From the IMG/VR virus record IMGVR_UViG_3300017528_000567, positions 1 through 64,000 of that record: a stretch of DNA of 64,000 nucleotides; one strand, given 5' to 3'. The position numbers were made by a program, and so were the translations under genes. Every line of letters begins with the position of its first letter. Positions within the stretch are counted from its first letter, which is position 1. This document shows, one piece after another, positions 1-64,000 of the stretch. The notes beneath the pieces are model-generated. The model saw nothing but the letters and a program-made list of their open reading frames with translations. It had not been told where the DNA came from and did not search any database.

Positions 1-297
1 ATGGGAACGAAGTTGAAACTGGTTGCACAGAAGATCGACATCAGCACCGCGATCCACCAGATCTCGGAAATGACTGCACGTAACGACCACACGGCCGCCT
101 ATGTAGCCGGCGCCAAGGCTCTCGGGGCGAAGGAGCTCGCAAAGAAGCTCGACCTGGTGCGGCAGCTTGTAGACTTGGAGGGCTGTTTACCCTCAAAGCT
201 GTCCGACTACCGGCACGGGCTATACGAACAGCTCATGGCGTTCGCGAAGCAGGAGCTTAGCGCCAAGGATTTCGACCAGTTCTACCGCGCGTTTTGA
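1..297 (+). CDS. hypothetical phage protein (may be 5'-truncated at the window edge)
   Basis: 98-aa helical ORF starting at base 1; upstream context not visible. Confidence 0.6.
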   Translation: MGTKLKLVAQKIDISTAIHQISEMTARNDHTAAYVAGAKALGAKELAKKLDLVRQLVDLEGCLPSKLSDYRHGLYEQLMAFAKQELSAKDFDQFYRAF

Positions 298-337
298 CCA
301 ACCTGGGAGCATTGGGCGGCGTCTCCCCGCCCAATGT

Positions 338-1039
338 CTACACCGCACCGTGTAGACGCTTCATCTCGTCTTGCTTATCGCCAGATGTTGCCCAGCTCGG
401 GTTGCCAATCCTAGGCCCGTGCTGCCATCTGGCGTCCGTCGTTTTAACGAGCTTGGCTCCGTAGGCCTGACCCGCCCTTTCAATGACTTGCTTCATTTTT
501 GCCGACAAGCTCACCCCAATCTGATACCCGTACTTGCCGTTGGGCAATGCGGCAATCAGGACGTAGTAGGGCTTGGTCTCCGCATCCTGGACGTAGGTCT
601 CATCACTCTTCTGGGTGACGAAATCGCTACCCATCTGCGCGTTGATGATCTTCACGTACCGCAGCCACTCCTCCCCATGCCCATCGCTGCGGCGCAAATC
701 TTGAAGGTACCCGCGCACGTACGGCCCCGCTTCGGAGCCTCTCTCCAGCACAATGGCCTGCATGGCCTTGATGGCGTCTAGAAAGGCCGCGTGATGGGCC
801 ATCTCATGCGCCACTACCCGCTCGAGTGTGGCCAGGTTACCCGTCACAGTCTTCTGAACCTCTATCGTGCTGGTCGGCTGCCCGGGGGTCCACTTGCAGG
901 TGCCCAGGTTCCTCGCACCAATGGCATTCTTCACCTTCACGACTGGCGCGACGTCCAGGCCCAACATCGACATGTACTTCGCTACCAAGCCGTGCAGGTC
1001 GGCAGAGGCGATATGTATGTCGCGGTAGTCGTAGGTCAT
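338..1039 (-). CDS. SprT-like zinc metalloprotease
   Basis: HEMAH (HExxH) motif plus downstream GHGEEW; 'RNLGTC' strand before the active site as in SprT; start set at ATG 1039 (MTYDYR). Confidence 0.75.
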   Translation of the reverse strand: MTYDYRDIHIASADLHGLVAKYMSMLGLDVAPVVKVKNAIGARNLGTCKWTPGQPTSTIEVQKTVTGNLATLERVVAHEMAHHAAFLDAIKAMQAIVLERGSEAGPYVRGYLQDLRRSDGHGEEWLRYVKIINAQMGSDFVTQKSDETYVQDAETKPYYVLIAALPNGKYGYQIGVSLSAKMKQVIERAGQAYGAKLVKTTDARWQHGPRIGNPSWATSGDKQDEMKRLHGAV

Positions 1040-1085
1040 AGGCAAGGCCCTATCCCGGCTTGTTGAGTGGCCTCGGGGAGCTGCC

Positions 1086-1523
1086 TTAGTTCAGCGGGCT
1101 CACGTGAGGGCGGCCCTGCACGGGCTTGAAGTCCTTTTCCAAGACGTCGGCAAGAAGGTCGGCCCCGTTGGCCTTATCGATGAATTTGGCGGCATACTTT
1201 CGCGCCTTTTCAAACGAATCAAACTGCTTCTTGCGCTGGTAGGTGCCGTCAGGGGTGTCGACCTCTACACCGAACTGATCACCGTCCTCGTAGATGCCCC
1301 ACGAGTGTTTGACCCCGCCAGCAAACTGAGCTCGCGCAAGCCAGACGCCGTCTTTGACTTCCTTCCAACCAATCGTCTCGCTAGGTGTGACCTTAGCGAG
1401 CCGAAGACTGAGATCTTCAAGAGCAGACGCAATGCGCCGCCGTGAGGGACGTTCACTCTGCGCGTAAGCAAGGAGGCGGCGCAGTTCGGATTGTAGTTCG
1501 GACGTGTTAGCGATCTTGCGCAT
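1086..1523 (-). CDS. MRKIAN-module protein 1 (tag plus unrelated C-terminal domain)
   Basis: Starts MRKIANTSELQSELRRLLAYAQSERPSR; same module at 8338 and 9294; AAAGG SD-like site upstream. Confidence 0.8.
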   Translation of the reverse strand: MRKIANTSELQSELRRLLAYAQSERPSRRRIASALEDLSLRLAKVTPSETIGWKEVKDGVWLARAQFAGGVKHSWGIYEDGDQFGVEVDTPDGTYQRKKQFDSFEKARKYAAKFIDKANGADLLADVLEKDFKPVQGRPHVSPLN

Positions 1524-1541
1524 GGGGTCGGTGCCTTTCAA

Positions 1542-1567
1542 GAGGCCCGGACTTGTGCGCCGTGCCC
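1542..1567 (-). promoter_or_regulatory. conserved 5'-leader hairpin of an MRKIAN gene
   Basis: GGGCACGGC-GCACAA-GTCCGGGCCTC. Confidence 0.7.
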
Positions 1568-1653
1568 TGTCACAGAGCTCGCCGCACAAGTGGTTTACTG
1601 CCTGCTTGCTCCCGTTAGGAACGTGGCAGAAATCTTTATACATCCGCTGCGAT

Positions 1654-2853
1654 ATGTTTGACCTTTTTGCGGCTCGTTCGACCCTGACCCTTGACGATGC
1701 CAAGCGAGTATTGGGTGTCCCGCCGGGCGGCTACATGTCTCCCGATGATCTCAAGGCGATCTACCGGCAGAAGGCGCAAGCGGCGCACCCTGACAAGGGC
1801 GGGACGATCAAGCAAATCCAAGATGTGAATGAGGCCTACGACATCTTGCGGGGCAAGGCCAAACCCGCGATGGCGCCGTCATATGATTACCGTCCCCCGC
1901 CGCCGCCCCCTCCCACGCCAAAGCGCGCCGGCCCGATCACCCCAGTCCAGCTAGGCGAGATCGTGGCGTACGCCCGGCACTTCGCCATGAATGCCTTGGA
2001 ATGGAGGAAGCTGGGCTTGCATCGGATTGTGCCGTTTGAGACCAACGCATCCGCCTTCTCTCATCTGACCGATGCCGAAGGATACGCAATATTGAGGATT
2101 CTCAGACAGTGGCGAGAGGATGCTCCAAACGAGCCACTGGCGACGCCAGCGCAAGTCGGCGAGATCCTGCGGCTCCTGCGTTCGTACGAGCAGTACATCA
2201 ATGTCAACCCATCCACATGGGACGACCTCGGGCTCTATCGGATCATCCCATATCCGAACCGCGGAGAAATGGATATCAGGCGCTGGACTGAGGACCAAGC
2301 TGAGAAGGTCCTGCGTATTTTGCGCCCCGCCGTCACATGGGCTGAGAAGTCAAAGCAGCATCAACAACCACCGCCGCCGCCGAAGGCGAAACAGCCACCG
2401 GCCACGAAGAAACAGATCGACCAGATCATACGTCTAAAGCTCACACACGACGAGTGGTATGCGTTCGGGTTGAATCGGATCTCACGCTTCCCAGGAGAGC
2501 TTGCGGACTACTACGATTTGACCGAGGACGACGCGAAAGAAATCCTCGCGATTGTGAAGCAGGCGCGTAAGCCAGCGACCAAGAAACGCGCGCCGCGATC
2601 GAGCCCCTCATCCGAACCCACCTCGCGTGCACGTGAACGCATGTATGAGGCCTACGACCGAGCCGACGGAGACCACGAATTCAAGTTCACAAAAATGCTC
2701 GTCGCGTTGCGTAAGCGCATCAAGGCGACCACGGACCCGGCGAAACGCGCCGGTATCGTCGACATGCTTCGAGAAGAGCTCAACAATCATCGCTGGAGCA
2801 TAGCGGACAAGGTCGTGTTCCGGCACATCCTAGACGTAGAGCTGAGGGCCTGA
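1654..2853 (+). CDS. DnaJ (J-domain) protein with three ~60-aa internal repeats
   Basis: AKRVLGV...YRQKAQAAHPDKGG...VNEAYDIL is a J-domain with the HPD motif; repeats begin ITPVQLGEI / ATPAQVGEI / ATKKQIDQI. Confidence 0.85.
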   Translation: MFDLFAARSTLTLDDAKRVLGVPPGGYMSPDDLKAIYRQKAQAAHPDKGGTIKQIQDVNEAYDILRGKAKPAMAPSYDYRPPPPPPPTPKRAGPITPVQLGEIVAYARHFAMNALEWRKLGLHRIVPFETNASAFSHLTDAEGYAILRILRQWREDAPNEPLATPAQVGEILRLLRSYEQYINVNPSTWDDLGLYRIIPYPNRGEMDIRRWTEDQAEKVLRILRPAVTWAEKSKQHQQPPPPPKAKQPPATKKQIDQIIRLKLTHDEWYAFGLNRISRFPGELADYYDLTEDDAKEILAIVKQARKPATKKRAPRSSPSSEPTSRARERMYEAYDRADGDHEFKFTKMLVALRKRIKATTDPAKRAGIVDMLREELNNHRWSIADKVVFRHILDVELRA

Positions 2854-2926
2854 TGGACGCTCAAGGGCACATCGCCGCACGAGTCCTATGGCGATTCTCT
2901 GCGGCTTCGTGAAGACGGCCCGTGTG

Positions 2927-2961
2927 CTTGAAGTTTAGCCCCTGTCGATTGTCTTGAGGGC
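2927..2961 (+). promoter_or_regulatory. class-I promoter-like motif
   Basis: CTTGAAG-N13-GATTGT-N9-ATG. Confidence 0.8.
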
Positions 2962-3429
2962 ATGACCCAACAAATCACAACCAAGTCAGACGTTGCCCCG
3001 GCCCCGCGCACGGCGTATGCCACACCCGCTGAGAACATTGGCAAAGCCATTGACCTCCTGAACTACCTGCCAAACGGAGTGGCGGCGTGGGTCGAGGCAC
3101 ACGACGGCAATCAAGAGTTGGCTGAAGCAAACGGGGAGCAAATCAAGCAGCTCGTGAACCAACTGGGGGCGATTCTGGCCTCTATGCCAAGATCAGCGGT
3201 CTACAACGTGTACGGAGTAGGCGACAAAACCTTGACCTTCTCGAGCTCGGCAGAGTTGATCGCGGCAATGGCCGGCATGGGAATCAAACATGTTGGCTAC
3301 TCATCTAGGACATCACGCCTTCGCCCCGAGCTGAAAGGGCAACCCACATTCACGTCGCTCAACGGCCCCATGTACGACGGCGGAGGCAAGATCAGATATG
3401 AAGGCCGCGGTGTGGGCACCATGTACTAG
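2962..3429 (+). CDS. hypothetical protein (C-terminal GQP...GPM...RYE motif)
   Basis: 155-aa ORF directly after a class-I promoter motif. Confidence 0.75.
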   Translation: MTQQITTKSDVAPAPRTAYATPAENIGKAIDLLNYLPNGVAAWVEAHDGNQELAEANGEQIKQLVNQLGAILASMPRSAVYNVYGVGDKTLTFSSSAELIAAMAGMGIKHVGYSSRTSRLRPELKGQPTFTSLNGPMYDGGGKIRYEGRGVGTMY

Positions 3430-3430
3430 G

Positions 3431-4252
3431 TCACAGTCGCAACGCCTTCAGCGCGGTGAACTTGTCCGGAGCCTTGGCCTTAAGATGGCCGGGCTCCAGT
3501 GCATAGCTCGCGAAGGACTCTGCGAAGTCTTCAATGTTTGGCTTGCTCTCCGCATAGTCAGAGATGAAAGGCGGCTGACCCCACGGCGGCGCGTTGAGGT
3601 CGACGTGGTGCCGCTCCTCAACACCATGCCCCAGCTCGTGAGTGATGTAGGTCGCCAAGACGTCGATACTAGGCACGTGCCCCTCTCGGAGCACTAGGCG
3701 CATTGTGCCTTGACCATCCCAAGAGGCGTCCTCTGAACCGCGGGCCTTGTTCGCCAGCAGTATCTTGCTCACGACGCCCATGGCGCGTTTTGCGGGCGCC
3801 TTGAGCTTTTTGAAGGCTCGGCTCCACAGCGCTATTAGCTCTGGTGCGTCCTTGCGGTGTTCGAGCGAGCCCTCGTAGGTGACGTTCTTCCCGGTGATTT
3901 TCTCGAGCTCGCGGCGGGCGTCGTAGAACGAGGCCTCCGGCTTGCTCTTCGGGGCTCGCGGCATTGCCACGTCTTTCAGCTCGGCGACCTGTGGCGGTTC
4001 GAGGCCCGACCAGCCCTCGAACCATTGGAACAGCTCGCCAACGGTCTTCGGGACGTCATACACGTCATTCGCCGCAATCTGTTTCAACCAGCTTTGCGTA
4101 CGGCGAATCGTCGACGTCCAGCCCCCGCGCCACTCGGACGTTTCGGAGGTGTTCTCCGCCTCCATGAACGCGATGAGCTTTTGCAGATAGGGGGCAGTGA
4201 CGGGCGCCGATTCGACAAACCGCGCCAGCACGGCGTGAGCAACGGAGTACAT
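3431..4252 (-). CDS. zinc-dependent metallopeptidase (HExxH, anthrax-LF/MuF-associated type)
   Basis: THELGH plus downstream SDYA...EDFAESF; N-terminal AVLARFVESA motif; start uncertain. Confidence 0.7.
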   Translation of the reverse strand: MYSVAHAVLARFVESAPVTAPYLQKLIAFMEAENTSETSEWRGGWTSTIRRTQSWLKQIAANDVYDVPKTVGELFQWFEGWSGLEPPQVAELKDVAMPRAPKSKPEASFYDARRELEKITGKNVTYEGSLEHRKDAPELIALWSRAFKKLKAPAKRAMGVVSKILLANKARGSEDASWDGQGTMRLVLREGHVPSIDVLATYITHELGHGVEERHHVDLNAPPWGQPPFISDYAESKPNIEDFAESFASYALEPGHLKAKAPDKFTALKALRL

Positions 4253-4293
4253 GTAGAGGGAGCTTGAAAAGACCTCTACCGACCCCGTTGGCA

Positions 4294-4608
4294 TCATGCT
4301 CCTAGTCGCTCCCTGACCTGCTGCAGAACGCCGGTCTCCTCCCGCATCCACCGATCGAGGCGGCTGGTCTCAAAGCTGTCCACCGGCTCAGCTAAATAGG
4401 TGGTGGCCGGTCTAAACACAAAGGATAGACCTTCGGGAGAGGTGAGCTCCTCGGGCGCTTCGTAGGGGTCGTCACTCCCTACCCCGCGTAACTTCCAACC
4501 AAGCGCGCGTGCAACACTGACCCATGCAGACATGGAGGCAGGAGTTGCCTTGAGCACCTCTTTAAATATACCGACACCCGGAGACTGATTTTTGCGCTTC
4601 TTGGTCAT
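4294..4608 (-). CDS. hypothetical protein
   Basis: 104-aa ORF MTKKRKNQ...; GAGGGA upstream. Confidence 0.6.
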   Translation of the reverse strand: MTKKRKNQSPGVGIFKEVLKATPASMSAWVSVARALGWKLRGVGSDDPYEAPEELTSPEGLSFVFRPATTYLAEPVDSFETSRLDRWMREETGVLQQVRERLGA

Positions 4609-4636
4609 ACCGTGTCCCTCAATGTACGCTGCAATG

Positions 4637-4852
4637 CTAGTCAACGAGAGATTCGCCAACCTCAAGAATGTCGTAGCCGGTGGACTCGATTGCGGCACTC
4701 ATTGCGGCATCTACCGCCGCATCCTCCGAGCTCGCCAGTGCGACGCACCGAAACCTGGAGGGAAGATCCACCGCATGGATGGGACCGGCCTGGTCGCAGG
4801 TGGAGTCGCCCCAAGTGATATTGCGGAGAGTGACGGTATAACGCCGCGGCAT
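4637..4852 (-). CDS. hypothetical protein
   Basis: 71-aa ORF MPRRYTVTLRNITW; ATG sits 9 nt after a class-I promoter motif. Confidence 0.7.
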   Translation of the reverse strand: MPRRYTVTLRNITWGDSTCDQAGPIHAVDLPSRFRCVALASSEDAAVDAAMSAAIESTGYDILEVGESLVD

Positions 4853-4887
4853 GTCCTGAAGACAATCGACACGGGGCAAACTTCAAG
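4853..4887 (-). promoter_or_regulatory. class-I promoter-like motif
   Basis: CTTGAAG-N13-GATTGT-N9-ATG. Confidence 0.8.
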
Positions 4888-5029
4888 GGCACCAGCTGGT
4901 CGTCGAGCTGGCGGAATGGACCCAGCTTACGGGCTCGTCGCAAACCGTTTATGACACATCATGTGAAACGGGTTACGATGTGTGCACGAACGGCACTCCA
5001 ACAATCCTGTGGTAGAAATAGACAGACCC

Positions 5030-5725
5030 ATGACCTACGACTTTCGACGTGAGGCGTCGGACGCCAAGAAGGCACTCAAGGATCTCTACCTGTGGCTCCG
5101 CGGCAAGTACGATCAAGGGTATGGCAACCGTATGAGCCCTCAGCTTGAGGCCGGCCTGCGTGCGTTGGGTGTCGAGCCTGGTGATGAGCTGCCACGGCGT
5201 CCGTCCGGCGCGGTGCCACGTGCTCTGTACGATCTGGTAGTGATGGCTGGAGAGCACCACGTGTATGAGTCCGATCGCGAAGTGCTTCTTGAAGCTGCCA
5301 ACAAGGCGCTCGGCGGCAACGGCCACGAGCTACCGGGGGAAGCAGCGCCAAAGTCCTCATTCACTCGCAACAGCAAGTGTCCGAAATGCGGCAATCCCGG
5401 TCCTCACGAGGACAACGGGAAGAAGGGCCGCGATCAGGTGTTCTACTGCGACGAATGTGGCAAGGCGTTCGGCGGCACCATGATGAACCTGTCAGCTGCC
5501 GGTCGACCGGTCGCGACTTCCGATGGGGAGATCATGTTGGACCTGTACGATTTGACTGGTGACCATGAGCCGGTGTCGCTCGCTCAGTTCATTGCAGACA
5601 ACAGTGCCCCAGATGTGGCACCGCTGGACCTCCAAGACATTGCTGCGTTGCGTCGGCTCCGCGTCGGACAGCACGTTTACCTCGGGATTGGCGGCGGTGG
5701 CGTCAAGATCAAGCGCATCGGGTGA
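5030..5725 (+). CDS. hypothetical protein with zinc ribbon
   Basis: CPKCG...FYCDECGK; starts MTYDFR, similar to the 1039 gene. Confidence 0.7.
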   Translation: MTYDFRREASDAKKALKDLYLWLRGKYDQGYGNRMSPQLEAGLRALGVEPGDELPRRPSGAVPRALYDLVVMAGEHHVYESDREVLLEAANKALGGNGHELPGEAAPKSSFTRNSKCPKCGNPGPHEDNGKKGRDQVFYCDECGKAFGGTMMNLSAAGRPVATSDGEIMLDLYDLTGDHEPVSLAQFIADNSAPDVAPLDLQDIAALRRLRVGQHVYLGIGGGGVKIKRIG

Positions 5726-5866
5726 CCTGATTTCCCAGAAAGCTCGCAGAGGCTGGTCGGGATGGACTGCCTCGTGAATGACGCACTTGGTGTAGCCGTA
5801 GGCATGAGCCTCGCCTACACCAGACCTTGACATTCTTCCTGTCTTGGAAGTATCGAGAGTTATACA

Positions 5867-6079
5867 ATGTACAATTCTCGAGCTAGTACGACCAAGCCGC
5901 TCCTTATCGAGGAAAACGTCCCGCCGAGACGCAAGCCAATCGACTGGGAGGTCTTGACTGCGGATGAGCTCGGCGACCTCGCGCGTCACGGCAAGGATAG
6001 TTCGACCAAGAACACCGCCCTCATGCATCTAGTCAAGCGAGCGAGCATCGTCGATCCGCACGTCCGCAAAACGGCCTAG
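5867..6079 (+). CDS. hypothetical protein
   Basis: 70-aa ORF; TTGACA at 5827 upstream. Confidence 0.45.
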   Translation: MYNSRASTTKPLLIEENVPPRRKPIDWEVLTADELGDLARHGKDSSTKNTALMHLVKRASIVDPHVRKTA

Positions 6080-6104
6080 AGCATGCGCGGAGCTCAGTGC
6101 TTGC

Positions 6105-6139
6105 CTTGAAGTTCGACCGTTGTCGATTGTCTCTCACGG
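6105..6139 (+). promoter_or_regulatory. class-I promoter-like motif
   Basis: CTTGAAG-N13-GATTGT-N9-GTG. Confidence 0.8.
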
Positions 6140-6586
6140 GTGAGCAAGAGCTTGAAGAATCTCAGGGGGCTTCTGCCAGGTGGCTATGTTCGGGGAGAGA
6201 GGCTTAGCCTGGACCGTCTTGGCGACGCCCTGGCCGACGCAATCAACAGGATTGATCGGAGAGCCCGCTGTGTGGCTGAAGACGCCGGCCTGCCGGACCC
6301 CGCGCCGCGCTTCGGGCAAATCCTAGCCGACCTGCATGCGCTCTTGACTGGCGGTACGACCGGGGCGCGCAAGGCGGAAGTAGCAGCCGATCTCCTACAT
6401 GGAGAAGTTACGGGGACCACCCTAACCATCGGCAGCGTCACGCATGACATTGACTGGGTCGTGATGCGTGAAGTGACTGACCCGACAATCATCGTCGAGG
6501 ACGGCACGGTCATCTACCTGCGGAGCTGGGCCGACCACAGGGCCGCGCTGCTCAAGCTCGGCGCTGACCACGTCCCCGGGAGATAG
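6140..6586 (+). CDS. hypothetical protein
   Basis: 148-aa ORF; GTG start 9 nt after a class-I promoter motif. Confidence 0.7.
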   Translation: MSKSLKNLRGLLPGGYVRGERLSLDRLGDALADAINRIDRRARCVAEDAGLPDPAPRFGQILADLHALLTGGTTGARKAEVAADLLHGEVTGTTLTIGSVTHDIDWVVMREVTDPTIIVEDGTVIYLRSWADHRAALLKLGADHVPGR

Positions 6587-6595
6587 TCACCGGCT

Positions 6596-6619
6596 GGTGC
6601 CCGGATAGGCAGGGACTGG
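6596..6619 (+). repeat. half copy of the AATGGA-loop palindrome
   Basis: GGTGC-CCGGATAGGCAGGGACTGG; 3' arm missing. Confidence 0.6.
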
Positions 6620-6679
6620 CGGCTCGTTCGCGAGCGCTGCCTAGCCTAGAATCCTGGAGAAGTCCTACCTGAGAGCAGG

Positions 6680-7072
6680 CTAGGTGCTCAACGTTTTGTA
6701 GATGGTTGACCAGAAATCTGCGACATCGTTGTCGTCGAGGTGGTGCTGGAGCTTGCCTGTGGGCGCAGTGTCCATGATGCGCTCAGACGTTCTACGCGAT
6801 TTGGGAATGCGTGACGCCACCACGGCAATGATCCGCGCCACCACTACAGGTGCACCCGGCACCTGCTCTCCCGCTCCGCGGCAAGCCTTCCGAAACTTCC
6901 GCAACTTCTGCGCGAAGCTCTTCTCATGAAGTTGGGTCTCCAGCGTGAGCCCATTCTTGTGAGCCAGGCGCTGTAGGCAGAACATGCTAAACGCATTTGC
7001 GAGGCTGGACTCTAGTTCGTTTTCCAGCGCGTTCTGTGCTTCTGGCAGTGGCTTCGCAAGTGCAACCCTCAT
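6680..7072 (-). CDS. hypothetical protein, paralogous to the upstream ORF (LDDxDxAxFW motif)
   Basis: In frame with 7076..7510 across one TAG; C-terminus KLQHHLDDNDVADFWS. Confidence 0.6.
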   Translation of the reverse strand: MRVALAKPLPEAQNALENELESSLANAFSMFCLQRLAHKNGLTLETQLHEKSFAQKLRKFRKACRGAGEQVPGAPVVVARIIAVVASRIPKSRRTSERIMDTAPTGKLQHHLDDNDVADFWSTIYKTLST

Positions 7073-7075
7073 GAC

Positions 7076-7510
7076 CTACGGGATAGCACGTTCAGCGGCC
7101 ATGGTCTCATCGACGCGCGTCCAGAAACCTGCGGTGTCTTGGTCGTCCAACGTCACACGTAACTTGTTGATATCCGGGACCTTTTTAATGAACTCGCTGA
7201 CTGCCTTGCGACGAATTCGCTCATCCGCGCTCTTCACATCGGCAATTGTCTCCTGGACGGCCTTACCTCGATCGCTGAATCCTTGGATGGCGTGCTCCAT
7301 CGCGTTAGAGAACGCTGTCAACAGTTTTTTGACCTCGGTGTCCCATGCCGGAACCGAAGCCATGTACCCAGTCTTCCGACCTAGGCAAGCCTTGTAATAC
7401 TCCCGTAGTCCGCCTTTCAGGTGCTTGGCCAGGCCCGCTTTGTAAAGCACCCGATTGTGCGCCATCGCGAATAGGAATCGCCTCGTGATGCGCGTCGCCA
7501 AATCGTCCAT
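7076..7510 (-). CDS. hypothetical protein (N-terminal RITRRFL motif)
   Basis: 144-aa ORF; C-terminus KLRVTLDDQDTAGFWT. Confidence 0.7.
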   Translation of the reverse strand: MDDLATRITRRFLFAMAHNRVLYKAGLAKHLKGGLREYYKACLGRKTGYMASVPAWDTEVKKLLTAFSNAMEHAIQGFSDRGKAVQETIADVKSADERIRRKAVSEFIKKVPDINKLRVTLDDQDTAGFWTRVDETMAAERAIP

Positions 7511-7555
7511 GTATTGCTCGCCGCCAATTCTCGTGTCGGTGCTAGTCTCTCACTG

Positions 7556-7654
7556 TCAGCCTCGCAGCAGGGCACTGGTGCCTTGTGCCGCTGTTCCAAG
7601 TGTTCTGAGCTGCAGCTCGAGCTCCAGTTCACTCGTATTGGCGATCTTGCGCAT
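7556..7654 (-). pseudogene. truncated MRKIAN-module ORF (32 aa)
   Basis: MRKIANTSELELELQL then diverges and stops; keeps the full conserved upstream element. Confidence 0.6.
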
Positions 7655-7675
7655 GGGTCTGGGCGATCCTTTCGA

Positions 7676-7701
7676 GAGGCTCGGACTTGTGCGCCGTGCC
7701 C
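7676..7701 (-). promoter_or_regulatory. conserved 5'-leader hairpin of an MRKIAN gene
   Basis: GGGCACGGC-GCACAA-GTCCGAGCCTC. Confidence 0.7.
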
Positions 7702-7768
7702 TTGTTACAGAGCTCGAACCACAAGTGCTTTACTGCGCAGAAACAACGACGCTAGCGTTGCCCCCAGC

Positions 7769-7775
7769 GGTGTAA
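7769..7775 (+). promoter_or_regulatory. class-II motif GGTGTAA
   Basis: 8 nt before ATG 7784. Confidence 0.7.
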
Positions 7776-7783
7776 CAACCCAC

Positions 7784-8260
7784 ATGGATGACATTCGGCC
7801 GCTCGGGTCCGTAGAAGTTAGATGCGCTTACCCAGGATGCAACTGGAGCTTCTGGGTAGATTGCCTGGACCCAAGGCTGCCCGTCGGGCCGTTTGATTGC
7901 GGGGCCGACCACCAAACGCAAGCGCGAGTCAACGCTGCCCTAGAGAAGCTAGACAATGCCGGCCTGGTCTATCAAACAGCCGCGGGACCTGGCTGTGGTT
8001 GCGGAGGGCCGACCCAAAAATCCGGGTGCGAGCCGCCTCCCGCGCAACCCCCTACGATGACGACCGGGTATCTGATGCTACGGCTGCGCGAACCGGACTT
8101 TGATGGGAGTCAAGAGATGTGGGCCGCGGGTCGATTTGCGTGGGCGACTTGGGCCTCTCTCGGCGATCTTGAGGCGCTTCCGTGCGACGCCGGGGCCTAT
8201 CATTGGATGCCCCTTGATGAGGCGAGTCGTAACCGCCCAGCGGGTTACACAGGCCCTTGA
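7784..8260 (+). CDS. Cys-rich hypothetical protein
   Basis: ATG 8 nt after GGTGTAA; CAYPGC, DC, CGCGG motifs. Confidence 0.7.
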   Translation: MDDIRPLGSVEVRCAYPGCNWSFWVDCLDPRLPVGPFDCGADHQTQARVNAALEKLDNAGLVYQTAAGPGCGCGGPTQKSGCEPPPAQPPTMTTGYLMLRLREPDFDGSQEMWAAGRFAWATWASLGDLEALPCDAGAYHWMPLDEASRNRPAGYTGP

Positions 8261-8293
8261 GCCAAGAAAGCTCTTATCTGCTGCGCTCTGTGA

Positions 8294-8316
8294 AGGCACG
8301 GCTGAGGTCCGGCCTC
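8294..8316 (+). promoter_or_regulatory. conserved 5'-leader hairpin of an MRKIAN gene
   Basis: AGGCACGGC-TGAG-GTCCGGCCTC. Confidence 0.7.
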
Positions 8317-8337
8317 AACCCAAGGGAGCCTTGACCG

Positions 8338-8883
8338 ATGCGTAAGATCGCCAACACCCACGAGCTACAGGACGAGCTGCGGAAGCTCATCGCTTACACA
8401 GGGAGCAATAGGCCCTCTAGAGAACGCATTGCTCTAGAACTGAAGACCCTTTCAACTCGGCTCGCTTCTAGTGGAGGCCCGCTCCTGGACGCCAAGGTCG
8501 AGTGGGCGGTGGAGCTCGGTGAGCTCATGAAAGCACGATTCAGCGGCGTCGGCGGCTGGCGAGACCACCACATCAACATCGACATGCACCGCACAAACTC
8601 TGGATGCACTGTCAATCTAGAGAGCCCCCTTGGATGGACTAGCAACATCTATATCGAGATGGGCGAAGGCGAGCAGGCAGTCCATGTCTATTTCAATGTG
8701 TCAGAGCCCAAGGATACGCCCACGGGTGCAGACGGATTGCCCGACCTCGACGCCATTGACCTGACCGACCTGATCGGGAAACAGAAACGCGAAAGCTTCC
8801 CTATCAAGGACCGCGAGCCTATGGCCAAGGCGATGATGGCCGTGTCACTGTGGATCTCGAAGCAGATTCAAAGCGGCCGTTGA
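8338..8883 (+). CDS. MRKIAN-module protein 2
   Basis: MRKIANTHELQDELRKLIAYTGSNRPSRERIALELKTLSTRLA. Confidence 0.85.
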   Translation: MRKIANTHELQDELRKLIAYTGSNRPSRERIALELKTLSTRLASSGGPLLDAKVEWAVELGELMKARFSGVGGWRDHHINIDMHRTNSGCTVNLESPLGWTSNIYIEMGEGEQAVHVYFNVSEPKDTPTGADGLPDLDAIDLTDLIGKQKRESFPIKDREPMAKAMMAVSLWISKQIQSGR

Positions 8884-8905
8884 CGTCGCTCTGCAGCGCG
8901 ACGCT

Positions 8906-8940
8906 AACCGGATAGGCAGGGAATGGACCCTGCTTATCCG
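8906..8940 (+). repeat. AATGGA-loop palindrome, copy 2
   Basis: AACCGGATAGGCAGGG-AATGGA-CCCTGCTTATCCG. Confidence 0.9.
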
Positions 8941-8946
8941 TCTGTA

Positions 8947-9294
8947 TCAGTTGCCTGTGTCTGCTGTGATCAACCAGATCAATTTTCCGAAGACATCGTC
9001 CAGTTCGGTGACAACAGTTGCGAATTTCCGCACGGCAATTTTTGTGTCAGCGCTGAGTCCGCGACTCCCCATCAGTCCGCGGGCGACCTTCTTCACTTGT
9101 TCTATTGGCCCTTCAATACTGGCGACCAAGCGTCCCTCGTCAGTCAGCTCAGCCGTATGCTCGCCGGCAACGCGGGCACGGAGAGACTCGAGCTCGCTGG
9201 CGAGCCGAGAACGGGATGGTTTATCGGTCTGAGCATAGGCAAGCAGGCGGCGCAGCTCGATCTCAAGTTCATCGGCATCGGCAATCTTACGCAT
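8947..9294 (-). CDS. MRKIAN-module protein 3
   Basis: MRKIADADELEIELRRLLAYAQTDKPSRSRLASELESLRARVA. Confidence 0.8.
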   Translation of the reverse strand: MRKIADADELEIELRRLLAYAQTDKPSRSRLASELESLRARVAGEHTAELTDEGRLVASIEGPIEQVKKVARGLMGSRGLSADTKIAVRKFATVVTELDDVFGKLIWLITADTGN

Positions 9295-9317
9295 TGGTCT
9301 GGCACCTTTCTAGAGTG

Positions 9318-9342
9318 GAGGCCGGACCTCAACGCCGTGCCT
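9318..9342 (-). promoter_or_regulatory. conserved 5'-leader hairpin of an MRKIAN gene
   Basis: AGGCACGGC-GTTGAG-GTCCGGCCTC. Confidence 0.7.
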
Positions 9343-9394
9343 TCAAAAGGCGCGCTCGATAAGTGGTTGCTCGACGGCCTGCCTATCCAAGATG

Positions 9395-9577
9395 TCATCG
9401 CTTGCGCTTCTTCGCTTGCGGCGTAGGCGCAAGCGACTCCATCCGTTCGGCACGCTCCACCAAAGCCTCTGCCACTGCGTCAGGTGGTAACCCGGTCAAT
9501 TCACCGAGCATCGCGAAATATGCCCCGTCAGGGAGGTCGTCGTCGACAATGAGTAGGGCCGTCGCGATGTCCATCAT
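9395..9577 (-). CDS. small hypothetical protein (DDDLPDGAYFAM)
   Basis: 60 aa; ATG 9 nt after GGTGTAG. Confidence 0.7.
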   Translation of the reverse strand: MMDIATALLIVDDDLPDGAYFAMLGELTGLPPDAVAEALVERAERMESLAPTPQAKKRKR

Positions 9578-9586
9578 GGGAAGGCT

Positions 9587-9593
9587 CTACACC
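9587..9593 (-). promoter_or_regulatory. class-II motif GGTGTAG
   Basis: 9 nt before ATG 9577. Confidence 0.7.
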
Positions 9594-9772
9594 GACACGC
9601 AGCCAGGCGTAAAGCCCAGGGGCTCAAGGTCAGCTGCCGATTCGCCACGTGGGCGCGACGCGGCTCATTCGCCGCGGGTTTTGGCCTCCTTTGCGAACGG
9701 CTTGAAGTTTCGCTCTGGCCAAGACGTATTTGCAGGAACCGCCTGATATCAGGAACGAGAGGGTCAGACGTC

Positions 9773-11311
9773 GTGACCAAGAAGAAGCCGCCGAACCCCA
9801 ACCCGCAAAAGGCAGAGCTAGACGGATTGGTTTTCATCCTCCGAAATGGGAGATACGAGGTGGAGTTGCCCCACCCGTTCCGACCAGGTAGACATTGGCA
9901 CACCCAGAAGTTCGAGACTCGAGCCAGCGATTTGCAGGAAGCCCGGCGTATCGCTGGTGTCCGTTGCCAAGCTGACGTCGAGCTCGCCGCGCTCGTCGAT
10001 GATGAGGAGGCCAGCCGCCGTCTGGAAGTGCGGGACAAGGTAATCGGCGCCCTGCTCCGCCATTCCTACGGGAGCCTGCCAGCAGTCGAATCTATTCGTT
10101 CTAAAGTGGTCGAGAAGTGGCTGCGGACCATCGAGTCGTTTTCGATCGACCCCTTCACGGCAGTCCAGACCGTTCCGATCGTATTCCCGCCAGATGTGCC
10201 AGGCTCGTGGAAGCCGCCACGTCCGCTCGCATACTGGATGTCCCGCAAGGGTGCCCAAAGCATGCAAGCGCAGGAGACGTACCTCCACACTCAGCGGAGG
10301 ACGACATACAGCAGCGACGTGTTGGACTTCAGTAGCGTGTTGGCCACGTGCGATGAGGAAACCGGCTGGGGTTACGGTGCGAAACTCAAGGGCGTGTCGG
10401 AGACGGTCCATCTACTGGCCCGAGCCCGCAAGAGTCGTGAACTACTAGCGCGCGTCTTCCTACGTGCCTCCCTCCACAACACGATCGTGCGCTTTCGCCT
10501 CTCTGAGGATCCAAACGCCCCCCAACGTCGTCTAGACAACCGGCGGTATCCTGAGACTCCCTACCATGTCGAGTCGGACGACGGTGAGCTTGTCCTGGCC
10601 CTCGCCGGCCTTTGTGGCGAAGACCCGTGGCATCATGCGAGCAAGCAAACATTGCCCGACGTGATGGTTTCGCACGGCGAAAACTACCTTACCAGTTTCC
10701 GGTCCAACGATCATCGCCTTGACAACAGCCGGCAGCGCGAGATTACGGTCCGCAGCCTCAGCGAGCTGGTTGAACTGCTCGCAGTTGAGCACGCCCGGGT
10801 GATTGCCCAGCACGTTGTGGTCCTCTTCGTGGACGAGCAGAACCCAGACCCAGACCTGGAACTCTCCCCATACGGACACGAGGAAAGGCGGCCAGTCCTC
10901 CCGCCTCGTGAACCGCCTTCACGGGATGAGCGCCTACTAGAGATCAAGGCAGACCTGTTCGACGAGCTGAAGAAGTCACCCGCCCTGCAGGCGCAAGCTC
11001 GGAAGCGGATGAAGGATCGCCCCAAGCCGCAACCGCCGAAAGCTGACCCGACGCCCCCAGCCGAGCCGCCCAGCGGTAGCCCTCAAGAGGATCACGAGCT
11101 CCGTGCGGTCGATGCGACCGCGCAAGCAGTCACCGCCTCGGTTGAACCCCCTGCCGAGCTCAAAGCCACCCCGGCCTCAGTTCAAGCGCCCCGTCAGCCG
11201 CGTCGCCACGCTTCGGTCGAGAAGGTGCAGCCCATGGCCAAGACGTACAGCTATCTCGAGAAGCTCAAGGCCCGGAAGCGCAAGCGAACTAACCCACAGG
11301 AGACGACATGA
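9773..11311 (+). CDS. large hypothetical protein, possible N-terminal Arm/AP2-like DNA-binding fold
   Basis: 512 aa; GTG start with GAGAGGG upstream; Pro/Lys-rich C-terminal tail. Confidence 0.75.
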   Translation: MTKKKPPNPNPQKAELDGLVFILRNGRYEVELPHPFRPGRHWHTQKFETRASDLQEARRIAGVRCQADVELAALVDDEEASRRLEVRDKVIGALLRHSYGSLPAVESIRSKVVEKWLRTIESFSIDPFTAVQTVPIVFPPDVPGSWKPPRPLAYWMSRKGAQSMQAQETYLHTQRRTTYSSDVLDFSSVLATCDEETGWGYGAKLKGVSETVHLLARARKSRELLARVFLRASLHNTIVRFRLSEDPNAPQRRLDNRRYPETPYHVESDDGELVLALAGLCGEDPWHHASKQTLPDVMVSHGENYLTSFRSNDHRLDNSRQREITVRSLSELVELLAVEHARVIAQHVVVLFVDEQNPDPDLELSPYGHEERRPVLPPREPPSRDERLLEIKADLFDELKKSPALQAQARKRMKDRPKPQPPKADPTPPAEPPSGSPQEDHELRAVDATAQAVTASVEPPAELKATPASVQAPRQPRRHASVEKVQPMAKTYSYLEKLKARKRKRTNPQETT

Positions 11312-11386
11312 GTCACCCCGGAGCTCGCATGAGGGGGTGCCCCTCTTGGGATCATCTCGTGTTTCCCTAGACATGCAATTGGCAGG

Positions 11387-11448
11387 TAACCGGATAGGCA
11401 TGGAATGGACCTTGCCTATCCGGTTAGCACCCCCTGAAAGTCTGGAAA
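11387..11448 (+). repeat. AATGGA-loop palindrome, copy 3, plus left inverted-repeat arm
   Basis: TAACCGGATAGGCATGG-AATGGA-CCTTGCCTATCCGGTTA-GCACCCCCTGAAAGTCTGGAAA. Confidence 0.9.
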
Positions 11449-11554
11449 GTCTGTACGGGCGCGACGTGGCCTTGGCTGTGCACGCGGAGTCGCCTACCTA
11501 CGATGAGCTGTACAGCGGGAGTTGGGTGCATGCCGCGTAGTGCCCCCAGATTAG

Positions 11555-11589
11555 CTTGAAGTTTCGGGCCGCTCGTTTGTATCTACGGC
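11555..11589 (+). promoter_or_regulatory. class-I promoter-like motif
   Basis: CTTGAAG-N13-GTTTGT-N9-ATG. Confidence 0.75.
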
Positions 11590-13200
11590 ATGGGCAAGCG
11601 AAAGTATAGGACACGGGAAGAGTGGCATGCGGACTTGCGGCAGGTGTGCGCCAGCAAGAACTGGGAGATAGTTGGCAATCTCCCGGACGCGGCGAAGCAA
11701 AAGTTGACCCTGCGCTGCAAAAACCACGAGAAAGGTGTCGATGCGCCGGAGGGCTACTACGAATGGCATCCGGTGCCGGGGGATATCTTTCAGGGTAAAG
11801 GGTGCCGCCTCTGTTCTGGTGTCGCTCCATTGACGAACGCCCAAGTCGCGTTCTCGGCTAGCCAGGTAGGATTGACACTGTTTCCCCAGTCTCAGCGAGT
11901 GACGAACAATAGGGCTTCCCTCCAGTTTCAGTGCAATGAGTGCAGCGACGTTCGACGGTATATCGTATGTAACGTTCGTAACGGGCAAGGCTGCAAACCG
12001 TGCGCTGATAAGAGGAACGGTCTGTCCCGTCGAATCCCAAGAGCTACGATAGTTGCCCGGCTTGCTGTTCACCGACTCAAGTTCGTCAGCGTGGCGCATC
12101 CCGATGGTGATGATGCGCACGTCACCTATACATGTCGGTTCGGCCACATTCATACACAGGTGCTGCACACACTAAAGAAGAGCAAAGGGTGCGCGATTTG
12201 TAGCGTCTTGCCGCGCCGCGAGACGGTACTGAGACAGATTCTCGAATACCTCACGGGGTTCAAGTGGCCGAAGCAGAGAGTCGCCTGGTTGCTAAGCCCG
12301 AAGCGCCGCAAGCTAGAGCTTGACGGCTACTGTAAGGAGGTTGGGTGCGCTTTCGAGCACCAAGGGGAACAACACTACAAATTTGTGGCTCTCTGGAGCA
12401 AATGCCAAAACTACGACCAGTTGAAAGTCGCGGGCTGTCGCGCCGAGGGGGTCAAACTCCTAGTTACTGATGAGAAAGGCTACGATAAAGCCGAGAAGAT
12501 GGGCGGGACGGCGGGCCTCGTGCGTTGGGTAGCTCGGCTACTTGCGGATTTGAACGTACCGATGCGACCAAACCCAGGCCAGTTTAGACTCGAATTCAAC
12601 AGTACAACGGCGGAAGCGCGCACGAGAGAATGTCATGAGTTTGCCAAAGCCAATGACGGCAAGTTCTTGGACCCGGTATGCATCGCAGCCTTAGCAATGA
12701 ATCGCTGGCTCTGTGCGACTCACGGGAAGTTCGAGAGAAGCTTGACCGACATGAAGACAAACAAGAGCTGGTGCCCGAAATGCGGCCGTGAGCTATCTGG
12801 TGAAGCTAGACGCAAACCATTTGTGACACTCTCCGGCTTTCGTAAAGAGTGCAGGCGCATAGGCGTTCGGAGCAGAGACACGTATACGCAGGCTAAGAAG
12901 TCTGGGGCGTTCCAGGTCTTGGCACCGGTAGACGTGATAGATTACTACAAGCTCCCACTGAGCAAGCTATTCCAAAAATCCAGCATGCATGGCGACCCTT
13001 GGCAGTACACGGATGAGCACGACGATCCCGCCGACCTGAAGGACCACCCGAATGCGAAGATTCGGCGCCTCTCGTCGGGGAGGCTCCGTCGTGCCGTGGC
13101 CCTGCCCAAGAAGCAGCCCAAGGTCCCTGCCAACGACAACGTTGATGCACTGGCCGACCGCTTGAACGCTATCTACAGCGGGCGCGAGATCCCCGACTGA
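11590..13200 (+). CDS. multi-zinc-ribbon PD-(D/E)XK/Vsr-like endonuclease (putative homing-type), copy 1
   Basis: Multiple CxxC pairs; LELDGYCKEVGCAFEHQGEQHY nuclease-like motif. Confidence 0.75.
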   Translation: MGKRKYRTREEWHADLRQVCASKNWEIVGNLPDAAKQKLTLRCKNHEKGVDAPEGYYEWHPVPGDIFQGKGCRLCSGVAPLTNAQVAFSASQVGLTLFPQSQRVTNNRASLQFQCNECSDVRRYIVCNVRNGQGCKPCADKRNGLSRRIPRATIVARLAVHRLKFVSVAHPDGDDAHVTYTCRFGHIHTQVLHTLKKSKGCAICSVLPRRETVLRQILEYLTGFKWPKQRVAWLLSPKRRKLELDGYCKEVGCAFEHQGEQHYKFVALWSKCQNYDQLKVAGCRAEGVKLLVTDEKGYDKAEKMGGTAGLVRWVARLLADLNVPMRPNPGQFRLEFNSTTAEARTRECHEFAKANDGKFLDPVCIAALAMNRWLCATHGKFERSLTDMKTNKSWCPKCGRELSGEARRKPFVTLSGFRKECRRIGVRSRDTYTQAKKSGAFQVLAPVDVIDYYKLPLSKLFQKSSMHGDPWQYTDEHDDPADLKDHPNAKIRRLSSGRLRRAVALPKKQPKVPANDNVDALADRLNAIYSGREIPD

Positions 13201-13212
13201 GGCAGCGTATCC

Positions 13213-13247
13213 CTTGAAGTTTGGCCCCCGCCGATTGTCTTTACGGT
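13213..13247 (+). promoter_or_regulatory. class-I promoter-like motif
   Basis: CTTGAAG-N13-GATTGT-N9-ATG. Confidence 0.8.
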
Positions 13248-13451
13248 ATGACCCAAGTAGCCCTCAAGACGACGCCCACCCTGGAGTTTGTGCTCAAGGT
13301 CGACGGCGAGTACGCCATCGGGATCGAGGCGGCAAGCATCGAGGACGCTCAAGCCTTGGCACTGGCCGATGAGTGGCTGGAGCAGCGCTCTGCGCGCCTC
13401 GTAGAGGTCGGCAACGACAACAACCAGCTCGACTTCGTGGTGGGGCGATGA
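13248..13451 (+). CDS. small hypothetical protein
   Basis: 67 aa; ATG 9 nt after a class-I promoter; ATGA overlap with the next gene. Confidence 0.7.
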   Translation: MTQVALKTTPTLEFVLKVDGEYAIGIEAASIEDAQALALADEWLEQRSARLVEVGNDNNQLDFVVGR

Positions 13452-15013
13452 GTCACGGAAGGACAATCGAAGAATGGCAAGAGGATGTGCGGAAGATCCT
13501 CAAGAAGAACAACTGCAAGCTAGTCAGCGCGCTGCCATCCAGAATCGATCACGAATTGACGGCGCGTTGCTGCAACCACGAGGAAGGGCCGGACGCGCCA
13601 CTCGGTTATTACGAGTGGCCCACGACGCCAGCCCGGCTGTTCAAGGGCAAAGGCTGTCCGCTCTGCAGTAAACGTGCGCCACTGACGCGGGCACGAATAC
13701 TGGCGTCGGCTAGTCAGGTACACTTGACTCTAGATCCCGTGTCCCAGGATATTCCCGACGGTATCTCCAACACGAACTACCTCGACTTCAGGTGTGACAA
13801 CTGCGGCGTGACTAAACCGCACAGAATAGGAAATATCCGCACCGGCCACGGCTGCAAGAACTGCGCATCCGTTACCATTGGCGAGGCCCGTCGAATCACA
13901 GATGAAGAACTGATTGATTGGCTTGCGTGCGACGACCTCACGCTGATAAGCCGGGAATTTCGCAAGGGGATCGCCTATGTCAAGTTCGGCTGCCGACGCG
14001 GGCACACGCCTACGCAGCCCTGGGGTGTCGTGAGCCGCGGCAATGGCTGCCCGGATTGCGCGATGATGCCGCACGGTGAGACGGTGACGCGACAGCTCTT
14101 CGAGTACCTCACCGGCTTCACGTGGACGAAGGACAGGGTCAGTTGGATGCGGAGCGACTTGGGCAATCCGCTAGAGCTTGACGGATACAATGAGGAGCGT
14201 CGGTGCGGTTTCGAGTTCCAAGGGGAGCAGCATGATGTAGACAACGGCTATTTCCCACGCGCCAAGTACGACCACCTAAAGGTCGAGGGGTGCCGCAAGC
14301 AAGGCGTCACGCTAGTCATCGTGCTCAAGAAAGACTATGACGCGGCGAAGAAGAGTGGTGGCCAAGAAGGGTTATTGCTGTGGGCAATCGGCCTACTCAA
14401 GGCGGCTGGCATACCAATGCTGGCAAACCCAGGCCGGCTGGTGCTCAAACTCAATACGCCCCGAAGTGACGCACTGACCATCGAAGCCAATGCGCTCGCC
14501 GAAGCCAAGGGCGGTGAGTTCGTGGATGATGTCTGCACCGAGGCTGAAGCCGAGCACAACTGGCGCTGCAAGGATCACGGGACGTTCAAGAGAAGCCTGA
14601 GTGTGATGAAGCAACGGGAGTTCTTCTGTCCGTACTGCGGTGGAGAGCAACGCGCTGAAAACCGACGGTTGGAGTATGCGACCATCTCCGTGATCCGCAG
14701 GGAATTTCGCCGGCTAGGTCTTCAGAATGAACGTGAAGTTGCGAAGGCTCGGGACGCAGGAGATTTCGGTGAGATTGTGGTGCCATCGGCCTTGCAGATC
14801 TACCTCGACCTTACGCCCAACCAGGTGTTCCAAAAAACCACCAAGCTGGGCGAGCCCTGGCAATATATCGACGAGCACGATAACCCCGCCGATCTCGCAC
14901 TCCACCCGAGGCGTTACAGCACCCCGATCCACTTGGGGAAGGGCCGAGAAGCCAAGAAGCCGAACAAGCGGTCGCCGGGCGCGGTCTCAAGGCCTGAGCC
15001 GACGGTAGGCTAG
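13448..15013 (+). CDS. multi-zinc-ribbon PD-(D/E)XK/Vsr-like endonuclease, copy 2
   Basis: Colinear paralogue of 11590..13200; LELDGYNEERRCGFEFQGEQHD. Confidence 0.75.
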   Translation: MSHGRTIEEWQEDVRKILKKNNCKLVSALPSRIDHELTARCCNHEEGPDAPLGYYEWPTTPARLFKGKGCPLCSKRAPLTRARILASASQVHLTLDPVSQDIPDGISNTNYLDFRCDNCGVTKPHRIGNIRTGHGCKNCASVTIGEARRITDEELIDWLACDDLTLISREFRKGIAYVKFGCRRGHTPTQPWGVVSRGNGCPDCAMMPHGETVTRQLFEYLTGFTWTKDRVSWMRSDLGNPLELDGYNEERRCGFEFQGEQHDVDNGYFPRAKYDHLKVEGCRKQGVTLVIVLKKDYDAAKKSGGQEGLLLWAIGLLKAAGIPMLANPGRLVLKLNTPRSDALTIEANALAEAKGGEFVDDVCTEAEAEHNWRCKDHGTFKRSLSVMKQREFFCPYCGGEQRAENRRLEYATISVIRREFRRLGLQNEREVAKARDAGDFGEIVVPSALQIYLDLTPNQVFQKTTKLGEPWQYIDEHDNPADLALHPRRYSTPIHLGKGREAKKPNKRSPGAVSRPEPTVG

Positions 15014-15052
15014 TAGGCGGGGCGTATCGATGCGCTAAAGTCTCGGCTAATT

Positions 15053-15059
15053 GGTGTAC
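15053..15059 (+). promoter_or_regulatory. class-II motif GGTGTAC
   Basis: 9 nt before ATG 15069. Confidence 0.65.
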
Positions 15060-15068
15060 TTACTAGGC

Positions 15069-15296
15069 ATGCAATTGACCGAACCAGAGACCGAAATTCT
15101 GCAGGCGTTCGCTGGGAAACCGTACGCTATCGCAGGCTTCCCCGAGGATTGTAAGGGTCCTATCGATGGCCTGATGGCCTACGGCTTGATCACCTGGAGT
15201 GGTCTCCAGAGACCGATCCCAGGCCAGGACGAGTCTTGGTGGCGTGTTCGCCTGACAGACCAGGGGCGTCGCTACGTTTTGGACGCGGGTTGGTAA
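15069..15296 (+). CDS. small hypothetical protein (winged-helix-like)
   Basis: 75 aa; LTEPETEIL...LMAYGLI...VRLTDQGR; ATG 9 nt after GGTGTAC. Confidence 0.65.
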   Translation: MQLTEPETEILQAFAGKPYAIAGFPEDCKGPIDGLMAYGLITWSGLQRPIPGQDESWWRVRLTDQGRRYVLDAGW

Positions 15297-15312
15297 GCGA
15301 GTAGAGGCAATT

Positions 15313-15355
15313 GGAAAAAGGCGGGGCGTGCGGTGTCGCCGTCCCGCCTTTTTCC
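15313..15355. terminator. intrinsic terminator (bidirectional-looking)
   Basis: GGAAAAAGGCGGG / CCCGCCTTTTTCC 13-bp stem with A/T tracts at both ends. Confidence 0.8.
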
Positions 15356-15413
15356 ATACTTTCAGGGGGTGCAAACCGGATAGGCATGGAATGGACCATG
15401 CCTATCACGCCGG
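15351..15413 (+). repeat. right inverted-repeat arm plus AATGGA-loop palindrome, copy 4
   Basis: TTTCCATACTTTCAGGGGGTGC-A-AACCGGATAGGCATGG-AATGGA-CCATGCCTATC. Confidence 0.9.
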
Positions 15414-15447
15414 ATACCGCAGAGCTCGCTCAAGGGGTCTGGCCGCT

Positions 15448-15454
15448 GGTGTAT
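15448..15454 (+). promoter_or_regulatory. class-II motif GGTGTAT
   Basis: 8 nt before ATG 15463. Confidence 0.7.
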
Positions 15455-15462
15455 GATCCGGC

Positions 15463-16116
15463 ATGCTCTACACCCAATTAGAAACCGACTTGGCCTTGGG
15501 GACGTTGGACGGAATCGTACGCCCAGAATCCCTAGAAAACGTACGTCAACACTACGAGGGGGATGGTCGCTATTATCACGACTTCGATCACGCGGTCGAG
15601 GTCGTGAGCTGGATCAACCGGGCTTGTGAGGACTATACAGAAGAAGCCCTCCACCCGTTCACGCATCAAGAGCTCCGCCTCGCGGCGCTCTTCCATGATG
15701 TGGTCTACACAGCCGCGGGGAGCCCTAGCAACGAACAGCAGAGCTGCGAGCTCATGCGCAACGAGTTGAAGGGGGTAGTTTCCGAGGATTCGTTGGCCCA
15801 GATTGGCCAGCTCATCATGCTCACCGCGCAGCACGGCAAACTTGGCGCCGGTGACGCGCCACTGGCAGGCTGCGTCCTTCTCGACGCCGACATCGCGAGC
15901 CTTGGGCAATATCACTGGGAAACGGTCGTGTACAACAACATGAATGTGGTCGCCGAGCTGCGTCTCAAGTACACGCCCGAGCAAGTGGCGCTGGGACGCA
16001 AAGCTTTCCTTGGTGGCTTGCTAGCAAAAAAGTCGATCTTCCTGTCGGAGTTCTTCCGAACCAGGCTCGAAGATCAGGCCCGCAGAAACATCACGAAGAT
16101 CTTGGCGAGCTCGTAG
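15463..16116 (+). CDS. HD-superfamily metal-dependent phosphohydrolase (COG4339-like)
   Basis: RYYHDFDH...ALFHDVVY...NEQQS...LLDADIASLG. Confidence 0.85.
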   Translation: MLYTQLETDLALGTLDGIVRPESLENVRQHYEGDGRYYHDFDHAVEVVSWINRACEDYTEEALHPFTHQELRLAALFHDVVYTAAGSPSNEQQSCELMRNELKGVVSEDSLAQIGQLIMLTAQHGKLGAGDAPLAGCVLLDADIASLGQYHWETVVYNNMNVVAELRLKYTPEQVALGRKAFLGGLLAKKSIFLSEFFRTRLEDQARRNITKILASS

Positions 16117-16126
16117 CCGACCCCAT

Positions 16127-16133
16127 GGTGTAG
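16127..16133 (+). promoter_or_regulatory. class-II motif GGTGTAG
   Basis: 8 nt before GTG 16142. Confidence 0.7.
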
Positions 16134-16141
16134 CCCCGTGA

Positions 16142-17239
16142 GTGAATTTCGATTGGAATCAATACACGGGGCAACTCAAGTGGCTCCCGGAGCGGACCAT
16201 CTATCTGACGCGGCACGGGTCGCACGCTTACGGCACCTCTTTGCCAACAAGCGACCTGGACCTCCGGGGGATCACCGTCGCTCCGATTCACTATTACCTC
16301 GGGATCAGCGAGACGTTCGAGCAGGCGGTACAAAACGAGCCGGTAGACCTCACTATTTTCGACCTACGAAAGTTCGTCAAGCTCGCGGCCGACGCCAATC
16401 CCAACGCCCTCGAGATCCTTTTCACCGACCCGAGCGACCATCTCGTGGTGCACCCGGTGATGCAGGTTCTGCTCGAAAATCGCGATGCGTTCCTTAGCCA
16501 GAAAGCCAAGCACACCTTCAGCGGTTACGCGAGGGCGCAGCTGCGCCGGATACAAGGCCACCACAGATGGCTGAAGTCCCCGCCAAAGGCGGCGCCAACG
16601 CGGCAGGAGTTTGGGCTCCCTGAACGCACCGTGATCCCCGCCGATCAACTCGCGGCAGCTCAAGCCGCTGTTACCAAGCAAGTCGATCAGTGGAGCTGGC
16701 ATGAGATGGAGCACCTGGACCCCGCCACACGGCAGGCGGTCCAGGACGAGTTCTTGCGCCGCCTTACCGAGATCACCCAGTGGAGCTGGGATCAAGTGGA
16801 CGCCAAGGTTTGGCTAGCCGCGAGTCGCGCGATCGGGCTCGATGATAATTTCATCCGGCTGCTAGACCTCGAGCGCCAGTACACAGGCCGTCTGAAGGAG
16901 TGGCAGCAGTACCAGGACTGGAAAAAGAACCGGAACCCGGCCCGCGCCGCCCTCGAAGAGAAGTACGGGTACGACTCGAAACACGCCATGCATCTGGTTC
17001 GGCTAACCAAGATGTGCCGGGAGCTCTTGACCGAAGGAGTGGTCCGGGTGCGTCGCCCCGATGCCGGGGAGCTACTCGAGATTCGCAATGGCGGTTGGAC
17101 ATACGAGCAACTACTGGAATACTCCGACCTCCAGGACGCCGCGCTCGGCGAGCTCGTGAAGGCTTCCACGCTCCCCAAGCAGCCTGACCGAAAGAAGCTC
17201 GACGAACTGTGCCTGACCATCATAGAGCGAATGGGGTAG
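16142..17239 (+). CDS. Pol-beta superfamily nucleotidyltransferase (RlaP/Nuc-transf-like)
   Basis: HGSHAYGTSLPTSDLDLRGI (GS..DxD); ANPNALEILF; GYDSKHAMHLVRL. Confidence 0.85.
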   Translation: MNFDWNQYTGQLKWLPERTIYLTRHGSHAYGTSLPTSDLDLRGITVAPIHYYLGISETFEQAVQNEPVDLTIFDLRKFVKLAADANPNALEILFTDPSDHLVVHPVMQVLLENRDAFLSQKAKHTFSGYARAQLRRIQGHHRWLKSPPKAAPTRQEFGLPERTVIPADQLAAAQAAVTKQVDQWSWHEMEHLDPATRQAVQDEFLRRLTEITQWSWDQVDAKVWLAASRAIGLDDNFIRLLDLERQYTGRLKEWQQYQDWKKNRNPARAALEEKYGYDSKHAMHLVRLTKMCRELLTEGVVRVRRPDAGELLEIRNGGWTYEQLLEYSDLQDAALGELVKASTLPKQPDRKKLDELCLTIIERMG

Positions 17240-17291
17240 ACGAGCCCAGAGAAACAGCGATCGCAACGCTGATCTCTGGGCTGGCCGATCC

Positions 17292-17639
17292 CTAATACCA
17301 GATCTCGAGAACCTTGTGCATGGCGGCCCCATCGCAGCCGTCTGTGCACTGAGAGTCGTAGGGTATGAGAGCCCTAGCTTCTAAGAGGCTTGTCGCGGCG
17401 AGGCGTGGAAAGATGGCCTTACGGATTTTCCCGCGGGGTGACACTTGCCAGTGCCGGACCAAGTACATCCCGGGGCACTCCTTGGTTGAGTCGGTGTGGA
17501 TGACCCAGATGTTGTGGTTGCCCGCCTGGTCACGCCGCTCGAGCCAGCGTCGAGGGATTCGGCCGCCCAAAGGTCCGCCAAGAGCTCGGACCCATTGCGG
17601 CCGATATGGACGAACATTAAACCCCTGTCGCGGCTTCAT
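17292..17639 (-). CDS. hypothetical protein
   Basis: IWVIHTD...PGMYLVRHW...TSLLEARALIP...VLEIWY looks like a real small phage protein; start uncertain. Confidence 0.55.
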   Translation of the reverse strand: MKPRQGFNVRPYRPQWVRALGGPLGGRIPRRWLERRDQAGNHNIWVIHTDSTKECPGMYLVRHWQVSPRGKIRKAIFPRLAATSLLEARALIPYDSQCTDGCDGAAMHKVLEIWY

Positions 17640-18585
17640 ACTTGCTGACTTTGCTTTGAAAAAGTGAGTACGGATCGCTAGCCCCAAGTGCTGGATCGAA
17701 ACGCACGGAAAACCCAGCAGCCTTGGTATGACCTCCTCCACCCATGCTCTTACAGAAGGCCGCGCAGTCGAACGCGGAGTGGTTGGATCTGAGAGAGTAC
17801 CCAAGGGGGGCTTGTCCATCCACTATGGCAAAATAATCAAACCCTACAACGAGATCGGCTCCATCCTTCACTACTTCACAGGCATCGCTAGTAAGTTTCG
17901 TCCCCTGGAACATGACTACCCGTTTTCCGCCGGGGCTCGTGAAGTGGTAGGCGCCATCGAGAGCCTTGAGAATGGTCCCATGGTGCTGTTCTACCAGCCG
18001 CTGGCCCACCGACCGCCGAGCATCCCACCAAGGTTTGCGAGCCGCTGAGAACGGGGCGTAAACTAACCAGCTCTCCTGTGAGAAGAACCGGATACCTTCC
18101 GCTAGCTCGCATGCTTTGGGCCAGTCCGGGTCGTGCTTCTGCCAGGTGTCTCGAATCCCACTCAACCGGGCAATCTCTGCAGCGAACCGGACTTCATCGT
18201 CATGCGTGGATTTTAGATTCGTCATTGGAAGCCAGACGTGGCGGAAAGCCAGAACCGCTCCGCACACCCCTGGTTCAGTCACTTCATCCCCGAACACACC
18301 ACGCTCTCCGAATGCCTCAACAATGGGCTTAGCGCTCTTATGGTGGTCGAGGATGATGGCCCCCGCATCCACGAACTCCTGATAGCGCGATTCATGCGGA
18401 GAGAAGTCACAGAACAGCGTGTTCGGTTTGACCTCAAGTTTCTCTTGAGCAGCTCCGTACTGGCAAAACTGTATATTCGCGAGCGGTAATGCATCGTGCA
18501 GCAGCATCGCCGAGACAGTGCCGTCAGCACAGTTGTCGTGACATACGATATCAGTGACTTGAGTCAGGGCATCTAGATCTAACAC
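17617..18585 (-). CDS. DHH/DHHA1 phosphoesterase (NrnB-like oligoribonuclease)
   Basis: HDNCADG, FCDFS, ILDHHKS, GGGGHTKAAGF; GTG start after AAAGGAGG. Confidence 0.85.
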   Translation of the reverse strand: MLDLDALTQVTDIVCHDNCADGTVSAMLLHDALPLANIQFCQYGAAQEKLEVKPNTLFCDFSPHESRYQEFVDAGAIILDHHKSAKPIVEAFGERGVFGDEVTEPGVCGAVLAFRHVWLPMTNLKSTHDDEVRFAAEIARLSGIRDTWQKHDPDWPKACELAEGIRFFSQESWLVYAPFSAARKPWWDARRSVGQRLVEQHHGTILKALDGAYHFTSPGGKRVVMFQGTKLTSDACEVVKDGADLVVGFDYFAIVDGQAPLGYSLRSNHSAFDCAAFCKSMGGGGHTKAAGFSVRFDPALGASDPYSLFQSKVSKYEAATGV

Positions 18586-18617
18586 GTAGAGGCCTCCTTT
18601 CGGAGCCCCTACACCGA

Positions 18618-19091
18618 TCAGGCAAAGTCGTAGACGGTCACTGGAAGTTCCTGGAGCTGCCGAGCCACGATCGGCTCCACAGCTTCCCAAAATGCTCCCC
18701 CTAACCCAGTGCCGATACGCGGCATGTGAACAGAGGCTTTCAACTCCAGCGCTAGTTGCGCGACCTTCTCGAGACAATGTTCGAGCGCTTCGAGCCGGAG
18801 CGGGCGCCTGATCGTACCGTAGCCGGCCTGCGCAATCATATTGACCACGTAGATGCTGGGCTCGACCCGCACATACTGGATGTTGCCGAGCTCGAACGGC
18901 TCCATCTGCTCGTTGCTGTTCGTGCGATGCCAGCGCCGGTATTGTGCCTCGGGTTGAGGCCAACGCTTGGAGATAGCTAGGACGAAGCCGCGGCCCCAGC
19001 CGCCGCGGTCGTTGCAGACATGAACGATCATCCCGGTCTCGTATCGAGCCAGCCGCGGGACGGTTGCGTCGCCCTGGGCGTAGTTGATCAT
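18618..19091 (-). CDS. macro domain protein (ADP-ribose processing, Poa1-like)
   Basis: GDAT...VHVCNDRGGWGRGF...MPRIGTGLGG. Confidence 0.9.
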   Translation of the reverse strand: MINYAQGDATVPRLARYETGMIVHVCNDRGGWGRGFVLAISKRWPQPEAQYRRWHRTNSNEQMEPFELGNIQYVRVEPSIYVVNMIAQAGYGTIRRPLRLEALEHCLEKVAQLALELKASVHMPRIGTGLGGAFWEAVEPIVARQLQELPVTVYDFA

Positions 19092-19570
19092 GACCAATCA
19101 CCGATCCGGTGAACCACGCGCCCGACCTTTTGAGCGTACCTGACGCACGCCGCGGTGCCGCCGGCCCTACTCCCATCCCAGCCGGCGACCAGAACGTCAG
19201 AGTTATCGACCATCCAATGGTTGCGGGCGTGAAGTTTCTTTATGGCCTCCCAACGCGCTTCCGGAGCCACCTGATCGACCACATGAACCCGCGCCGCCTT
19301 CTTGATAAGCGTGTAATAGAGCTGTTGCGCGGGCCATGGCCACTCGAGCTCCTGCCCCGGAAAGGGCACCGCAGCAGTGAACGGGATCCCGAGCTCTAGA
19401 CATACCTCCGTGGCCCATTGGTCAAAACCAAGAGCCATCCCCGAAACAGCTTCTGTGGGCTTGAGATCCAAGAGCTTTTCACGCACGCGAGCTCGGACCC
19501 GATCATGCGTGGCACATGGCTTGAAGCCGCCAAACTTTTGGGGGCGATGGCCCGTGAATGAGACGATCAT
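19088..19570 (-). CDS. YspA/SLOG family protein (DUF1273-like)
   Basis: FTGHRP...SGMALGFDQWA...RNHWMVDNSD...WDG...GGTAACVRYA. Confidence 0.9.
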   Translation of the reverse strand: MIVSFTGHRPQKFGGFKPCATHDRVRARVREKLLDLKPTEAVSGMALGFDQWATEVCLELGIPFTAAVPFPGQELEWPWPAQQLYYTLIKKAARVHVVDQVAPEARWEAIKKLHARNHWMVDNSDVLVAGWDGSRAGGTAACVRYAQKVGRVVHRIGDWS

Positions 19571-20229
19571 CAGCCTGCCAAAGCGTTGCGCTTCGCCCGA
19601 ATCGCGTCAAGCAATTCGTTCCGCATGCTCTGGGTCACGATTTTGTCGCGCCGGTCCCTGGTCGAGGCATACCAATCGTTGAGCGCGCCGACCGATCGGA
19701 TCAACTGCAGCTCTAGCGTAAGCTGACTATGAATCTCGACTTCCTGGTACTGCGCCGGAGCGTCCTTGAATTGCTTCGCGGCGTCGCTGGTTGCAGCCTC
19801 TGGTGCCTCTTCAAGCTTGCGCGTCAGCTCGGTCGCCTTACGCACCGCATCGAAAGCGAGCTCAAGCGCCCGCTGGGCATCGAGCTCGCCTCTCCGGTCG
19901 ACATTCAAGAGGGAGTTGATCACGAGCCGCGTGGCTTCAAGAGCTCCGACCGCTGCGTCGTACTGCGCCTGTGATTTGATCCCAGGCATCTGTGATTTGA
20001 ACGCCTCCGCGACCAACTGCTCGGTCCGGGGTGCTGTGGGCTGGGCTTGCTGCTTGAGCAGGTCCCAATCCAACCAATCGAAGTCCTTGGTGAAGTCTCG
20101 CCAGAATGCCTCGTGCTTAGCAGAGCCAGTGCGAAGAGCGTCGACAATGAGGCGTTGCACCTCTCCCCGCCAATGCTCTTCCCCATACTCCACGAATGCC
20201 GCCAGATGTTCTTCTACTGTGATGGTCAT
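19570..20229 (-). CDS. hypothetical helical protein
   Basis: 219-aa ORF, translationally coupled to its neighbours. Confidence 0.75.
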   Translation of the reverse strand: MTITVEEHLAAFVEYGEEHWRGEVQRLIVDALRTGSAKHEAFWRDFTKDFDWLDWDLLKQQAQPTAPRTEQLVAEAFKSQMPGIKSQAQYDAAVGALEATRLVINSLLNVDRRGELDAQRALELAFDAVRKATELTRKLEEAPEAATSDAAKQFKDAPAQYQEVEIHSQLTLELQLIRSVGALNDWYASTRDRRDKIVTQSMRNELLDAIRAKRNALAG

Positions 20230-20510
20230 TGGAGCTTTCGTGTGGCCGCCGCCACAAGCCTCTCTTTGAATTTGTCGGCTACCGCGTCCGCTCCAATTAC
20301 ACCAGCAGCTCTCAGCTTGCGCTCGAAAACGCCGGCCAAGATGTTGGCCCCTTGATGAAGGTTGCGCATAGACTTTAGACAGTCTCGACAGTAGGGAACC
20401 TCTCGCTGGGTATCGTGGCCAATCGTTGCCACCTCTTCATTGGTAAGGTAGAGCACCTCGCCAAAAATGAACATCTCTCCGCACATGCAGCAGTTACTGG
20501 GGCTGGCCAT
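20226..20510 (-). CDS. small Zn-finger hypothetical protein
   Basis: CCMCGE...YCRDC. Confidence 0.7.
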   Translation of the reverse strand: MASPSNCCMCGEMFIFGEVLYLTNEEVATIGHDTQREVPYCRDCLKSMRNLHQGANILAGVFERKLRAAGVIGADAVADKFKERLVAAATRKLQ

Positions 20511-21120
20511 CCATCAGGTCCTTTACGTGCTGTAATTCAGTGTCTCTAATGTCCAGCTTGCCCGTCTCGATCGCTTCAGCCAGAAGCACTGCTTCCGCGA
20601 GAGGCATAAGACTGCTTCTCGCGTTGGCTTTCTGCAAAATCTCGAGACTCGCGCGAGTGAACGCAACCATGGTGTCTGCGTACGGGACAATCGGCGTCTG
20701 AGCTCCGAGCTCATTTGGGCGACATTGCCGCGGGTCGCCCGTTGAGAACGTGAGACGACACCTCAAGGGTCTCGCTTCGTAAGCAGAGCAAGCCCCCTCC
20801 GCATCTAAGATCGGGCAACGGATGTTACTTAGAAGCCAGATCTCAAATGGGAGCCCAAGCGTCTGGCCTCTCGCTTCCTCTACTTCACGGCGCACACGAG
20901 GTGTCCACTTTTTGTTCTCGTGTAGCCAACGGTACAAGATGAGCCCTTCGGCGATCGTTATCAAAAACGGGTGGCTGCAACACGATGCGCAACCTTTCCG
21001 GCATGACGTGAACGGCTCATTGAGGCGCATCTGCAGCTCGTGCTCATGGCCGGTCTTTATCTGGAGGGCCTTGATGTGCCCAACCGCCCGCTCCGCAAGA
21101 ATAGGAAGATGCCGCTTCAT
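20494..21120 (-). CDS. YkgJ family cysteine-cluster (CxxCxxCC) protein
   Basis: CRKGCASCC...CPILD...CSAYEARPLRCR. Confidence 0.9.
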   Translation of the reverse strand: MKRHLPILAERAVGHIKALQIKTGHEHELQMRLNEPFTSCRKGCASCCSHPFLITIAEGLILYRWLHENKKWTPRVRREVEEARGQTLGLPFEIWLLSNIRCPILDAEGACSAYEARPLRCRLTFSTGDPRQCRPNELGAQTPIVPYADTMVAFTRASLEILQKANARSSLMPLAEAVLLAEAIETGKLDIRDTELQHVKDLMDGQPQ

Positions 21121-21641
21121 TCAGGATCCTTGAGCAATCGAAACAAGGTCGAGCTCTTTGGTGCGGCAAGTGCAGCACCGCTCGGCGCCCCAGCGGTCGG
21201 CGCCCCAGCGGTCGGGTGCCTTGTCGGCAGCGGGCTAAAGTGCCGTGGGATCTCCACAGAGCGAGCGGTCCGCCTATCTCGCGAGCCCAGATACACGACC
21301 GTGAGGCGGTCCCCGTACCCCAGACGCAGCTCGGGGTTGAGGTAGAGCGCGCCACCGATCTGAAAATCGTCCAGCTTCACCCAGTCTTGCAGCCGCGTCA
21401 GTTCCGTTCTGGCTCGCCAGACGTGGCCAAGACGCGTGAGACTACAAAATGGCAATGCAGCCGACGGCCACTCTCGCGGGGGGCTGCACCAGACCTCACA
21501 GGCGCCGGTCTGGTCAGCGTCCGACGGCAGTACCTCGGTGCGGCGATCCGCCGACTCGACAACGGCGGTCACGAGCTCGCGGTCTACCTTGCGGACCAGC
21601 CAGAGTAGCCCGCGCCACTGAATGAGGTCTCCTGCATCCAC
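21117..21641 (-). CDS. hypothetical protein
   Basis: GTG start 8 nt after GGTGTAT; ATGA overlap with the YkgJ gene. Confidence 0.7.
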   Translation of the reverse strand: MDAGDLIQWRGLLWLVRKVDRELVTAVVESADRRTEVLPSDADQTGACEVWCSPPREWPSAALPFCSLTRLGHVWRARTELTRLQDWVKLDDFQIGGALYLNPELRLGYGDRLTVVYLGSRDRRTARSVEIPRHFSPLPTRHPTAGAPTAGAPSGAALAAPKSSTLFRLLKDPE

Positions 21642-21649
21642 GGTCCCCA

Positions 21650-21656
21650 ATACACC
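21650..21656 (-). promoter_or_regulatory. class-II motif GGTGTAT
   Basis: 8 nt before GTG 21641. Confidence 0.65.
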
Positions 21657-21734
21657 GCGGCCACAAAAACAGAACGAGGGGGCCGATAACTACCGGTCCC
21701 CTCCAAAACCTCTCAAACCCCTCGTTCTTCGCTC

Positions 21735-22490
21735 TCAGTGGTTCGCGGCCATAGCCCCACGAACATCGATGCCCCTCTTGGCGAACAATTCGTCAGCCGG
21801 AGTCTCGCCTTCATCGTCGCCGGCCGCTTCACGCACGCGAATCTCCGCCACCTCGATCTGGGTATCCTCTGCCGTCGCCACACGGTAGTGCCCGCGATCT
21901 ACGTTCTTGAACACGTGGACCTTGATGGGCTTCCCATTGGTACCCTTGAGCTCGGTGCCATCCGGCCCCTTTGCGTTCTTCATGCTGGAATTCAGCGTGG
22001 TCGAAATGTAGCTCTTCACGTTGCCGGACTTCAGATGGACACCGGCTGTCTCTAAGGCTGCCTCCAGCTCCGGAGCTGTCCAGATCCGCCGGCCCATGAC
22101 ATACGCGAGGCGCTCAGGAACGGTTCCAGCAATGGATCCACCAGCCGCCTGCTTCGGGCGACCTGGCGCACCTTTCGGCTTGTTCTGAACGACAACCTTT
22201 GCAGCCTTTGCAGGCGTCGCATTAGCTACGGACTTGCCGACGGGGCCGGGCTTGGCGTTGCCCTTCGCGGCAGCCGCGGGCTGCTTTTGAAACAGAACGT
22301 TGTAATCCGCGAACTGCTTTTCAGCCATGTCCGCGTCAACGGTAGCCGCCTCCAGCTCCGTTTGCGCTGCGGACAATCCTGCCTGAGCCACACTGAGACG
22401 CGCCTTGGCGTCATTCAGCTGTTTCGATAGCAGGGTTCGAAGACGAGTGATCTCCTCAGAGATGTTCGGTGACGGGACACTTTCTGACAT
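21735..22490 (-). CDS. hypothetical coiled-coil, Lys/Ala-rich protein, possible C-terminal winged helix (nucleoid-like)
   Basis: N-terminal coiled coil, basic linker, then WTAPELEAAL...VKSYISTTL...RGHYRV. Confidence 0.7.
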   Translation of the reverse strand: MSESVPSPNISEEITRLRTLLSKQLNDAKARLSVAQAGLSAAQTELEAATVDADMAEKQFADYNVLFQKQPAAAAKGNAKPGPVGKSVANATPAKAAKVVVQNKPKGAPGRPKQAAGGSIAGTVPERLAYVMGRRIWTAPELEAALETAGVHLKSGNVKSYISTTLNSSMKNAKGPDGTELKGTNGKPIKVHVFKNVDRGHYRVATAEDTQIEVAEIRVREAAGDDEGETPADELFAKRGIDVRGAMAANH

Positions 22491-22697
22491 TGGTACGCAT
22501 CTCCATTTGCGTGTTTTCCAGACGAAGACCTTCAACGGTAGGGCACTGGATAAGCACGAGTGACAAGGTGGGGTTTGGTCCTACTTATTTACTCGACTTA
22601 TCCTAGCCGAGATTAACACGATCAATGTAACCCAGCAACGTGCACGGGTTGTTGTTGAGGAATGACTTCTACGAAGATCGACTCACTATTGACGTGA

Positions 22698-22871
22698 TCA
22701 GGCTCGGCTTGACGGACCTGTGGAAAGGGGGAACTCACGCTCAATGTCCCCTACATGAATTATGCCGAGCCGGCGTAGGGCTTGTTCGGCCTTCCCCTCC
22801 GCAAGCGCCCTGCGAAGACCGGGCAACTGCCGATCTTGGAGTTCTTCAGCGCGCCGAATCACCAACTGCAT
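22698..22871 (-). CDS. small hypothetical protein
   Basis: 57-aa ORF MQLVIRRAEEL..., 14 nt after the upstream stop. Confidence 0.45.
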   Translation of the reverse strand: MQLVIRRAEELQDRQLPGLRRALAEGKAEQALRRLGIIHVGDIEREFPLSTGPSSRA

Positions 22872-22884
22872 GAGTCGATACCAA

Positions 22885-23286
22885 TCAAGGTTGCGTACGG
22901 GCGCCTGAATCTTCCGTTGAGCCTTCGGGGGCGGATTGAACGGTCTTGAGGGCATTATGAATTTCGGTCTCCATTGAAACGATCGTGTCCAGGGGCACAT
23001 CCATCCCGCGGGCAAACATTCGCCTGAACACTGCCGCATGGAATTTGAGCTCGCCCCGCAGAGCTCGGTTCTCGTCTTGAAGCGCGCGCAAATCTTGCGG
23101 GATGTTTTCCAGTTCACGCAGGATTTGCGTGGCACTCTCGAGTTGAGCCTGCAGTGCACCGATCTGGGCAAGGTAGGGCTTGAACTCTTCCGCGATGCTG
23201 GCGAACTCGCGAATCCCTTCAAGCGTCTTTGAGACTTCGGCGTGTGGCGTTTTGCTTTTCGCGGCACGCCGCGCGTGACGATTCAT
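22885..23286 (-). CDS. coiled-coil hypothetical protein
   Basis: MNRHARRAAK start; GAGAG upstream. Confidence 0.7.
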   Translation of the reverse strand: MNRHARRAAKSKTPHAEVSKTLEGIREFASIAEEFKPYLAQIGALQAQLESATQILRELENIPQDLRALQDENRALRGELKFHAAVFRRMFARGMDVPLDTIVSMETEIHNALKTVQSAPEGSTEDSGARTQP

Positions 23287-23302
23287 TGAGCTCTCCAGAG
23301 GG

Positions 23303-23722
23303 TCATTGAGCAAACGGCGGCTGTCCGCGAAAGAGCGAGTAGAACGGGATGGAGCCGGAGTTGTTTGGCTGATTGAGCAAGGCTTGCTCAACGTCCGCCT
23401 CCTCGACAGTCGGCAGACGAGGGACTGTCCTTGCCAGTTCCAACAAAGCGGGGTCAGAGGTGACCGTTAAGAGGTCCTCCCTAGCTTGATCATCTCTCTC
23501 CAACGAGTGGATGATCTGCGCATCGCTCATCGTATCCAGCAGGCAGACCCCGGGTGCTGTGACATCGTTGGGCGTACAGCCGCGCTCAACCCACACATTC
23601 CTCAGCCCCGGCTGGTAACGATCGCAACGGGTCCCGGTACCAAGCCCGGTCCCCGGAGGAAACCCCGCGTTAGGACCACAAGGACCACAAGCACAGGGTG
23701 TATTTTGGCATCCGCAAGACAT
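23303..23722 (-). CDS. hypothetical protein with Cys-rich N-terminus
   Basis: MSCGCQNTPCACGPCG. Confidence 0.65.
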   Translation of the reverse strand: MSCGCQNTPCACGPCGPNAGFPPGTGLGTGTRCDRYQPGLRNVWVERGCTPNDVTAPGVCLLDTMSDAQIIHSLERDDQAREDLLTVTSDPALLELARTVPRLPTVEEADVEQALLNQPNNSGSIPFYSLFRGQPPFAQ

Positions 23723-23745
23723 ACCTACGTCAAAACTCAAGAGGA

Positions 23746-24027
23746 TTACTCAACAGCCTTGTTCTGGAGGTCCGAGACCAGAAAGACGATCCGGGTCTCG
23801 TGCATACCTTCACAGGCAAGGCGCATTCGGCAATACAGGACCCCTGCAAGTCGGCGCTGCTCGTGGGAAGCCGGAAAGATGGCATCCCCACACTCGCGAC
23901 AACGCAGAGTCTTAAGATGGTCAATCATGGCAGAGGCAGATTTGACAGAGATAGCTTCTTCTGCCTCTGCTTGGGTAAAATCTATGGAGTCACTCCGGAG
24001 ATTGTCAAGGTCAAGGTCTAGTTTCAT
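23746..24027 (-). CDS. small Zn-ribbon hypothetical protein
   Basis: CRECG...YCRMRLACEGMH; GGAG upstream. Confidence 0.65.
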   Translation of the reverse strand: MKLDLDLDNLRSDSIDFTQAEAEEAISVKSASAMIDHLKTLRCRECGDAIFPASHEQRRLAGVLYCRMRLACEGMHETRIVFLVSDLQNKAVE

Positions 24028-24238
24028 AGCAACACTACTCCAAGAACGCCAGTGTCTTTGCACGCGGCATCAAGCAAGGCAACAGCGTTGCCAGTGATCC
24101 CAACGGCGCCACTATGGCTACGTTATTGTTTGGCTAGTCATCGTCATCGCCAATCGGCCCCCGTCTGGGTTCCGAAATACTGGCCAAGATTCGATCACTG
24201 CCTTCTACTGCCGCACGGCCATAAAACAAAGTGAGCGG

Positions 24239-25072
24239 TCAATGTCCCCGAATCACGGTCAACCCGCGATTTGTGTTCCGCTTCTTAGGTGCCAGAGACT
24301 TGTCGCCGGCATAGCAGTACTGGCAACCATAGAGGCAGGACTCGTTCAACGTGAAGGGGTCGACCATCGCGACACACTCGCACGACTCAAGCGCTAGCCC
24401 GCCACGTGAGAAATCAGAAGCCGGCACGCATGGGGCAAGGAGAAACTTCGCCCCTTGCCAATCATCAAAAGATCGGTCGTCCTTGCACAACATCACCTGA
24501 ATGCCAGCCGGCGCCGCAATCTCTGCCAGACGATTAAGGATCCCGAAGCGCTCGGAGCAACTGCGCGTCTCTGGGGTTGAATCGTTCGGCTGAAGAAATG
24601 AGACAAAGACCTCGCGGCGACCGGCCCGGTGGGCGTACTCCAGTAGGTACCTGAACCGCTCGAGAACCATCTGGGTAGACAGCAGCGGGATCGGGCTGAA
24701 TCGCCAGTGGACGTTACCGAAGGCCTTCACGGCCTCAACCAGCAGCCGCCCAGCTTCATTGATCGTGGGCGTCCCCTTTTCGACCTCGCGCCAACCAGTC
24801 GCTGTCATGTGAATCACAACGTTGTATCCCTTCAGCCTGAGTTGACTAGCGATCAGGTTGGTCGGGTTTTTCGTCCAGAAGACAAGCGCCAGGGTTTCCT
24901 CGGGGGCAAGGGACCAGACGCTAGGGGCGCCAGTCTTCGAATCGAACGCTATCATCTGCTCAGCGGCTAGGCAGCTCTCAAACCAACTCCACTTCGCCGC
25001 AGGAAGATCCGTATAACGAGAGAGGCTGTAAGGGACCGTCTCTACAACGCCGCTCCTAGGAGGTTTCGACAT
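24239..25072 (-). CDS. DUF1848 family protein (radical-SAM/spore-photoproduct-lyase-like)
   Basis: SLSRYTDLPA...WF...VFWTKNP...WRFSPI...CLYGCQYCYA. Confidence 0.8.
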   Translation of the reverse strand: MSKPPRSGVVETVPYSLSRYTDLPAAKWSWFESCLAAEQMIAFDSKTGAPSVWSLAPEETLALVFWTKNPTNLIASQLRLKGYNVVIHMTATGWREVEKGTPTINEAGRLLVEAVKAFGNVHWRFSPIPLLSTQMVLERFRYLLEYAHRAGRREVFVSFLQPNDSTPETRSCSERFGILNRLAEIAAPAGIQVMLCKDDRSFDDWQGAKFLLAPCVPASDFSRGGLALESCECVAMVDPFTLNESCLYGCQYCYAGDKSLAPKKRNTNRGLTVIRGH

Positions 25073-25080
25073 GGGACCTT

Positions 25081-25087
25081 CTACACC
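25081..25087 (-). promoter_or_regulatory. class-II motif GGTGTAG
   Basis: 8 nt before ATG 25072. Confidence 0.7.
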
Positions 25088-25104
25088 GGAAGCAATGACC
25101 GGAG

Positions 25105-25683
25105 CTACTTGGCCAAACGTGGTCTCGGATGGTAGCTAGACGCACATGGCTCCACTCTAATGCCATGCTTGCGAGCAACATTGTCCAGCGCTAGACGCAC
25201 TAGGCTAGCCACATCGGCGGGAGAATCCCCATTGCCGACGGGATACTCAAGATCGAGCCGCGTTTCACTCATCTCGCCTTCCGCCGGTGCGTGACTCTCC
25301 GTACCCAAGATCTTCAGAGGGATGTCAGCCTCTTCATAGGGGGCCAGATTCTGAATCGTGATATGCTCGCGAGCAATCTCACGGTTGACCGCCATCGGCA
25401 GCGGGCCGTCGGACACCAAGAGCAAACTCATGCGTTTCTTGTCATACGCGGGGCTGGCCTTCTTGGATCGACCCTCTAAGTAATCATCCTGGTGGCACGA
25501 TGGGTCGCTTGGTTTCTTGTGCTTGCAGTAGATGGACCAGGCCGTCGCCCACGCTTGAGAGTCAGAATAGTCAGGGTTCTGCTTCTTCACTTTCTTGAAA
25601 TACGGCTCCACTTTCGCGGGAGCCGACTTCGCACGCCCGGCTTCAAGAAATCGACGCAGCACTCGGTCGGACAGCACGCTCAT
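25105..25683 (-). CDS. hypothetical protein (N-terminal RVLRRFL motif)
   Basis: 192 aa; QAWATAWSIYC motif. Confidence 0.75.
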   Translation of the reverse strand: MSVLSDRVLRRFLEAGRAKSAPAKVEPYFKKVKKQNPDYSDSQAWATAWSIYCKHKKPSDPSCHQDDYLEGRSKKASPAYDKKRMSLLLVSDGPLPMAVNREIAREHITIQNLAPYEEADIPLKILGTESHAPAEGEMSETRLDLEYPVGNGDSPADVASLVRLALDNVARKHGIRVEPCASSYHPRPRLAK

Positions 25684-25713
25684 ACCCAGAGCAGCAGATA
25701 AAAGGGCTAGGCG

Positions 25714-26970
25714 TCATACCGTCGCGATGGGACTGCGCACTACGATACCACTGCCGGGCGTTTGAACCGCTTCCGCTGTGATGTGGATCTCCATGATATC
25801 CGAGTCATTGGGGGCTTCGTATGAATAGGGCTTAAGTACCCGTTTGAGGATGGTCCGCAGCGCCCGTGCACCCGTGGATTGCAACTTTGCAAGACGGGCG
25901 AGCTCGCGTAGCGCATCAGGCTCGAATCTGAGATCAATGCCATCCAAGAGGTACAGCGCTCGGAACTGCTTACAGAACGAGCTCCGCGGGGTCGTGAGGA
26001 TCTCGATCAGCTCTTCCTCCGTGAGCTCTAGCGTAGATGTCAACACCGGAAGCCGCCCAACTAGCTCTGGGATGAGTCCGAACTCTTGGACATCCTCGAC
26101 CGTCACCTCACGGTAGAGCTCGGTCTTGCTGTATTCGGCCCGCAGCTCGTTGCAGAACCCAAGACGGGCGCCCTTGTTGAGTCGCTGCGCAATCACATCC
26201 TCGATCCCTGCAAAAGAGCCGGCGCAGATGAAGAGGATGTTCGTGGTGTCGATCATATCCCTCTCGCGGGCGCCGGAATTGGGAGCGCGCCCTCGCGGAA
26301 TCGGGACCACCGAGCCCTCGATCAGCTTCAAGAGGGACTGCTGCACCCCTTCGCCGGAGACATCACGATAGCCAGAAGCGTTGCGCCCCGATTTGCGAGC
26401 CAGCTTGTCAATTTCGTCGATGAAGATGATCCCCCACTGAGCGCGCTCAACGTCATTGCCCGCAGCCGCCATCAACCCCTGGAGCAAGGACTCGACATCA
26501 TCCCCGACGTAGCCCGCCTGGGTTAGCCGGGTCGCATCGCCGACGTAGAACGGGACGTCAATCATCTTGGCGACCGCGCGTGCGATCGCTGTCTTTCCCG
26601 AGCCCGATGGACCCAGCATCAGAATGTTGCTTTTCTCTACCTCTACGGGCTCACCGTCAATCATGAGAGAGCCGCCCGCCCGTAGGATCTCTCGCCGCCG
26701 ATAGTGCTCATAGACGGCAATCGCCACTTCCTGCTTGGCAGCGTCCTGGCTGATCACGGTCTCTGAGATGCAGGCCGCTATCTCGCGGGGCTTCTTGAGA
26801 GGCTTGTCGTCAACTTTGTCGGCCGCGATGGACTTCGATAAGACATCGCCGATATTGGCGACGCACCGATCGCAAATGCAGGCGCTGTCAGCGTCCGCAG
26901 AGATGAGCTTCTTAACCTCGTTGCGCGGGCGATTGCAGAAATTGCAGCGTTTCTCTGAACGAGCCGGCAT
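25714..26970 (-). CDS. clpX: ATP-dependent Clp protease ATP-binding subunit ClpX homologue
   Basis: N-terminal C4 Zn finger (CNFC...CDRC), KSNILMLGPSGSGKT, GYVGDDVE, IFIDEIDK, RDVSGEGVQQ, LGF loop, GARALR. Confidence 0.95.
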   Translation of the reverse strand: MPARSEKRCNFCNRPRNEVKKLISADADSACICDRCVANIGDVLSKSIAADKVDDKPLKKPREIAACISETVISQDAAKQEVAIAVYEHYRRREILRAGGSLMIDGEPVEVEKSNILMLGPSGSGKTAIARAVAKMIDVPFYVGDATRLTQAGYVGDDVESLLQGLMAAAGNDVERAQWGIIFIDEIDKLARKSGRNASGYRDVSGEGVQQSLLKLIEGSVVPIPRGRAPNSGARERDMIDTTNILFICAGSFAGIEDVIAQRLNKGARLGFCNELRAEYSKTELYREVTVEDVQEFGLIPELVGRLPVLTSTLELTEEELIEILTTPRSSFCKQFRALYLLDGIDLRFEPDALRELARLAKLQSTGARALRTILKRVLKPYSYEAPNDSDIMEIHITAEAVQTPGSGIVVRSPIATV

Positions 26971-26978
26971 AGCCCTAG

Positions 26979-26985
26979 CTACACC
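26979..26985 (-). promoter_or_regulatory. class-II motif GGTGTAG
   Basis: 8 nt before the clpX ATG 26970. Confidence 0.7.
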
Positions 26986-26989
26986 GAGC

Positions 26990-28150
26990 TCACTTGCTTT
27001 CCGCAGCGATGATCGCGGCGAGCTCGGGCGGCATGTCCATGCCCAAGACAAAGTGTGCGAAGCCTTCCGCGTAATTCTCCCTCGGATGCGTCGCTCCATA
27101 TGGAGTGACCGCCAAAGGTCCGTGCAGGACCTGACCGGTCGAAAGACTGACGTCTTCCTTACCCTTGATGGCCGCGTGCAGCTCCTTCTCATCAAGCTTA
27201 CCCTGTAAATATGACGTCGTGAGAGCGCGCACGTCCCCCTTATGATGAGGGTGCGGACTCTTGAGCCACATCACAAGATTGGCAGACATCGGAGGCATAG
27301 GCTGGCCCAAAGCCTTCTTCTTGACCATCTCTACACACTCATCGGCCAGCTGTTCACGTAGCTTGGCGTCAAAGGGCACGGTCTCGTAGACCTTCTGTGT
27401 AGAGAGCCTAAAATACTCTCGCTTGCCCTCTACGCTCGCGAACTTGGCGTCGTGCCGATGCCCCAATTCATGGACGATCGTATAGACGTCGTCGAACCGC
27501 TTCTTGGCAAGGACGTTTAGCGCCAGGGTGTCGGTACCCGCCTCGTACCAAGCGGCCGTGCCCTTCTTCAGGTGCTTGCTGAGGAAAACCTTGCCGTAGA
27601 GAACCTTGGGGAACTTTTGCCGGACCTTGTCCGCGGCGGCGTCAAAAGCCGCCAGCGCCTCCTCGACTTGCTTTTTCGTGAGTCCCGGAATGGGGATAAC
27701 CGTGAATGGGCCATGCGGGATCTCGCTCTCCGCATCACCAAGCGCCGACGCGATCTCAAGCGTGCGGACGTCCTTCGCCCACTTGGCCATGTTAAAGGCC
27801 ATGTACTTCATCCACTCCAGCCGCTTCTCATCGTCCCCTTTGCGCTGCGCCAGGATGGCAACGTCCTGGTCGAGCAGCCGGCTCGCATCTTTATAGAGCG
27901 AGTTGACCGCGTTCATTTTCTGAACGCTGAGGCCCGCCAACCAGGGCGCGCGATCGCCACCGGGCAGAATGAGGTCCACTACCCGCCTTGCGAAGCTCAC
28001 TGCCGGATCAGCATCACCTTGCCCTAACTTCTCCAGCGCCTCCTTGTACTCGGGGACCAGCGAGACCCCTTTCGCTTTTGCGTGGAGGTAACGAGCCAGC
28101 ACTCGACCGGCCACCGAAACATCAGAGGTCACCCTAGATTCACCTATCAT
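26990..28150 (-). CDS. zinc metallopeptidase-domain protein (HExxH)
   Basis: VHELGHRH plus C-terminal TPYG...RENYAEGF; N-terminal RVLARYL motif. Confidence 0.75.
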   Translation of the reverse strand: MIGESRVTSDVSVAGRVLARYLHAKAKGVSLVPEYKEALEKLGQGDADPAVSFARRVVDLILPGGDRAPWLAGLSVQKMNAVNSLYKDASRLLDQDVAILAQRKGDDEKRLEWMKYMAFNMAKWAKDVRTLEIASALGDAESEIPHGPFTVIPIPGLTKKQVEEALAAFDAAADKVRQKFPKVLYGKVFLSKHLKKGTAAWYEAGTDTLALNVLAKKRFDDVYTIVHELGHRHDAKFASVEGKREYFRLSTQKVYETVPFDAKLREQLADECVEMVKKKALGQPMPPMSANLVMWLKSPHPHHKGDVRALTTSYLQGKLDEKELHAAIKGKEDVSLSTGQVLHGPLAVTPYGATHPRENYAEGFAHFVLGMDMPPELAAIIAAESK

Positions 28151-28902
28151 TAGACATCCCCGTAAACGATGCAGTCCTCGCTCCAGACCAGCCCCTCACA
28201 CGTCACAGATCGGTCGGGACGGATGATGCAGATCCCGCCCTCCCCGAAGTTGTTGTTGGCTTCATGGCCGTACCGATTCGAGACCACGAGCGACGTACGG
28301 TTGTTCTTGGCGAAGTTGATCCATGCCGTTGCTGGGAAGCCGCCGTCGCCCCAGTTCGCCGAATACACAACCACGTCAGCGTCCCCCGGCTCATAGAGAT
28401 TGTCGCGGTTATCGGCCTTGTCCCGCACGTCACGGCAGATCAGCAGCCCAACTTTATAGGCCTTGCCGTCGACCACGATTCGGCGCACGGGGGGATTGCT
28501 TCGCCCCTCGCTCGCCCATAGCCAGTCATTGCCAAATAGGTTGCACTTCTGATACGACTCAAAACCGCCGTCGGGGCACATGAGAACTTGGCTGTTGAAT
28601 AGGTTGCCAGTGCCCGCCGACTTTTCGACCAAGCCCCATGCGATGTAGACATTGTGCTTGCGCGCCAGAGCTCGGAACACGCTGAAACTGCTGTGCGGAG
28701 CCTCCGACGGGTACTGCAGGATCTCGGCGTTGAGCTCCGCGTCAGCCCGGCTCATAAACGAGTAGCCAGTGGTCGCCAGTTCTGGCAGCACGACAAGCTT
28801 CGCGCCGTTTGTGGCGGCACGGACCACCAGCTCTCTCAAACGTTTGATGTTGCCGGCCCGGTCCATGAACACAGGGCAGGTCTGCACAGTCGCGACACGC
28901 AT
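28150..28902 (-). CDS. carbon-nitrogen hydrolase (nitrilase superfamily)
   Basis: Catalytic E-K-C: VVLPELATTGY, YQKCNLF, LLICRD. Confidence 0.9.
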   Translation of the reverse strand: MRVATVQTCPVFMDRAGNIKRLRELVVRAATNGAKLVVLPELATTGYSFMSRADAELNAEILQYPSEAPHSSFSVFRALARKHNVYIAWGLVEKSAGTGNLFNSQVLMCPDGGFESYQKCNLFGNDWLWASEGRSNPPVRRIVVDGKAYKVGLLICRDVRDKADNRDNLYEPGDADVVVYSANWGDGGFPATAWINFAKNNRTSLVVSNRYGHEANNNFGEGGICIIRPDRSVTCEGLVWSEDCIVYGDV

Positions 28903-28925
28903 ATCTCAGCGCGAGCAAAGGAGGA

Positions 28926-29603
28926 TTAGCTGGCGCTAGCGAACTGCTGTGCCCAGCGCTTGATCTTGGGGCCAGCGAAGGTCTGCCCGAACCCGACCTT
29001 CTGGACCGAGCACATGATCGTGGTTGGGAACTTCACCCCTTGCCGCCCGTCCGCGAACGTGATCCGGTAGTTGCCATCCAAGAAGGAGATAAACCCACGG
29101 TTTAGGTTCGTGAGTACCGCGCCGGGATTGGCCAGATCAGAACGAAACCGAACGAAGGTCACCGTTCCGACAGACACGAGGTCCATCACCTGCAGCTTAC
29201 GGAACAGAGCCCCGCGCGTCTCTGCCGCTTGCATAACGGCATTGGCGACCTCTTTGATGTGCTCGCACCGCAGGAGCTGCACGGCGAAATAGGTGCCCAG
29301 AACGCTCGGCTCAGCGTCAACCTTCGGTGTTGGGTCTACCGCTGCTGGCTTTGCCTCGACGGGCGCCACTGGTGCTACTGGCATCGGCACAGGAGCTCGA
29401 ACCGTCTTCACCGCTGGCTTGATCTTTTCTTTGGCTTTCATGCGTGCCTTTGCTCTCTTTAGCTTTACCTGCTTCGCTGTCTCTTCTTGCCGGAGTCGCC
29501 AAACGGTCGTACGGCTAGTCCCGAACTTGTCCGCGAGCTTAGAGTCAGATGGCTCCGAGGCCAGCTTGTCGACGATCTTCTGCCGTTGCTTGTCTGTTAA
29601 CAC
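28926..29603 (-). CDS. HTH-containing hypothetical protein
   Basis: N-terminal LTDKQR...KLADKFGTSRTTVWRLR helix-turn-helix. Confidence 0.75.
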   Translation of the reverse strand: MLTDKQRQKIVDKLASEPSDSKLADKFGTSRTTVWRLRQEETAKQVKLKRAKARMKAKEKIKPAVKTVRAPVPMPVAPVAPVEAKPAAVDPTPKVDAEPSVLGTYFAVQLLRCEHIKEVANAVMQAAETRGALFRKLQVMDLVSVGTVTFVRFRSDLANPGAVLTNLNRGFISFLDGNYRITFADGRQGVKFPTTIMCSVQKVGFGQTFAGPKIKRWAQQFASAS

Positions 29604-29642
29604 AATCGATCCAATCCTAGTTGAGCGTGGTGACTGTGATCT

Positions 29643-30200
29643 CTACAAAGCTTTAACGCGCCCTAGGACCTGATCCCAGGTTCGCACACGGAAGCCCTCA
29701 CACTCTGTAAGGTGTTCTGTATTCGGCAAAGCCCACAAGAGACCAACGCCTTGAGGGTGATGCTGTTGCCACTTGATCACATTGATTGGCGAATCGTCGA
29801 CCAGCATGTCCCCAACAATCATGTGCTTGGCCCTAGTGTGAATAATCGAGTTGTGGTCGAACCCTAGCCTAGAGCTCAACCACTCCGTGCGTTCGTGGAC
29901 CCAGTGGCGGCTGTAACGAGGCGGACTCGTGACCGCTACGACCTCTGCGTGCCTACGGATGGCCTCGACGGCCTCCACTACGCCGGGGTACAGCTCGAGC
30001 GAAGCACAGCGGCCTTCTACAAAGAAATCCTCTTCAAATGCCCGGAACTGTTCTGCCGACAGCGTCAGGAACATGTCCCAATGCCTCAGCCTAGATAGTT
30101 CCAGGTCCACTCCGAACTGCTCCCGCACATACTGAATTGCGGGGGTGGCGAAATCACAGAGTACCTGGTCTACATCAACCAATACGCGTTTGGCTTTCAC
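29643..30200 (-). CDS. 5'(3')-deoxyribonucleotidase (NT5C, HAD superfamily)
   Basis: VLVDVDQVL (DxD), VTSP, EWL, LVDDSP. Confidence 0.85.
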   Translation of the reverse strand: MKAKRVLVDVDQVLCDFATPAIQYVREQFGVDLELSRLRHWDMFLTLSAEQFRAFEEDFFVEGRCASLELYPGVVEAVEAIRRHAEVVAVTSPPRYSRHWVHERTEWLSSRLGFDHNSIIHTRAKHMIVGDMLVDDSPINVIKWQQHHPQGVGLLWALPNTEHLTECEGFRVRTWDQVLGRVKAL

Positions 30201-30209
30201 GCGCCGGCT

Positions 30210-30216
30210 CTACACC
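30210..30216 (-). promoter_or_regulatory. class-II motif GGTGTAG
   Basis: 9 nt before GTG 30200. Confidence 0.7.
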
Positions 30217-30217
30217 G

Positions 30218-30511
30218 CTAGGTAGCCCCGTAGGATCGATCCTCAGCTGGCAAGGCAACCAGCCCCTCGGGGGTCACGAAGTACCCATGACGACAATCGT
30301 GCTCTGCCAGCTCTTGCGGCGTAGCTGGGCGCAGTATCTTGGCTAGCACGAGGTCTTCCATCAACTTCTCGACCCAATGAATCGGATAGCCCCCACACAG
30401 CCACAAAGAGATGGGTCCAACGCAATGCATCTTGGCAGGTTCCTGCCGTAGGTACTGGAGTAAGGACCGTAGAGCCCGCTCCTCGGAGGTTGCATCTCTC
30501 GAATCTGCCAA
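30218..30511 (-). CDS. small hypothetical protein
   Basis: 97-aa ORF within the minus-strand gene run. Confidence 0.6.
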   Translation of the reverse strand: MADSRDATSEERALRSLLQYLRQEPAKMHCVGPISLWLCGGYPIHWVEKLMEDLVLAKILRPATPQELAEHDCRHGYFVTPEGLVALPAEDRSYGAT

Positions 30512-30545
30512 CGAGTGCCTCTATTGCGCCCAACCACAAGGGAAT

Positions 30546-31670
30546 TCACGGAAGAACCTCAATAGAAACGCCAGATTCCACCACGTCTGTAAAAATGACA
30601 GCACTGACGGCTTCCGGGTCAAGATGCATACACACGTCAATCGATGCATCTAGGTTCCAGCGCGCCTGGGATTCGTAGGCGTCTAGTCGGTAGTCGGATC
30701 TGAAAGTAAGGTAAACATCGCTGTTGAGAAGCACCGACGGGGCCTCCACGGTAAACAAGGACTTCGCATGTAAGCCCATCGCAACCGCATTGGGCTCGGC
30801 GATCAGTAGCCCCTCCGGCCCCAACTCACGGGTCCTCACGTGGACTTTCGCGCACTTGAGATGCGCCAAAGTCGCGATAGCCTTCGCTAGGCTTCTGGTC
30901 CACCCAGCGCGAATCCGGCCCCGGGCCGACCCGTACGAGTCATGCCGGAGATTGTTGGCGAGCCCATCCGCGACTAGCATTGAGACCTGGCTGAACAGGG
31001 TCCACTCGAGCGTCAGGCTGTGCGAGCTCGGAACCGGCTCATTCAGCCTGCACAGCCGCAATAGGCGACCGCTCGCGCCGCGATGATCACTGAGCAGCGT
31101 GGGGAGCTCGCCGCGTAGCTGCTCCGCGAGACTTGTGCGACCGCTCCGAGTTGCGATCCGAAATCTGGCGTCACCCTCTGCTTTTTGAAGCTCACTGCTG
31201 CGCGCCCGTTGCTGTAGCTTGGCGGTCAGGCTCCGATCTTCGGCTCGCCGAAAGTGGTGCTGCACAATGGCGGCTTCTACCTCTGGCTTCAGCCGCATGA
31301 GCGGGGTCGCCAGCTGGTCCGTTCCTTCACGAGCAACCGGGTCTGGTTGATAGAGAGCGTCCGGAGGGACTTGGGCAACAGCAAGCCCTGTGTCCGCGGA
31401 CACCAATAGGGTCTGCTGTTTGTCGCGGGCCTCGAACTCTTCCGCCAAGAATAACGCGGTCGCAGCCCCGATCGATGTGCCCAAGGCCCGCCGCAGCCCC
31501 TCATCTAGGGCGCTCGCCAAGCGATCAACCTCCCATCCTTGAGTAGCAGCATCATCGAACAGCTGCTGGAGCTCCGGACTTGCGTGAATCGCACGGCGAG
31601 CCAAAAGGAGGTCAGCCCTTGGCGGGGCCGTCAAGGCCTCAAGACTTTCAAGCTTCACTAGATTAGACAC
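30546..31670 (-). CDS. hypothetical protein
   Basis: Long ORF; start placed at GTG after GAGG; function unknown. Confidence 0.7.
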   Translation of the reverse strand: MSNLVKLESLEALTAPPRADLLLARRAIHASPELQQLFDDAATQGWEVDRLASALDEGLRRALGTSIGAATALFLAEEFEARDKQQTLLVSADTGLAVAQVPPDALYQPDPVAREGTDQLATPLMRLKPEVEAAIVQHHFRRAEDRSLTAKLQQRARSSELQKAEGDARFRIATRSGRTSLAEQLRGELPTLLSDHRGASGRLLRLCRLNEPVPSSHSLTLEWTLFSQVSMLVADGLANNLRHDSYGSARGRIRAGWTRSLAKAIATLAHLKCAKVHVRTRELGPEGLLIAEPNAVAMGLHAKSLFTVEAPSVLLNSDVYLTFRSDYRLDAYESQARWNLDASIDVCMHLDPEAVSAVIFTDVVESGVSIEVLP

Positions 31671-31677
31671 ATGCACC

Positions 31678-33228
31678 TCACGTGACTGAGAATTTGCGAT
31701 CATTGCCACTGGGGTCTGCTGCGAAGCGAGCTCTAATGCCGTCATCTATCTCGGGGTCGAAGCCGATCCAGTCGAGCGTCTCGTTGATCTCCGTAACCAT
31801 GGTCTTCACAATGCGCGGCTTACGGCCGAGCTCCCTAAGCAAGATGCCTTCATCCAAGCCGCGCTTCCTAGCGTCAAAGCTCGCCGTCAAAGCTGACTTG
31901 ATGGCTTGCTCGATCTCTCGACCGACCATCAGCTTGGCTTTGTCCGCCAGTGCCGCGAGGTCGAACCCCCTCGTATCTTGGCCCCGCTTAGCGAGATGAA
32001 TCTTGAGAATATCGACGCGGTCCTCGCACGATGGGAGGTCAAAAAACCACCTGTCATCGGTGCGGTTCACAAATTCAACCGGCAAGGTCTTGAGCGAGTT
32101 GGCAGTCATCGCCAAGCACACGGGAGCCTTGGTCTCCTGCAACCATGTCGACAGGATACCAATCGATCGACTCGTAGTGCCAGCGTCGGTCTGCGAAGAA
32201 GAGTGACTGCCGGCGAAACTCTTCTCGGCTTCATCCACCCAGACGATGCAAGGGGCCATAGACTCAATGATGCGAAGCGCACGATACATGTTGGCTTCCG
32301 AGCCCCCGACTTCGGCGGTCCGTAGCTTCCCCATCTCGAGCTGAATCACAGGCAGCCCCCACGCGTTGCCCAACGCCTTTATGCTCAGAGACTTGCCAGT
32401 GCCCCAGACACCAACGGCCAGAACACCCTTGGGCGGCTCAAGTCCAAAGGCTTGCCCTTCTGGGGTCCAGGTCGCTTTCGCCATCTGCACCCACTTCTTG
32501 AAGCGGGAGACTCCCCCTACTTGCTCGAACGAGTACTTGGAGGTGTCGACGTAGTGAACCAGGTCAGTCTTGCGCAGCTGCCGAAACTTGTACCGTGCGA
32601 GCTCGTCCCGGTCCCTGAGCGAGTCACGCTTGTATCCTTGGATGAGCGCTGACTGCACCTCGAAGGATGTCAGGCCTCGAAATATCCCCTCGGGATTCTC
32701 TGGCAACGGCACCTCGAGCTCGCCGCACGTATCGGAGACGACCTTGAGGATCTCATCTGCCGTGAGCCCCGTGTCATGCACCACTTCTGTGTACCGCTGT
32801 AGCTTCTCCGGGATGTAGCGGCGGCTACCAACACAAATGATGATCTTCGCCGTGCCGCTGTCGTTGTGCACTTGGTGCAAGATGTTCAGAAGCCGACGCT
32901 GCACGTGCTGATCCTGTAGCCAGCGCTCTGGGTCGGTGATCACGTAGTACTTGCGCTGTGGGCTCGCCTCGTCCTTGTAGATTGCAGTCAGCGCGTCCTG
33001 GATGTTGATGGTGTCCTTGTCGATCTTGTGTTCCTTGCGCTTCCAATCGTCGATCAGATCGAGCAGCGGGATGAGACCGAAAGCAGCGTTGTAGACGCGG
33101 ACATTAGCGACCTTGTTGTCTCGACGCAGCCCTTCCTTGAGTTGATTGAGAAACCTGTCCTCTTCATCGGTGACGACGTAAATCAACCGTGTGATGCAGT
33201 GGAGATAGAAGCTGAACTCCGGGAGCAT
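31678..33228 (-). CDS. Ycf46-type AAA+ ATPase
   Basis: Degenerate N-terminal AAA domain, then GVWGTGKS (Walker A), IVWVDEAEK (Walker B), VGGSEAN, TAN; ATG 9 nt after GGTGTAA. Confidence 0.9.
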   Translation of the reverse strand: MLPEFSFYLHCITRLIYVVTDEEDRFLNQLKEGLRRDNKVANVRVYNAAFGLIPLLDLIDDWKRKEHKIDKDTINIQDALTAIYKDEASPQRKYYVITDPERWLQDQHVQRRLLNILHQVHNDSGTAKIIICVGSRRYIPEKLQRYTEVVHDTGLTADEILKVVSDTCGELEVPLPENPEGIFRGLTSFEVQSALIQGYKRDSLRDRDELARYKFRQLRKTDLVHYVDTSKYSFEQVGGVSRFKKWVQMAKATWTPEGQAFGLEPPKGVLAVGVWGTGKSLSIKALGNAWGLPVIQLEMGKLRTAEVGGSEANMYRALRIIESMAPCIVWVDEAEKSFAGSHSSSQTDAGTTSRSIGILSTWLQETKAPVCLAMTANSLKTLPVEFVNRTDDRWFFDLPSCEDRVDILKIHLAKRGQDTRGFDLAALADKAKLMVGREIEQAIKSALTASFDARKRGLDEGILLRELGRKPRIVKTMVTEINETLDWIGFDPEIDDGIRARFAADPSGNDRKFSVT

Positions 33229-33237
33229 GCCGGCCAA

Positions 33238-33244
33238 TTACACC
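33238..33244 (-). promoter_or_regulatory. class-II motif GGTGTAA
   Basis: 9 nt before ATG 33228, just after a terminator. Confidence 0.7.
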
Positions 33245-33250
33245 AGAAAC

Positions 33251-33290
33251 ACCAAAGGCCCTGCTGGGGGTCGCCAGCAGAGCCTTTGGT
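33251..33290 (-). terminator. intrinsic terminator-like hairpin
   Basis: ACCAAAGGC-C-CTGCTGG / CCAGCAG-A-GCCTTTGGT, followed by GTTTCT on the minus strand. Confidence 0.6.
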
Positions 33291-33308
33291 AAATCAGCCA
33301 GCCAGAGC

Positions 33309-33635
33309 TCAGGCCATGTGCCACATGAGCACGATGTTGCCGTCTAGATCGCTCTGTCTTTCGTCGACCGTAGTGCCGTTTTTCGCGTACTCTTGGCGCA
33401 GTTGCGCCTCAGCGTAGTATTGGCGGAGCATGCCAAACTTAGCGGCTGAGTGCCCATGATCAGAGTCCCCAGAGATGATCCCAGTCTCTAGGTCGAGCCT
33501 CGCATGATGAAGCTCGCCCGACGTGATCAACAGCGTCTTACCATGCTCTTGGAAATCTAGGCCAGCCAGGTGCAGACAGTCCTTCGCAAGGTCCGCGTCC
33601 GTGATGTTGAGTTTGTTCGTGATCTTTCTCGACAT
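33309..33635 (-). CDS. DUF1257 (Ycf35-like) protein
   Basis: MS...ITDADLAKDCLHLAG...QYYAEA...G....E...DGNIVL pattern; adjacent to the Ycf46 ATPase. Confidence 0.7.
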   Translation of the reverse strand: MSRKITNKLNITDADLAKDCLHLAGLDFQEHGKTLLITSGELHHARLDLETGIISGDSDHGHSAAKFGMLRQYYAEAQLRQEYAKNGTTVDERQSDLDGNIVLMWHMA

Positions 33636-33673
33636 GAAAATACCTCTTCTTCTTGGTTCCGGTGTTCTTGGGC

Positions 33674-33850
33674 TCAAGCGTCGGAGGTAGTCTCGATGGT
33701 CGTGTCGCAGTCCGGGCCTGTGACTTCCTCTCCGGTCGTCTGACCGAGACGCTCTGTCAACTTGTAGACTTCCTTGCAGTCACTGCCCTCGCGGTCGAGG
33801 ACCTCTGTGACTATCGTGCCGTCTCTCATAATAGTGGTCTTACCCTTCAT
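33674..33850 (-). CDS. DUF2997-like small protein (missing from the ORF track)
   Basis: Translated by hand: MKGKTTIMRDGTIVTEVLDREGSDCKEVYKLTERLGQTTGEEVTGPDCDTTIETTSDA; AAGGA SD. Confidence 0.7.
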   Translation of the reverse strand: MKGKTTIMRDGTIVTEVLDREGSDCKEVYKLTERLGQTTGEEVTGPDCDTTIETTSDA

Positions 33851-33906
33851 GAGGCGCTTCCTTAGGTGATGGATCTGGTGCGGACGGCATCAGCTACACC
33901 AACGGC

Positions 33907-34542
33907 TCACGCGCCTATCCTCACTTTCGCTCCGGTCTTCACGATCAGAGCATCTGGCGGTGCCTCAACTGGCGGCGATGCGGGCCACTCTGACGGTGTG
34001 GGCTTCTGTCTATTCCCAATCATCTGACCGGGTTTCGCTGGCGTATTCGTAAACGCCAGGTCGGGTCTCGCGGGAGCCGTGGGAGTCTTGGGCTCCGTGG
34101 GCAATGGGGTCGCCTCAGCCACAGGCGGCGGCTCCACGGTAGGAGCTGGCTCAGGCTCGGGCTCGGGGGTTACTATCGGTTCAGGAGTGACCGGCGCCTT
34201 GGCAACAGGTGCTGGTGAGGGGACAGTGACTCTCGTGACTTCCAGGTCTCTCGGGTCAACCCAGTTCGCCGGCTGTGCCGGTCGCGCGGGGTCGATCAAC
34301 AGAAACTTCTGACCAGCGATTGACCCAAATCGCTCATCGTTGGGAAGCATTCTAGGCACTTCAGAGAACAGCCTCTCGTACCAGTTAGAAACCCTGTCCT
34401 CGAACTTTGAGTCGCCGAAACGGCTGCGGCTGCAATCAGGGTTGACGCAACGCACGCAACACTCCGCTGTGAACACATCCAGTGGAGCTCGCGGCTCTAT
34501 GTTGCACTCCGCATACAGGTCAACTCGCTTCTTGGGCGCCAT
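33907..34542 (-). CDS. hypothetical protein, Cys-rich N-terminus and Pro-rich linker
   Basis: ECN...ECCVRCVNPDC. Confidence 0.75.
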   Translation of the reverse strand: MAPKKRVDLYAECNIEPRAPLDVFTAECCVRCVNPDCSRSRFGDSKFEDRVSNWYERLFSEVPRMLPNDERFGSIAGQKFLLIDPARPAQPANWVDPRDLEVTRVTVPSPAPVAKAPVTPEPIVTPEPEPEPAPTVEPPPVAEATPLPTEPKTPTAPARPDLAFTNTPAKPGQMIGNRQKPTPSEWPASPPVEAPPDALIVKTGAKVRIGA

Positions 34543-37474
34543 ATTCGTTCTCCGCCTCGCACAGAAGATTCAGCCTCCCAAGGCAATCCATGAAGCGTTT
34601 CTTGTTGACGGGGCAGATCCAGGGGCCGAAGAGACTGACGGTCCCGCTCACGTCGGTGAGATGAAGGTCTAGCCCGTCATCTCTGTCAGTCGTGCTGACG
34701 ATGACATCGCAAACTTGGTCAGCCGTCTGCAGGGTGAGCTTTTCGATCCGCAGCTTGAGCTCCCCGCGTTTGAGCCATGGCGGCGGGGCTCCAATCGGCG
34801 AGACCGCTCGAACTGGCTGGGCCGCCGCCCGAATAGGCACCGGCTCTGCGTAGACAGCTTTTGGAGCTTCCGGCTTCGGCTCGGGCGGTGCCCCGCCAGA
34901 GCCTGGACCCGGCGTCGGCGGCAACGCCTTGCCAACGAGCCATGGTGCATCGATGATCCTGAATACATCCCCTTCGAGCACCTCTTGCTGGTCAGGGGCC
35001 TCGGTCACCTGTTTCGTGGCCTTGTCCTTTTCAGCCTTGCGGGTCGTGCTGTACACAAACCCGTTCATCAAGACCTCATGCTTGCGGAGTGGGATCTCGT
35101 TCTCGCAACGGTCGATCTCGCTCTCCTTGATGTCTCGCTCCTTCTTGGCTCGCTCGACGGCAAAGCCCGACTTCCAGTTGAACCCGACGAGTGGCTCAAC
35201 GATCAAAGGTACGACCCACCGCGGATTGTTAGGCAACCGCCAAGGGGACTCCATCAGATCTACAATGATGGGGAGCACCTCCGCGACGCGGTCATACCTC
35301 ACCTCGAAAACAATTTCATCGTGCACGGTTAGAAGCATTCGCACAGAGTCATCACCCCCGTTCTTGAGCCAGCCCTCCTTGTGGAACTTCTTGGTGAGCA
35401 GGATGAGACTAATCTTCATGATGTCGGCGCCGGCACCCTGGATCTGATAGTTGACCGCATGCCGCTCTACTGCCGCCTGCACCGCACGGTCTTCGTGCCT
35501 CGCGTCCGGCAAAGAGAGCCAGCGCCCGAACGCCGTCGTCACCCCGAGCTGGTCCTTCACCTTCTGGTGTTGCTTTTTCACCCAGGCGGCGAAATTCGGC
35601 AGAGCCTTGTCGAACGCATGCTTGCGCCGCTTGGCCTCCATTTCATCGCAGCCCGTGGCAGCCATGAGCGCCTTGGTCCCGCCACCATAGAGAAGCGCGA
35701 AGTTCGCCGCTTTCCCCATGCCTCGTTCCTCTTTACTAACATCCTCCTTACCGAAGAACGCTCGAGCCGTGAGCGTGTGAAGATCACCGGATCCCTTCAA
35801 AAACTCCTCGATCCAGGCCTTCTCGACCGCCACGTTAGTTCCGATGCGTAGCTCTTGACCGGCATAATCTGCCTTGAGTACTGCGAACCCCAGGCGCCCG
35901 ACGAAATCACGTCGGAGGTCCGAGTCCTTCGGGATCCCGTGAACGGGTATCCCGGAGTACCCCTGGTCGGCTTCACCCGCCGGTGCGCTAAATCGTCCTG
36001 AGGCGGCGCCGGTCTGCTTGAATGAGACACGGATCTCATCGTTCTCGTCAGGGTTGTTGGTGAGCCCTAATAGGTAGGTCCCGATGAACTTATCGACTTC
36101 TCGATACCTAACAATGTCCTTCAGAATGGTGGGTGCTTTCGGCGCCTTGGCCAACAGCTCGAGCGTCTCGCCGTCTGTCTTGTACTGGCCGCTCGCGGCG
36201 TTCTTCTCTGGCTTCGGCGTGATGTCGAGCCCACCGGGCTTTTCCCCAAACAAGAACTCAGACAGCTGCTTCGGGGAGTTTGGGTCGACCTCCATGCCAC
36301 GTGCTTCGATGGAGAATCGGCGGATCTTCTCTACGAGCTCCGCCTTAATGGCCTCCTGCTCCAGAAGGAGCCCGCGAACATGCTCCCGGTTGATGCGGAT
36401 GCGAGCTCGCTCCATGGGACGAAGCGCGCATGAGGTTTGCTTTTCGATGCGGTAGATGTTCCCGTGCCGCTCATGGCATAGCGGCACGATCCGCGGCAGC
36501 TTGCAGAGCAGGTAAGTGCAGATTGCATCCGAGCCGGCGTACCTCAAGACACCCGGCTCATCCGGCGCTAAGAGCGCGAAGCGAATGTCCTTCGCTCGAC
36601 CGAAGAACAGGTCCTTCAGCTTGATCATCGTGTACGGATTGCCATCGGGGTCCCGAAGGAACTCTTTAGCCTTGGGCTTGAGGCCCAGCTGCTTATCGCC
36701 CGCGTAGATGCAAAAGGACGCGAGCATGCCATCCTCAAACGATGATGGATGCCACCAATCGATCCCGGTCACTGGATACAGAAACTCTTGATCGAACTGC
36801 GCATTCCAAAAATAGATGACCAGCTTGGGCGGCGAGCACTTGTAAGACAGCGGGTCCGCCGCCTTGTCCTCTGGCGTGCCCTCCGGGATGGCCGCGTGGC
36901 ACAGCCGCGAAATAGCAGCCTCAACCTGCTCGATGGGTCTAACATTCAGATCCGGCCCACCGTCAGTAGGGGTGTGCCTAACAGGAATGTAAAACCCCTC
37001 CTTGCCATCGTGCGAGATGCAGAACCCCACGATCTTGTGCACGGTCTCAGGTGAGTTGTCGGCTCGATACTGAATCCGGTTGTCCAGCCCCTCAGTCTCG
37101 AGGTCCAGCGAACACGAACCGGCCCGGATGCACTCATCCACGATCTGATTCACCTGCTCAACCGAAGTCACCAGGGTGAACTTGTGGTGATTCATCCACG
37201 GTTCTTTTAGGTCGGGCACCGTGCGATCAGGTTTGATCCCGGAGCTCGAAAGGAAATCGAGCGGGTCATCGCCCTCCACCTCTACGAGAAGCTTCCGTTG
37301 AAGGGGTGCCGCTTTCTCAATGGTGGCTAGTTCATCAGCCATCCAGTCTGGTTGATCCTCCTCCTCCTCTGCAGGGGCCGCGACGGGTGCTGCTTCTTTC
37401 ACCGTCGGCGGGGCCTCTTGTTGTTTGTCCACGAGCAACGCTTCGAAGTCTAGATCATCATCGATTTGGCTCAT
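34520..37474 (-). CDS. polA: family A DNA polymerase with 3'-5' exonuclease
   Basis: Exo I DLETEG, Exo II NAQFD, Exo III YAGSD; motif A DYAGQELR, motif B R..GKAANFALLYG, motif C VHDEIV. Confidence 0.95.
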   Translation of the reverse strand: MSQIDDDLDFEALLVDKQQEAPPTVKEAAPVAAPAEEEEDQPDWMADELATIEKAAPLQRKLLVEVEGDDPLDFLSSSGIKPDRTVPDLKEPWMNHHKFTLVTSVEQVNQIVDECIRAGSCSLDLETEGLDNRIQYRADNSPETVHKIVGFCISHDGKEGFYIPVRHTPTDGGPDLNVRPIEQVEAAISRLCHAAIPEGTPEDKAADPLSYKCSPPKLVIYFWNAQFDQEFLYPVTGIDWWHPSSFEDGMLASFCIYAGDKQLGLKPKAKEFLRDPDGNPYTMIKLKDLFFGRAKDIRFALLAPDEPGVLRYAGSDAICTYLLCKLPRIVPLCHERHGNIYRIEKQTSCALRPMERARIRINREHVRGLLLEQEAIKAELVEKIRRFSIEARGMEVDPNSPKQLSEFLFGEKPGGLDITPKPEKNAASGQYKTDGETLELLAKAPKAPTILKDIVRYREVDKFIGTYLLGLTNNPDENDEIRVSFKQTGAASGRFSAPAGEADQGYSGIPVHGIPKDSDLRRDFVGRLGFAVLKADYAGQELRIGTNVAVEKAWIEEFLKGSGDLHTLTARAFFGKEDVSKEERGMGKAANFALLYGGGTKALMAATGCDEMEAKRRKHAFDKALPNFAAWVKKQHQKVKDQLGVTTAFGRWLSLPDARHEDRAVQAAVERHAVNYQIQGAGADIMKISLILLTKKFHKEGWLKNGGDDSVRMLLTVHDEIVFEVRYDRVAEVLPIIVDLMESPWRLPNNPRWVVPLIVEPLVGFNWKSGFAVERAKKERDIKESEIDRCENEIPLRKHEVLMNGFVYSTTRKAEKDKATKQVTEAPDQQEVLEGDVFRIIDAPWLVGKALPPTPGPGSGGAPPEPKPEAPKAVYAEPVPIRAAAQPVRAVSPIGAPPPWLKRGELKLRIEKLTLQTADQVCDVIVSTTDRDDGLDLHLTDVSGTVSLFGPWICPVNKKRFMDCLGRLNLLCEAENEYGAQEAS

Positions 37475-37884
37475 GCATCCTCCCTAACGACCACCACGTA
37501 CACCTCCTCTCTCCAAAGCTTGATGACCTCAGCGACTAAAAGCCGCGGTTCCAGCCCCTCCGACTCGAAACACCACGGCATTTTTTTTAGCAGGAGTCCG
37601 CACTGTTTTGCATCGAACGAAGGGCACGTCCCCTTGTTCGCGCAAGTGCGGGCAGAACGAGGCAGCAGCAAGAGCTTGCCCTTCGGCGGCGGACCAAGCG
37701 AATCCACCAAAGGCCTAGTCCAACCACGCAGAGCGTGATCCATCACATCTTTGCTCACGCTAGGAAGGTCGAGCACCCCTTGCATAGGCAGCCACTCTTC
37801 TTCCCACGCGTCCCCGTAGCAGTAGATGAGATACAGCTGTAAGGTGCCCATCTCTGGGCTAGGTAGCTGCAGACGCCTTGGCAC
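37471..37884 (-). CDS. hypothetical Cys-containing protein in the replication operon
   Basis: CANKGTC...QC...WC; overlaps its neighbours. Confidence 0.7.
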   Translation of the reverse strand: MPRRLQLPSPEMGTLQLYLIYCYGDAWEEEWLPMQGVLDLPSVSKDVMDHALRGWTRPLVDSLGPPPKGKLLLLPRSARTCANKGTCPSFDAKQCGLLLKKMPWCFESEGLEPRLLVAEVIKLWREEVYVVVVREDA

Positions 37885-38494
37885 GGCTTGCCTCTGATAG
37901 AATGCGGTTCGCGATCTGACTCAACCGTTGTTTTCCGGTCTGCATATCGATCCGGCCACGCTCCAAGTGATGGCGCGTGAGGTCAAGGATTGACCCCAGC
38001 TTGAGATGGCGCGTCAACTCAAAGGAGTCACGGTGTTCCCGCAGTAGCCGCTCGCAGCTGTCAAGCAAGCGTTCCACCTCCACGGCCAAGGGGTCCTCAA
38101 CGCGTCTTTCGTCCTCGCCTCTAGTGAGTGGGGGGTCCGGGACGGTCAACCCGAAGTCGCGCTCTATCTGACGTAAGACATCCGTGAAGCGCTCAGTCCC
38201 CGTGAACTTTTTCCACAGACCGATAGCATCCCAGTTTTCGTGGCACACGAAGCACCAGACATGGGATTGGCTATCGCCTTCCTCTGGAAAATACTTTGCG
38301 CTCGGGTGACTGTCCGTGCCGTGGAAAGGGCATGAGATCTGTTCGGCAGCGGAGCCATGTCTCCGCAGCGTGACCCCGTTACGACTCAGGACATCAGCTG
38401 CGGAGACATGGCTGCGGATGTTGGCAGCCCTCAGCTTATACCAGTCGCGGAAGCGAGACTCGTAGCTGTCGAGCTCGTGACTTTGCCTGGGCAT
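37859..38494 (-). CDS. stand-alone CHC2 zinc finger (primase Zn-binding domain)
   Basis: ISCPFHG...PSA...WCFVC...DAIG; no TOPRIM domain. Confidence 0.85.
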   Translation of the reverse strand: MPRQSHELDSYESRFRDWYKLRAANIRSHVSAADVLSRNGVTLRRHGSAAEQISCPFHGTDSHPSAKYFPEEGDSQSHVWCFVCHENWDAIGLWKKFTGTERFTDVLRQIERDFGLTVPDPPLTRGEDERRVEDPLAVEVERLLDSCERLLREHRDSFELTRHLKLGSILDLTRHHLERGRIDMQTGKQRLSQIANRILSEASRAKASAAT

Positions 38495-38502
38495 TGTCCC
38501 CC

Positions 38503-39984
38503 CTAGAGCTGCACGTCAATACCGCCGGTCATCATCGCGTCGTGATCGTCGACCACGAACCCCTCACCGCCCTCCCTTGCCGCCGACGTGATCCTGCGAC
38601 AGGCGAACTGCACACGGGCCGTGAACGGGTCAAAGAGCCGGTTGTCCCGGTTCTTTAGATTCGTGAACTTAGTCGCGCCCATTTTGCGCAGCTCTTCATT
38701 GAGGTACGAGGTCGTGATGACGTCCGCGGTCTTCTCGCAGTTGTTTGCGTACGTAAGGGCATTCATCTTGTAAATGCCGTCGTTCTTGTCAGCCTCGGTC
38801 TTGCCGTTGCGATTGATCTGAAACAGCATGATGACGGGGATTCCGGCATTGTTGTCGAACGTCAGAGCCAGCCGCTTGCAGTCATTGATCACCGAGTTGA
38901 TCTCGATCGTGTAGTCCTTGTTCTTGCGTGCTTTGCGTGCCTCGATCCACTGCCCGTGATCGAATATCACCAGCCCCACCTCGAACTCCCGGTGCAACAT
39001 CTCGAGCTCGGTCTTGATGTCCGCCGTGGTCCACTCACGGTCCGGGGTGACAACCTCGAACGTCGTGTACGTCGGGTTGCTCTCAAAGTCCGTTACGACA
39101 TGGTTGAGGTAGAAGTCTCTCTCCTCGGGCGTGAGCTCGCCGTCCCTGATCTTGCCGTAGTCGAGCGGCTGAAAACCCATTTGCCGAAAACGGGCGTTGG
39201 CCGAGTGTTGGACCAAGATGTTTCTGCGGATCTGCTCGCGCGGCATCTCGAACGAGACGTAGACAACGTTCTTCTTGAAGCGGGTCACCGTGTTGTAAGC
39301 CCAGTTGCAGGCGAGCATTGTCTTGAGCTCACCCGGAAACGCGGCGTGTATCCAGAGCTCGCCCTTCTTGGCGCCCTTGCACGCCTCGTCCATTTCACGG
39401 AGCCCTGAGATGGCCCCAAGGGCCTTGCCGCGGTCGTTCTCTGCTCGCTGGTACTCCTCGCGAATCACGGCACCGTCGGTCCGAATATCACCGTGAATCT
39501 GCGCATTGTTCTCAGTGACACGGAGCTCCTGCAGGTTGGAACTGAGATACACGAACGCCGGCTCCAGCCCCTTCGTGATCTCCCCTGTCTTTTCGTCGGT
39601 CTTGCCTTTCATCAGGATCTCGTTGGCCTCCTTGATGATGTTGTGGGCCTTTCCCCTGACCACCTCGTCCTGCAACGCGCGCAGCAACGCTATGTAGTTA
39701 GTGCGTGCATAGGCACGCTCAATCCCGATCTCGGCGACCCGCAGTGCGAAGTCAGAACGCTCCACACTATTGAAATAGTCTGAGACCGTGGTCGAGGCTG
39801 GCATCTCAAAGTATTGGGCAAAGAAGCCCTGGATGAAGCGGTAGATGCTCTCATCATCAGGCCGACCCCAAGTGATCGTCCCCGAGTCGACAGCCTTGCG
39901 CAGATGCTGAAAGTTGCGAACCAGATTGGCCGACGACACTTCTTGATCGTACTCAATGACAGACCGCAGTAGACGCTTAGTCAT
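38503..39984 (-). CDS. dnaB: DnaB-like replicative helicase
   Basis: GLREMDEACKG...GELWIHAAFPGELKT, YVSFEM, IFDHGQWI, FQINR, EKTADVI, KNRD. Confidence 0.85.
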   Translation of the reverse strand: MTKRLLRSVIEYDQEVSSANLVRNFQHLRKAVDSGTITWGRPDDESIYRFIQGFFAQYFEMPASTTVSDYFNSVERSDFALRVAEIGIERAYARTNYIALLRALQDEVVRGKAHNIIKEANEILMKGKTDEKTGEITKGLEPAFVYLSSNLQELRVTENNAQIHGDIRTDGAVIREEYQRAENDRGKALGAISGLREMDEACKGAKKGELWIHAAFPGELKTMLACNWAYNTVTRFKKNVVYVSFEMPREQIRRNILVQHSANARFRQMGFQPLDYGKIRDGELTPEERDFYLNHVVTDFESNPTYTTFEVVTPDREWTTADIKTELEMLHREFEVGLVIFDHGQWIEARKARKNKDYTIEINSVINDCKRLALTFDNNAGIPVIMLFQINRNGKTEADKNDGIYKMNALTYANNCEKTADVITTSYLNEELRKMGATKFTNLKNRDNRLFDPFTARVQFACRRITSAAREGGEGFVVDDHDAMMTGGIDVQL

Positions 39985-40856
39985 AGTCCTGGAAGCCCCC
40001 CACCTGAATTGTTACGTCCCCCGCGACCCCACTTCTTTAACTTGGAGCGACCCCTGTTCTGCAGAGCGCCGGGCTCCGCCGTGAAGGCCTCCTTGGTCTC
40101 GATTGAACCAACCACGGGCTCGATATCGAGGCCCATCGCCACGGTCTCCCCGAGGGCCTGCATGCTAGCGCGGAGCTCACGGGCCGCCTTGACGTCGCCT
40201 CCTACATCGACGACTTCAAAGTTGTTCGTGATGTATGTCCCTACCGTATCGTTGTAAAACTTGTGCCCATCGCCAAAGTACTCCTCGCCCTCGATGAGCC
40301 AGGTTGGCTTGGATTCGGTCGCCCTGATATTGAGAGCCTCTTGAAGAACGTCGCCCGCCGCCACGTTCTTGTAGCCAAGTTGCCCTAGTCTGACGATCAG
40401 CAGAGAGCAATCGGAGATCAGGTCGCTGAGGTTGTTGAACGTGGCAAGGTCATCCCGGACCTTCTTCGACCGGTTACTGTACGAGAATTGGCCCAACCAC
40501 ACGCGCAAGAGCTTTTCATCGTTCACCATCCGAAAGGAGAAGCCCGGCAACACCGACTTTTTCCCGGACAGTGCCCACCTAAGATGGGCCGCAGCTTCAG
40601 ACCACACGCCCTTGATGAAAAGGTTGTCTAGAGTGCGGTCCCCGATGACCTGATTGGTCTCGGGGTCGAGCTCCGGCATGAAGAGCTCGCTCTTGTGGTG
40701 CTTGGCTCTCGCGAGCTCCGACCCCAGGAACTGGAGCATCATCTCGCGCCGAAGGCAGAGACAGGGCCAGGATGCGATCTCACCATCCCGAACCTCTTCA
40801 CGCCACTGCTCACCGTTGCAGAGACGGCATACCGGAGGACTATTGACTTGAGTCAT
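39981..40856 (-). CDS. DnaC/IstB-like helicase-loader homologue (degenerate P-loop)
   Basis: N-terminal CRLC...PCLC Zn site; LLIVRLG at the Walker-B position; directly upstream of dnaB. Confidence 0.55.
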   Translation of the reverse strand: MTQVNSPPVCRLCNGEQWREEVRDGEIASWPCLCLRREMMLQFLGSELARAKHHKSELFMPELDPETNQVIGDRTLDNLFIKGVWSEAAAHLRWALSGKKSVLPGFSFRMVNDEKLLRVWLGQFSYSNRSKKVRDDLATFNNLSDLISDCSLLIVRLGQLGYKNVAAGDVLQEALNIRATESKPTWLIEGEEYFGDGHKFYNDTVGTYITNNFEVVDVGGDVKAARELRASMQALGETVAMGLDIEPVVGSIETKEAFTAEPGALQNRGRSKLKKWGRGGRNNSGGGLPGL

Positions 40857-42612
40857 TGGCTCGGCTCCTAAGGCTGTTGGCTAGGTCAACCGTGAAGTTC
40901 GAGCTGCGGTCAAAGTCCAAGGCTCCGACCGCAGACTCACCAAGGACCTTGTCTATGAGGTCCTTTTTCTTCTGAAGAATCTCGAGCGTGTAGTGGTCGA
41001 TGGTTTTGCGCTGCTTCTCCGTGCTGCGTGGGCGCTCGGCTACAAGGTGCAGCGCGATCACGTGTTGGTGCGGCGAGCCGATACGAATTGGCCGGCCAAG
41101 CAGCTGCACGTAGTTGCCCCAACTCCACGGGGCGTTGTAGAAGATCATGGCTGACGCCGCCTGGAGGTTGATCGCCTCCGAGCCTGCGTCGGAGATGAAG
41201 ATCACCCGTACACTGGATTTCAGGTCCTGAAACGCATCCTGTGCTTTTTTGCGCGCCGGGTTGCTCTTCGTATCCGTGACCTTGCCGCTCACCTCTACAC
41301 TCTCGATCCCGGCCCTTTTGCAGATGTCGCGCAGGCGAGTGATCAGAGACGTGAAGCGGCAGTAGACGATGACTTTCTCATCGCTGAACTCTTCAGTCAG
41401 CAGATCGAGCAAGGCTTGCTCCTTGGCGCCCAAGGCGCGGACTTCCGTTTCCTCGCCGCTGACAACGTCGAGCTCGATCAAGTCTCCCGCGTCGTACTTG
41501 AGCAGAGACATCGAATCGACGGTCTTTTGACAGTAAATCAGCGCGACAAGGGTCTTGTTGTCAGAGTAGTCCTTGAGATTGCCGTCGCCCAAGGCGAGCA
41601 TGCCGGACAAGGCCTCGCTGTACTTTGCGTCCTCAGCGGCCGAGAGCTCGCACGCGACCTCCCGAGTGATGAGCGTCGGCAGCTCGCTCGAGATCTCGTG
41701 CTTGGGTCGGCCCAAGAAGAATGGATCAATCCGGTCGCGGAAGGCCTGCAGGTTCTTGTAGCCTACGACGATCGGGATCTTCCGTGACCCGGCTACGCTC
41801 TGCAGTCTCGTGACGCAGTACTCGCGAAGGAAGGCCGACTTGGTCGTGAAGACCTGCGAGTAGATCACCTTGTAGATCGAGAACCCTTCGATCAGGTTGT
41901 TCTTCAGCAGCGTGGCGGTTAGCCCATAACAACGACTCGCTCGGTCGGACAGCTCTTTGCAGACCTGCCATGTCTTGGTGCGGTCGCTCTTGAATGCCGT
42001 CGCTTCATCGAAGGCAATGGTGAGGTGCGGGATGCGAGCCGTGATCCCGTCGAGGGTCCCACGGACAGGTGGCACCTTCGGGTCTGGCTTGCCTTTGATC
42101 AAAGGTGAGGGCTTTGCCCCTTGATGCCAGTCTCGCACAAGGGGCGCGTACCCCATCAGCATCACCGGCTTCGTGGGTCCCTTGTGCAGGGCGAACTCTA
42201 GATACGTTTGCTTGCGCTCGTTTGGCGTCCCGTCGACAACGTATGTGGTGATGCCCGTGGTGAACTTCTCGATCTCGGAACACCATTGGCGAAGTGCCGA
42301 CTTCGGGCACACCACAATGACCTTGTTGTCGGGCTCTTTTTCCCACGTGTAACAAAGGGATGCGATCAAGACGAGAGTCTTGCCTGTGCCCGTGGCATCG
42401 CCGAGCACCATCCGCTTCATACTCAGCAGGTGGAAGATTGCCTGGACCTGGTAATACCTGATCGAGAGTGGCTGCAGCGTGCCATCCAGGACTTGGATCT
42501 CCTGGCGCAGCATCCCGATTGGCTTGAGCGTTACGTCTTTGCTAGCGCGGACCTTTTTGAGGGTTTCATAGACCTTGGCGTGCTTGGAGGTGGTGTCTTC
42601 AGAGGCTGCCAT
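40840..42612 (-). CDS. SNF2-family (SF2) helicase/ATPase
   Basis: DATGTGKT, VVCPKS, DEAT, LTATLLKN, KVIVY, GSEAINLQAA, QLLGRPIRIG. Confidence 0.92.
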   Translation of the reverse strand: MAASEDTTSKHAKVYETLKKVRASKDVTLKPIGMLRQEIQVLDGTLQPLSIRYYQVQAIFHLLSMKRMVLGDATGTGKTLVLIASLCYTWEKEPDNKVIVVCPKSALRQWCSEIEKFTTGITTYVVDGTPNERKQTYLEFALHKGPTKPVMLMGYAPLVRDWHQGAKPSPLIKGKPDPKVPPVRGTLDGITARIPHLTIAFDEATAFKSDRTKTWQVCKELSDRASRCYGLTATLLKNNLIEGFSIYKVIYSQVFTTKSAFLREYCVTRLQSVAGSRKIPIVVGYKNLQAFRDRIDPFFLGRPKHEISSELPTLITREVACELSAAEDAKYSEALSGMLALGDGNLKDYSDNKTLVALIYCQKTVDSMSLLKYDAGDLIELDVVSGEETEVRALGAKEQALLDLLTEEFSDEKVIVYCRFTSLITRLRDICKRAGIESVEVSGKVTDTKSNPARKKAQDAFQDLKSSVRVIFISDAGSEAINLQAASAMIFYNAPWSWGNYVQLLGRPIRIGSPHQHVIALHLVAERPRSTEKQRKTIDHYTLEILQKKKDLIDKVLGESAVGALDFDRSSNFTVDLANSLRSRANDSSQ

Positions 42613-42621
42613 CGTGGGCAG

Positions 42622-42628
42622 CTACACC
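42622..42628 (-). promoter_or_regulatory. class-II motif GGTGTAG heading the replication operon
   Basis: 9 nt before ATG 42612. Confidence 0.7.
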
Positions 42629-42637
42629 ACCAACCCA

Positions 42638-45600
42638 TCAGCCCCCTCGCGCCAATACGATCGACGCTGGGTCCACTTGCATATGAACGTTGTTCCGCAC
42701 AAGCGGGTGCCCCTCGATACGATAGAGGTCAGCCGCTGAATATCCTTCACCCGTGCCGTTCGTACCGATGGTGATGTTGGACGGGGCCAGATTGAGTTGG
42801 GGCGGGCGGTGCTGGACGCTGGTTACGATGAGCATCATGAGCTCATCACCCGCCGAAACCTCGTTGAGCCCGACATTAGTGACGGCATTTCGCACCAACA
42901 TCGCGCGCCCATGCACTGCGTTCACATGATTGGTCTGGGGAAATGCCGATATGTTTTGCATGGAGAGCGCGCCGCCCAGACATGTCCCACTGGCCGTGAA
43001 CACGGACCCGCCGCGAGTAACGCGATAGTTCGTCAGGAGCGAGTAGTTTGCCTGCTCCCCGTCCACATGCACCAAAATGTCTCCAGGTGAACCCACGCCA
43101 GAAGTGGCAGTGTTGAGCGGGATCTCCTGTTGCTCGAGACTGTTCGGTGGCGCCAAGCCGGCGGCGGGGCCGTTGCCTACGACATCCGCATAGAAGAATG
43201 GGGCCATCGACTGAGTAGCAAATGCCTGACCTCGAAAGTCCTTGTCGCGAAACAAGGCACCAAGCGGCAACCGCTCCGTGCACCCAAGATATTCTGAGCC
43301 AATGTTCGTTACGTCGAGTGCAATGAAGTTGCCCGGGAGGACCTTCGGACGATCGGACGTCGCACCGCTCGGGGGGTAGAAACTCGCGCTCTGGTCTTCA
43401 AAACCAACATTCTTGAAGTCCAGCGGGTCTACAACAGCGTCGCCCGAGTAGCGCCCCGTGCCCAGATCGGTTGAGAAGCTGGTTGCCGCCAGTACCTCCA
43501 GGACTTTTTGGTTAGGACGCGTAAGCGCGGACGTGTTGAGCTTCGTGTTGCTCAGTTGGTAGGCTGAACCAGATGTCAACGGCCCTGGGGAGTAAGGGAT
43601 ATCAGTGTTGTTGGCCTGTGACCCCCATGCGTCACCCTGATAGGGTGTCCGCGAGTAGTTTATCAGGATCTGGTCGCTCTGCTGTGCAGGGCCTGGTAAC
43701 AGCCCGGCAAGCCCAGCAACGGCCTTGTTGATGTTGTTCGCGCGACCTGTCGGCGATTCATCTACATCACCAGTGCCGACCTTCTTCCAGCCATTGGTGT
43801 TGCGCGGCCGTGTCAGGACAAGACGGAACTCCTTGGTCAAATCGAATGACCCGCGATCAAAACCAAACACCACAGCCTCAACCACGTATGACCCATCTGC
43901 GAAGGTTGCCAAGGGAACTGGTGCCTTCGAGATATCGATGGCTTTGGCGTTCAGGATGAACGTCGAGTCGCCGTCCGCATCGGTCTCAATCCACATCGGA
44001 GGGCCGTCTTGTGGCCCCATCGATTGCCGTAGCAAATTGACCGCAGTACCAGTGTCGCCACTCTGGCGCGCGTTCGTGAACGGACTGCTGTTCACGCTGT
44101 AGTCATCAACTTGATAGACGCCAAAGATCCGCGCTATGCCATAGAATGGAGGGAACTCCAGCCCTTGACGACCGAGCCCACGAGGGTCATTGAAGAAGCG
44201 AATACCGGCCCATAGACTACCTTCATTGCCGAGTTCTGCCTTGTTATAGGTGATCGGGGTCGACGTCGACGAAGTTGTCGCGGGCGTCTTCTGACTAAAC
44301 ACCGAGTATTCGTTTGAACCACCACTGCCATGATAGGCTACATAGTTGGCTTCCCCCTCTGGGGGAGTGTCCAGAGTGCTGGTCCGGACCATGTAGTTGA
44401 TCCCCGTCGGAAAGGTGGCAGTCTCGATCGCCAACATCGGCACATGAATTTCACCCCATGCCGGAACAAGATGCCGCGGCAACGAAACGTAGATGCTTTC
44501 GTAGGCATCACTGTCGGGTCCGGTGACGTTGCCCACTCTGGTGCTGCAGAACAATTTGAGGGGGTCCGTCTGAGCCCACTTAGGAATGGGGTTTACGTCC
44601 TTATCGAAGAGCGGCATCAACCCTTGAGAAGCATGAATCGTGAAGCTGACAGCTCCAGCCGGAGCGCCAATGGGCCGATCTACTGTGATCGTCGTACCAA
44701 TGGCCGCAGTAACCGTATACCGACCAGCGCCAGCGCCGGGCTCAGGAATCAGGAGTGCATCCCCCGCAACCACATTGGTCGCGCTCGCGGTGATCGTGGG
44801 GCTATTAACTCCGGGAAGCGTACCCGTTGATACGGTGCCGGCTTTTGGGTCTTGGTTTGGGTTCGCTGATCGACCATCGAGCGTCAAGAGCTTCGGAAAA
44901 TCGATACGGCGAAACGGCGTGACCACCATGGTCTTGCTCCCGAGGTCCGCATACGTCTCTGCAGTGACTGGGAGTGTTCCGTTGAAACCCGTGTTCCGAT
45001 ATTTGCTCCACATCGGAGCCCAGCCTACCCGAGCTCCCTTGTTGCTCGCTGGGACGCCAGCCGATTGCGTTAGGAGGTCCGCATGTGGAGTGATGTAGGA
45101 AACCGAGTGGATAGCGTCGGGCCGACGGGCGAGGCCGCGCCCCGCGCCATAGACGATGTGAGCTCGGATATGTAGCAGGCGAGGCGACGCATCGGATGTG
45201 ATCTGAGGCGGGAAGTTCCCGGCTAACGTAATGACCAGGTCCTGATCCGGGGCTGGGGACGTCGGCGTGACGGTGTACAGACTCGGGGACACATCACCAT
45301 TCTCGCCTTCAAAACGGAGACGTACGGCACCAGAGACCCCATCATTCAACCAACGCACCTGATCGGTAGCGCCCGCTTGAAGCCCGTTTTTCAGCTGATT
45401 CACAGGGAGGACGATGACGTTGTTCGGCCCGAACTGACCTCCTGGCGATTGATGGGTCGTGTTGACCGTGAGCTGCAACGACCAGTTCTCGCCAATCGAC
45501 GCGGCACCAGTCGTAACGGCGATCCCACTCGGTTTACAGATGAGCTCGACCGGCTGAATGGTCGCCGCATCGCTGAACACCATTCGGATGTTGTCCGGAG

Positions 45601-47029
45601 CATCAAGCTTCGTGACTCCCAAGGAAATGGCCGCCGATGTCAGAGCATCTTGATAAGACACGTAGGCACCGCGGGGACCTGTGCCGGTGAGCTTCCAATT
45701 GGCGCGCAGCTGTCCACGTAGGAGCTTGTCTAAGCTGCCTTTGAGCAGGGCCTCGTAGTCGAAGCCGTTCGGATTTACCGCGTGCCGCAGGTCCAGGATG
45801 TCTGTACTGGCGATCTGATCCGAGAATAGGCCGTCAGGGCGACCGGAGACCACACGAACGGGCGCGCCGGCCTTGTGCGCCTCTGCGACCGTGCCGTTGG
45901 AGCCCCGTGTGCCCGGAGCGATGTTGATCGTGGTGCCCGTGATCGACTGATAGAACATGAGCTCATCGTCGACTTGGATGAGCACCGGAGTCGCGGGATT
46001 CGCAGGCAGGGGCAGGAGCGCAACGTTAGTGGAGCCCGCTAAAGGCAACGACGTAGCCGCAGCCGTGACATTACTGAGCAGCGCGGGCGCCGGCAGAAAT
46101 GTCTTGATCCCTGTGCGATTGACCGCGGTGGGATTGCGATTGAAGCCACCATTAAGATTCTGCGAAGGGTTGCCGCTCCAGGCAACGCTGTTGCGTCGAA
46201 AGACAACGGATATGGGGACGGCATAGGAGTAGCCGTCCACCGAACCTAGGAGATTCTGGGTCCCGTCACCAGCACGCCACAAGCCCGGGTCCCCGAGCGC
46301 TTGGCGCATGTTCGTGAACGTGTAACTCGTCGGGGTAGCTGCTGCGCCCTGTGCCTTGACAACCACGGGGTCGAATCCGTCCGGGTTGCCGGTGAGCCCG
46401 ACGAGTCCCTTCACGACACGCACGCGGTACTGAATCTGGACGCGCTGGTTGGTCTCAAAGCCGATCGCCGGATCAACCAAGTCGTCAGGCAAGTAGCTGA
46501 AGCCACCCTCGACGTTACCGAACCGGTAGACGGCACTCGCCGATGGCTTATTGGTCGCGGAAGGATTCGGCTGAATGCGCGCCTTCCACACCTCGAGAAA
46601 GACGAAATCGATGCGGAAGTCGCCAGCCGCCCCAGGCGGTGGATCCAGAGCGATGACGTTCGAGTAGTCGACCTCATTCGGAGAGCCTGGAGGGGAGCCT
46701 GTCCCGGTGCCCGCCACAGGGATCAGCCAGCCATTGACGTTGGCCCACATGATCGGGGCCGTTTCGCCGGTGCGCTGAGGGCCGAATTTGAAGTAGTTGG
46801 ACCACGCAGGATTGGTCAGGAAGGCCTTCTGCTGGTTTGTGTCATTTCCCAAGAACCCGCTCGGCGTACCGCGGAGGACTGCTGACTGCACAGTCTCCAA
46901 CGCCAAGGTCTGCATCAGATTTAGTTCGCCATCACATGGCGGCTTACCTTGTTGCCAGATCGTTTCAGCGTATTGGGTCCCGGCCGATTGTAGAACTCGA
47001 GACACCCCTGGACCAAGGTTCGTTGTCAT
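42638..47029 (-). CDS. large virion tail/baseplate-associated protein (paralogue of 50711..53332)
   Basis: 1463 aa, beta-rich; shares GLWRAGDG, VFRRN and RPDGLF..DLRH motifs with the 873-aa gene. Confidence 0.7.
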   Translation of the reverse strand: MTTNLGPGVSRVLQSAGTQYAETIWQQGKPPCDGELNLMQTLALETVQSAVLRGTPSGFLGNDTNQQKAFLTNPAWSNYFKFGPQRTGETAPIMWANVNGWLIPVAGTGTGSPPGSPNEVDYSNVIALDPPPGAAGDFRIDFVFLEVWKARIQPNPSATNKPSASAVYRFGNVEGGFSYLPDDLVDPAIGFETNQRVQIQYRVRVVKGLVGLTGNPDGFDPVVVKAQGAAATPTSYTFTNMRQALGDPGLWRAGDGTQNLLGSVDGYSYAVPISVVFRRNSVAWSGNPSQNLNGGFNRNPTAVNRTGIKTFLPAPALLSNVTAAATSLPLAGSTNVALLPLPANPATPVLIQVDDELMFYQSITGTTINIAPGTRGSNGTVAEAHKAGAPVRVVSGRPDGLFSDQIASTDILDLRHAVNPNGFDYEALLKGSLDKLLRGQLRANWKLTGTGPRGAYVSYQDALTSAAISLGVTKLDAPDNIRMVFSDAATIQPVELICKPSGIAVTTGAASIGENWSLQLTVNTTHQSPGGQFGPNNVIVLPVNQLKNGLQAGATDQVRWLNDGVSGAVRLRFEGENGDVSPSLYTVTPTSPAPDQDLVITLAGNFPPQITSDASPRLLHIRAHIVYGAGRGLARRPDAIHSVSYITPHADLLTQSAGVPASNKGARVGWAPMWSKYRNTGFNGTLPVTAETYADLGSKTMVVTPFRRIDFPKLLTLDGRSANPNQDPKAGTVSTGTLPGVNSPTITASATNVVAGDALLIPEPGAGAGRYTVTAAIGTTITVDRPIGAPAGAVSFTIHASQGLMPLFDKDVNPIPKWAQTDPLKLFCSTRVGNVTGPDSDAYESIYVSLPRHLVPAWGEIHVPMLAIETATFPTGINYMVRTSTLDTPPEGEANYVAYHGSGGSNEYSVFSQKTPATTSSTSTPITYNKAELGNEGSLWAGIRFFNDPRGLGRQGLEFPPFYGIARIFGVYQVDDYSVNSSPFTNARQSGDTGTAVNLLRQSMGPQDGPPMWIETDADGDSTFILNAKAIDISKAPVPLATFADGSYVVEAVVFGFDRGSFDLTKEFRLVLTRPRNTNGWKKVGTGDVDESPTGRANNINKAVAGLAGLLPGPAQQSDQILINYSRTPYQGDAWGSQANNTDIPYSPGPLTSGSAYQLSNTKLNTSALTRPNQKVLEVLAATSFSTDLGTGRYSGDAVVDPLDFKNVGFEDQSASFYPPSGATSDRPKVLPGNFIALDVTNIGSEYLGCTERLPLGALFRDKDFRGQAFATQSMAPFFYADVVGNGPAAGLAPPNSLEQQEIPLNTATSGVGSPGDILVHVDGEQANYSLLTNYRVTRGGSVFTASGTCLGGALSMQNISAFPQTNHVNAVHGRAMLVRNAVTNVGLNEVSAGDELMMLIVTSVQHRPPQLNLAPSNITIGTNGTGEGYSAADLYRIEGHPLVRNNVHMQVDPASIVLARGG

Positions 47030-47085
47030 TTGATGTAATCCTTCATGTCACTTAACTTGAAACTTGATAGGGAGTTTCTAAGAAA

Positions 47086-47115
47086 ACGGGCCAGGGTCCG
47101 GAAACCCTGGCCCGT
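47086..47115 (-). terminator. intrinsic terminator
   Basis: Perfect 12-bp stem ACGGGCCAGGGT/ACCCTGGCCCGT followed by TTTCTT on the minus strand. Confidence 0.85.
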
Positions 47116-47155
47116 CATCAACATCCCTCTACACCGATGGCGCTACCGCACTCGC

Positions 47156-49474
47156 TTACTTCGAAGGGCCTGAATCATCAGGCTTCTTCACGAAGAGTGC
47201 CTTGAGCAGCTCGTATATCCATACCGAGACAACGCCCGCCAATGCGAAGTACACCAGGCCCTCAATAAGCATGGTCATCCATGGCTCTGGGTAGAGCCAG
47301 AATAGACCGATGAGGAGGCCCGCCAAGATTGGCTGCAGCGCCAGTGTTTTGTAGCCCAACCGGAAGAACCACGAAGGCTTGCCCGTCTCGTAGTTCTGCT
47401 GAGTGAAAATGTGGTTTCTCAAGATGTAGCTCAAGAGCAATAGGATCAGCACCACCACGATGAACGGTATGCCGGAGAACTGCACCGCCGTCGGCGTACG
47501 AACACCGGTGATCCAGTCTTTGGTGCCGCGAGCCTTCGGCGCTGCCGCTAGACTCTGAGCCACGTGATCGTATACACCCCACGCTCCGCCCGACGCCCAT
47601 GTCCCGTGCAACGTGTACAAGTTGCAGGGCGCGTTCATCTTCGTCGCGAACTTGGTCAGCATGTAGACGTAGGCATCAGCCGATGACTGGTTGGACGCCC
47701 AGACATCCGCGTTCTGCAGGTGATGCATCCCCGCTTCGTAACAACCGAGCATCGGAATGCCGTAATTCGCTGTCTGAGTGACACCGACCGCGATCGGCTC
47801 GCCGCTCACTTTTTCGTCGACCTCACTCTTCCAGCGAGCCAACGTTTCAGTGGCGCCGTTCGTGCCGTTGCCGATGTATGGCGCCAAAGCCATCATGTCG
47901 ATCTTCTGGGCCTTCGGATTCCACTTGGTCGACCTGTAGACGGTGACTAGTGCCTGACTCGTCAGGTCGAGGTTGCCGGACTCCGAGAACACGCGGATGA
48001 CCCGTTTGCCCATCTCACTGGCCCCGAAGACGTCCTGATAGATCTGGTACATCTGCAGAGCTCGGTACATCTCGTGAGAGATACCCTGGTACCACTCGTT
48101 GTCGCCTGGGAGACCGCCAGCCTTACCGGCAGCAATCGCTTGGGCGAACTGCGCAAACGATCCATTCCAGACCTCGTTCGACAGCTCAATATAGGCGCGA
48201 AGATTCGGCTTGAGCTTGCTCTTGATGAGCGTCGCTTCCTGCTTGATATAGTTGTCATCCGCCAGATACGGATGCGTGAACCAGCAATCGACGTTGCCCT
48301 TGTTGCAAAGATCAATCTGCCACTCGATGGCCATACCCGTGGTTGAATCCGGGCTCGAACCATCGATGTAGATCTCAGCGTTCCGAGGATCCGTTGGCAG
48401 CTTCCGCTGATCCCAGCTCGTGATCTTGCTCCAGTTGACAGCGTTGGTATCCATGTGCCGGAACGTCGAATACCCGCTCAGGTCAGTGAGAAAATCCGGG
48501 TTCCAGATGTCGGCGCCAGATGAGTATGCGGTCGCCCAGTTGACGCCACTCTTGTAAATGGACGTGCCGGCCCAGTCCGCGATGAACCACTCTTGCGTAC
48601 CAACCGTCATCTTACCTGGGAGCGGTCCAACGGAGCCGCCAGAGCCGCCACCACCACCGCCGACGGCACCGCTACCACCGGTTGCGATCCCTCCACTGCC
48701 ACCGCGGCCACCACTACCACCACGGCCACCGCTACCACCGACCGCACTACCGCCGCTGCCTCCACGGCCACCGCCGCCACTGCCACCAGAACCGGCCGCG
48801 ACCACATCAAAATAGACGCTCGGAGTGGCGTCATGCCAGCCAGTCTCATCTCGATAGCTCGAGTAAGACTCCCAGCGCCCGACGGGGTCATCTGCCGTGA
48901 AAGTACGCGACGCCTTAACTGTCACGCTACCGTTCGCCGGAATTGTCACATCGGTCACATATGGGAGCAGATCTTCGTAGGGACCGTCAGCGTGCGTGCC
49001 ACCAGGTGGACGCCCCGCGATCGCGATCTCAAGCAGTGTAATCGGAGCACTCGACGTGTTGCCGTAAACGACCGTTCCATTCAGGGTCTGTCCACTCTGC
49101 ACACGCGTCTTGTCGAGCTTCAACGGCGTCTTCACCGTGACCCCACCGGTCACCCCGCCACCTCCGCCACCACGCCCGCCACGTCCAGCAGTGGCAACGC
49201 CACCTACGCCGCCGCGTCCACCGACACCTCCGACACCAGCACGTCCGGCTCCCCCGGTCGCGCCAACACCTCCGGCTCCAGCACCGCCAGACCCCGCAAA
49301 GGATGGGCACATCCACGCCGGGGCACAGCATACTATCGGAGGGCTGCTGCTGCCTGCAGCACCGGTCGGATTACCACCCGTAGTTGGACTTGGCGCGGCG
49401 CCACAGTACACGCCGATTCCCCCGCCAATAATTAGGGCTAGCGCGATTAGAAACCACCACTTGATATTGGACAT
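47156..49474 (-). CDS. membrane-anchored clan GH-A-like glycoside hydrolase with Gly-rich linkers and C-terminal TM segments
   Basis: N-terminal hydrophobic anchor; Ig-like domain; WFTHP..ADD.Y, YIELSNEVWN, CYEAG; three C-terminal hydrophobic helices. Confidence 0.75.
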   Translation of the reverse strand: MSNIKWWFLIALALIIGGGIGVYCGAAPSPTTGGNPTGAAGSSSPPIVCCAPAWMCPSFAGSGGAGAGGVGATGGAGRAGVGGVGGRGGVGGVATAGRGGRGGGGGGVTGGVTVKTPLKLDKTRVQSGQTLNGTVVYGNTSSAPITLLEIAIAGRPPGGTHADGPYEDLLPYVTDVTIPANGSVTVKASRTFTADDPVGRWESYSSYRDETGWHDATPSVYFDVVAAGSGGSGGGGRGGSGGSAVGGSGGRGGSGGRGGSGGIATGGSGAVGGGGGGSGGSVGPLPGKMTVGTQEWFIADWAGTSIYKSGVNWATAYSSGADIWNPDFLTDLSGYSTFRHMDTNAVNWSKITSWDQRKLPTDPRNAEIYIDGSSPDSTTGMAIEWQIDLCNKGNVDCWFTHPYLADDNYIKQEATLIKSKLKPNLRAYIELSNEVWNGSFAQFAQAIAAGKAGGLPGDNEWYQGISHEMYRALQMYQIYQDVFGASEMGKRVIRVFSESGNLDLTSQALVTVYRSTKWNPKAQKIDMMALAPYIGNGTNGATETLARWKSEVDEKVSGEPIAVGVTQTANYGIPMLGCYEAGMHHLQNADVWASNQSSADAYVYMLTKFATKMNAPCNLYTLHGTWASGGAWGVYDHVAQSLAAAPKARGTKDWITGVRTPTAVQFSGIPFIVVVLILLLLSYILRNHIFTQQNYETGKPSWFFRLGYKTLALQPILAGLLIGLFWLYPEPWMTMLIEGLVYFALAGVVSVWIYELLKALFVKKPDDSGPSK

Positions 49475-49538
49475 GTTTGTCTCCCACAGGGCACCTTCCA
49501 TAAGAAAAAGCTTATGGTGATCTCGCGTAACCGAAGTA

Positions 49539-49964
49539 TCACGCCGTCAGATCGTCACCTTGAGCTCCACAGGTTCCGGTCGAGTAGTATCGCAACCGCA
49601 TACTGCTCCCGAGCCCCCGAGGACTAAGACCCCGCTCAATGTCCAACACCTGGAAACTCTGCGCTTGGAGCCCCTCTTCCAGCACCTCACGAGCCTTACC
49701 CGGCTCGCCGTCGCCACATGTGTAGAAGTCCACCGCCGCGTAGCCAATCTCCGGCCACGTGTGAATCGACAGGTGAGACTCTTCCAACACAACTACGCCG
49801 GTAACGCCTTGCGGCTTGAACGCATGAAACACCGAGGTGACAATGGTCATTTGAGCCGCCCTAGCCGCTCGCTCCATCAGATCTCGAATCCGGTCCACGT
49901 TATTGAGGGCACCGAATTCGCATCCGATGAACTCGACCACTAGGTGCCTACCGCAGGTATCCAA
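49539..49964 (-). CDS. speD: S-adenosylmethionine decarboxylase proenzyme
   Basis: GRHLVVE...FKPQGVTGVVVLEESHLSIHTWPEIGYAAVDFYTCG (E|S self-cleavage site); TTG start after GGAGG. Confidence 0.93.
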   Translation of the reverse strand: MDTCGRHLVVEFIGCEFGALNNVDRIRDLMERAARAAQMTIVTSVFHAFKPQGVTGVVVLEESHLSIHTWPEIGYAAVDFYTCGDGEPGKAREVLEEGLQAQSFQVLDIERGLSPRGLGSSMRLRYYSTGTCGAQGDDLTA

Positions 49965-50040
49965 TTCACGGGCCTCCGCTTTTTCAGTAGCAACAGGATT
50001 CTACAAGGACATTCGGGAGGCCGGATTTAACCCAACCGCC

Positions 50041-50676
50041 CTAGTAGATCAGCGCCCAGCCGCCCAGATAGAGACGACGTCCGGGAGCTGGTGTCGTCAT
50101 GTTGGTGAAGGTCAGCTGCACCGCGTTGCCTTGATTAGGCACTGGCACGTTCAATACCGAGCCGTTCGTGATTGGCATACTTGGATTGCCGCTGAAGGCG
50201 ATGTTGCAAAGCAGCAAGTCAGAGTCTTCTTCGACGTATGTCCGAGAGAAGCGCCCCGTGCTTGGATCGTTGTTCGTGAACGAGTATGCCTCCCAAACGA
50301 CAACACACGTTGACGGCGTGTTGTCGAGACCAACACTCGCGGTGATAAGATTGCCCTGGCCGAATATGCAGTGTTGAGCCATGTCTGCACCGACCGAGAC
50401 GTGCAGACTGGATGGCGACACCACACTGGGTGTATCGTCAACCGTCATACAATGGTCAACAAGAATCTTAGGAAACCCAACGTAAGAGGCCTGTATTCCA
50501 GCTTCCTTAGCGAGAAGAAGTTCCGACAGATTCTTCGGTTTGCCACGAATCTGGACCCCGTCAGGAACCCGAATCAGCAGGGCGCCAGTCGAATCGGTCT
50601 GCCCACTCTCTGACGTGGTAACATCGATAATCTGAGAATCCGGCGTGAATGGGTCTACTAGGTAGTGAATGCTCAT
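50041..50676 (-). CDS. putative structural protein
   Basis: 211-aa beta-rich ORF in the tail gene run. Confidence 0.65.
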   Translation of the reverse strand: MSIHYLVDPFTPDSQIIDVTTSESGQTDSTGALLIRVPDGVQIRGKPKNLSELLLAKEAGIQASYVGFPKILVDHCMTVDDTPSVVSPSSLHVSVGADMAQHCIFGQGNLITASVGLDNTPSTCVVVWEAYSFTNNDPSTGRFSRTYVEEDSDLLLCNIAFSGNPSMPITNGSVLNVPVPNQGNAVQLTFTNMTTPAPGRRLYLGGWALIY

Positions 50677-50710
50677 ATATCAACGGCTCCAGGCTATTGC
50701 CGGGCTAGCG

Positions 50711-53332
50711 CTAGTTGGCTCGCTTGTTCAAAAGAAGTCCCTTGACCCTAAACACACTCGCAGTCGTGCTACTCGTAGTGGCGCTCTCACTGTCGAAAAA
50801 GACACCGTTTGTTTCGTCAAACAGGGCGTATCGAATGAGTAGGATGATCACTAGCTGTCCGCGACGTCCCAAGGGCTCAGTGTCACTCGTCAGCTCCGCC
50901 AAAATGGCGAGCACATTCTTGTGCCGATCCGAGTTGCTCAAGTCTTGAGCATAGGCGTTGGGCACATACGCCCCCAATGGCACTGAGGTGAAGTAGCTTC
51001 GGCCCTCGACGTCGATATCCCCAAGGCCTCGTTGGAACGTCAACGATTCTGGACTAGCGACCATTGAAATATACGTGGGCAGGCAGAGCATGCCCGTAGA
51101 GGCATCGAAATTGGCGACGCTGATCTCAGGGCTCGCGGCGAGCTCTGCCTCACCGTCAAAGTCACCGACCACGGGCGGAAAGATGCCGCCGGTCTGCAGG
51201 TACGCAGTTGGGAAAGGATATGCCTCACCCTGCGAGCCGGAACCAGCTGTTAGGCTTATCAGTTTGCCGGAGACCAGCTTCGGAACAACAGTCAGGCTGA
51301 TGCCAGCGATAGCGCCCCGGGCCATCTGAGGCGCGGCGGCACGGAAGTAAATTGACAGCTGCGGGGTGACCGCAGGGGTGGTCAGCCGCGGTATCGGCCG
51401 CCTCGCCTTATACTTCACAGTGATCTGGACGGGAGTGGCTGGAGTGTTGACGTTGAACGTAACGATTCGCCCGCTGGGGTCCAAGGCTCCGGCTGTTGCC
51501 GACGCGACCGGAGCTGTCGAGACCGAGATGAGCTCGATCGCTCGCTCAGGCAGTGTCATTTTGTTAGTGACTATCGCGTTCCCCTGCGTATAGGTCAGTT
51601 CAAGCGTCTGATACTCGACCTGCACTTCACGGTGGGGCTCATCGAAGCTTTTGAGCCCAGGATTATCGAAGACAGCGTTATCGCAGAAGATCGGTGTTGT
51701 AGAAGGCAGCGGCGCGGTAGTGAGCTCGAAGCTGTCTACCCCATAGGTCTCAACAGGGGTATGGGTCAACCCCACTCCACGCGGGTACGCTACCAGCAGC
51801 GTCACGTACAAACTCTCGTCGGTAAGACCAAGAGGGGCAACGGTGCCGGCGATTGTGATGACCACAGGAGCAACAGGCGCCGACCCAAGCCCCGTAATAG
51901 AGATATGCGGCTCTGCATTCGCTGCCTTGTGTGACTCCGAAGGACCCGCCCAGTGAGCCTCGACCACATCCAAGAACAAAGAACCGTCTGGCGCTAAGCT
52001 GCTCCAGTCGAATGCCGCGTACGGATACACAAGCAGAGACGTTGGACCAATCGTCACCACGCTACCAGCGACCCAACCTCCACCGGGAGCCGGGTATCTT
52101 AGCGTGACCGTCTCATAGATAGAGCGATCGGAGAATCGGCGCCTCACCGCATCGAATTGCTGAATCTCAGCAGCGGGAACCGCCGGTGTCTGAGTGCCCC
52201 CTATCTCATTCGCAACGAATACCGTTGTGCCGTGAGATCCGCCCCCTGCCAAATTGTCAGTGATCTCGGTGCGCAACGAATTGTCGAGGATCGCGTTCGT
52301 GTTCTTCTCAAGAACCTCTTCCAATGACCAACCAGTCGGCGACACACCGTGTCTCAGATCTAGTAGGTCTGCGGCTGCAATGATGTTGTTGAACAGACCA
52401 TCGGGGCGATCAGATGTGCCTGGACTTGCCGCGCCGCCGTTCTGATTGGTTGCACGGTTGAAGGGCGCGGTATTACGGCGGAAGACCGCCAATAGCGGGA
52501 TCGCGTACATGTAGCCATCAACGGTCCCCAGACCGTTGGTCGGGACGCCATCTCCAGCTCTCCAGAGTCCGGTATCACCGTTTGCCCATTGATTCGTGTA
52601 GTTGGGTTCGAGCCCAGGATAGGCGCTGCCATCCGGGGTCGTCGGGTTAGGAGGCACCGTGCGGGCCACCACGTTGAAGTCGTCGATACCGGATGGGTAA
52701 GTGAACACGTCCACATCGGCAATCGCTCGCAACCGATATTGGATCTGCACCCGTTTCGTGGTTTCAACTCCGACGTTGACGTTCAGAATATCGTCATCGA
52801 AGTTGTAGGTTGCGTCGTCAGCTCCAGGAGCGATCTTGACGTTACCATTGAACCAAATCCTGCCTGTTGGGCTCTTGCCAGTCATGTTGGCAGGAGCTGG
52901 CGACGCCGGTGACGCCGGGATCAGTCTCCGCCACACCTCAAGAATCACTAGGTTAGTTTGCTGTCCTCCCCCGGGGCCAGCGCTGAGATTGACACGGTTG
53001 GCAGTAGTCGCGCTATTGGTGCGTTGGATGGGGATAAACCAGCCGTTCACGTGCGCCAACAACGGCGGGATCTCGATCGTGTTGGCCACATTGATCGGAG
53101 CAAAGATGGCGCCGGTCGAGCTCGACGTGGTCAGGAAGTCATCAGATAACCAACCGGACGGCATCAAGCGCCGCACAGCGGCTTGTGCCGCCCCGCCGTC
53201 AATGTCCTGACTGAGGTTTAGCTCGATGTCCAGGAGGGGCTTGCCAGCCTGAGTGACAACAGTTTCCCATGCGTGCTGATCCGGAACCAGATACCCAGAG
53301 ACGGCAGGCCCGTAGTTCTTATCCGCGGTCAT
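50711..53332 (-). CDS. virion tail/baseplate-associated protein
   Basis: 873 aa; N-terminal QAGKPLLDIELNLSQ resembles tail-fibre attachment (DUF4815-like) starts. Confidence 0.7.
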   Translation of the reverse strand: MTADKNYGPAVSGYLVPDQHAWETVVTQAGKPLLDIELNLSQDIDGGAAQAAVRRLMPSGWLSDDFLTTSSSTGAIFAPINVANTIEIPPLLAHVNGWFIPIQRTNSATTANRVNLSAGPGGGQQTNLVILEVWRRLIPASPASPAPANMTGKSPTGRIWFNGNVKIAPGADDATYNFDDDILNVNVGVETTKRVQIQYRLRAIADVDVFTYPSGIDDFNVVARTVPPNPTTPDGSAYPGLEPNYTNQWANGDTGLWRAGDGVPTNGLGTVDGYMYAIPLLAVFRRNTAPFNRATNQNGGAASPGTSDRPDGLFNNIIAAADLLDLRHGVSPTGWSLEEVLEKNTNAILDNSLRTEITDNLAGGGSHGTTVFVANEIGGTQTPAVPAAEIQQFDAVRRRFSDRSIYETVTLRYPAPGGGWVAGSVVTIGPTSLLVYPYAAFDWSSLAPDGSLFLDVVEAHWAGPSESHKAANAEPHISITGLGSAPVAPVVITIAGTVAPLGLTDESLYVTLLVAYPRGVGLTHTPVETYGVDSFELTTAPLPSTTPIFCDNAVFDNPGLKSFDEPHREVQVEYQTLELTYTQGNAIVTNKMTLPERAIELISVSTAPVASATAGALDPSGRIVTFNVNTPATPVQITVKYKARRPIPRLTTPAVTPQLSIYFRAAAPQMARGAIAGISLTVVPKLVSGKLISLTAGSGSQGEAYPFPTAYLQTGGIFPPVVGDFDGEAELAASPEISVANFDASTGMLCLPTYISMVASPESLTFQRGLGDIDVEGRSYFTSVPLGAYVPNAYAQDLSNSDRHKNVLAILAELTSDTEPLGRRGQLVIILLIRYALFDETNGVFFDSESATTSSTTASVFRVKGLLLNKRAN

Positions 53333-53368
53333 GATATCCTTTGATGTAAGTCTTCATCATCCCATCCA

Positions 53369-54016
53369 TCAGAAGGTCAACCGCCACACGATACTAAGGG
53401 TGCTTGTAGCCGGCTTGTTGATGACTGCGAACGTCAAATAGTTTATCAGCGTGTCATGCAGGGTCAGATCAACGGTGGGGTCGTACTGCCCATTGGAGGG
53501 ACTGACTGGCTTACGAACGGCTAGGTTTGTGTCGATGTTGCCGCCCAAGAGCCCCATCTCAACCAGAGGGCCGACCGCCTCGGACTCTGCAAAAGTCGTC
53601 GTGAAATCGACCACGTTTGTTGGGATGGCACTCGGGACACCGTCGCCATCGATGAACTTGGTATCCGCAAAAGTCTTGCGAGCGATCTCCGAGTACAGCG
53701 AGCGCTGTGTATTGGTCGCCGCTGGAGGGCTCTGAAGGGACCAGCCAGTGTCGCCTGTGCCAACGGCAAGAGCATAAATCCCATGCGGCGGCTCAAGACT
53801 GTCCTTCATGAGCCGAGCGATGAGAATCGATGCGTCCAAGACAACCAGGTTCCGCAGCTCGCGCTCCAGCTGGATCACCCCGGTCTCGCCATCTCTCATC
53901 GTGAAGAAGACATCACCGCGGATATAGTTTTTGCCAAAGGTCTCTTGGCAGGCAGCTCTTACGGCAAAGCCCGGAGCTCGCTCTTGGGCTCTGGGTAAGG
54001 TCTCGACACTTCGCAT
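53369..54016 (-). CDS. tail-collar/fibre attachment-like protein
   Basis: RNLVV...LAVGTG...SLYSEIARK...TTTFAESEAVGPLVEMGLLGG...INKPATSTLSIVWRLTF. Confidence 0.75.
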   Translation of the reverse strand: MRSVETLPRAQERAPGFAVRAACQETFGKNYIRGDVFFTMRDGETGVIQLERELRNLVVLDASILIARLMKDSLEPPHGIYALAVGTGDTGWSLQSPPAATNTQRSLYSEIARKTFADTKFIDGDGVPSAIPTNVVDFTTTFAESEAVGPLVEMGLLGGNIDTNLAVRKPVSPSNGQYDPTVDLTLHDTLINYLTFAVINKPATSTLSIVWRLTF

Positions 54017-54068
54017 CTGATCTCCCTCTTGTGCAGACAGCTACACCAGCAGCCATCGCATAAGAGGG

Positions 54069-56567
54069 TTAGATGACTAGAGCGTCTGCCTCCACAGTGG
54101 CTTCACCCGCTAGCTCGAAGTCCGGGGTATGGAGCTCAGCTTCACCTGCTAGCAAGAGGCCCACAACTGTAGTGTTCGAAGGCCCTGGGGGTGGGAATGG
54201 AGTCAGGTTGTCCGCGACAATAAAAGCCCCGGGCTTCGTCCAGACTAGGTTCCCGTTGTTCGCATCGGAGCCCACAGCGGTAGCACTCTCTACTTGGACG
54301 CTGCTCGATGAAGGGACCGTCACAATCAAGAAGTTTCCGTTGTTCGCAGGATTGGCGGCTTTCGTGATGGTCAAGATCTGACCCCTGTCAAGATTGCTCA
54401 TCCCCGAAAGCCCTGTGACCGTCATCAACCCACCCGCGACAGCGCCGAGACTGGCGGATGTCCCATCCACCTCGAAGAGTTTCCAGGGCATGCCGTTCAA
54501 CAGAGACACTCGGCCAGGGGGCCATATTCGTGTAACCGTGAGCGATGCCCAATCGTCTGTCGGCCGGGGCACGGTGTCTTCGAGCGGGAACTCGCTCGAG
54601 CCCATGCCAAGATCAAACCGGGCCTCCACAAGACGAGGGAAGGCCGCCCATAGGACCCAGTCAGCCGAGTTGATAACGCTGACTATGGGCGTCGGAACCA
54701 GGTTGAGCCCATGGGTAAGCAATGCACGCGGATCGAGCGGCTGCGGCGGGTGATATTCATCATAGGCCCGCGTACAGACGTCGACTTGGTCAACTTCAAT
54801 GATCGAATTCGCCGCGGAGTTTTCCAGAGCGGGTGAGAAAAAGACGAGCCCGTTATGGATGCCGTACAGACCATACAAAACCTCACCGGAGAATTCCGGC
54901 ACTGGGATCTGAGTCTGTAGAAGGTTCCCCACATACTGAAAGCTATCGGTGTTCGGGACCACGGGGGCATGGGTCAGAGAGACGACCCCGCTAAGGACGG
55001 TGAGCCGATAGTGGCGCGCATGTACCAGTTCTTCGCCCAAGACAAGGGCAATGGACCTAGCCGGATCGGGGTCGGACTGCTCAATAGTGATGGACGTGAT
55101 CGCAACCGGGGTCCCGTTGGAGTCCGTTAAGATGTACTCCGCGAGGTCAGCGAACGAATCAGGGAGCATTGGCTCGGAGAAGACCGCTCGAACACGAGTC
55201 GGCCCAGTGGCCACGGCGTAGAAAGAGGGCTCCACCAAGACGCCGGTGAACTGCGCACTGTTGAGCGCCGGGTCGAGTGGCTGACCAAGAAACCCGCGAG
55301 CCGCAGAAATCGTAACCGTGTAAAGAATGGCCGCCAGAGGCTCGGTGTGGAGGACGACCGACTGCGCAGTCTCCAGCACTATGAAGTCAACGACCAGGGG
55401 CGGCGTAATCGAGTAATTCGCTATCGACAGCAGCAGCGGAAACCCAGGATCGAACATCGCTGTGTAGCGGATGCGAACCTGAGTGGAAGACAAAACCGTA
55501 GCCGATTCGATACCGTAGCTCTGAAGAGAGCTGCCGTATGGGCTTCCCCCGTAGCTATCGACACCGTACGCGCCAACAAATGTTCCGTCTGCGGCGAGCT
55601 CAGAGCTACCAACGATGTCAACCGAGGCTTGTACTCTTGCGTAGTTCGAGACTGCCCCGAGGGTCGAGTCGCCGTGGATCGCAGCAGCCGAACTCGCAGC
55701 GACGGTAGCGGTCGCTCCCATCGTGGCCAGACCGTCGGCCAATACAATGTTGCCTAGCCCCGCGGCAGCCGTCGCAGTTAGCGCAGATGAACCAGCAAGG
55801 CTCGCTACTGCATTGACCCTTGGAGTCGCCGTCAAAGTAGACGAGCCCGCGAGCCCCGCGGTGTTCACCTGACGCAGGCCCGCCACAGCGGTCAGTGACG
55901 ACGCGCCCGCCAGATCTGCATCGATGGCCCCATTGAGGGCGGTCATTGACGACTCGCCAGCCAAGTCTGCTTCTGCCGTAAGCGCACCGGTAACGGTGAC
56001 CGTCAACGTGGAGTCGCCGGGTAGCTCAAGGCCGGCGCTGCCCTGCTGGTTACCTAAAGCCGTCATCGAGGACTGGCCAGCTAAGTCCGCAGTAACGGCC
56101 AAATTGAGGGCGGTCATTGATGACTCGCCCGCCAGGTTCGCTACTCCCTGGACATCAACAATAACCGTCAAACTAGCTTCGCCTGTCAGCTCCGCAGTGG
56201 CATCACGCTGCCTGACAGGCGGCAAGACGACCGACACCATCGAAGACGCAGTGAGGGCCGACTGACGTGGGTATGTGGCGGTTGCATCGGCGGTCTGAAC
56301 CGCCGCCCCAGCAACAGTCACAGTCGTTGTGAAAGAGACGCCGGGCTCACCGGTCAGCGTCGAAGCGCCATCAAGATACGCCTCGGGGAGGCTTCCTGTG
56401 GCATCCAGGGTCGACTCTCCAGCGAGAGTCGCTATGGGACCAATAATGGCCTCAGCGGCTAGAATCGCTGCGCCGGCTTGAGTCGAGCTCACAGCGTAGG
56501 TCGCGCTCGCATCTGCGCCTAATGTCGCCTCTCCATCCAGATTTGCTGAAATGTCTACGATCGCCAT
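54069..56567 (-). CDS. structural protein with LAGxSxLxA repeats and Ig-like domains
   Basis: About 17 imperfect AxLxGxSxLxA repeats in the N-terminal ~330 aa, then Big-like domains. Confidence 0.75.
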   Translation of the reverse strand: MAIVDISANLDGEATLGADASATYAVSSTQAGAAILAAEAIIGPIATLAGESTLDATGSLPEAYLDGASTLTGEPGVSFTTTVTVAGAAVQTADATATYPRQSALTASSMVSVVLPPVRQRDATAELTGEASLTVIVDVQGVANLAGESSMTALNLAVTADLAGQSSMTALGNQQGSAGLELPGDSTLTVTVTGALTAEADLAGESSMTALNGAIDADLAGASSLTAVAGLRQVNTAGLAGSSTLTATPRVNAVASLAGSSALTATAAAGLGNIVLADGLATMGATATVAASSAAAIHGDSTLGAVSNYARVQASVDIVGSSELAADGTFVGAYGVDSYGGSPYGSSLQSYGIESATVLSSTQVRIRYTAMFDPGFPLLLSIANYSITPPLVVDFIVLETAQSVVLHTEPLAAILYTVTISAARGFLGQPLDPALNSAQFTGVLVEPSFYAVATGPTRVRAVFSEPMLPDSFADLAEYILTDSNGTPVAITSITIEQSDPDPARSIALVLGEELVHARHYRLTVLSGVVSLTHAPVVPNTDSFQYVGNLLQTQIPVPEFSGEVLYGLYGIHNGLVFFSPALENSAANSIIEVDQVDVCTRAYDEYHPPQPLDPRALLTHGLNLVPTPIVSVINSADWVLWAAFPRLVEARFDLGMGSSEFPLEDTVPRPTDDWASLTVTRIWPPGRVSLLNGMPWKLFEVDGTSASLGAVAGGLMTVTGLSGMSNLDRGQILTITKAANPANNGNFLIVTVPSSSSVQVESATAVGSDANNGNLVWTKPGAFIVADNLTPFPPPGPSNTTVVGLLLAGEAELHTPDFELAGEATVEADALVI

Positions 56568-56580
56568 GGGCTCACTCTAG

Positions 56581-59500
56581 CTAAACATCGATGAAGATTT
56601 GAATCGAGTTAGTCCCTGGGTCTCGCACAAGTATGTAGTCGTGATAGGCGCCGTCGTAGAAATCGAACCGGATGCCCCCGACGGTTTGCCCATTGTTGAG
56701 ATCTACGGCGAGCACATACCGCTCGCCTATAGGCGTGGTCACGAAGGCCAGGCCGACCGTCACACCCGGCGATGAGAAGCCCACCCTCACCTGGCTGTCT
56801 CCCAGGCCAAGACTTGAGTCCTGCACCAAACGTAAGCGAAACTTTACTTCTGTGCGTAGTGAGATCGCGTCTGGAAGCGGGGTGTTGTTGCGGAAGAGAG
56901 TACGTGTGCCAACAGCGTCGGTGCCGTAGGTAAGGATGCCACCAGAGGTTGTGGCAAATTGGTGCGGCGCTGTGCTCTGCTTGGTAGTAACGGAATAGAC
57001 CGCTGCCAAAGTGGTCGGCGGGGCGGGCGTTAGAATCAGTTGCGTTGCCGCCACGGAAACCACGCGGTAGTTCCCCTTCGCCGCGGTGTTCTCGATCTCG
57101 ACTAGGTCTCCAGCTTGCACCCCGTCCGATATAAAGCTGGCGCTGAGATCAATCAGCGACGCCGCGCTACTAGAGAGGGCCGCTATGCCTGTTGCGATCT
57201 CCGTGGAGCGCGACCATGGAGTAGACGCTGTTGCGTCGTTCTCAGGAATGACCGAGCCGTCGTACGAAAGGCAAATCTCCTTCTGAAAGGTTATGTCGCC
57301 AAAAGTGGGCTGGGACTCATCGTCAAACGGGGCGATGAGATCTGGTGCCCCCGTCGAGGTCTCAATGACCTGCAGGCTGTTGTACAGCACATCATCCGGC
57401 ACGAGGATCTCGACCCGCTGCGCCGCCGAATTCAGCGCGAAGTTATGAGCATTGAGAACCATGGCTGGGCTACCAATCCCTGCCAGCGGGACCAAAACCG
57501 GCATGGGGGAACGGACCTCGTACGTCTGCGTCGACGGCACCAACGGAGTGCGATCGTTCAGCAGGGTAAACGCGATGAGGTTCGGGTCCCGCAGAAGGTC
57601 GGGCTCCGTCTGTGGAGGGATACCCTCTGACTCCGACCAAAAATTCGTGTGGTGATGGGGGATGTTCGTTCGATGGTGCTCGAACGAGGCCATGATGTTC
57701 CGCTGATTCAGGACTTGGTGATGCGGAACAATGCCGAGCTCGGAGATCGAGCGCACGGCGCCCAATTTCACGAAGTTCCAAGACGTCTGCGACAGGTTTG
57801 TCGGGTCAAATGCTCCCCAAGTCACCGATGGCAAGCCACTCGAGATAGCGCGTGGGATCCCCGCCGAGCTCGGGGGCAAAGCCGTATTGCTGTAGTCCGC
57901 ATGGATCAGGACCTCGGGAGTGTCGTCGAGAAGAACCGAGACACCGCCGCTCGGGTCCTTAACGATCCTATAGCGGTGAGGTAGCGACCAATTGGTCTCC
58001 GTCACCGTTCGATAGGTCACCTCTGCCGGCTGCTCCGGAAAGATGCCCGTGACCGTTAGTTTCGTATTATCAAACCCGGGGGCCACACTTTGAACCGTGT
58101 AGACTCCCTTGTTAGCCCCATCGTCGATAATCAGCTGGTCGCCGATCACGACACCGCTCGCCACAAAGTTGGCAGTCATGTCCGTGAGCACGTTGCCGTT
58201 TACCGCCGCATCACGGCCAGCTGCAGACACAGGAAGGTGATAGCCAGTGAGCGAGCTCGGATCGTAGCCCTTCCAAATCCCACAGTACTTGCGAGCTGGG
58301 TCACCCGTCCGCCAGTAATTCGAGTACGCCCACACCGCCACGGACCTCGCCTGCATGCTCAGGGGCGTGGATGAGCCAAACGAAGCCATGCCTGTCAACG
58401 ATGAAGGCGCGACCGTGTGAAAAGCACTGTATGGAATCGAGCCTACGAAGGCCCCATCAACGAACAACGACACAAGATTACCGCTCGTAGACTTCGCGAG
58501 TCGATACGTGTGAAAGTCGCCAAACCAATTGAACGCAAACCGTCCGCCGACAACCGGCGCACCATCAGAGTGGAGCTCCACATACCGCAGGCTCGAAACC
58601 TCGATGAGCTGGACACCGACGGCCTTGAGGCTATCGTACACAGAAGACATCACGCCAACGAACCCGACCACATCCGGCGTATAGCTCAGGACATTGACCC
58701 GGAACTCCAGCATGTAGTCGTTCAGGTTGCCGATGACGCGACCCGGATTCGAGACCAGCAGGTTGTCGGGAAGTGAATAGACCAGGCCATCCGTGGTGCT
58801 GGCGTCAGAGATTTGGAGGTGCTGCCCAACCATCACCGCGCTCTGCGTCCCCGTGGCAGCCCACGCATACGGAGCGAAGGCTGGAGGCAGCGAGCGTCCA
58901 CCGTAACTGAACTTCGGGTAGGCCGTGTCGGAGAGGAAACTGAGCTGAATTAGGCGGTCGCCGTCGTCAATCGCCGCCATCACGGCATTTGGCGTGATCC
59001 CGTGCGTGTGGGTACGGATCGCAACGTCGATATCTAGAATGGTATCGTACGACTCCGACAGAAGCGGTTCGATGCGCGCGAAGCCTCGGAAGTCTCCGCT
59101 GACTAACCCCGCAGCACTCGCGGAAGGGAGGTCTGTGGCACTTGTGGAGTCGAGCAGCAGGTGCGTCCCGCCGATGATCGTCTCAGTCCCGTGGAACCCG
59201 ACGGGGGTCCAGGGCTGGGGGTCTGATTCTGGCGGGGTGCTGCCCTCATACGTCACATAGACAGACGGCGCGGCTTGCAGCGGATTCGTCGGGATCGCCG
59301 TATACCGCACGAAGCTCCACACGGAGGAGTTCTCTGCCTCGCGCGACAGGGAACCCCAAAACGGCCCTTGCAACCCGGTAAAGGGTGCGTTCAGTTCCGA
59401 CAGATACGGCAACTGATCCGATGGAACGCGCAGAGTCGCCACGATCGATCCATCCACATAGACGCTGACTATGCCGGCGCGGTCTCTGAAAATCCGATAG

Positions 59501-61674
59501 CCACGCAAGATGGCCCAATCCAGATCGGCGGCCTCACCAGTGGCGTCGCCCATGGTGTCGAGCCCACCGGTCCATGCGTCCGGAGAAGACGGGTCGTTGC
59601 CAAATCCTCGCCGAAGAATACCGAACTGCGGGCCGCTGCCGGAATTCAGGAAGCCGACGACCACCGCCGTTTCTTGGTCGGCGTATCCAGCCGCCACACC
59701 GGTGAACACGCCCTCCTGTGTGGGCACCGCGTCGATTCGCATGCGCCACGCGATCGCAAAAACGTGCTCAAAGGTGAGGTCGACCGTCCTGGTCCAGAAT
59801 AGCCCCTGGCCGGTTGGCGATGGCCCCGTAGTGTTATCCGTAACCACAAGGTCCGTGCCGGACACAACAGCCTGTCCGGCGCCGTGACGTACCCACGGGT
59901 CTGGGGCGAGCTCGGGCAGCGTCGTGCCCTGGTAGTTGATGAAGATCGTCTCGAGCGTACGCGAGAGCGGCGGAAAGGCGATGCGATGGTTCGGCGAGTT
60001 CAGGAGCAGCAGGTTTGGATCGTTCAGCGCTACGGAATAGGCCCGCTCGTACGCGCGATACTTGAGGTCCCTCTGCTGCGGCTGGTCGACCATTGCCAGG
60101 AGATCAACCGGGTCGATCCGGTAAGTGCCGCCAGTCAGGCTCAAAACCGGCGCGTCCAAGATCAACATCGTGTCGCTGAAAACCGTGTCGATCTGCCGGC
60201 GCAGCCCCGCATTTGGTCCGCTCGTGATGGTAACGTACGACGCGGTGTTGATCGTCGTCAGGAATAGAGCGGACGCATCGCTAAGCGTAACGTTCGTGGG
60301 GAATGTGGCCGTCCCGGTCAGTTCGGAGCTCAACACCACGAAGTTCTCAGGCCGAATCAACGTGTTGTTGTAACGGTACTTGTGCCCCGAAGAATCCGTC
60401 GGCCTACCGAGGTCCCGGTTCCAATTGTTGAGCCGGAACTCCTTCGAGTTCAGACGCCGGATATCCACCACGGGGTTTTGAATCCACGAATAATCGACCA
60501 ACACAGTGTCAGACGGGTCAGGCACCGTGGAGAGCACCACCTGACCCAGCAGACCGATCACCGCCTCGGGCGTGACCTCCACGTCGTTGATCGTAACCGC
60601 AACGTCACGAGGGTCATCCGCGATCATCCCCGCACGAGGGTCGACCAGCTCCCACACAATGCTTCCGTTGGCTGCATCCGGGATCGTGAAACTGGCCCGC
60701 ACTTTCGCCACGGTCGCCGACACAATCGACGTGATCCGGTAGGTGCCAGCATTAGCAGTACCGCTCAACCGGAGGTATAGCCCAATCACGCTCGCGGACA
60801 GCGACGCCCCCGGCACAGTGATCTGAACCGCTGTGTTGATCGAACCGGTAGCGCCACTCTGAAGCACGAGCTCTGGTTTGCTGATTGGCCCGTGGTCCGT
60901 GAAGATCGAGCGTGAAGCTAGCGCCGGGCTGCCAGAGAAAAGGGCCTGGTTGAAGACCGGGTCAATGGGGTTGCCAGCGAGGTCATGCGGCGTGCCAACG
61001 GCATTGACCGCGACAATGTAGGAGCCCGTCGACAGCCCAACCGTGTTGAGCAAAACCTGGTTCGCCGCAACGGTCAGAACGCTCGTCACCCGAACCGCAC
61101 TCGGCCCCGTGATCGAGTACTCTGCCGGGGACAGTAGCGCTGCGTCGATCCGCATCGCCTCCGAAAAAGTCACCAAAACCTGGCCCTCGTCGAACTGCTC
61201 GACAGTGGTCACCTTGGGTTTCGAGGAGGAAGCCGTGAAGGTCCACGCTGCTGCGTATGGCGCCCCGCCAAGGAACTCGCTCAAGCCACTGACACGAAGG
61301 GCGTACAAACTGCCATCGGTCGGCTTATTGATCTCGAGTCGGACCTGGATGACCGAAGAGCGGACACTAGCCTCTAACGCTCGCTTCGGGCCGCCGAGCC
61401 CACTCAACTCAGAGCCACCCTCCATGTGCGCGGGCGGGGCAATCAACATCCCATCGGCACCGAGCGAAGACGAGCCAAACATGAAGCTCGTGCTCGGCGA
61501 AACCGCTGCCAGCATCACTGTCACGGGCGGCAAAACTGTGACTGCCCGCACCATAACAGGCACCCCGCCATCAAGGGGCCGCAGCACATAGTTCGCCGCA
61601 TCCAGCACCCCCTGTGGATCCAGAAGGGTCTCGAACGTCACGACGACATAGTTCTCTTGGCTGATTGCCGACAT
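56581..61674 (-). CDS. large baseplate/tail structural protein with Ig-like and lectin-like beta domains
   Basis: 1697 aa; VTFSEAM..D.A...AEYSI Ig-like repeats. Confidence 0.75.
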   Translation of the reverse strand: MSAISQENYVVVTFETLLDPQGVLDAANYVLRPLDGGVPVMVRAVTVLPPVTVMLAAVSPSTSFMFGSSSLGADGMLIAPPAHMEGGSELSGLGGPKRALEASVRSSVIQVRLEINKPTDGSLYALRVSGLSEFLGGAPYAAAWTFTASSSKPKVTTVEQFDEGQVLVTFSEAMRIDAALLSPAEYSITGPSAVRVTSVLTVAANQVLLNTVGLSTGSYIVAVNAVGTPHDLAGNPIDPVFNQALFSGSPALASRSIFTDHGPISKPELVLQSGATGSINTAVQITVPGASLSASVIGLYLRLSGTANAGTYRITSIVSATVAKVRASFTIPDAANGSIVWELVDPRAGMIADDPRDVAVTINDVEVTPEAVIGLLGQVVLSTVPDPSDTVLVDYSWIQNPVVDIRRLNSKEFRLNNWNRDLGRPTDSSGHKYRYNNTLIRPENFVVLSSELTGTATFPTNVTLSDASALFLTTINTASYVTITSGPNAGLRRQIDTVFSDTMLILDAPVLSLTGGTYRIDPVDLLAMVDQPQQRDLKYRAYERAYSVALNDPNLLLLNSPNHRIAFPPLSRTLETIFINYQGTTLPELAPDPWVRHGAGQAVVSGTDLVVTDNTTGPSPTGQGLFWTRTVDLTFEHVFAIAWRMRIDAVPTQEGVFTGVAAGYADQETAVVVGFLNSGSGPQFGILRRGFGNDPSSPDAWTGGLDTMGDATGEAADLDWAILRGYRIFRDRAGIVSVYVDGSIVATLRVPSDQLPYLSELNAPFTGLQGPFWGSLSREAENSSVWSFVRYTAIPTNPLQAAPSVYVTYEGSTPPESDPQPWTPVGFHGTETIIGGTHLLLDSTSATDLPSASAAGLVSGDFRGFARIEPLLSESYDTILDIDVAIRTHTHGITPNAVMAAIDDGDRLIQLSFLSDTAYPKFSYGGRSLPPAFAPYAWAATGTQSAVMVGQHLQISDASTTDGLVYSLPDNLLVSNPGRVIGNLNDYMLEFRVNVLSYTPDVVGFVGVMSSVYDSLKAVGVQLIEVSSLRYVELHSDGAPVVGGRFAFNWFGDFHTYRLAKSTSGNLVSLFVDGAFVGSIPYSAFHTVAPSSLTGMASFGSSTPLSMQARSVAVWAYSNYWRTGDPARKYCGIWKGYDPSSLTGYHLPVSAAGRDAAVNGNVLTDMTANFVASGVVIGDQLIIDDGANKGVYTVQSVAPGFDNTKLTVTGIFPEQPAEVTYRTVTETNWSLPHRYRIVKDPSGGVSVLLDDTPEVLIHADYSNTALPPSSAGIPRAISSGLPSVTWGAFDPTNLSQTSWNFVKLGAVRSISELGIVPHHQVLNQRNIMASFEHHRTNIPHHHTNFWSESEGIPPQTEPDLLRDPNLIAFTLLNDRTPLVPSTQTYEVRSPMPVLVPLAGIGSPAMVLNAHNFALNSAAQRVEILVPDDVLYNSLQVIETSTGAPDLIAPFDDESQPTFGDITFQKEICLSYDGSVIPENDATASTPWSRSTEIATGIAALSSSAASLIDLSASFISDGVQAGDLVEIENTAAKGNYRVVSVAATQLILTPAPPTTLAAVYSVTTKQSTAPHQFATTSGGILTYGTDAVGTRTLFRNNTPLPDAISLRTEVKFRLRLVQDSSLGLGDSQVRVGFSSPGVTVGLAFVTTPIGERYVLAVDLNNGQTVGGIRFDFYDGAYHDYILVRDPGTNSIQIFIDV

Positions 61675-61699
61675 TGGTTCTCGCTACAGCTCAGACCCC

Positions 61700-62536
61700 T
61701 TAGAAGTCGTCGCTATGATCCTCTCCGACCACCCGACGGTTGACCTTCCGCCCCAACCGATCCCTGTCCTTGATGCCAGCCCAGTATGACCTGAAGTCAT
61801 CATAGTGATAGATGCCCAGCCTCCACCGCATGGTGTCGAGAATCTGATGGAACGGGTCCTCCGGATGATTCGGGTCCGGCGGAGGGAACACCTCATCCGT
61901 GAAAATGTAGCGGAGCCTGTACAGCGTGTGGGCGGGCCGAACCAAGTCGAGCAGCTGCCGGATAGCTGTGTCCGCCGCAAAGACGTCAGGAGGAAAGCCG
62001 CCCCCCGGAACCGCGAGGTGATCGATGTTGAAACCAAACTGATCCGAGATGTCTAGGCCGCTGGCGCCCTGCCGCACCAGCAAGAACATCTCTGTCACCG
62101 TAACATCACCACTAACGAACAGCTCAACCACGTCCGACATGGACTCCGGGACAGAGCCCTGGAAGTAGATGCGTATCAGGTTGAGAAAAAAGTCCCGGAA
62201 CTCTCGGTCACTGAAACCGAGGTCGGGTATCTTGCTGTTGACCAACACCAGGTAGCCGATCACCGACCACAGAAAGTCCGAGCGGGTCCGGTTGAAATCG
62301 AAGTCGAACGAGACATCCTCCAAGCCGAGCTCGAGCCGAGCCAACTCGACGGCGACCGCTTTCAGGGCCTGCGTATAGTTTGGCCCCTGCACGGCTGACA
62401 CATAGTTCGACGGCAGCAGGTTGAGCAATGTTGTGAAGATCGTCTGGGATCGCTGCATCAAGCGCAGCGAGTATTCCTTGCCCTTCTGCTCGATGGTGCT
62501 GTTTAGGCGACCTGGGTCGTAGACAAATCTAGCCAT
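61700..62536 (-). CDS. baseplate wedge protein (P2 gpI/DUF2313-like)
   Basis: LLNLLPSNY...LVRPAHTLY; directly downstream of the baseplate J-like gene. Confidence 0.7.
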   Translation of the reverse strand: MARFVYDPGRLNSTIEQKGKEYSLRLMQRSQTIFTTLLNLLPSNYVSAVQGPNYTQALKAVAVELARLELGLEDVSFDFDFNRTRSDFLWSVIGYLVLVNSKIPDLGFSDREFRDFFLNLIRIYFQGSVPESMSDVVELFVSGDVTVTEMFLLVRQGASGLDISDQFGFNIDHLAVPGGGFPPDVFAADTAIRQLLDLVRPAHTLYRLRYIFTDEVFPPPDPNHPEDPFHQILDTMRWRLGIYHYDDFRSYWAGIKDRDRLGRKVNRRVVGEDHSDDF

Positions 62537-63999
62537 CAGCCCTCCGTAAATTCTCGGTAGGTGACGGTTAGGACGCCTAGGTCGATGACCTCCATCGCAG
62601 ACACCGAAATATCGTGAGATCCCTTGTCACCACGGATGATGTAGCTCACCGCGTATGCGTGATTCGTGGGGCTGTCAGGCGGGACCCCCGACCCGAGCAA
62701 GGACACCACCACGTGATTGGCAGTCAGCCGCAGTCGCTCCGCTTCGTATTGGTTGGGCAGAAACCCCTGGCCAGCCAAAGTTGCATCATCCGAATACCCA
62801 GCGATGATGGCGCCACCTGCCCCAATGATAAATGCCTGCCTCGCAGCCGTGCAGACGGAGGTCAAGTCAAGGGACATGAGCATCACAATGTCGTCCTGGA
62901 ACACGCCCTTGTGCTCCGTGTCGAGCCCCCCACCATCAGTCGTCGGAAACTCAAGCGGATTGGTCAGGATGTACCCGAGGTTCCCGCCATTATCCAACGA
63001 GTCAACACGCCTGTAGGTCGACAGCACGTCTTCCCGCAGCTTCTGGCTTCCATCCGCGTAGGCCATCTTTGCCATGGGCAGAACGTTGAACTGCACTCCG
63101 CTGCTATTATCGATGGCCGAATCCACATTGGACTGCGCCACTCCTTGCCCGATGAGCTTCTTGTTCAGGTCAAGCGAGACGTTGTTCCGCAGGATGGGAT
63201 CCGTCGAATCCTTCGACGCACCACGGGCAAGCTGGACGGTCGTTTCGATATCGATGTCATTCAGGATCGCCTGCTTTGCGAGCACGTCCGCGGTCACATG
63301 CCGCTTGTTGTCGAGGATGATCTGCAGCTGCTGCAGCAGATCGTTGATCACGTAGGTGACCGTGAAGTTCTCGTCATGGAAGTAGTCGACCGACACCTCC
63401 TGGCCGCTCGCAATAGCTGACGCCGCCGTGCGAACGATTTTAGCCGGAGTAGTCGGGGTCCCCGCGACAATGTCAAAGTCCGGCGCCGCCGTTCCCGGAG
63501 GCTGATACTCGAAGGTGCGCTGCTCATTGAACACCCGGATCGTGGTCGTATTGGCCCCGATCGAATCCAGCGGCTCTTGCTCAAAACCGATCAAGACGTG
63601 GAGCTCATCGTTCACCGTGATCGACTCGCCACTCGGAACGTTCCCCGACGGCGTAATGGCTACGTAGTTCTTGGCGATCGTGCTTTCACCATCAAGCAAC
63701 GGATCATCTGTCTTGTAGAGCTTGTAGTGGACACCTTCCGTCAAGGATCCGCTCACCTCACCGACAACCGACACTACGCGTCGCACGGGCTGCAACGTCA
63801 TGTAGAGCTTGTTCTGCGCTTGGAAACGATAGTCCGCGATGACGTTGTCATCCAAGGTCGTGATGGGCTGCGGCACAGCGTTGTCGATCTGAAATGTATT
63901 GTAAGTCAGAATGGTCACGCCATTGAGGTCGTAGTCAGCGCCCAGCGTGACATTGCGCACCCCCAAGCCCTGGGGCGCGTTGTTCAAGATCTCGATCAG
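62536..63999 (-). CDS. baseplate J-like protein (C-terminal part; starts beyond the window)
   Basis: RHVTADVLAKQA...DIETTVQL...GVAQSNVDSAIDNSSGV; frame open to the window end. Confidence 0.75.
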   Translation of the reverse strand: MIEILNNAPQGLGVRNVTLGADYDLNGVTILTYNTFQIDNAVPQPITTLDDNVIADYRFQAQNKLYMTLQPVRRVVSVVGEVSGSLTEGVHYKLYKTDDPLLDGESTIAKNYVAITPSGNVPSGESITVNDELHVLIGFEQEPLDSIGANTTTIRVFNEQRTFEYQPPGTAAPDFDIVAGTPTTPAKIVRTAASAIASGQEVSVDYFHDENFTVTYVINDLLQQLQIILDNKRHVTADVLAKQAILNDIDIETTVQLARGASKDSTDPILRNNVSLDLNKKLIGQGVAQSNVDSAIDNSSGVQFNVLPMAKMAYADGSQKLREDVLSTYRRVDSLDNGGNLGYILTNPLEFPTTDGGGLDTEHKGVFQDDIVMLMSLDLTSVCTAARQAFIIGAGGAIIAGYSDDATLAGQGFLPNQYEAERLRLTANHVVVSLLGSGVPPDSPTNHAYAVSYIIRGDKGSHDISVSAMEVIDLGVLTVTYREFTEG

Positions 64000-64000
64000 C

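What the first reader, a model, noticed from the sequence alone, without database searches (positions are those of the whole stretch)
6596..15413. Dispersed palindrome family with invariant AATGGA loop and compensatory stem changes
Seen: copies at 6596 (half), 8906, 11387 and 15374, all in the same orientation and each 9-80 nt after the stop of a + strand gene. The stem covaries at one pair (G-C at 8906, T-A at 15374, T/T at 11387), one G-T wobble occurs, and the loop AATGGA is constant in the three full copies. There is no U-tract, so it does not look like an ordinary intrinsic terminator. Copies split the accessory region into 2.3-, 2.5- and 4.0-kb modules. Inference: a structure-selected site, either an attC/REP-like recombination signal delimiting gene cassettes or an RNA processing/stability hairpin read by a protein.
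Basis: partly seen in the sequence, partly recalled or inferred. Interest (0 to 1): 0.72.

Follow-up and report, generated by a model that had tools for sequence, protein, structure and literature searches.

The report
Palindromes bounding swappable phage gene cassettes
A 34-40 bp palindrome repeated at one spot in a very large soil phage genome marks the joints between gene cassettes that differ completely between close relatives, so it most likely acts as a DNA recombination joint and not as an RNA hairpin or terminator.

Summary
Three full copies (8905, 11387, 15373) and one half copy (6598) exist in one orientation, against none in shuffles. A further right-arm remnant lies at 4913.

The family is not dispersed. 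A covariance model finds it nowhere else in the 255-kb record. It forms a single array in a variable locus upstream of an HD-phosphohydrolase gene.

Relatives decide the case. A 98-99% identical phage (G001) replaces window 9575-15445 with 1.2 kb holding two different one-gene cassettes, each bounded by the same palindrome. A phage whose backbone is 76-84% identical (L149) has four copies bounding three more cassette sets, including ParDE. Metagenome contigs show two further joints.

Left and right half-sites recombine in many pairings. Copies sit between convergent, tandem and divergent genes. A canonical T-tract terminator lies 17 nt before copy 3.

The centre is AAYGRA, not invariant, and is flipped in L149.

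No integrase, resolvase or transposase was found. The phage encodes a RecA/UvsX-like protein.

Best reading: a PeSL-like cassette-junction recombination site. A lox-like site-specific system remains possible.

The parts
4898..4937 (+). Degenerate site: the centre GGAATGGACC plus a right-arm remnant. The left arm is unrelated. It sits between divergent gene starts (- gene at 4852, + gene at 4982).
   Evidence: 16/17 match to 8920-8936 (D5). Its fold is no better than shuffles.
6587..6645 (+). Degenerate site: a left long arm and left inner arm (TCACCGGCTGGTGCCCGGATAGGCAGGG), then a 22-nt expanded centre, then a right-arm remnant CTGCCTAGCC.
   Evidence: D1, I9; fold z-score -0.4.
8900..8949 (+). 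Site c1: inner palindrome TAACCGGATAGGCAGGG-AATGGA-CCCTGCTTATCCG. It lies between convergent ORFs (8338-8883 on + and 8947-9294 on -) and is identical in G001.
   Evidence: hairpin -26.8 kcal/mol, z -4.3.
8950..11377 (.). Cassette between c1 and c2. It holds a - strand MRKIA-family paralog (8947-9294), a small - strand ORF, and from about 9575 a G000-specific 1.8-kb segment with a 512-aa ORFan (9773-11311, +).
   Evidence: G001, X2 and X4 skip 9571-11378 with 76 other letters in between. The ORFan has no homologs.
11378..11448 (+). Site c2. The left flank ATTGGCAGG is shared with G001 site B and L149 site S4. The inner palindrome has a T/T mismatch. The right long arm is TTAGCACCCCCTGAAAGTCTGGAAA.
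   Evidence: (I1). An X3 contig shares only 11409-11447 and then diverges.
11449..15350 (+). Cassette between c2 and c3, absent from G001 and L149. It holds two paralogous DUF4379/DUF723-type homing-endonuclease-like genes (11590-13200 and 13448-15013, 42% identical), small ORFs (13248-13451, 15069-15296), and a canonical terminator.
15312..15356 (+). Canonical intrinsic terminator (A-tract, G+C stem, T-tract), 17 nt upstream of site c3.
   Evidence: Fold -37.1 kcal/mol, z -8.1.
15351..15445 (+). Site c3. The left long arm is the reverse complement of c2's right long arm. The inner palindrome carries the T-A pair. The right arm has an ACG bulge and a diverged right long arm. Near-identity to G001 resumes only after about 15445.
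   Evidence: I1 (56 nt, 84%).
15463..16116 (+). HD-superfamily phosphohydrolase gene, the conserved backbone anchor on the right of the array.
   Evidence: phrog_19425; homologs and synteny.
4938..6586 (+). Putative oldest cassette, between the 4913 and 6596 remnants. It holds three + strand ORFs (4982-5725, 5867-6079, 6140-6586).
   Evidence: It begins with a right arm and ends with a left arm, like the other cassettes (inference).
6646..8899 (.). Cassette between the 6596 remnant and c1. ORFs are 6680-7072 (-), 7076-7510 (-), 7514-8260 (+) and 8338-8883 (+, MRKIA family).
   Evidence: no family hits.

Best explanation
The palindrome is a DNA-level junction site of a cassette array. The array lies in the hyperplastic (variable) locus of a huge soil phage of about 434 kb, between the topoisomerase-IB and HD-phosphohydrolase backbone genes.

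Anatomy. Each site has two sequence-conserved inverted arms of 14-17 bp (CCGGATAGGCAGGG) around an asymmetric 6-bp centre (AAYGRA). Less conserved outer arms extend it up to about 40 bp per side. Self-contained cassettes of 0.5-4 kb lie between the sites. Their genes are ORFans, a ParDE toxin-antitoxin pair and homing-endonuclease-like genes, in either orientation, and at least some have their own promoters or terminator.

Proposed mechanism. Crossovers inside the shared inner palindrome, between sites of co-infecting relatives or of one genome, insert, delete and swap cassettes and reassort left and right half-sites. I consider recombination by the phage's own RecA/UvsX-type machinery most likely, possibly started by breaks at the extruded cruciform. 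This is the way PeSL motifs shuffle ORFans in T4-type phages.

Shown: the array, its confinement to one locus, cassette replacement bounded by the sites, half-site reassortment, sequence rather than structure conservation, and independence from transcription direction.

Inferred: the crossover mechanism, any circular intermediates, and whether the palindrome also has a regulatory role.
For: 1. Cassette replacement. G001 is 98-99% identical to window 1-9575 and 15445 onward. The segment between is replaced by 1.2 kb with sites B, C and D spaced 590 nt apart, each interval holding a different single ORF.
2. A second lineage. L149 (HD protein 86% identical, backbone 76-84% nt) has four sites upstream of HD. 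They bound three other cassette sets, including ParD/ParE.
3. Further joints in metagenomes. Logan contigs reproduce the G001 form in two other runs (X2, X4). X1 has a new left flank at 15374, and X3 has a new cassette after 11447. One contig ends inside site B.
4. Half-site reassortment. The outer-arm types I labelled alpha, beta, gamma and delta occur in many pairings. Alpha pairs with ATTGGCAGG at c2 and with the backbone arm at c3. The backbone arm pairs with beta in G001 site D and with ATTGGCAGG in L149 S4.
5. One-locus distribution. The covariance model finds only these copies in 255 kb plus 175 kb. It finds none in more distant relatives, where TopoIB and HD are neighbours.
6. Sequence conservation. 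Nine of 17 pairs are invariant and covariation is not above chance, although flanking intergenic DNA is diverged.
7. Position relative to genes. Sites lie between convergent, tandem and divergent genes. A canonical terminator directly precedes c3.
8. Centre variants. The centre variant and its orientation are uniform within an array and differ between lineages, which fits concerted evolution by recombination at the sites.
9. Recombination genes. The phage encodes a RecA/UvsX-like protein and an ExoV/Dda-like helicase.
10. Precedent. PeSL-mediated shuffling and mini-circles are documented in PMC2839356 and PMC4122927.
Against: - No crossover was observed directly. All evidence is comparative, from three lineages plus contig fragments.
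- The shared homology is short (34-40 bp, with 14-17 bp per arm), which is marginal for RecA-type recombination.
- G000 and G001 are mosaic elsewhere too, with diverged patches at 1001-1500, 2001-2500 and 16741-17240. The G000/G001 difference could therefore come from crossovers in the backbone rather than in the sites.
- The right break lies at about 15445, at the outer end of the site, not at its centre. The left break at about 9575 is not at a site.
- The strong sequence conservation of the arms, the lox-like anatomy and the uniform orientation would be explained at least as well by a dedicated protein (a recombinase or a regulator).
- About 168 kb of the parent contig could not be searched.
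Confidence: 0.55

Rival explanations
1. A dedicated site-specific recombination system that behaves like an integron but has simple lox/FRT/dif-type core sites. A recombinase dimer binds the two conserved 14-17 bp arms and exchanges strands across the 6-bp asymmetric centre. Directly repeated sites let cassettes leave as circles and re-enter at any site. The recombinase would be unrecognised, encoded in the unsearched 168 kb, or supplied by the host.
For: - The architecture of arms, 6-bp asymmetric spacer and arms matches tyrosine-recombinase core sites such as dif 11-6-11 and loxP 13-8-13 (established knowledge).
- The arms are conserved as sequence, not structure.
- All 6 distinct sites in G000/G001 and all 4 in L149 point the same way regardless of gene orientation.
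- The centre variant is uniform within an array, as overlap identity would require.
- A circular cassette would carry a long palindromic site. G001 site C and L149 site S3 have that form, at -44.7 and -53.5 kcal/mol.
- A TopoIB-domain protein (tyrosine-recombinase fold) of 1192 aa flanks the locus.
Against: - No PF00589, no credible PF00239, and no Y1, rve or DDE transposase were found in G000 or G001.
- The position next to the centre differs between G000 and G001 on the shared-backbone half of c3/D and c2/B. The right homology break is at the outer end of the site, not the centre.
- L149 carries two centre variants in one array.
- TopoIB is a conserved backbone gene that is also present in relatives without sites.
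Confidence: 0.22
2. An operator. The palindrome is the binding site of a dimeric phage regulator that controls the accessory locus, comparable to the conserved inverted repeats bound by actinophage repressors. It coincides with cassette joints only because any conserved intergenic motif attracts recombination.
For: - The arms are sequence-conserved and symmetric, with no covariation.
- The sites are intergenic. c3/D lies 55-58 nt upstream of the HD start and overlaps its likely promoter. G001 site D and the 4913 remnant lie between divergent starts.
- The motif is restricted to one locus.
Against: - No regulator was identified.
- Half-sites of 14-17 bp with outer arms up to 40 bp are much larger than usual operators.
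- c1 lies between convergent gene ends, where no promoter is expected.
- An operator role does not by itself explain the uniform orientation of an asymmetric centre.
- This reading is not exclusive of the best explanation.
Confidence: 0.13
3. An RNA hairpin: a T-tract-less terminator, or a processing or stability signal shared by the accessory operons.
For: - Hairpins are stable on both strands, -23 to -31 kcal/mol with z -3.4 to -5.9.
- In the window each copy follows a + strand ORF.
- Mismatches on the AAYGRA strand are G-T 7 times and A-C 3 times, a weak lean toward wobble pairs.
Against: - Only 3 copies exist in 255 kb, although the genome has hundreds of genes.
- A canonical terminator stands 17 nt before c3.
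- G001 site D and the 4913 remnant lie between divergent starts.
- Flanking genes are transcribed in either direction, so the loop would read AAUGGA or UCCAUU.
- No covariation and no Rfam match.
Confidence: 0.07
4. Cassettes are non-autonomous transposons with terminal inverted repeats that insert into the palindrome and duplicate the 6-bp centre as a target-site duplication.
For: - The c2-c3 cassette has 56-nt inverted ends, with the same AATGGA outside both (I1).
- The two sites flanking the 472-nt L149 cassette share the private variant AACGAA.
- X3 carries the same 38-nt end on different cargo.
Against: - Any cassette lying between two copies of a palindrome has inverted ends automatically.
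- The ends of one cassette are often of different outer-arm types, for example alpha and beta in the ParDE cassette.
- No transposase of the tested families was found.
- The element ends would have to equal the target arms.
Confidence: 0.03

Closest known systems
PeSL (promoter-early stem-loop) motifs of T4-type phages (Arbiol et al. 2010, PMC2839356; Comeau et al. 2014, PMC4122927)
   Same: - A conserved intergenic stem-loop motif is concentrated in hyperplastic regions.
- It flanks ORFan cassettes that differ between near-identical phages.
- No integrase is present.
- The phage has its own recombination machinery.
- Exchanges map within the motif.
   Different: - There is no attached sigma-70 promoter at fixed distance. 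The promoter-like motif of this locus is separate.
- The palindrome is longer (14-17 bp arms, up to 40) and strongly sequence-conserved, with an asymmetric centre of uniform orientation.
- It forms one array of 3-5 sites rather than dozens across several regions.
- A terminator function is unlikely here.
- Mini-circles were not tested.
dif (pdif) modules of Acinetobacter plasmids (e.g. PMC6449649, PMC13141974)
   Same: - Discrete accessory modules, including toxin-antitoxin pairs, are bounded by short sites built as arm, 6-bp centre, arm.
- They are shuffled between related replicons.
- No recombinase is encoded next to them.
   Different: - pdif sites have distinct XerC and XerD arms resembling the chromosomal dif site, and they alternate in orientation.
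- Here the arms are symmetric, unrelated to dif consensus sequences, and all in direct orientation.
- The replicon is a phage.
Integron attC sites and CALINs (attC clusters lacking an integrase)
   Same: - There is an array of small cassettes separated by imperfect palindromes.
- AAC and GTT triplets sit at the outer ends of the inner stem.
- Cassette content varies between strains.
- TA cassettes occur.
   Different: - The RYYYAAC/GTTRRRY boxes are absent.
- There are no extrahelical bases or unpaired spacer.
- The sequence is conserved, where attC conserves structure.
- Cassette genes run in both orientations with their own signals.
- No IntI was found.
loxP/Cre, FRT/Flp and dif/Xer core sites
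   Same: Two inverted protein-sized arms flank a short asymmetric spacer that gives the site a direction. Direct repeats would give excision and integration.
   Different: No tyrosine recombinase was found. Outer arms extend the symmetry far beyond a simple core site. The centre varies at 3 of 6 positions between arrays.

Membership tests
Integron attC | R'' box RYYYAAC and R' box GTTRRRY at the ends of the hairpin | tested here: not met
   Only the AAC and GTT triplets are present. The 7-mers read CGCTAAC, AGGTAAC, AAGGAAC and GTTAGCA, GTTCCTT, GTTGCTT.
Integron attC | Imperfect stem with extrahelical bases and an unpaired central spacer; structure conserved but not sequence | tested here: not met
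   The stem is a continuous 13-17 bp helix. Nine of 17 pairs are invariant in sequence and covariation is not above shuffles.
Integron attC | IntI tyrosine recombinase (PF00589) with attI next to the array | tested here: not met
   No PF00589 match in G000 (255 kb) or G001 (175 kb). None was called in the 10 kb upstream. About 168 kb of the parent contig was not searchable.
Integron attC | Cassette content of the array varies between related genomes | tested here: met
REP/BIME | Tens to hundreds of copies dispersed in intergenic regions genome-wide | tested here: not met
   There are 3 copies in 255 kb, all within 6.5 kb.
REP/BIME | Associated RAYT (Y1 transposase, PF01797) | tested here: not met
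   No match in G000 or G001.
Intrinsic (Rho-independent) terminator | G+C-rich hairpin followed by a T-tract, at the 3' end of transcription units | tested here: not met
   No copy has a T-tract. A canonical terminator lies 17 nt before c3. G001 site D lies between divergent starts.
PeSL-type regulatory/recombination cassette motif | Conserved stem-loop motif concentrated in hyperplastic regions, flanking ORFans that are inserted, deleted or replaced between close relatives | tested here: met
PeSL-type regulatory/recombination cassette motif | Composite with a consensus early promoter adjacent to the stem-loop | tested here: not met
   The locus-specific promoter-like motif (CTTGAAGTT...GATTGTCT...ATG) lies 130 nt or more from c2 and is absent next to c1 and c3.
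PeSL-type regulatory/recombination cassette motif | Recombination between motifs yields circles or deletions during infection | not testable with these tools
   Only assembled contigs of soil metagenomes were available.
Tyrosine-recombinase core site (lox/FRT/dif type) | Two inverted binding arms around a 6-8 bp asymmetric overlap region | tested here: met
   Arms of 14-17 bp around the 6-bp centre AAYGRA.
Tyrosine-recombinase core site (lox/FRT/dif type) | A cognate recombinase that binds and cleaves at the arm/overlap borders | tested here: inconclusive
   None was found in the sequence held. The genome is incomplete in hand, the host is unknown, and a TopoIB-domain protein nearby is untested.
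TIR transposon / MITE | Terminal inverted repeats plus target-site duplication, with a transposase in cis or trans | tested here: inconclusive
   The inverted ends and the repeated 6-bp centre exist (I1) but follow automatically from the palindromic sites. No rve, DDE_Tnp_1 or Y1 transposase was found.

The most novel reading that the evidence does not exclude
A huge phage carries an integron-like gene-capture platform of its own kind. It would be an array of directly oriented, lox-like sites (conserved 14-17 bp arms around a 6-bp asymmetric core) at which circular ORFan, toxin-antitoxin and homing-endonuclease cassettes are inserted and excised. The recombinase would not be recognisable by current family models. 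It could be the long TopoIB-domain fusion protein that flanks the locus, or a host enzyme.
Probability: 0.2. Interest if true: 0.85.

Novelty: new variant of a known kind. Interest (0 to 1): 0.62.

Why it matters
How huge phages acquire and turn over their large load of ORFans is poorly understood. This locus offers a compact case that can be tested: a defined 34-40 bp motif marks every joint of a cassette array that has turned over completely between phages 98-99% identical elsewhere.

If exchange happens at the motif, it explains local hyperplasticity. It also gives a handle for finding cassette cargo such as anti-defence genes, toxin-antitoxin pairs and selfish endonucleases in metagenomes.

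If a dedicated enzyme reads the site, this would be a new phage-borne gene-capture system and a possible source of a new site-specific recombination tool.

Tried and rejected
Collection scans
- Exact-pattern scans of IMG/VR, metagenome and GTDB genome collections returned, besides G001, one 1.7-kb contig identical to the window and about 130 chance hits.
- A search for close relatives of the HD gene in IMG/VR found only G001.

Candidate enzymes
- The weak Resolvase hit (15.6 bits) lies in a large ORF at G000 about 68 kb. That ORF has no Pfam match on a whole-protein scan, so I rejected it.
- The 512-aa ORFan next to c2 gave a weak Atlas lead to integrase arm-binding domains (score 0.81-0.85). 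It has no homologs among 5.8 billion proteins, and its AlphaFold model has pLDDT 38.5 and is unusable. It stays unresolved.
- PDB sequence searches of three local proteins were uninformative.
- NCBIfam, Pfam, PHROG and PADLOC scans of cassette ORFs found nothing except the endonuclease-like pair and ParDE.

The homing-endonuclease-like genes
- Their nearest homolog (P0002, in L145/L146) sits in another phage-like context without the palindrome. The endonuclease is therefore cargo, not the array's enzyme.

Ideas dropped
- I first thought the outer arms covary within each cassette. L149 shows mixed arm types on a single cassette, so I dropped this.
- Strand-specific G-T versus A-C bias is 7 to 3, which is not significant.

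Limits reached
- The parent metagenome contig cannot be searched as a genome.
- Look-ups of cassette proteins gave no new contexts.
- There are no Rfam matches.

Full report
CONTEXT

The window is the first 64 kb of an IMG/VR 'provirus' record of 255,478 bp. That record is the 3' part of a 433,843-bp soil-metagenome contig, Ga0187305_1079523.

The 10 kb upstream of window position 1 is also phage-like. It holds a D12 methyltransferase, RNase HII and a 1192-aa protein with a C-terminal topoisomerase-IB domain. The provirus boundary therefore looks artificial.

The record encodes DNA polymerase A, a DnaB-like helicase, a ClpX-like ATPase, a large terminase, a head protease, GroEL, an ExoV/Dda-like helicase and a RecA/UvsX-like protein. 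This is a huge phage with G+C of about 59%.

THE OBSERVATION

The palindrome is present as described at 8905-8940, 11387-11424 and 15373-15408, with a left half at 6598-6614. All copies are on the + strand. Shuffled sequence gives no matches.

Two corrections matter. First, the family is not dispersed. Pattern scans and a covariance model built from ten sites find only these copies in the 255-kb record and only four in the 175-kb relative. Second, there are two degenerate members:
- The 6596 copy keeps the left arm, has a 22-nt expanded centre and retains a right-arm remnant.
- 4913-4929 keeps the centre and right arm, matching copy 1 at 16 of 17 positions.

RELATIVES

G001 (IMGVR_UViG_3300046461_000454) is 98-99% identical to window 1-9575 and from about 15445 onward. 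The 5.8 kb between is replaced by 1.2 kb.

That 1.2 kb holds three sites (B, C, D) spaced 590 nt apart, each interval carrying one small ORF on the opposite strand. Site A equals copy 1 and site D occupies the place of copy 3.

Logan contigs laid on 9480-15479 gave four results:
- The G001 arrangement appears in two further runs.
- Run X1 has a third left flank at 15374.
- Run X3 has a contig that shares only 11409-11447 (right arm plus outer arm of copy 2) and then runs into unrelated sequence.
- A 10.7-kb contig ends inside site B.

A more distant relative, L149/L150, has an HD protein 86% identical and a backbone 76-84% identical in nucleotides. It carries four sites in the 3.6 kb upstream of the HD gene. 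They bound three further cassette sets: a 79-aa ORF with ParE/ParD, an 80-aa ORF, and four small ORFs.

Relatives at 63-73% HD identity have no site. In two of them (L151, L152) the topoisomerase-IB gene sits beside or one gene away from the HD gene. The array therefore lies in a lineage-specific hyperplastic locus of about 25 kb between two backbone genes.

ANATOMY OF THE SITE

I oriented the ten distinct sites by their centre. The inner arms (consensus TAACCGGATAGGCAGGG / CCCTGCCTATCCGGTTA) are almost invariant. The centre reads AATGGA five times, GATGGA once, AACGGA twice and AACGAA twice.

Outer arms reach about 40 nt from the centre. I labelled four recurring types by their core sequence:
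- alpha: GCACCCCCTGAA
- beta: CCTTCCCCCTG
- gamma: ACCTGCCAAT
- delta: the backbone-linked arm ATCACGCCGGATAC

These types combine freely across the centre. Alpha pairs with gamma at copy 2, with delta at copy 3 and with another arm at L149 S1. Delta pairs with beta at G001 D and with gamma at L149 S4.

This reassortment of half-sites is the most direct sign that exchanges occur inside the shared inner palindrome.

The 56-nt inverted repeat that brackets the endonuclease cassette (I1) follows from this. A cassette begins with the right half of one palindrome and ends with the left half of the next. Where both outer arms are of the same type, the site is a long palindrome. G001 C folds at -44.7 kcal/mol and L149 S3 at -53.5 kcal/mol.

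STRUCTURE VERSUS SEQUENCE

The hairpins are stable on both strands. The covariation test is negative. Cells paired are 86.5%, but every measure is at or below the shuffled mean. Nine of 17 pairs never vary.

It shows G-C five times, G-U twice, U-A once and a mismatch twice.

A second variable pair is never restored to A-T. It reads G-T or A-C in six of ten sites.

The arms are thus conserved as sequence, and more so than the neighbouring intergenic DNA. That points to recognition of duplex DNA by a protein, or to homogenisation by frequent recombination. It does not point to selection for an RNA fold.

WHY NOT A TERMINATOR OR RNA SIGNAL

- There are three copies in a genome for which I called about 225 ORFs.
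- No copy has a T-tract.
- A textbook terminator (-37.1 kcal/mol, A-tract and T-tract) stands 17 nt before copy 3.
- G001 site D and the 4913 remnant lie between divergent gene starts. Copy 1 lies between convergent ends.
- Cassette genes run in either direction while the centre keeps one orientation per array. Transcripts would therefore carry the loop in both senses.
- There is no Rfam match.

ORIENTATION

All six distinct sites of G000/G001 read AATGGA (once GATGGA) on the HD-gene strand. All four of L149 read the reverse complement of AACGRA on that strand.

Yet the asymmetric backbone arm next to HD, and the ATTGGCAGG flank, keep their places. The centre is therefore flipped as a unit between lineages and uniform within each array.

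This fits arrays that grow and are homogenised by recombination at the sites. It would also fit a directional site-specific system.

THE ENZYME

I found none. There is no PF00589, no credible PF00239, and no Y1, rve or DDE_Tnp_1 transposase in either record.

The two 536/521-aa paralogs in the copy 2-copy 3 cassette belong to the DUF4379/DUF723 treble-clef zinc-finger group typical of free-standing phage homing endonucleases. Their nearest homolog sits in a different phage-like context without the palindrome. They are selfish cargo.

The 512-aa ORFan gave only a weak, unverifiable lead. The phage has RecA/UvsX-type recombination functions.

MECHANISM AND WEIGHTS

I take the site to be a cassette-junction recombination site. 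The most likely route (0.55) is recombination within the short shared palindrome by the phage's general machinery, as documented for PeSL motifs in T4-type phages. There, exchanges map within the stem-loop and yield mini-circles without any integrase (PMC2839356).

Caveats:
- The homology is short.
- G000 and G001 are mosaic elsewhere.
- The right break lies at the outer end of the site (about 15445) and the left break (about 9575) is not at a site.

The rivals and their weights:
- A dedicated lox-like site-specific system (0.22) is favoured by the site architecture, the sequence conservation and the uniform orientation. It is disfavoured by the missing enzyme and by the polymorphism pattern next to the centre.
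- An operator role (0.13), which is compatible with the main reading.
- An RNA hairpin (0.07).
- Transposons with terminal inverted repeats and a 6-bp duplication (0.03).

COMPARISON WITH KNOWN SYSTEMS

Functionally the closest are PeSLs, Acinetobacter dif modules and integron/CALIN arrays. The site fails the membership tests for attC, REP and intrinsic terminators. It meets the hyperplastic-region and cassette criteria of PeSLs but lacks their promoter half. It has the anatomy of a tyrosine-recombinase core site without a known recombinase.

I rate it a new variant of a known kind.

Noticed in passing
window 2926-2964 (+), 4850-4889 (-), 6095-6142 (+), 11554-11592 (+), 13212-13250 (+); diverged copy at 9700 (+): A start-associated motif, [CG]CTTGAAGTTT-N9-TCGATTGTCT-N5-7-ATG/GTG, ends exactly at the start codon of five ORFs. 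All five lie within 2.9-13.3 kb of the window. Only one weaker look-alike (247343, - strand) occurs in the other 240 kb. It looks like a locus-specific promoter for leaderless mRNAs, with an ECF-like -35/-10 pattern rather than sigma-70.
   Followed up: partly
window 1086-1523 (-), about 7600-7664 (-), 8338-8883 (+), 8947-9294 (-): A paralogous gene family with a conserved N-terminus (MRKIA[ND]..EL..EL+.L.AY....+PSR.R.A.EL) and a conserved upstream region has at least four copies in the accessory region. Two of them converge on site c1. It has no family hits.
   Followed up: partly
upstream of window position 1 (L148 10743-20702): The IMG/VR 'provirus' boundary at window position 1 looks artificial. 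The parent 434-kb contig continues with phage-type genes. G001's record ends at the same point.
   Followed up: partly
L148 15586-19164 (-); homologs in L151 5852-9811, L157 4419-6488, L152 8110-9129: The topoisomerase-IB catalytic domain sits at the C-terminus (residues 943-1159) of a 1192-aa protein that has a weak N-terminal zinc-peptidase-like region (DUF5700). Relatives have 1319-, 689- and 339-aa versions. In L152 a NUMOD3 endonuclease gene sits between it and the HD gene.
   Followed up: partly
L149 796-1457 (-): A ParE/ParD toxin-antitoxin pair forms one cassette of the array in the 86% relative. This recalls the toxin-antitoxin cassettes of chromosomal integrons and dif modules.
   Followed up: no
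window 1001-1500, 2001-2500, 9001-9575, 16741-17240: These patches are 4-8% diverged between G000 and G001, against a background below 1%. That indicates frequent homologous exchange among co-circulating relatives.
   Followed up: partly
window 11437-11454: A tandem 9-mer, GAAAGTCTG GAAAGTCTG, lies in the right outer arm of site c2. The second unit runs into GTCTGTACGG, which resembles the GTCTTTACGG of the start-associated motif.
   Followed up: no
L145 5189-6936: The nearest homolog of the endonuclease-like gene, with its upstream small ORF, is called in pieces (57 aa, then 311 aa, with an antisense ORF between). It may be frameshifted.
   Followed up: no
L149 position 1, L150 position 1, and a 2.7-kb Logan contig: Three independent assemblies of the L149-type phage all break at the same point, about 470 nt beyond site S1. 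This suggests further population heterogeneity or a repeat there.
   Followed up: no
window 9640-9650 and 11378-11386: The G000-specific 1.8-kb segment with the 512-aa ORFan is bracketed by GCCGATTCGCCA on its left and GCAATTGGCAGG on its right. G001 has a single GCCGATTGGCAG there. This could be a short duplication made when the segment inserted.
   Followed up: no

What the first reader, a model, noticed from the sequence alone, without database searches (positions are those of the whole stretch)
7769..54047. Class-II single-box motif YGGTGTAN placed 8-9 nt before 11 start codons
Seen: GGTGTA(G/A/T/C), preceded by a pyrimidine in every case checked, sits 8-9 nt upstream of the starts at 7784, 9577, 15069, 15463, 16142, 21641, 25072, 26970 (clpX), 30200, 33228 (AAA) and 42612 (SNF2, head of the replication operon). 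Three more copies sit 23-43 nt upstream with an SD in between (18585, 33850, 54016). I found no shared -35 element. A rough chance expectation for this hexamer at two offsets over ~70 genes is well below one. Known: T4 late promoters are single -10 boxes read by a phage sigma. Inference: a phage-specific middle promoter giving leaderless mRNAs. An unusual ribosome-binding motif is the alternative. The motif also corrects several start calls.
Basis: partly seen in the sequence, partly recalled or inferred. Interest (0 to 1): 0.7.

Follow-up and report, generated by a model that had tools for sequence, protein, structure and literature searches.

The report
Single-box promoter making leaderless phage mRNAs
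An 8-base signal (YGGTGTAR) lies 9-10 bases before many genes of a roughly 430-kb soil phage and its relatives; it is most likely a minimal promoter, probably read by the phage's own sigma factors, that starts transcription at the start codon, so these genes are made as mRNAs with no leader and no ribosome-binding site.

Summary
In the window, GGTGTA is followed by ATG/GTG at 9-10 nt 14 times, against 0.94±0.91 in shuffles. In the whole 255-kb record it is the only one of 4096 hexamers enriched at that offset (32/91, P=4e-17). It is also the top hexamer in two relatives of different GC content: G001 (63/225) and the complete 398-kb G007 (57/217). The consensus is Y-GGTGTA-R with no -35 box.

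It behaves as a promoter, not a ribosome-binding site:
- Orthologues keep the box but switch between "10 nt, no SD" and "20-60 nt with a canonical SD in between".
- Back-to-back box pairs fill 35-40-bp divergent intergenic regions.
- Some boxes directly follow terminators.
- Starts are ATG or GTG, almost never TTG, with a pyrimidine at -1.
- Sites cluster in the nucleotide-metabolism, replication and tRNA modules and avoid the structural block.

No RNA data exist, so transcription start sites are inferred. Complete relatives lack an RNA polymerase, and the clade carries divergent ECF-like sigma genes. The closest known analogue is the single-element AATGTA promoter of phage phiEco32 sigma gp36. 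I file this as a new variant of a known kind.

The parts
7768..7786 (+). CGGTGTAA box, 9-nt spacer, ATG 7784 (158-aa protein of unknown function)
   Evidence: no Pfam or PHROG hit
9575..9594 (-). CGGTGTAG box, 10-nt spacer, ATG 9577 (60-aa ORF); it sits in a divergent region opposite a class-I-like box at 9702
15052..15071 (+). TGGTGTAC box, 10-nt spacer, ATG 15069 (75 aa)
15447..15465 (+). TGGTGTAT box, 9-nt spacer, ATG 15463 (217-aa HD-type phosphohydrolase)
16126..16144 (+). TGGTGTAG box, 9-nt spacer, GTG 16142 (365-aa RlaP-like nucleotidyltransferase)
   Evidence: the G001 orthologue starts at the same residue but has an SD-like stretch (AGAGAG) and no box
21639..21657 (-). CGGTGTAT box, 9-nt spacer, GTG 21641 (174 aa); a hairpin plus T-run terminator ends 7 nt upstream of the box
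25070..25088 (-). CGGTGTAG box, 9-nt spacer, ATG 25072 (277-aa DUF1848 protein)
   Evidence: box and 9-nt spacing are conserved in G001
26968..26986 (-). CGGTGTAG box, 9-nt spacer, ATG 26970 (418-aa ClpX-like ATPase)
   Evidence: box and 9-nt spacing are conserved in G001
30198..30217 (-). CGGTGTAG box, 10-nt spacer, GTG 30200 (185-aa NT5C 5'-nucleotidase)
33226..33245 (-). TGGTGTAA box, 10-nt spacer, ATG 33228 (516-aa AAA ATPase); a terminator hairpin plus T-run lies directly upstream
   Evidence: the box is conserved before all five orthologues, with 10-11 nt and no SD, or 23/32 nt with an SD
42610..42629 (-). TGGTGTAG box, 10-nt spacer, ATG 42612 (590-aa SNF2 helicase, first gene of the block SNF2 - DnaB - PolA)
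   Evidence: the G001 orthologue keeps the box, with a 62-nt leader carrying an SD
18583..18616 (-). CGGTGTAG box 24 nt before GTG 18585, with AGGAGG in between (short-leader form)
33848..33901 (-). TGGTGTAG box 44 nt before ATG 33850, with AAGGAA in between (leadered form)
54014..54048 (-). TGGTGTAG box 25 nt before ATG 54016, with GGGAG in between (short-leader form)
5788..5822 (.). Face-to-face palindromic pair of boxes (TGGTGTAG on both strands) centred on CATG. The - strand copy is 10 nt before ATG 5805 (42-aa ORF); the + strand copy opens only 8 codons.
47129..47136 (-). CGGTGTAG box in the intergenic gap upstream of the 1463-aa gene (ATG 47029); a candidate promoter with a leader of about 90 nt

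Best explanation
YGGTGTAR is a -35-less, single-element promoter. It plays the role of a -10 region, with the TGTA core at about -13 to -9. Host RNA polymerase core is directed to it by a specialised sigma factor. The most likely readers are the phage's own divergent ECF-like sigmas: the tandem genes at record positions 241112-240147 and 240117-239284, outside the window. Transcription starts 9-11 nt after the box, on the A or G of the start codon or 1-2 nt before it. About a third of all copies therefore give leaderless mRNAs that need no Shine-Dalgarno sequence. A smaller set give short leaders consisting of little more than an SD. The class drives nucleotide-metabolism, replication, chaperone/ATPase, DNA-modification and tRNA-region genes and is nearly absent from the virion block, so it behaves as an early/middle temporal class. 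Shown here: motif, spacing, conservation, context and the presence of sigma-like genes. Inferred: the start-site position, the identity of the reading sigma and the timing.
For: (1) Position. GGTGTA is uniquely enriched 9-10 nt before ATG/GTG in three genomes of 48-59% GC: G000 32/91, P=4e-17; G001 63/225, P=2e-25; complete G007 57/217, P=4e-23. The window has 14 such copies against 0.94 in shuffles.
(2) Two modes with one box. Besides the 9-10-nt mode there is an SD-containing mode, mostly 17-25 nt, 2.4-4x over permuted hexamers, with the same Y/R flanks.
(3) Orthologues switch mode while keeping the box. AAA ATPase: 10-11 nt without SD in three phages, 23 and 32 nt with AGGAG/GGGAG in the others. 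SNF2: 10 nt becomes a 62-nt leader. ClpX, DUF1848 and the methyltransferase-like gene keep 9 nt.
(4) Divergent back-to-back pairs (TACACC-N3..11-GGTGTA) number 11 in G001 against 2.4 expected, and 12 in G007 (N7-55) against 1.7. Several have CAT/ATG 9-10 nt out on both sides, so the whole region between two divergent start codons is about 35-40 bp and holds nothing else conserved.
(5) Boxes lie directly after hairpin+T-run terminators at 33244, 21656, record 195150, and G001 152866 and 171094.
(6) Start-site-like context. The base before the start codon is a pyrimidine in 106/138 leaderless-type sites against 52/108 SD-led starts (P=4e-6). Start codons are ATG 101, GTG 23, TTG 3.
(7) Module bias. 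Sites cluster at 5-43 kb and 178-250 kb and are nearly absent from the structural block at 43-178 kb.
(8) Machinery. No RNA polymerase genes are found in the record, and no beta-subunit domain in two complete relatives. Sigma-like genes are conserved in the clade. The ORF B family matches M. tuberculosis SigH at E=3e-4. Both models have ECF sigmas and phiEco32 gp36 as their top, though weak, fold matches.
(9) Precedent. phiEco32 gp36 reads a single element tAATGTAtA (core AATGTA centred at -11.5) and starts 6-8 bp downstream, without a -35 box (PMC8948821, PMC12276001). This is the same TGTA core and the same geometry.
Against: - No transcript 5' ends are available. The only RNA run holds a 213-nt contig of a relative.
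- The reading factor is not identified. The sigma candidates have no significant sequence similarity to gp36.
- Both sigma candidates appear to carry a C-terminal sigma-4-like domain, which a -35-less promoter does not need.
- The sigma operon itself lies about 750 nt downstream of a box in six of seven relatives. It also has its own TTGAC(A/G)-N16/17-GTA(G/C) element. These sigmas could therefore be products of the class rather than its readers.
- Terminator adjacency is anecdotal, not statistically enriched.
- Half of the copies in each genome fit neither mode, and some of them are surely chance.
Confidence: 0.75

Rival explanations
1. The box is a promoter, but it is read by the host holoenzyme (a host sigma, possibly remodelled by a phage appropriator such as the 208-aa sigma-region-4 protein) and not by the phage's own sigma factors. 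The phage sigmas would then be products of this class that switch on later genes.
For: A box pointing at the sigma operon lies about 750 nt upstream of it in six of seven relatives. The sigma operon promoter-like element TTGAC(A/G)-N16/17-GTA(G/C) shares the GTA(G/C) core with the box. This suggests one -10 reader used with or without a -35 box. A sigma-4-only protein is encoded at record 163955-164581.
Against: The box has no T at the position equivalent to -7 and no TATAAT-like downstream element, so a housekeeping sigma would be unusual. The same box is kept in phages of 44-59% GC, which probably infect different hosts; this fits a phage-borne reader better.
Confidence: 0.2
2. The box acts in the mRNA as an unusual ribosome-binding or translation-enhancer site. 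It would pair with 16S rRNA or bind a phage-modified ribosome at a fixed distance from the start codon.
For: The distance to the start codon is fixed. There is no SD in the 9-10-nt spacer. GGUG can pair with the CACC next to the anti-SD (general knowledge of the 16S 3' end).
Against: At most 4 nt can pair, while the conserved Y, U, A and R are unexplained. The GGUG lies 11-12 nt from the start, whereas this phage's own GGAGG-type SDs lie 4-9 nt away. The same box occurs 17-77 nt upstream with a normal SD in between, also in orthologues. In 35-40-bp divergent regions the mRNA would have to start inside the opposite gene. Start codons are nearly all ATG or GTG (TTG 3 of 127) with a pyrimidine at -1. 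No phage S21 or IF3 was found. The host 16S itself could not be examined.
Confidence: 0.06
3. The box marks an RNA processing or stability site, where a phage or host endonuclease trims polycistronic RNA to give mature 5' ends near the start codon.
For: Several copies directly follow tRNA genes, where processing occurs. Nearly all genes are co-directional, so long precursors are plausible.
Against: Back-to-back divergent pairs and copies directly after terminators have no obvious precursor. No conserved RNA structure or extra sequence surrounds the box. There is no Rfam match. I know of no precedent for an 8-nt site that is cut 10 nt downstream.
Confidence: 0.04
4. The box is a DNA site for something other than initiation: an operator of a regulator, or a methyltransferase target. 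Methyltransferase-type genes follow the sigma pair: an N6_N4_Mtase and an MT-A70 gene in relative L070, and a 532-aa homologue of the former in this record.
For: Some copies form palindromic pairs (5789/5816, 15448/15469, several in G007). N6/N4 and MT-A70 methyltransferase genes sit next to the sigma genes in a relative.
Against: Most copies are single and asymmetric. Strict orientation with the gene and 9-10-nt phasing to the start codon are not expected of a methylation target. An operator would still need a promoter, and no other conserved element is present.
Confidence: 0.04

Closest known systems
Single-element middle/late promoters of coliphage phiEco32, read by its sigma gp36 (tAATGTAtA; core AATGTA centred at -11.5)
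   Same: One short conserved element with no -35 box. The TGTA core is shared and preceded by two purines (AA there, GG here). The start lies 6-8 bp after the 9-bp element, which is 8-10 nt after the A of GTA; this matches the 9-10 nt to the start codon here. The polymerase is host core plus a small, very divergent phage sigma (PMC8948821, PMC12276001).
   Different: The sequence is GG, not AA, with flanks Y and R. The candidate sigmas show no significant sequence similarity to gp36 and seem to keep a sigma-4-like domain. No gp79-like partner is known here. The phiEco32 papers read (PMC8948821, PMC12276001) do not describe its transcripts as leaderless, whereas here the start codon is placed at the predicted start site. 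The phage is a ~400-450-kb soil phage, not a 77-kb podovirus.
[quoted passage not shown]
   Same: A -10-type box at a fixed short distance before the start codon, no SD, and a second gene class with a normal GGAG SD (PMC12340547; the phiYS40 point is from my own knowledge of Sevostyanova et al. 2007, which could not be opened).
   Different: Those boxes are TANNNT, read by the housekeeping sigma. Here the box is GGTGTA with no T at -7 and is phage-clade specific.
T4 late promoters (TATAAATA, gp55/gp33/gp45)
   Same: A single -10-region box read by a phage sigma-like protein on host core.
   Different: The sequence is unrelated. No gp55-like protein was identified, and dependence on a sliding clamp is unknown. 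T4 late mRNAs have leaders.
ECF sigma promoters (-35 AAC motif plus -10 CGT/GTC motif)
   Same: The candidate sigmas are ECF-like by profile and fold. A second class in this window (TTGAAG-N17-GTCTT) looks like an ECF promoter.
   Different: The class studied here has no -35 element.
Promoters of the non-virion RNA polymerases of jumbo phages (AR9 AACA-N6-TW, phiKZ late TATG)
   Same: Very short single-box promoters in giant phages (PMC5312081, PMC7598289).
   Different: Those are read by phage multisubunit polymerases. This clade has no polymerase genes, even in complete genomes.

Membership tests
phiEco32 gp36-type single-element promoter | One conserved element in the -10 region and no -35 element | tested here: met
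   The logo of 31 sites carries information only at Y-GGTGTA-G/R and none from -50 to -2. The same holds in G001 and G007.
phiEco32 gp36-type single-element promoter | Element sequence tAATGTAtA / AATGTA | tested here: inconclusive
   TGTA is shared and the two preceding bases are purines in both, but GG replaces AA and the flanks differ.
phiEco32 gp36-type single-element promoter | Transcription starts 6-8 bp downstream of the element | not testable with these tools
   No usable RNA data. The geometry fits if the start is at the start codon: 9-10 nt after the A of GTA.
phiEco32 gp36-type single-element promoter | Read by a sigma homologous to gp36 | tested here: not met
   hhalign of both sigma-like families against gp36 gives probability below 1%. 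gp36 (9m7y_F) appears only as a weak fold match.
Housekeeping sigma-70 promoter (incl. extended -10) | TANNNT -10 hexamer with conserved T at -7; TTGACA -35 or TGn at -15/-14 | tested here: not met
   No T preference four bases after the A (index 3: A23 C29 G32 T27 of 111). No -35 element.
ECF sigma promoter | Bipartite: -35 with AAC-type motif plus -10 | tested here: not met
   No upstream element.
T4-type late promoter | TATAAATA at -10; gp55/gp33 homologues | tested here: not met
   The sequence differs. The search for gp55/gp33 homologues was not run.
Shine-Dalgarno / ribosome-binding site | Complementary to the 16S 3' end and 4-10 nt from the start | tested here: not met
   Only GGUG could pair, at 11-12 nt. 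The phage's own SDs are GGAGG/AGGAG/AAGGA at 4-9 nt. An SD lies between box and start in the second mode. The host 16S is unavailable.
Leaderless gene architecture (-10 box adjacent to ORF) | Box at a fixed distance from the start codon, no SD, purine-initial start codon | tested here: met
   Spacer 9 (19), 10 (8), 8 or 11 (4) of 31. ATG 101, GTG 23, TTG 3. Pyrimidine at -1 in 77%.
Leaderless gene architecture (-10 box adjacent to ORF) | Primary 5' end at the start codon | not testable with these tools
   No RNA run holds this phage.
Sigma-70 family (the candidate readers) | Sigma region 2 domain (and region 4) | tested here: inconclusive
   The G001 homologue passes the Pfam Sigma70_r2 cut-off (29.6 bits). 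The record's own ORF A scores 11.9 bits and ORF B has no hit. The ORF B family profile hits SigH 5zx2_F at E=3e-4. Fold matches to ECF sigmas rank first but are weak (E 0.04-0.4).

The most novel reading that the evidence does not exclude
A whole clade of ~400-450-kb soil and compost phages would run its early/middle programme (replication, nucleotide metabolism, chaperones, DNA modification, a ~38-gene tRNA region, and its own sigma operon) from an 8-bp -35-less promoter. Its own ECF-like sigmas would read that promoter. The promoter is placed so that transcription begins on the start codon. This would be a self-contained, feed-forward expression system that bypasses both the host's promoter code and its Shine-Dalgarno code. 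It would imply hosts that translate leaderless mRNA efficiently.
Probability: 0.4. Interest if true: 0.75.

Novelty: new variant of a known kind. Interest (0 to 1): 0.6.

Why it matters
- Gene-finding value. The signal pins start codons in huge-phage genomes, where standard gene callers assume an SD. In this window it moves several starts (7784, 21641, 26970, 33228).
- Regulatory map. It gives these genomes, whose proteins are mostly unannotatable, a first map of temporal classes, divergent promoters and terminator-promoter junctions.
- Biology. If confirmed, it extends the rare phiEco32-type single-element sigma promoter to giant phages and couples it with leaderless translation. That narrows the possible hosts.
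- Engineering. It offers a compact orthogonal sigma/promoter pair.

Tried and rejected
- RNA evidence. Two run searches found only DNA metagenomes and one compost metatranscriptome. That run holds a 213-nt contig at about 89% identity to the capsid-like gene, so no 5' ends could be read.
- Complex prediction. The job with the two sigma-like proteins and box DNA was not folded by the tool and gives no evidence.
- Host. No 16S in the record. The ClpX scan of bacterial genomes gave only 33%-identical hits in unrelated MAGs.
- Terminator adjacency. Clear examples exist, but there is no significant enrichment.
- SD spacing without gene calls. The histogram was swamped by codon periodicity. I relied instead on curated upstream regions. 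My home-made gene caller mis-sets many starts, so I avoided statistics that depend on it.
- Late-promoter search in the structural block was inconclusive.
- Literature. A search for the hexamer found nothing relevant. The huge-phage survey paper does not describe such a promoter. The phiYS40 paper could not be opened.
- Rejected readings. T7-like or multisubunit phage polymerase promoter: no such genes. Repeat element or MITE: no conservation beyond 8 nt. Known RNA family: none. Phage S21 or IF3 acting on ribosomes: none found.

Full report
**What the window is.** The 64-kb window is the first quarter of a 255,478-bp IMG/VR virus record (CheckV 54% complete, GC 0.59), found in soil and rhizosphere metagenomes. 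From 17 kb onward almost all genes are on the - strand. Recognisable genes in the window:
- HD phosphohydrolase, RlaP-like nucleotidyltransferase, DUF1848 protein, ClpX-like ATPase, NT5C nucleotidase, AAA ATPase;
- SNF2 helicase, DnaB-like helicase, family-A DNA polymerase;
- a run of very large proteins without family matches.

Further along the record lie the portal, protease, a capsid-like protein and the large terminase, about 38 tRNA genes at 200-231 kb, and three sigma-related genes (below). Two relatives are complete genomes with terminal repeats, 398,071 and 411,618 bp. The identical sigma gene of this phage also sits on a 433,843-bp contig. This is therefore a 'huge phage' of roughly 400-450 kb.

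GGTGTA occurs 27 times in the window, against 14.3±3.6 expected. In the whole record 32 of 91 copies are so placed, against a 5.8% background. No other of the 4096 hexamers approaches this (P=4e-17; next best 1.5e-4). A logo of 31 sites carries information only at Y(-1) (29/31), GGTGTA and G(+1) (19/31). Nothing is conserved between -50 and -2, so there is no -35 box. The spacer is 9 nt in 19 sites, 10 nt in 8, and 8 or 11 nt in 4. The three distal copies with an SD in between are also real.

**The starts implied by the box are credible.**
- The ClpX zinc-finger domain begins at residue 7 of the 26970 start.
- tblastn alignments to orthologues in a relative begin at residues 1-7.

**The signal is a property of a phage clade.** Orthologues of the AAA ATPase and of a sigma-like gene retrieved relatives with 28-65% protein identity and 44-59% GC.
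- In the 312-kb relative G001, GGTGTA is again the top hexamer at this offset (63/225, P=2e-25). Flanks are Y in 56/59 sites and G in 55/59.
- In the complete 398-kb G007 (GC 0.48) it is again the top hexamer (57/217, P=4e-23). Flanks are Y in 42/49 and R in 42/49.
- Total copy numbers exceed a second-order Markov expectation: 91 vs 70, 225 vs 98 and 217 vs 159.

**Promoter or ribosome-binding site? Seven lines favour a promoter that starts about 10 nt after the box.**

1. *A second arrangement.* The same 8-mer lies mostly 17-25 nt before the start, with a canonical SD exactly in between. Such a transcript would start about 10 nt after the box and would consist of an SD, a spacer and the start codon. 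This mode is 2.4-4 times more frequent than for permuted hexamers and carries the same flanks.

2. *Orthologues keep the box but change mode.*
   - AAA ATPase: 10-11 nt and no SD in this phage, L005 and L009; 23 nt with AGGAG in L006/L007; 32 nt with GGGAG in L008.
   - SNF2: 10 nt here, a 62-nt SD-bearing leader in G001.
   - ClpX, DUF1848 and the methyltransferase-like gene next to the sigma genes: 9 nt in both genomes.

   A ribosome-binding element cannot work from 23-62 nt away with another SD downstream of it. A promoter can.

3. *Divergent back-to-back pairs are strongly over-represented.* G001 has 11 against 2.4 expected, with no convergent pairs. G007 has 12 against 1.7. In several G001 cases a CAT and an ATG lie 9-10 nt outside the two boxes. 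The entire region between two divergent start codons is then about 35-40 bp and holds nothing but the two boxes. Each gene needs a promoter, and the boxes are the only candidates.

4. *Some boxes directly follow strong hairpin+T-run terminators* (33244 and 21656 in the window, record 195150, G001 152866 and 171094). This is a classical terminator-promoter junction. It is anecdotal and not statistically enriched.

5. *The start codons look like transcription start sites.* The preceding base is a pyrimidine in 106 of 138 sites (C in 76), against 52 of 108 SD-led starts (P=4e-6). The codon is ATG (101) or GTG (23) and almost never TTG (3). This fits the known preference of bacterial RNA polymerase for a pyrimidine at -1 and a purine at +1 (general knowledge).

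6. *The anti-SD explanation fails on its own terms.* Only GGUG could pair with the CACC next to the anti-SD. The conserved Y, U, A and R are unexplained. That GGUG lies 11-12 nt from the start, while the phage's ordinary SDs (GGAGG, AGGAG, GGGAG, AAGGA) lie 4-9 nt away. The host 16S itself is unknown, so this argument rests on the phage's own SD usage. No phage S21 or IF3 gene was found in five genomes of the clade.

7. *The sites are modular.* They cluster at 5-43 kb and 178-250 kb (nucleotide and DNA metabolism, ATPases, tRNA region, DNA modification). They are almost absent from the 43-178-kb virion block. This is the pattern expected of a temporal promoter class.

**What cannot be shown.** No transcription start site is available.

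**Who reads the box.**
- The record has no T7-type or multisubunit RNA polymerase genes. Neither of the two complete relatives has an RNAP beta-subunit domain (PF00562). Host core polymerase must therefore be used.
- G001 encodes three proteins with sigma-70 region 2.
- The record encodes homologues of the tandem pair, outside the window, at 241112-240147 (321 aa, 'ORF A') and 240117-239284 (277 aa, 'ORF B'), with 28-31% identity.
- Both families are confined to large metagenomic contigs. Some members are annotated as sigma-24 by JGI.
- A profile of the ORF B family matches M. tuberculosis ECF sigma SigH at E=3e-4.
- AlphaFold models (pLDDT 78 and 87) have ECF sigma chains and phiEco32 gp36 as their best fold matches. 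These matches are weak, with E of 0.04-0.8.
- A third gene, at record 163955-164581, encodes a 208-aa protein with only sigma region 4.

The phage thus has the means to re-programme host core polymerase, but which factor reads the box is not established. Two observations cut both ways:
- A box pointing at the sigma operon lies about 750 nt upstream of it in six of seven relatives.
- In seven relatives the operon has its own element, TTGAC(A/G)-N16/17-GTA(G/C), 70-110 nt upstream of ORF A.

This element shares the GTA(G/C) core with the box. The sigmas could be auto-activated readers. Alternatively they could be products of a class read by something else. The complex-prediction job with sigma proteins and box DNA was not folded by the tool.

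**Comparison with what is known.** The closest system is phiEco32. Its middle and late promoters consist of a single element tAATGTAtA (core AATGTA centred at -11.5) without a -35 box. They are read by the divergent phage sigma gp36 on host core and start 6-8 bp downstream (PMC8948821, PMC12276001). In the gp36 open complex, -14A and -13A are contacted through N7. This atom is also present in G (general chemistry). T-12 closes the duplex and G-11 is the first unpaired base. The present box, RR-TGTA with GG instead of AA, has the same core. If the start codon is the start site, the geometry is also the same: 8-10 nt between the A of GTA and +1.

Membership in that family is not shown:
- the candidate sigmas have no significant similarity to gp36;
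- they seem to keep a sigma-4-like domain;
- no gp79 counterpart is known.

The second known theme is the '-10 box adjacent to the ORF' architecture of leaderless genes in Deinococcus-Thermus (PMC12340547), in Actinobacteria, and in Thermus phage phiYS40. The Actinobacteria and phiYS40 points are from my own knowledge, because the paper could not be opened. There the box is TANNNT, read by the housekeeping sigma. Here no T is conserved at the -7 equivalent. T4 late promoters, ECF promoters and the short promoters of jumbo-phage polymerases resemble it in one feature each, and each fails a defining one (see the membership table).

**Novelty.** The huge-phage survey paper mentions sigma factors but describes no such promoter or leaderless design. 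The literature search for the hexamer found nothing relevant. I therefore rate this a new variant of a known kind. It is a single-element phage promoter of the phiEco32 type, with a new sequence, in a clade of giant soil phages, and systematically fused to start codons so that the transcripts are leaderless.

**Verdict.**
- Observation: confirmed.
It still needs 5'-end mapping.
- Confidence: about 0.75 that the box is a promoter initiating at or within 2 nt of the start codon; about 0.5 that one of the phage's own sigma-like proteins reads it.

Noticed in passing
window 2928-2964, 6106-6142, 11556-11592, 13214-13250 (+) and 4850-4886 (-): A second, two-box promoter-like class: TTGAAG(TTT)-N17-GTCT(T), always exactly 34 nt from the T of TTGAAG to an ATG/GTG. 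The ORFs opened are 155, 148, 536, 67 and 71 aa. It is also leaderless by geometry and looks like an ECF (RpoE-type) promoter. A variant lies at record 228539 (-). It was not found in G001 with the same pattern.
   Followed up: partly
record 241112-239284 (-), i.e. L014:785-2613, outside the window: Tandem genes for two very divergent ECF-like sigma factors (321 and 277 aa). They are conserved with the same neighbours in all relatives examined. In the relative L070 the following genes are an N6_N4 methyltransferase (533 aa) and an MT-A70 gene; in this record the following gene (532 aa, start 237482) is its homologue.
   Followed up: partly
record ~241190-241215 (-) and the equivalent place in L043, L044, L045, L047, L048 and L070: A conserved TTGAC(A/G)-N16/17-GTA(G/C) element (GTCTAC in L047) lies 70-110 nt upstream of the first sigma gene. 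It is a canonical -35 box joined to the same GTA core as the single-box motif. It may be the early promoter of the sigma operon.
   Followed up: partly
record 241120-241850 (L014:2620-3350): About 700 nt of apparently non-coding, lower-GC sequence rich in CAAC/CAA-type direct repeats. It lies between a divergent pair of boxes and the sigma genes. A similarly long gap with no gene called on the sigma-gene strand (only a 36-aa ORF on the opposite strand) precedes the sigma gene in a relative (L070). No Rfam match. It could be a long regulated leader, an origin or a genome end.
   Followed up: no
record 163955-164581 (-), L001:1174-1800: A 208-aa protein with a clear sigma-70 region 4 at residues 52-100, a weaker second region-4-like stretch, and no region 2. 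It lies next to a 5'-3' exonuclease gene. It may be an appropriator or half of a split sigma.
   Followed up: partly
record 200-231 kb (L037-L039): About 38 tRNA genes in clusters interleaved with small ORFs. Several small ORFs have the box starting 2-3 nt after a tRNA 3' end (record 206362, 207579, 210685).
   Followed up: partly
window 47030-47045 and 53333-53355 (- strand): The upstream regions of two very large, probably structural genes (starts 47029 and 53332) share the stretch TTACATCAA close to the start codon. This is a possible late-class signal.
   Followed up: no
window 5788-5822 and 15447-15475: Face-to-face palindromic box pairs (GGTGTA-N21-TACACC over a central CATG, and GGTGTA-N15-TACACC). 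Similar N19-N21 pairs occur in G007. They may be interleaved divergent promoters or a binding site for a dimeric regulator.
   Followed up: partly
window 300-344 (- strand): A box (CGGTGTAG at 337-345) is followed at once by a perfect GC-rich hairpin (ATTGGGCGG...CCGCCCAAT). Its meaning is unclear; it may be a terminator for the opposite direction or a structured 5' end.
   Followed up: no
record 142814-143695 (L034:18814-19695): A compost metatranscriptome (run X15) holds a 213-nt contig about 89% identical to the capsid-like gene. Relatives of this phage are therefore transcriptionally active in compost.
   Followed up: partly

What the first reader, a model, noticed from the sequence alone, without database searches (positions are those of the whole stretch)
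11387..15413. Transposase-free ~4-kb nuclease cassette bounded by 36-bp inverted repeats and a duplicated palindrome
Seen: the reverse complement of 11413-11448 (TTTCCAGACTTTCAGGGGGTGC-T-AACCGGATAGGCA) matches 15351-15386 (TTTCCATACTTTCAGGGGGTGC-A-AACCGGATAGGCA) at 34/36. The outer 33 bp is also a direct repeat (11388-11420 vs 15374-15406, 32/33) and is itself a hairpin. The left end has a tandem GAAAGTCTG x2 sub-repeat like a protein-binding site array. Inside are two paralogous Zn-ribbon PD-(D/E)XK nucleases and two small ORFs, with their own promoter motifs and a terminator, but no recognisable DDE, Tyr or Ser recombinase. Known: terminal inverted repeats plus a duplicated target define transposon-like elements, and some (Tn7 TnsA) use PD-(D/E)XK nucleases. 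Inference: this may be an undescribed nuclease-driven mobile or invertible cassette that targets the phage's own hairpin repeat.
Basis: partly seen in the sequence, partly recalled or inferred. Interest (0 to 1): 0.85.

Follow-up and report, generated by a model that had tools for sequence, protein, structure and literature searches.

The report
Hairpin-bounded swappable gene cassette in jumbo phage
The flagged "inverted repeats" are the two halves of a palindromic junction element that separates interchangeable gene cassettes in a variable spot of a giant phage genome; this cassette carries two homing-type endonuclease genes, so it looks like known phage cassette shuffling and not like a new transposon.

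Summary
The repeats are real and far above chance. They are not transposon ends. Each arm is half of a long palindrome: a 16-bp core arm, about 22 bp of extension and the loop AATGGA. Copies of this palindrome sit at every cassette boundary in one hypervariable locus.

A phage 97.6-99.1% identical over about 42 kb of aligned flanks has three of these hairpins and two unrelated small genes where the window has 9572-15373. A third allele, from the same ENA sample that also holds the window allele, has yet other genes next to the same right-hand hairpin. In all three alleles homology resumes at window 15374.

Hairpin arms travel with their flanks, and one hairpin is chimeric, which puts the crossovers at the palindrome centre. 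The flank pattern is A|core|B' - cassette - B|core|C. That is what docking of a circular cassette carrying one full palindrome into a core-only site would give.

The cargo is two paralogous endonucleases (42% identical) with treble-clef zinc fingers and a Vsr-like (EDxHD-type) nuclease domain, a likely winged-helix protein, one orphan ORF, phage-type promoters and a terminator. I found no recombinase in the 64-kb window.

The closest known systems are PeSL-mediated modular shuffling in T4-type phages and free-standing homing endonuclease genes. I rate it a new variant of a known kind, of moderate interest.

The parts
8906..8940 (+). W1: solitary copy of the hairpin core (13-bp stem, loop AATGGA) with no extended arms, lying between convergent genes. 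Candidate unoccupied docking site.
9572..11378 (+). Variable segment holding the 512-aa ORF (9773..11311). Absent from the relative. It abuts the left edge of W2.
11379..11426 (+). W2: backbone-type left flank 'A' (ATTGGCAGGT, shared with Rb of the relative) plus the hairpin core (17-bp stem with one T.T mismatch, loop AATGGA).
   Evidence: (I3, D6)
11427..11454 (+). Includes the 9-bp tandem GAAAGTCTG x2.
11555..11592 (+). Promoter-family motif whose 3' end is the ATG of nuclease 1. The same family is at 2927 and 13213.
   Evidence: (D5)
11590..13200 (+). Nuclease 1 (536 aa): treble-clef zinc fingers plus a Vsr-like/EDxHD nuclease domain.
13213..13250 (+). Second copy of the promoter-family motif, ending at the ATG of the 67-aa ORF.
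   Evidence: (D5)
13248..13451 (+). 67-aa ORF of unknown function. Its stop overlaps the start of nuclease 2 (ATGA).
13448..15013 (+). Nuclease 2 (521 aa), paralogue of nuclease 1 at 42% identity. Family-invariant residues E211, D245, E256, H262, D275. Domain model pLDDT 88.9 with an alpha-beta-beta-beta-alpha-beta-alpha core.
15069..15296 (+). 75-aa ORF. Predicted fold resembles PadR/MarR winged-helix DNA-binding proteins (a lead only).
15312..15356 (+). Intrinsic-terminator-like hairpin (17-bp G+C-rich stem) with an A-run before and a T-run after. It closes the cassette.
   Evidence: (I5)
15351..15373 (+). Cassette-side extended arm B, the reverse complement of 11427-11448 at 21/22.
15374..15406 (+). 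W3: hairpin core (11-bp perfect stem, loop AATGGA) followed by backbone-type right flank 'C' (ACGCCGGA). Homology to both other alleles resumes exactly here.
15407..15465 (+). Spacer and promoter of the conserved HD-phosphohydrolase gene. There are 10 differences from the relative across 15374-15443 and then about 1.5% divergence, so the region is a fine-scale mosaic across alleles.

Best explanation
Window 8.9-15.5 kb is a hypervariable ('hyperplastic') early-region locus of a jumbo phage. Gene cassettes there are separated by copies of one palindromic junction element: a 16-bp core arm, the loop AATGGA, a 16-bp core arm, and on any side that faces a cassette about 22 bp of further palindromic extension.

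The nuclease block (11427-15373) is one such cassette. Its '36-bp inverted repeats' are the two halves of its own palindrome. Joined together they form a stem of about 36-37 bp.

Cassettes are gained, lost and replaced by recombination whose crossover falls at or near the centre of the palindrome. Shown: three alleles differ exactly there, and arms co-vary with their flanks. Inferred: the layout is what results when a circular cassette carrying one full palindrome (B|core|B') recombines with a core-only backbone site (A|core|C). The window has one such cassette and the relative has two. Because the junction is a palindrome, cassettes can sit in either orientation, as they do: plus-strand genes here, minus-strand genes in the relative.

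The recombination is most likely ordinary phage homologous recombination on the 33-80-bp repeats, as proposed for PeSLs. Breaks at the palindrome or breaks made by the cargo endonucleases may stimulate it. This step is inferred, not shown.

The cargo is two free-standing homing-type (Vsr-like/EDxHD) endonuclease paralogues with a small winged-helix protein and an orphan ORF. They are expressed from the phage's own promoter type and closed by a terminator.
For: 1; the relative contig matches window 951-9571 (98.3%) and 15374-26113 (99.1%). Window 9572-15373 is replaced there by 1265 bp; window 24523-47459 is colinear at 97.6%. This locus is therefore the only large difference in the stretch compared, window 951-47459.
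2; the replacement holds three hairpins (Rb, Rc, Rd) that delimit two unrelated minus-strand ORFs.
3. Rc is the complete palindrome with arms of about 26 bp.
4; flank types follow A|core|B' ... B|core|B' ... B|core|C in the relative and A|core|B' ... B|core|C in the window. All halves that face a cassette are of the B type (...CAGGGGGwrs), whatever the cargo.
5; third allele L031 has 583 bp of unrelated DNA, then a B-type arm, the core and the C flank. Homology to the window again starts at 15374 (98.7%).
   - Its left arm plus extension is an exact 24/24 reverse complement of Rc's right arm plus extension.
   - Its hairpin is chimeric, with two mismatches.
6; the window allele and the third allele occur in the same ENA sample.
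7; joining the two cassette ends gives a 97-nt hairpin of -66.8 kcal/mol.
8; the cassette uses the same promoter family as other genes of this phage.
9; its G+C content is not anomalous.
10. Nuclease identity:
   - the nucleases belong to a very large family whose phage members are annotated as homing endonucleases.
   - one member lies inside an intron of the Staphylococcus phage Machias nvRNAP beta gene.
   - one member is free-standing in Xanthomonas phage OP1.
   - they have a Vsr-like core and invariant E, D, H and D residues.
Against: - Only three alleles from one narrow phage lineage are available.
- No empty orthologous site, circular junction or inverted allele was found.
- The left limit of the replaced segment (9572) is not at a hairpin.
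- On the right, the sharp drop in divergence comes about 70 bp past the start of the hairpin, at 15444. Part of the exchange could therefore be ordinary mosaic recombination in flanking homology.
- More distant relatives have a variable HD/NTase neighbourhood and the same promoter family but no hairpin family. The hairpin is thus not needed for plasticity in this lineage.
- The hairpin's own molecular function (terminator, operator, RNA processing or break site) is untested. It has no U-tract.
Confidence: 0.6

Rival explanations
1. Homing is the driver. The two endonucleases cut endonuclease-less alleles at or near this locus, perhaps at the pseudo-palindromic hairpin or in the HD promoter region. 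Double-strand-break repair then copies the cassette, with co-conversion of flanks. The hairpins would be incidental regulatory elements. This overlaps with the best explanation, because both could act together.
For: - The family is annotated as homing endonucleases in phages, and some members are intron-borne.
- Invariant E, D, H and D residues are in the order and roughly the spacing of I-Bth0305I (PMC3239194).
- The cassette is present or absent between near-identical phages.
- Elevated divergence next to the cassette (15374-15443) resembles a co-conversion tract. Free-standing HEGs are known to cut at a distance and drag flanking DNA along (PMC2988022).
Against: - Cassettes without any nuclease (two in the relative, one in L031) have the same hairpin boundaries and B-type arms. 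Nuclease action therefore cannot explain the junction architecture.
- No cleavage site is known, and no activity has been tested.
Confidence: 0.2
2. An integron-like site-specific system. The palindromes would be attC-like sites folded as hairpins and recombined by a dedicated recombinase encoded elsewhere in the 255-434-kb genome.
For: - The array logic with distinct backbone and cassette half-sites.
- Crossovers at the element centre.
- Imperfect palindromes.
- Loop orientation is the same in all seven distinct copies, regardless of gene orientation.
Against: - No integrase, transposase or resolvase domain in the cassette, in the JGI Pfam calls for window 337-25013, or in the other large ORFs of the window.
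- The arms lack the GTTRRRY/RYYYAAC core sites (read).
- The cassettes carry their own promoters, can be multigenic and lie on both strands.
Confidence: 0.08
3. The hairpins are purely regulatory or structural: bidirectional insulators or terminators, an operator for a dimeric regulator such as the 75-aa winged-helix protein, or RNase III-type processing sites. That includes a possible 22-bp 5'/3' long-range duplex bracketing the cassette transcript. Their coincidence with mosaic boundaries would be secondary.
For: - Intergenic position.
- Invariant loop and half-sites.
- G.T pairs tolerated on the plus strand.
- One G-C to T-A double change (W3).
- Stable folds with z-scores from -2.4 to -7.6.
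Against: - Arms vary independently of their partners: T.T in W2, two mismatches in L031, A.C in Rc. That is not the pattern of a structure under strong pairing selection.
- No U-tract, and a separate canonical terminator sits immediately upstream of W3.
- No Rfam match.
- All copies lie in one 7-kb variable locus, with none elsewhere in the window and no other match to the two core patterns in the 255-kb contig.
Confidence: 0.09
4. One reading: a transposase-free transposon with terminal inverted repeats and a duplicated hairpin target, moved by its PD-(D/E)XK nucleases as with TnsA.
For: A 34/36 inverted repeat and a 32/33 direct repeat bound the block, and nuclease genes lie inside.
Against: - The 'TIRs' are shared with unrelated cassettes and are halves of a junction palindrome.
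- There is no second copy of the cassette anywhere.
- No empty site with a single hairpin was found.
- The nucleases belong to a homing-endonuclease-type family, not TnsA, and there is no TnsB-like partner.
Confidence: 0.03

Closest known systems
PeSL (promoter-early stem-loop) mobile regulatory cassettes of T4-type phages (Arbiol et al. 2010, PMC2839356; Comeau et al. 2014, PMC4122927)
   Same: - Repeated intergenic motifs containing a stable stem-loop, concentrated in a hyperplastic region.
- Insertions, deletions and replacements between near-identical phages are bounded by the motif.
- The proposed mechanism is recombination between neighbouring copies, which can release or dock a circular cassette carrying one chimeric copy.
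- The cargo is mostly orphan genes with their own expression signals.
   Different: - Here the repeat is a long, near-perfect palindrome of up to 36 bp per arm, without an embedded sigma-70 promoter. The promoter family is a separate motif 20-170 bp away.
- Backbone-side and cassette-side halves are distinguishable.
- Cassettes occur in both orientations.
- Only about 4 copies per genome, all at one locus, against about 50 in phi1 and RB49.
- Terminator activity and mini-circles are not shown.
Free-standing homing endonuclease genes of phages (T4 seg/mob genes; PMC2988022)
   Same: - Endonuclease genes with their own signals inserted between conserved genes.
- Present or absent among close relatives.
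- Flanking co-conversion-like divergence.
   Different: - Two tandem paralogues plus two accessory ORFs travel as one block.
- The block boundaries are shared with non-endonuclease cassettes.
- The nuclease family differs from GIY-YIG and HNH.
EDxHD / Vsr-like homing endonucleases, prototype I-Bth0305I (PMC3239194; PDB 3r3p)
   Same: - Predicted alpha-beta-beta-beta-alpha-beta core. The best PDB neighbours include 3r3p, Vsr (1vsr), NGO0050 (3hrl) and RAP domains.
- Invariant E, D, H and D residues, with the same D-to-H spacing of 17.
- Homologues in phage introns.
   Different: - DNA-binding modules are multiple treble-clef zinc fingers (DUF4379-like) on both sides of the nuclease domain, not NUMOD/HTH.
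- An extra invariant Glu (E256).
- Foldseek E-values are weak (0.4-0.5), and no sequence-level PDB hit was found.
Integron gene cassettes and attC sites
   Same: - An array of cassettes separated by imperfect palindromes.
- Cassette number and content vary between strains.
- A distinct 'platform' half-site at the array edge.
   Different: - No IntI.
- No R'/R'' core-site consensus.
- Cassettes have promoters, may hold several genes and lie in both orientations.
- The crossover is at the palindrome centre, not in an R' box.
REP/BIME, Correia and other miniature palindromic intergenic repeats
   Same: Short palindromic intergenic repeats that can stabilise mRNA and act as recombination sites.
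   Different: - Those are dispersed genome-wide in tens to hundreds of copies, and some are linked to RAYT or other transposases.
- Here all copies are confined to one cassette locus and half-elements sort by backbone versus cassette side.

Membership tests
Transposon with terminal inverted repeats and target-site duplication | Inverted repeats are specific to the ends of the element | tested here: not met
   The same B/B' arms flank two unrelated cassettes in the relative and one in L031. Rc carries both arms as one palindrome.
Transposon with terminal inverted repeats and target-site duplication | The direct repeat is a duplication of a single-copy target (an empty site exists) | tested here: not met
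   The 33-bp unit is a repeat family with further copies at 8906 and in every junction of the relative. No orthologous single-hairpin empty site was found in the viral, metagenome or genome collections.
Transposon with terminal inverted repeats and target-site duplication | Encoded or partner transposase (DDE, Tyr, Ser, HUH; TnsB for TnsA) | tested here: not met
   None in the cassette or among the window ORFs scanned, which cover most but not all ORFs of at least 100 aa. The rest of the 255-kb genome could not be scanned.
PeSL-type mobile regulatory cassettes | Repeated intergenic motif with a stable stem-loop, concentrated in a hyperplastic region | tested here: met
   Three or four copies, all within 6.6-15.4 kb. 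This is the only large structural difference between the two phages in the stretch compared, window 951-47459.
PeSL-type mobile regulatory cassettes | The motif is a composite of a sigma-70-like early promoter and the stem-loop | tested here: not met
   The hairpin contains no promoter. The repeated promoter motif (2927, 11555, 13213 and others) is separate and at a variable distance.
PeSL-type mobile regulatory cassettes | Indels and replacements between close relatives are bounded by the motif | tested here: met
   Right boundary at 15374 in two independent comparisons. Internal cassette boundaries fall at the ends of the extended arms. The left outer boundary (9572) is not at a hairpin.
PeSL-type mobile regulatory cassettes | Stem-loop terminates transcription; mini-circles form | not testable with these tools
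   Needs reporter assays, Term-seq and outward-facing PCR. No circular-junction contig was found.
Integron cassette array | IntI tyrosine recombinase with attI and Pc next to the array | tested here: not met
   No recombinase domain in window 337-25013 (JGI Pfam calls) or in the other window ORFs scanned.
Integron cassette array | attC with R''-L''/L'-R' core sites (RYYYAAC / GTTRRRY) | tested here: not met
   The arm ends read GTTAGCA, GTTCCTT and GTTGCTT, and GGTAAC on the left. No consistent match (alignment A2).
EDxHD / Vsr-like homing endonucleases | Vsr-like nuclease fold | tested here: inconclusive
   The domain model (pLDDT 88.9) has the alpha-beta-beta-beta-alpha-beta-alpha core. Top PDB neighbours are Vsr-like (3r3p prob 0.51, 1vsr 0.57, 3hrl, RAP domains), but all have E > 0.1. 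DUF2726 hits in 2 of 25 homologues.
EDxHD / Vsr-like homing endonucleases | Conserved E, D, H, D catalytic residues | tested here: met
   E211, D245, H262 and D275 are invariant in 25 diverse homologues, and both paralogues keep them. The D-to-H spacing of 17 matches D196/H213 of I-Bth0305I (PMC3239194).
EDxHD / Vsr-like homing endonucleases | Site-specific cleavage of the endonuclease-less allele, and homing | not testable with these tools
   Only context is available: presence/absence polymorphism and homologues in an intron or free-standing.
IS200/IS605-type or REP/RAYT hairpin elements | Y1 HUH transposase recognising subterminal hairpins | tested here: not met
   No such domain in the cassette or the window. 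The hairpins lack the REP GTAG head.

The most novel reading that the evidence does not exclude
The palindrome is a dedicated, orientation-free docking site of a phage cassette-exchange system that works without a classical integrase. It would be extruded as a cruciform or hairpin and cut or resolved at its centre by a structure- or sequence-specific nuclease, possibly the Vsr-like enzymes carried by this very cassette. Circular cassettes carrying one full palindrome could then dock into core-only sites such as the one at 8906. That would be an integron-like gene-capture device native to jumbo phages.
Probability: 0.12. Interest if true: 0.8.

Novelty: new variant of a known kind. Interest (0 to 1): 0.45.

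Why it matters
Jumbo-phage genomes are full of orphan genes, and how they turn over is poorly documented. This locus gives a clean natural example. Three alleles, two of them co-existing in one sample, swap unrelated cassettes at a defined palindromic junction. The half-sites record which side is backbone and which is cargo.

This extends the PeSL idea beyond T4-type phages to a different kind of junction: a pure palindrome that works in either orientation. It also gives an easily testable site for studying cassette exchange, homing-endonuclease spread and accessory-gene flux in large phages. It corrects a tempting but wrong 'new transposon' reading as well.

Tried and rejected
- **megablast of 9 kb against cultured phages:** no match.
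- **Core-pattern scans:** in IMG/VR, JGI metagenomes and GTDB genomes I found only the two related contigs, one identical fragment and three matches in unrelated bacterial MAGs that I take to be chance. There was no empty site, no circular junction and no further alleles.
- **Third-allele search:** a 29-mer of the third allele against IMG/VR gave nothing.
- **Exact-protein look-ups:** the 115-aa, 74-aa and 77-aa ORFs are not on record. Nuclease 1 occurs only in the source contig.
- **L033:** it first looked like a large-deletion allele because the gene lengths coincide. It is the relative's allele at 100% identity.
- **Whole-protein fold search of nuclease 2:** uninformative because the model is multidomain (pTM 0.43). 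I refolded the nuclease domain alone.
- **PDB sequence searches:** no meaningful hits.
- **Rfam:** no family in 6000-17500.
- **PADLOC and NCBIfam:** nothing for any cassette protein.
- **Generic promoter/terminator scan:** at background level.
- **Distant relatives:** no repeated palindrome family near the DNA polymerase or near HD/NTase.
- **N4-type hairpin promoters:** considered from memory and dropped. The stem is far longer, the loop is 6 nt, and copies sit between convergent and minus-strand genes.
- **CRISPR-like array:** dropped because the spacings are 0.6-4 kb of coding DNA.
- **Composition:** the cassette's G+C is like its surroundings, so there is no sign of recent foreign origin.


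Full report
**Source and setting**

The window is positions 1-64000 of IMG/VR contig IMGVR_UViG_3300017528_000567 (255,478 bp). That contig is the last 255 kb of a 433,843-bp JGI contig. PHROG and Pfam hits identify phage-type replication genes: a family-A DNA polymerase, a DnaB-like helicase, an SNF2-type helicase, primase zinc fingers and AAA ATPases. There are also many very large orphan proteins. DNA-polymerase relatives at 52-64% identity lie on contigs of 93-416 kb, plus one 6-kb fragment. I therefore treat this as a jumbo phage. Nothing similar exists among cultured phages at the DNA level.

- The reverse complement of 11413-11448 matches 15351-15386 at 34/36.
- 11388-11420 repeats directly at 15374-15406 at 32/33.
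- The left copy folds into a 17-bp stem with a 6-nt loop.
- GAAAGTCTG occurs twice in tandem at 11437-11454.
- Shuffled controls expect 0.49, 0.12 and 0.00 matches where 5, 2 and 3 are found.
- The right junction recurs at 100% identity in contigs from two other samples (L009; L010), so it is not an assembly artefact.

**What the repeats are**

The hairpin core has the form AACC.GATAGGCA.GG.ATGGACC.TGC.TATC. It occurs at 8906 (W1), 11388 (W2) and 15374 (W3), always on the plus strand, with a decayed copy at 6599. Core-pattern scans of IMG/VR found no other copy in the 255-kb contig.

A second contig, IMGVR_UViG_3300046461_000454, is 98.3% identical to window 951-9571, 99.1% identical to 15374-26113 and 97.6% identical to 24523-47459. 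Window 9572-15373 is replaced there by 1265 bp. That replacement contains three more hairpins (Rb, Rc, Rd) separating two unrelated minus-strand ORFs of 134 and 152 aa. Neither ORF has a family assignment.

Rc is a complete palindrome with arms of about 26 bp. Its right extension (GCTTCCCCTGAAAGTCTGG) is the same element as the window's left 'IR arm'. Its left extension, and that of Rd, correspond to the window's right 'IR arm'.

**Array logic**

Aligning all halves shows two classes.

- Halves that face a cassette are all of one type (B/B': ...CAGGGGG[A/T][A/G][G/C] next to the core).
- Halves that face the conserved backbone are different. The left flank is ATTGGCAG[G/C]T in W2 and Rb. The right flank is ACGCCGGA in W3, Rd and the third allele.

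The relative reads A|core|B' - ORF - B|core|B' - ORF - B|core|C. The window reads A|core|B' - nuclease cassette - B|core|C. This is the product expected if circular cassettes carrying one full palindrome (B|core|B') recombine, at the core, with a backbone site A|core|C. That step is an inference.

Joining the two ends of the nuclease cassette in silico gives a 97-nt hairpin of -66.8 kcal/mol. W1 has neither extension and may be an unoccupied site.

**A third allele and the crossover position**

An exact-protein look-up of the HD phosphohydrolase found ENA contig k141_804945 (L031). Its first 583 bp are unrelated to either phage and hold two small minus-strand ORFs. A B-type arm, the core and the C flank follow, and homology to the window resumes at 15374 (98.7% over 2.6 kb). 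Three observations follow.

- Its left arm plus extension is an exact 24/24 reverse complement of Rc's right arm plus extension. Half-elements are therefore interchangeable in either orientation.
- Its hairpin is chimeric, with two mismatches. The left arm carries the G/A variants seen on cassette sides, and the right arm carries the A variant of W3.
- Its spacer (window 15407-15443) matches the relative, while its HD protein is identical to the window's.

In the relative, CCAG left arms go with B flanks and GCTTATC right arms go with B' flanks. Arms therefore stay linked to their flanks and are reassorted at the loop. The same ENA sample also contains the window allele (L009), so the locus is polymorphic within one sample.

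**Caveats on the boundaries**

- The left limit of the replaced segment (9572, at the start codon of a minus-strand gene) is not at a hairpin. The 512-aa ORF lies between that point and W2.
- On the right there are 10 differences from the relative in 15374-15443 and then 4 in 257 bp. Some exchange has therefore also occurred in flanking homology.
- Relatives with 67-78% identical NTase have a variable HD/NTase neighbourhood and the same promoter family but no hairpins. The hairpin is a feature of this narrow lineage.

**Cargo**

- *Nucleases.* Nuclease 1 (11590..13200) and nuclease 2 (13448..15013) are 42% identical over 508 aa.
  - They hit phrog_559 and phrog_681 ('endonuclease'), and nuclease 2 hits DUF4379 weakly. 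Homologues carry several DUF4379 treble-clef fingers.
  - The family is very large: 39,945 representative clusters at E <= 0.001.
  - Phage homologues are annotated as homing endonucleases. One lies inside an intron of the nvRNAP beta gene of Staphylococcus phage Machias. One is free-standing among the tail genes of Xanthomonas phage OP1.
  - Across 25 diverse members E211, D245, E256, H262 and D275 are invariant.
  - The isolated domain folds with pLDDT 88.9 into an alpha-beta-beta-beta-alpha-beta-alpha core.
  - Its best PDB neighbours are I-Bth0305I (3r3p), Vsr (1vsr), NGO0050 (3hrl) and RAP domains, all at weak E-values.
  - This fits the Vsr-like 'EDxHD' homing-endonuclease lineage (PMC3239194), with zinc-finger DNA-binding modules in place of NUMOD.
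- *75-aa ORF.* Its predicted structure resembles PadR/MarR winged-helix proteins. This is a lead only.
- *67-aa ORF.* It has no assignment.
- *Expression signals.* A repeated promoter motif ends at the start codons at 11590 and 13248 and also occurs at 2927, so the cassette uses the phage's own signals. A strong hairpin with a T-run at 15312-15356 closes the cassette. Its G+C content is unremarkable.
- *Recombinase.* None is detectable in the cassette or among the window ORFs scanned.

**Mechanism**

Shown:
- The hairpins mark cassette junctions in three alleles.
- Cassette-side and backbone-side halves are distinct.
- Arms reassort at the centre.

Inferred:
- Cassettes move by recombination between copies of the palindrome, most simply homologous recombination as proposed for PeSLs of T4-type phages (PMC2839356, PMC4122927), possibly through circular intermediates.
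- The palindromic form lets cassettes sit in either orientation.
- Breaks at the palindrome, or breaks made by the cargo homing-type endonucleases (PMC2988022), may stimulate exchange.

Not supported:
- A transposon with its own terminal repeats and a target duplication.

I considered an integron-like site-specific system, a purely regulatory hairpin and pure homing as the driver. The rivals section weighs them.

**Verdict**

It is wrong in kind, because this is not a nuclease-driven transposon. The locus is a new variant of known phage modular shuffling and carries free-standing homing-type endonucleases. Interest is moderate.

Noticed in passing
window 2927-2964, 11555-11592, 13213-13250; looser at 9701, 15037, 15427; L025 8374 and 9313: A repeated promoter-like motif (CTTGAAGTTT...GATTGTCTT.A.GG.ATG) whose 3' end is the start codon, which suggests leaderless transcripts. 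The same family occurs in a relative with only 78% identical NTase.
   Followed up: partly
window 8338-9294: The solitary hairpin W1 lies between convergent genes 8338..8883 (+) and 8947..9294 (-). These share a 42-aa N-terminal domain at 52% identity, so the arrangement is an inverted gene pair centred on the palindrome.
   Followed up: partly
window 6599-6650: A decayed copy of the hairpin: the left arm matches 13/16 and the loop is expanded by an inner stem-loop. It lies just after ORF 6140..6586.
   Followed up: no
L032, L033, L037: Short-read assemblies from other samples break at or within about 30 bp of the hairpins: at window 15438 just past W3, inside Rb, and at W1. This is expected for a repeat of at least 33 bp and is a practical warning for assembling this locus.
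   Followed up: partly
window 1 = position 178,366 of JGI contig Ga0187305_1079523: The IMG/VR viral contig is the trimmed last 255 kb of a 433,843-bp contig. The upstream 178 kb was not examined, so the true genome size and the provirus-versus-phage status are open.
   Followed up: no
window 9399 (minus-strand gene 9395..9577) vs L002 8451..8654: An 18-bp in-frame indel in a Lys/Arg-rich C-terminal repeat (KRKRSK) separates the two phages.
   Followed up: no
window 11337-11540: JGI calls a 67-aa gene that runs straight through hairpin W2. It has no homologues and is probably spurious. A promoter-like CTAGACATGCAATTG just upstream resembles the start region of the 75-aa ORF (15063-15077).
   Followed up: no
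window 15463-17239; L025 6391-11095; L026 7267-11080: The HD phosphohydrolase and the RlaP-type nucleotidyltransferase are adjacent here. In more distant relatives 2-3 kb of other genes separate them, so the neighbourhood is plastic across the lineage.
   Followed up: partly
window 33251-33290: Another 17-bp-stem hairpin (loop GGGTCG), unrelated in sequence to the junction element. It lies just downstream of the minus-strand ORF 31678..33237.
   Followed up: no
L026 3043-3302: A Lys/Ala/Pro-rich tandem-repeat coding stretch (AKKAAPKKK-like) in a 416-kb relative.
   Followed up: no
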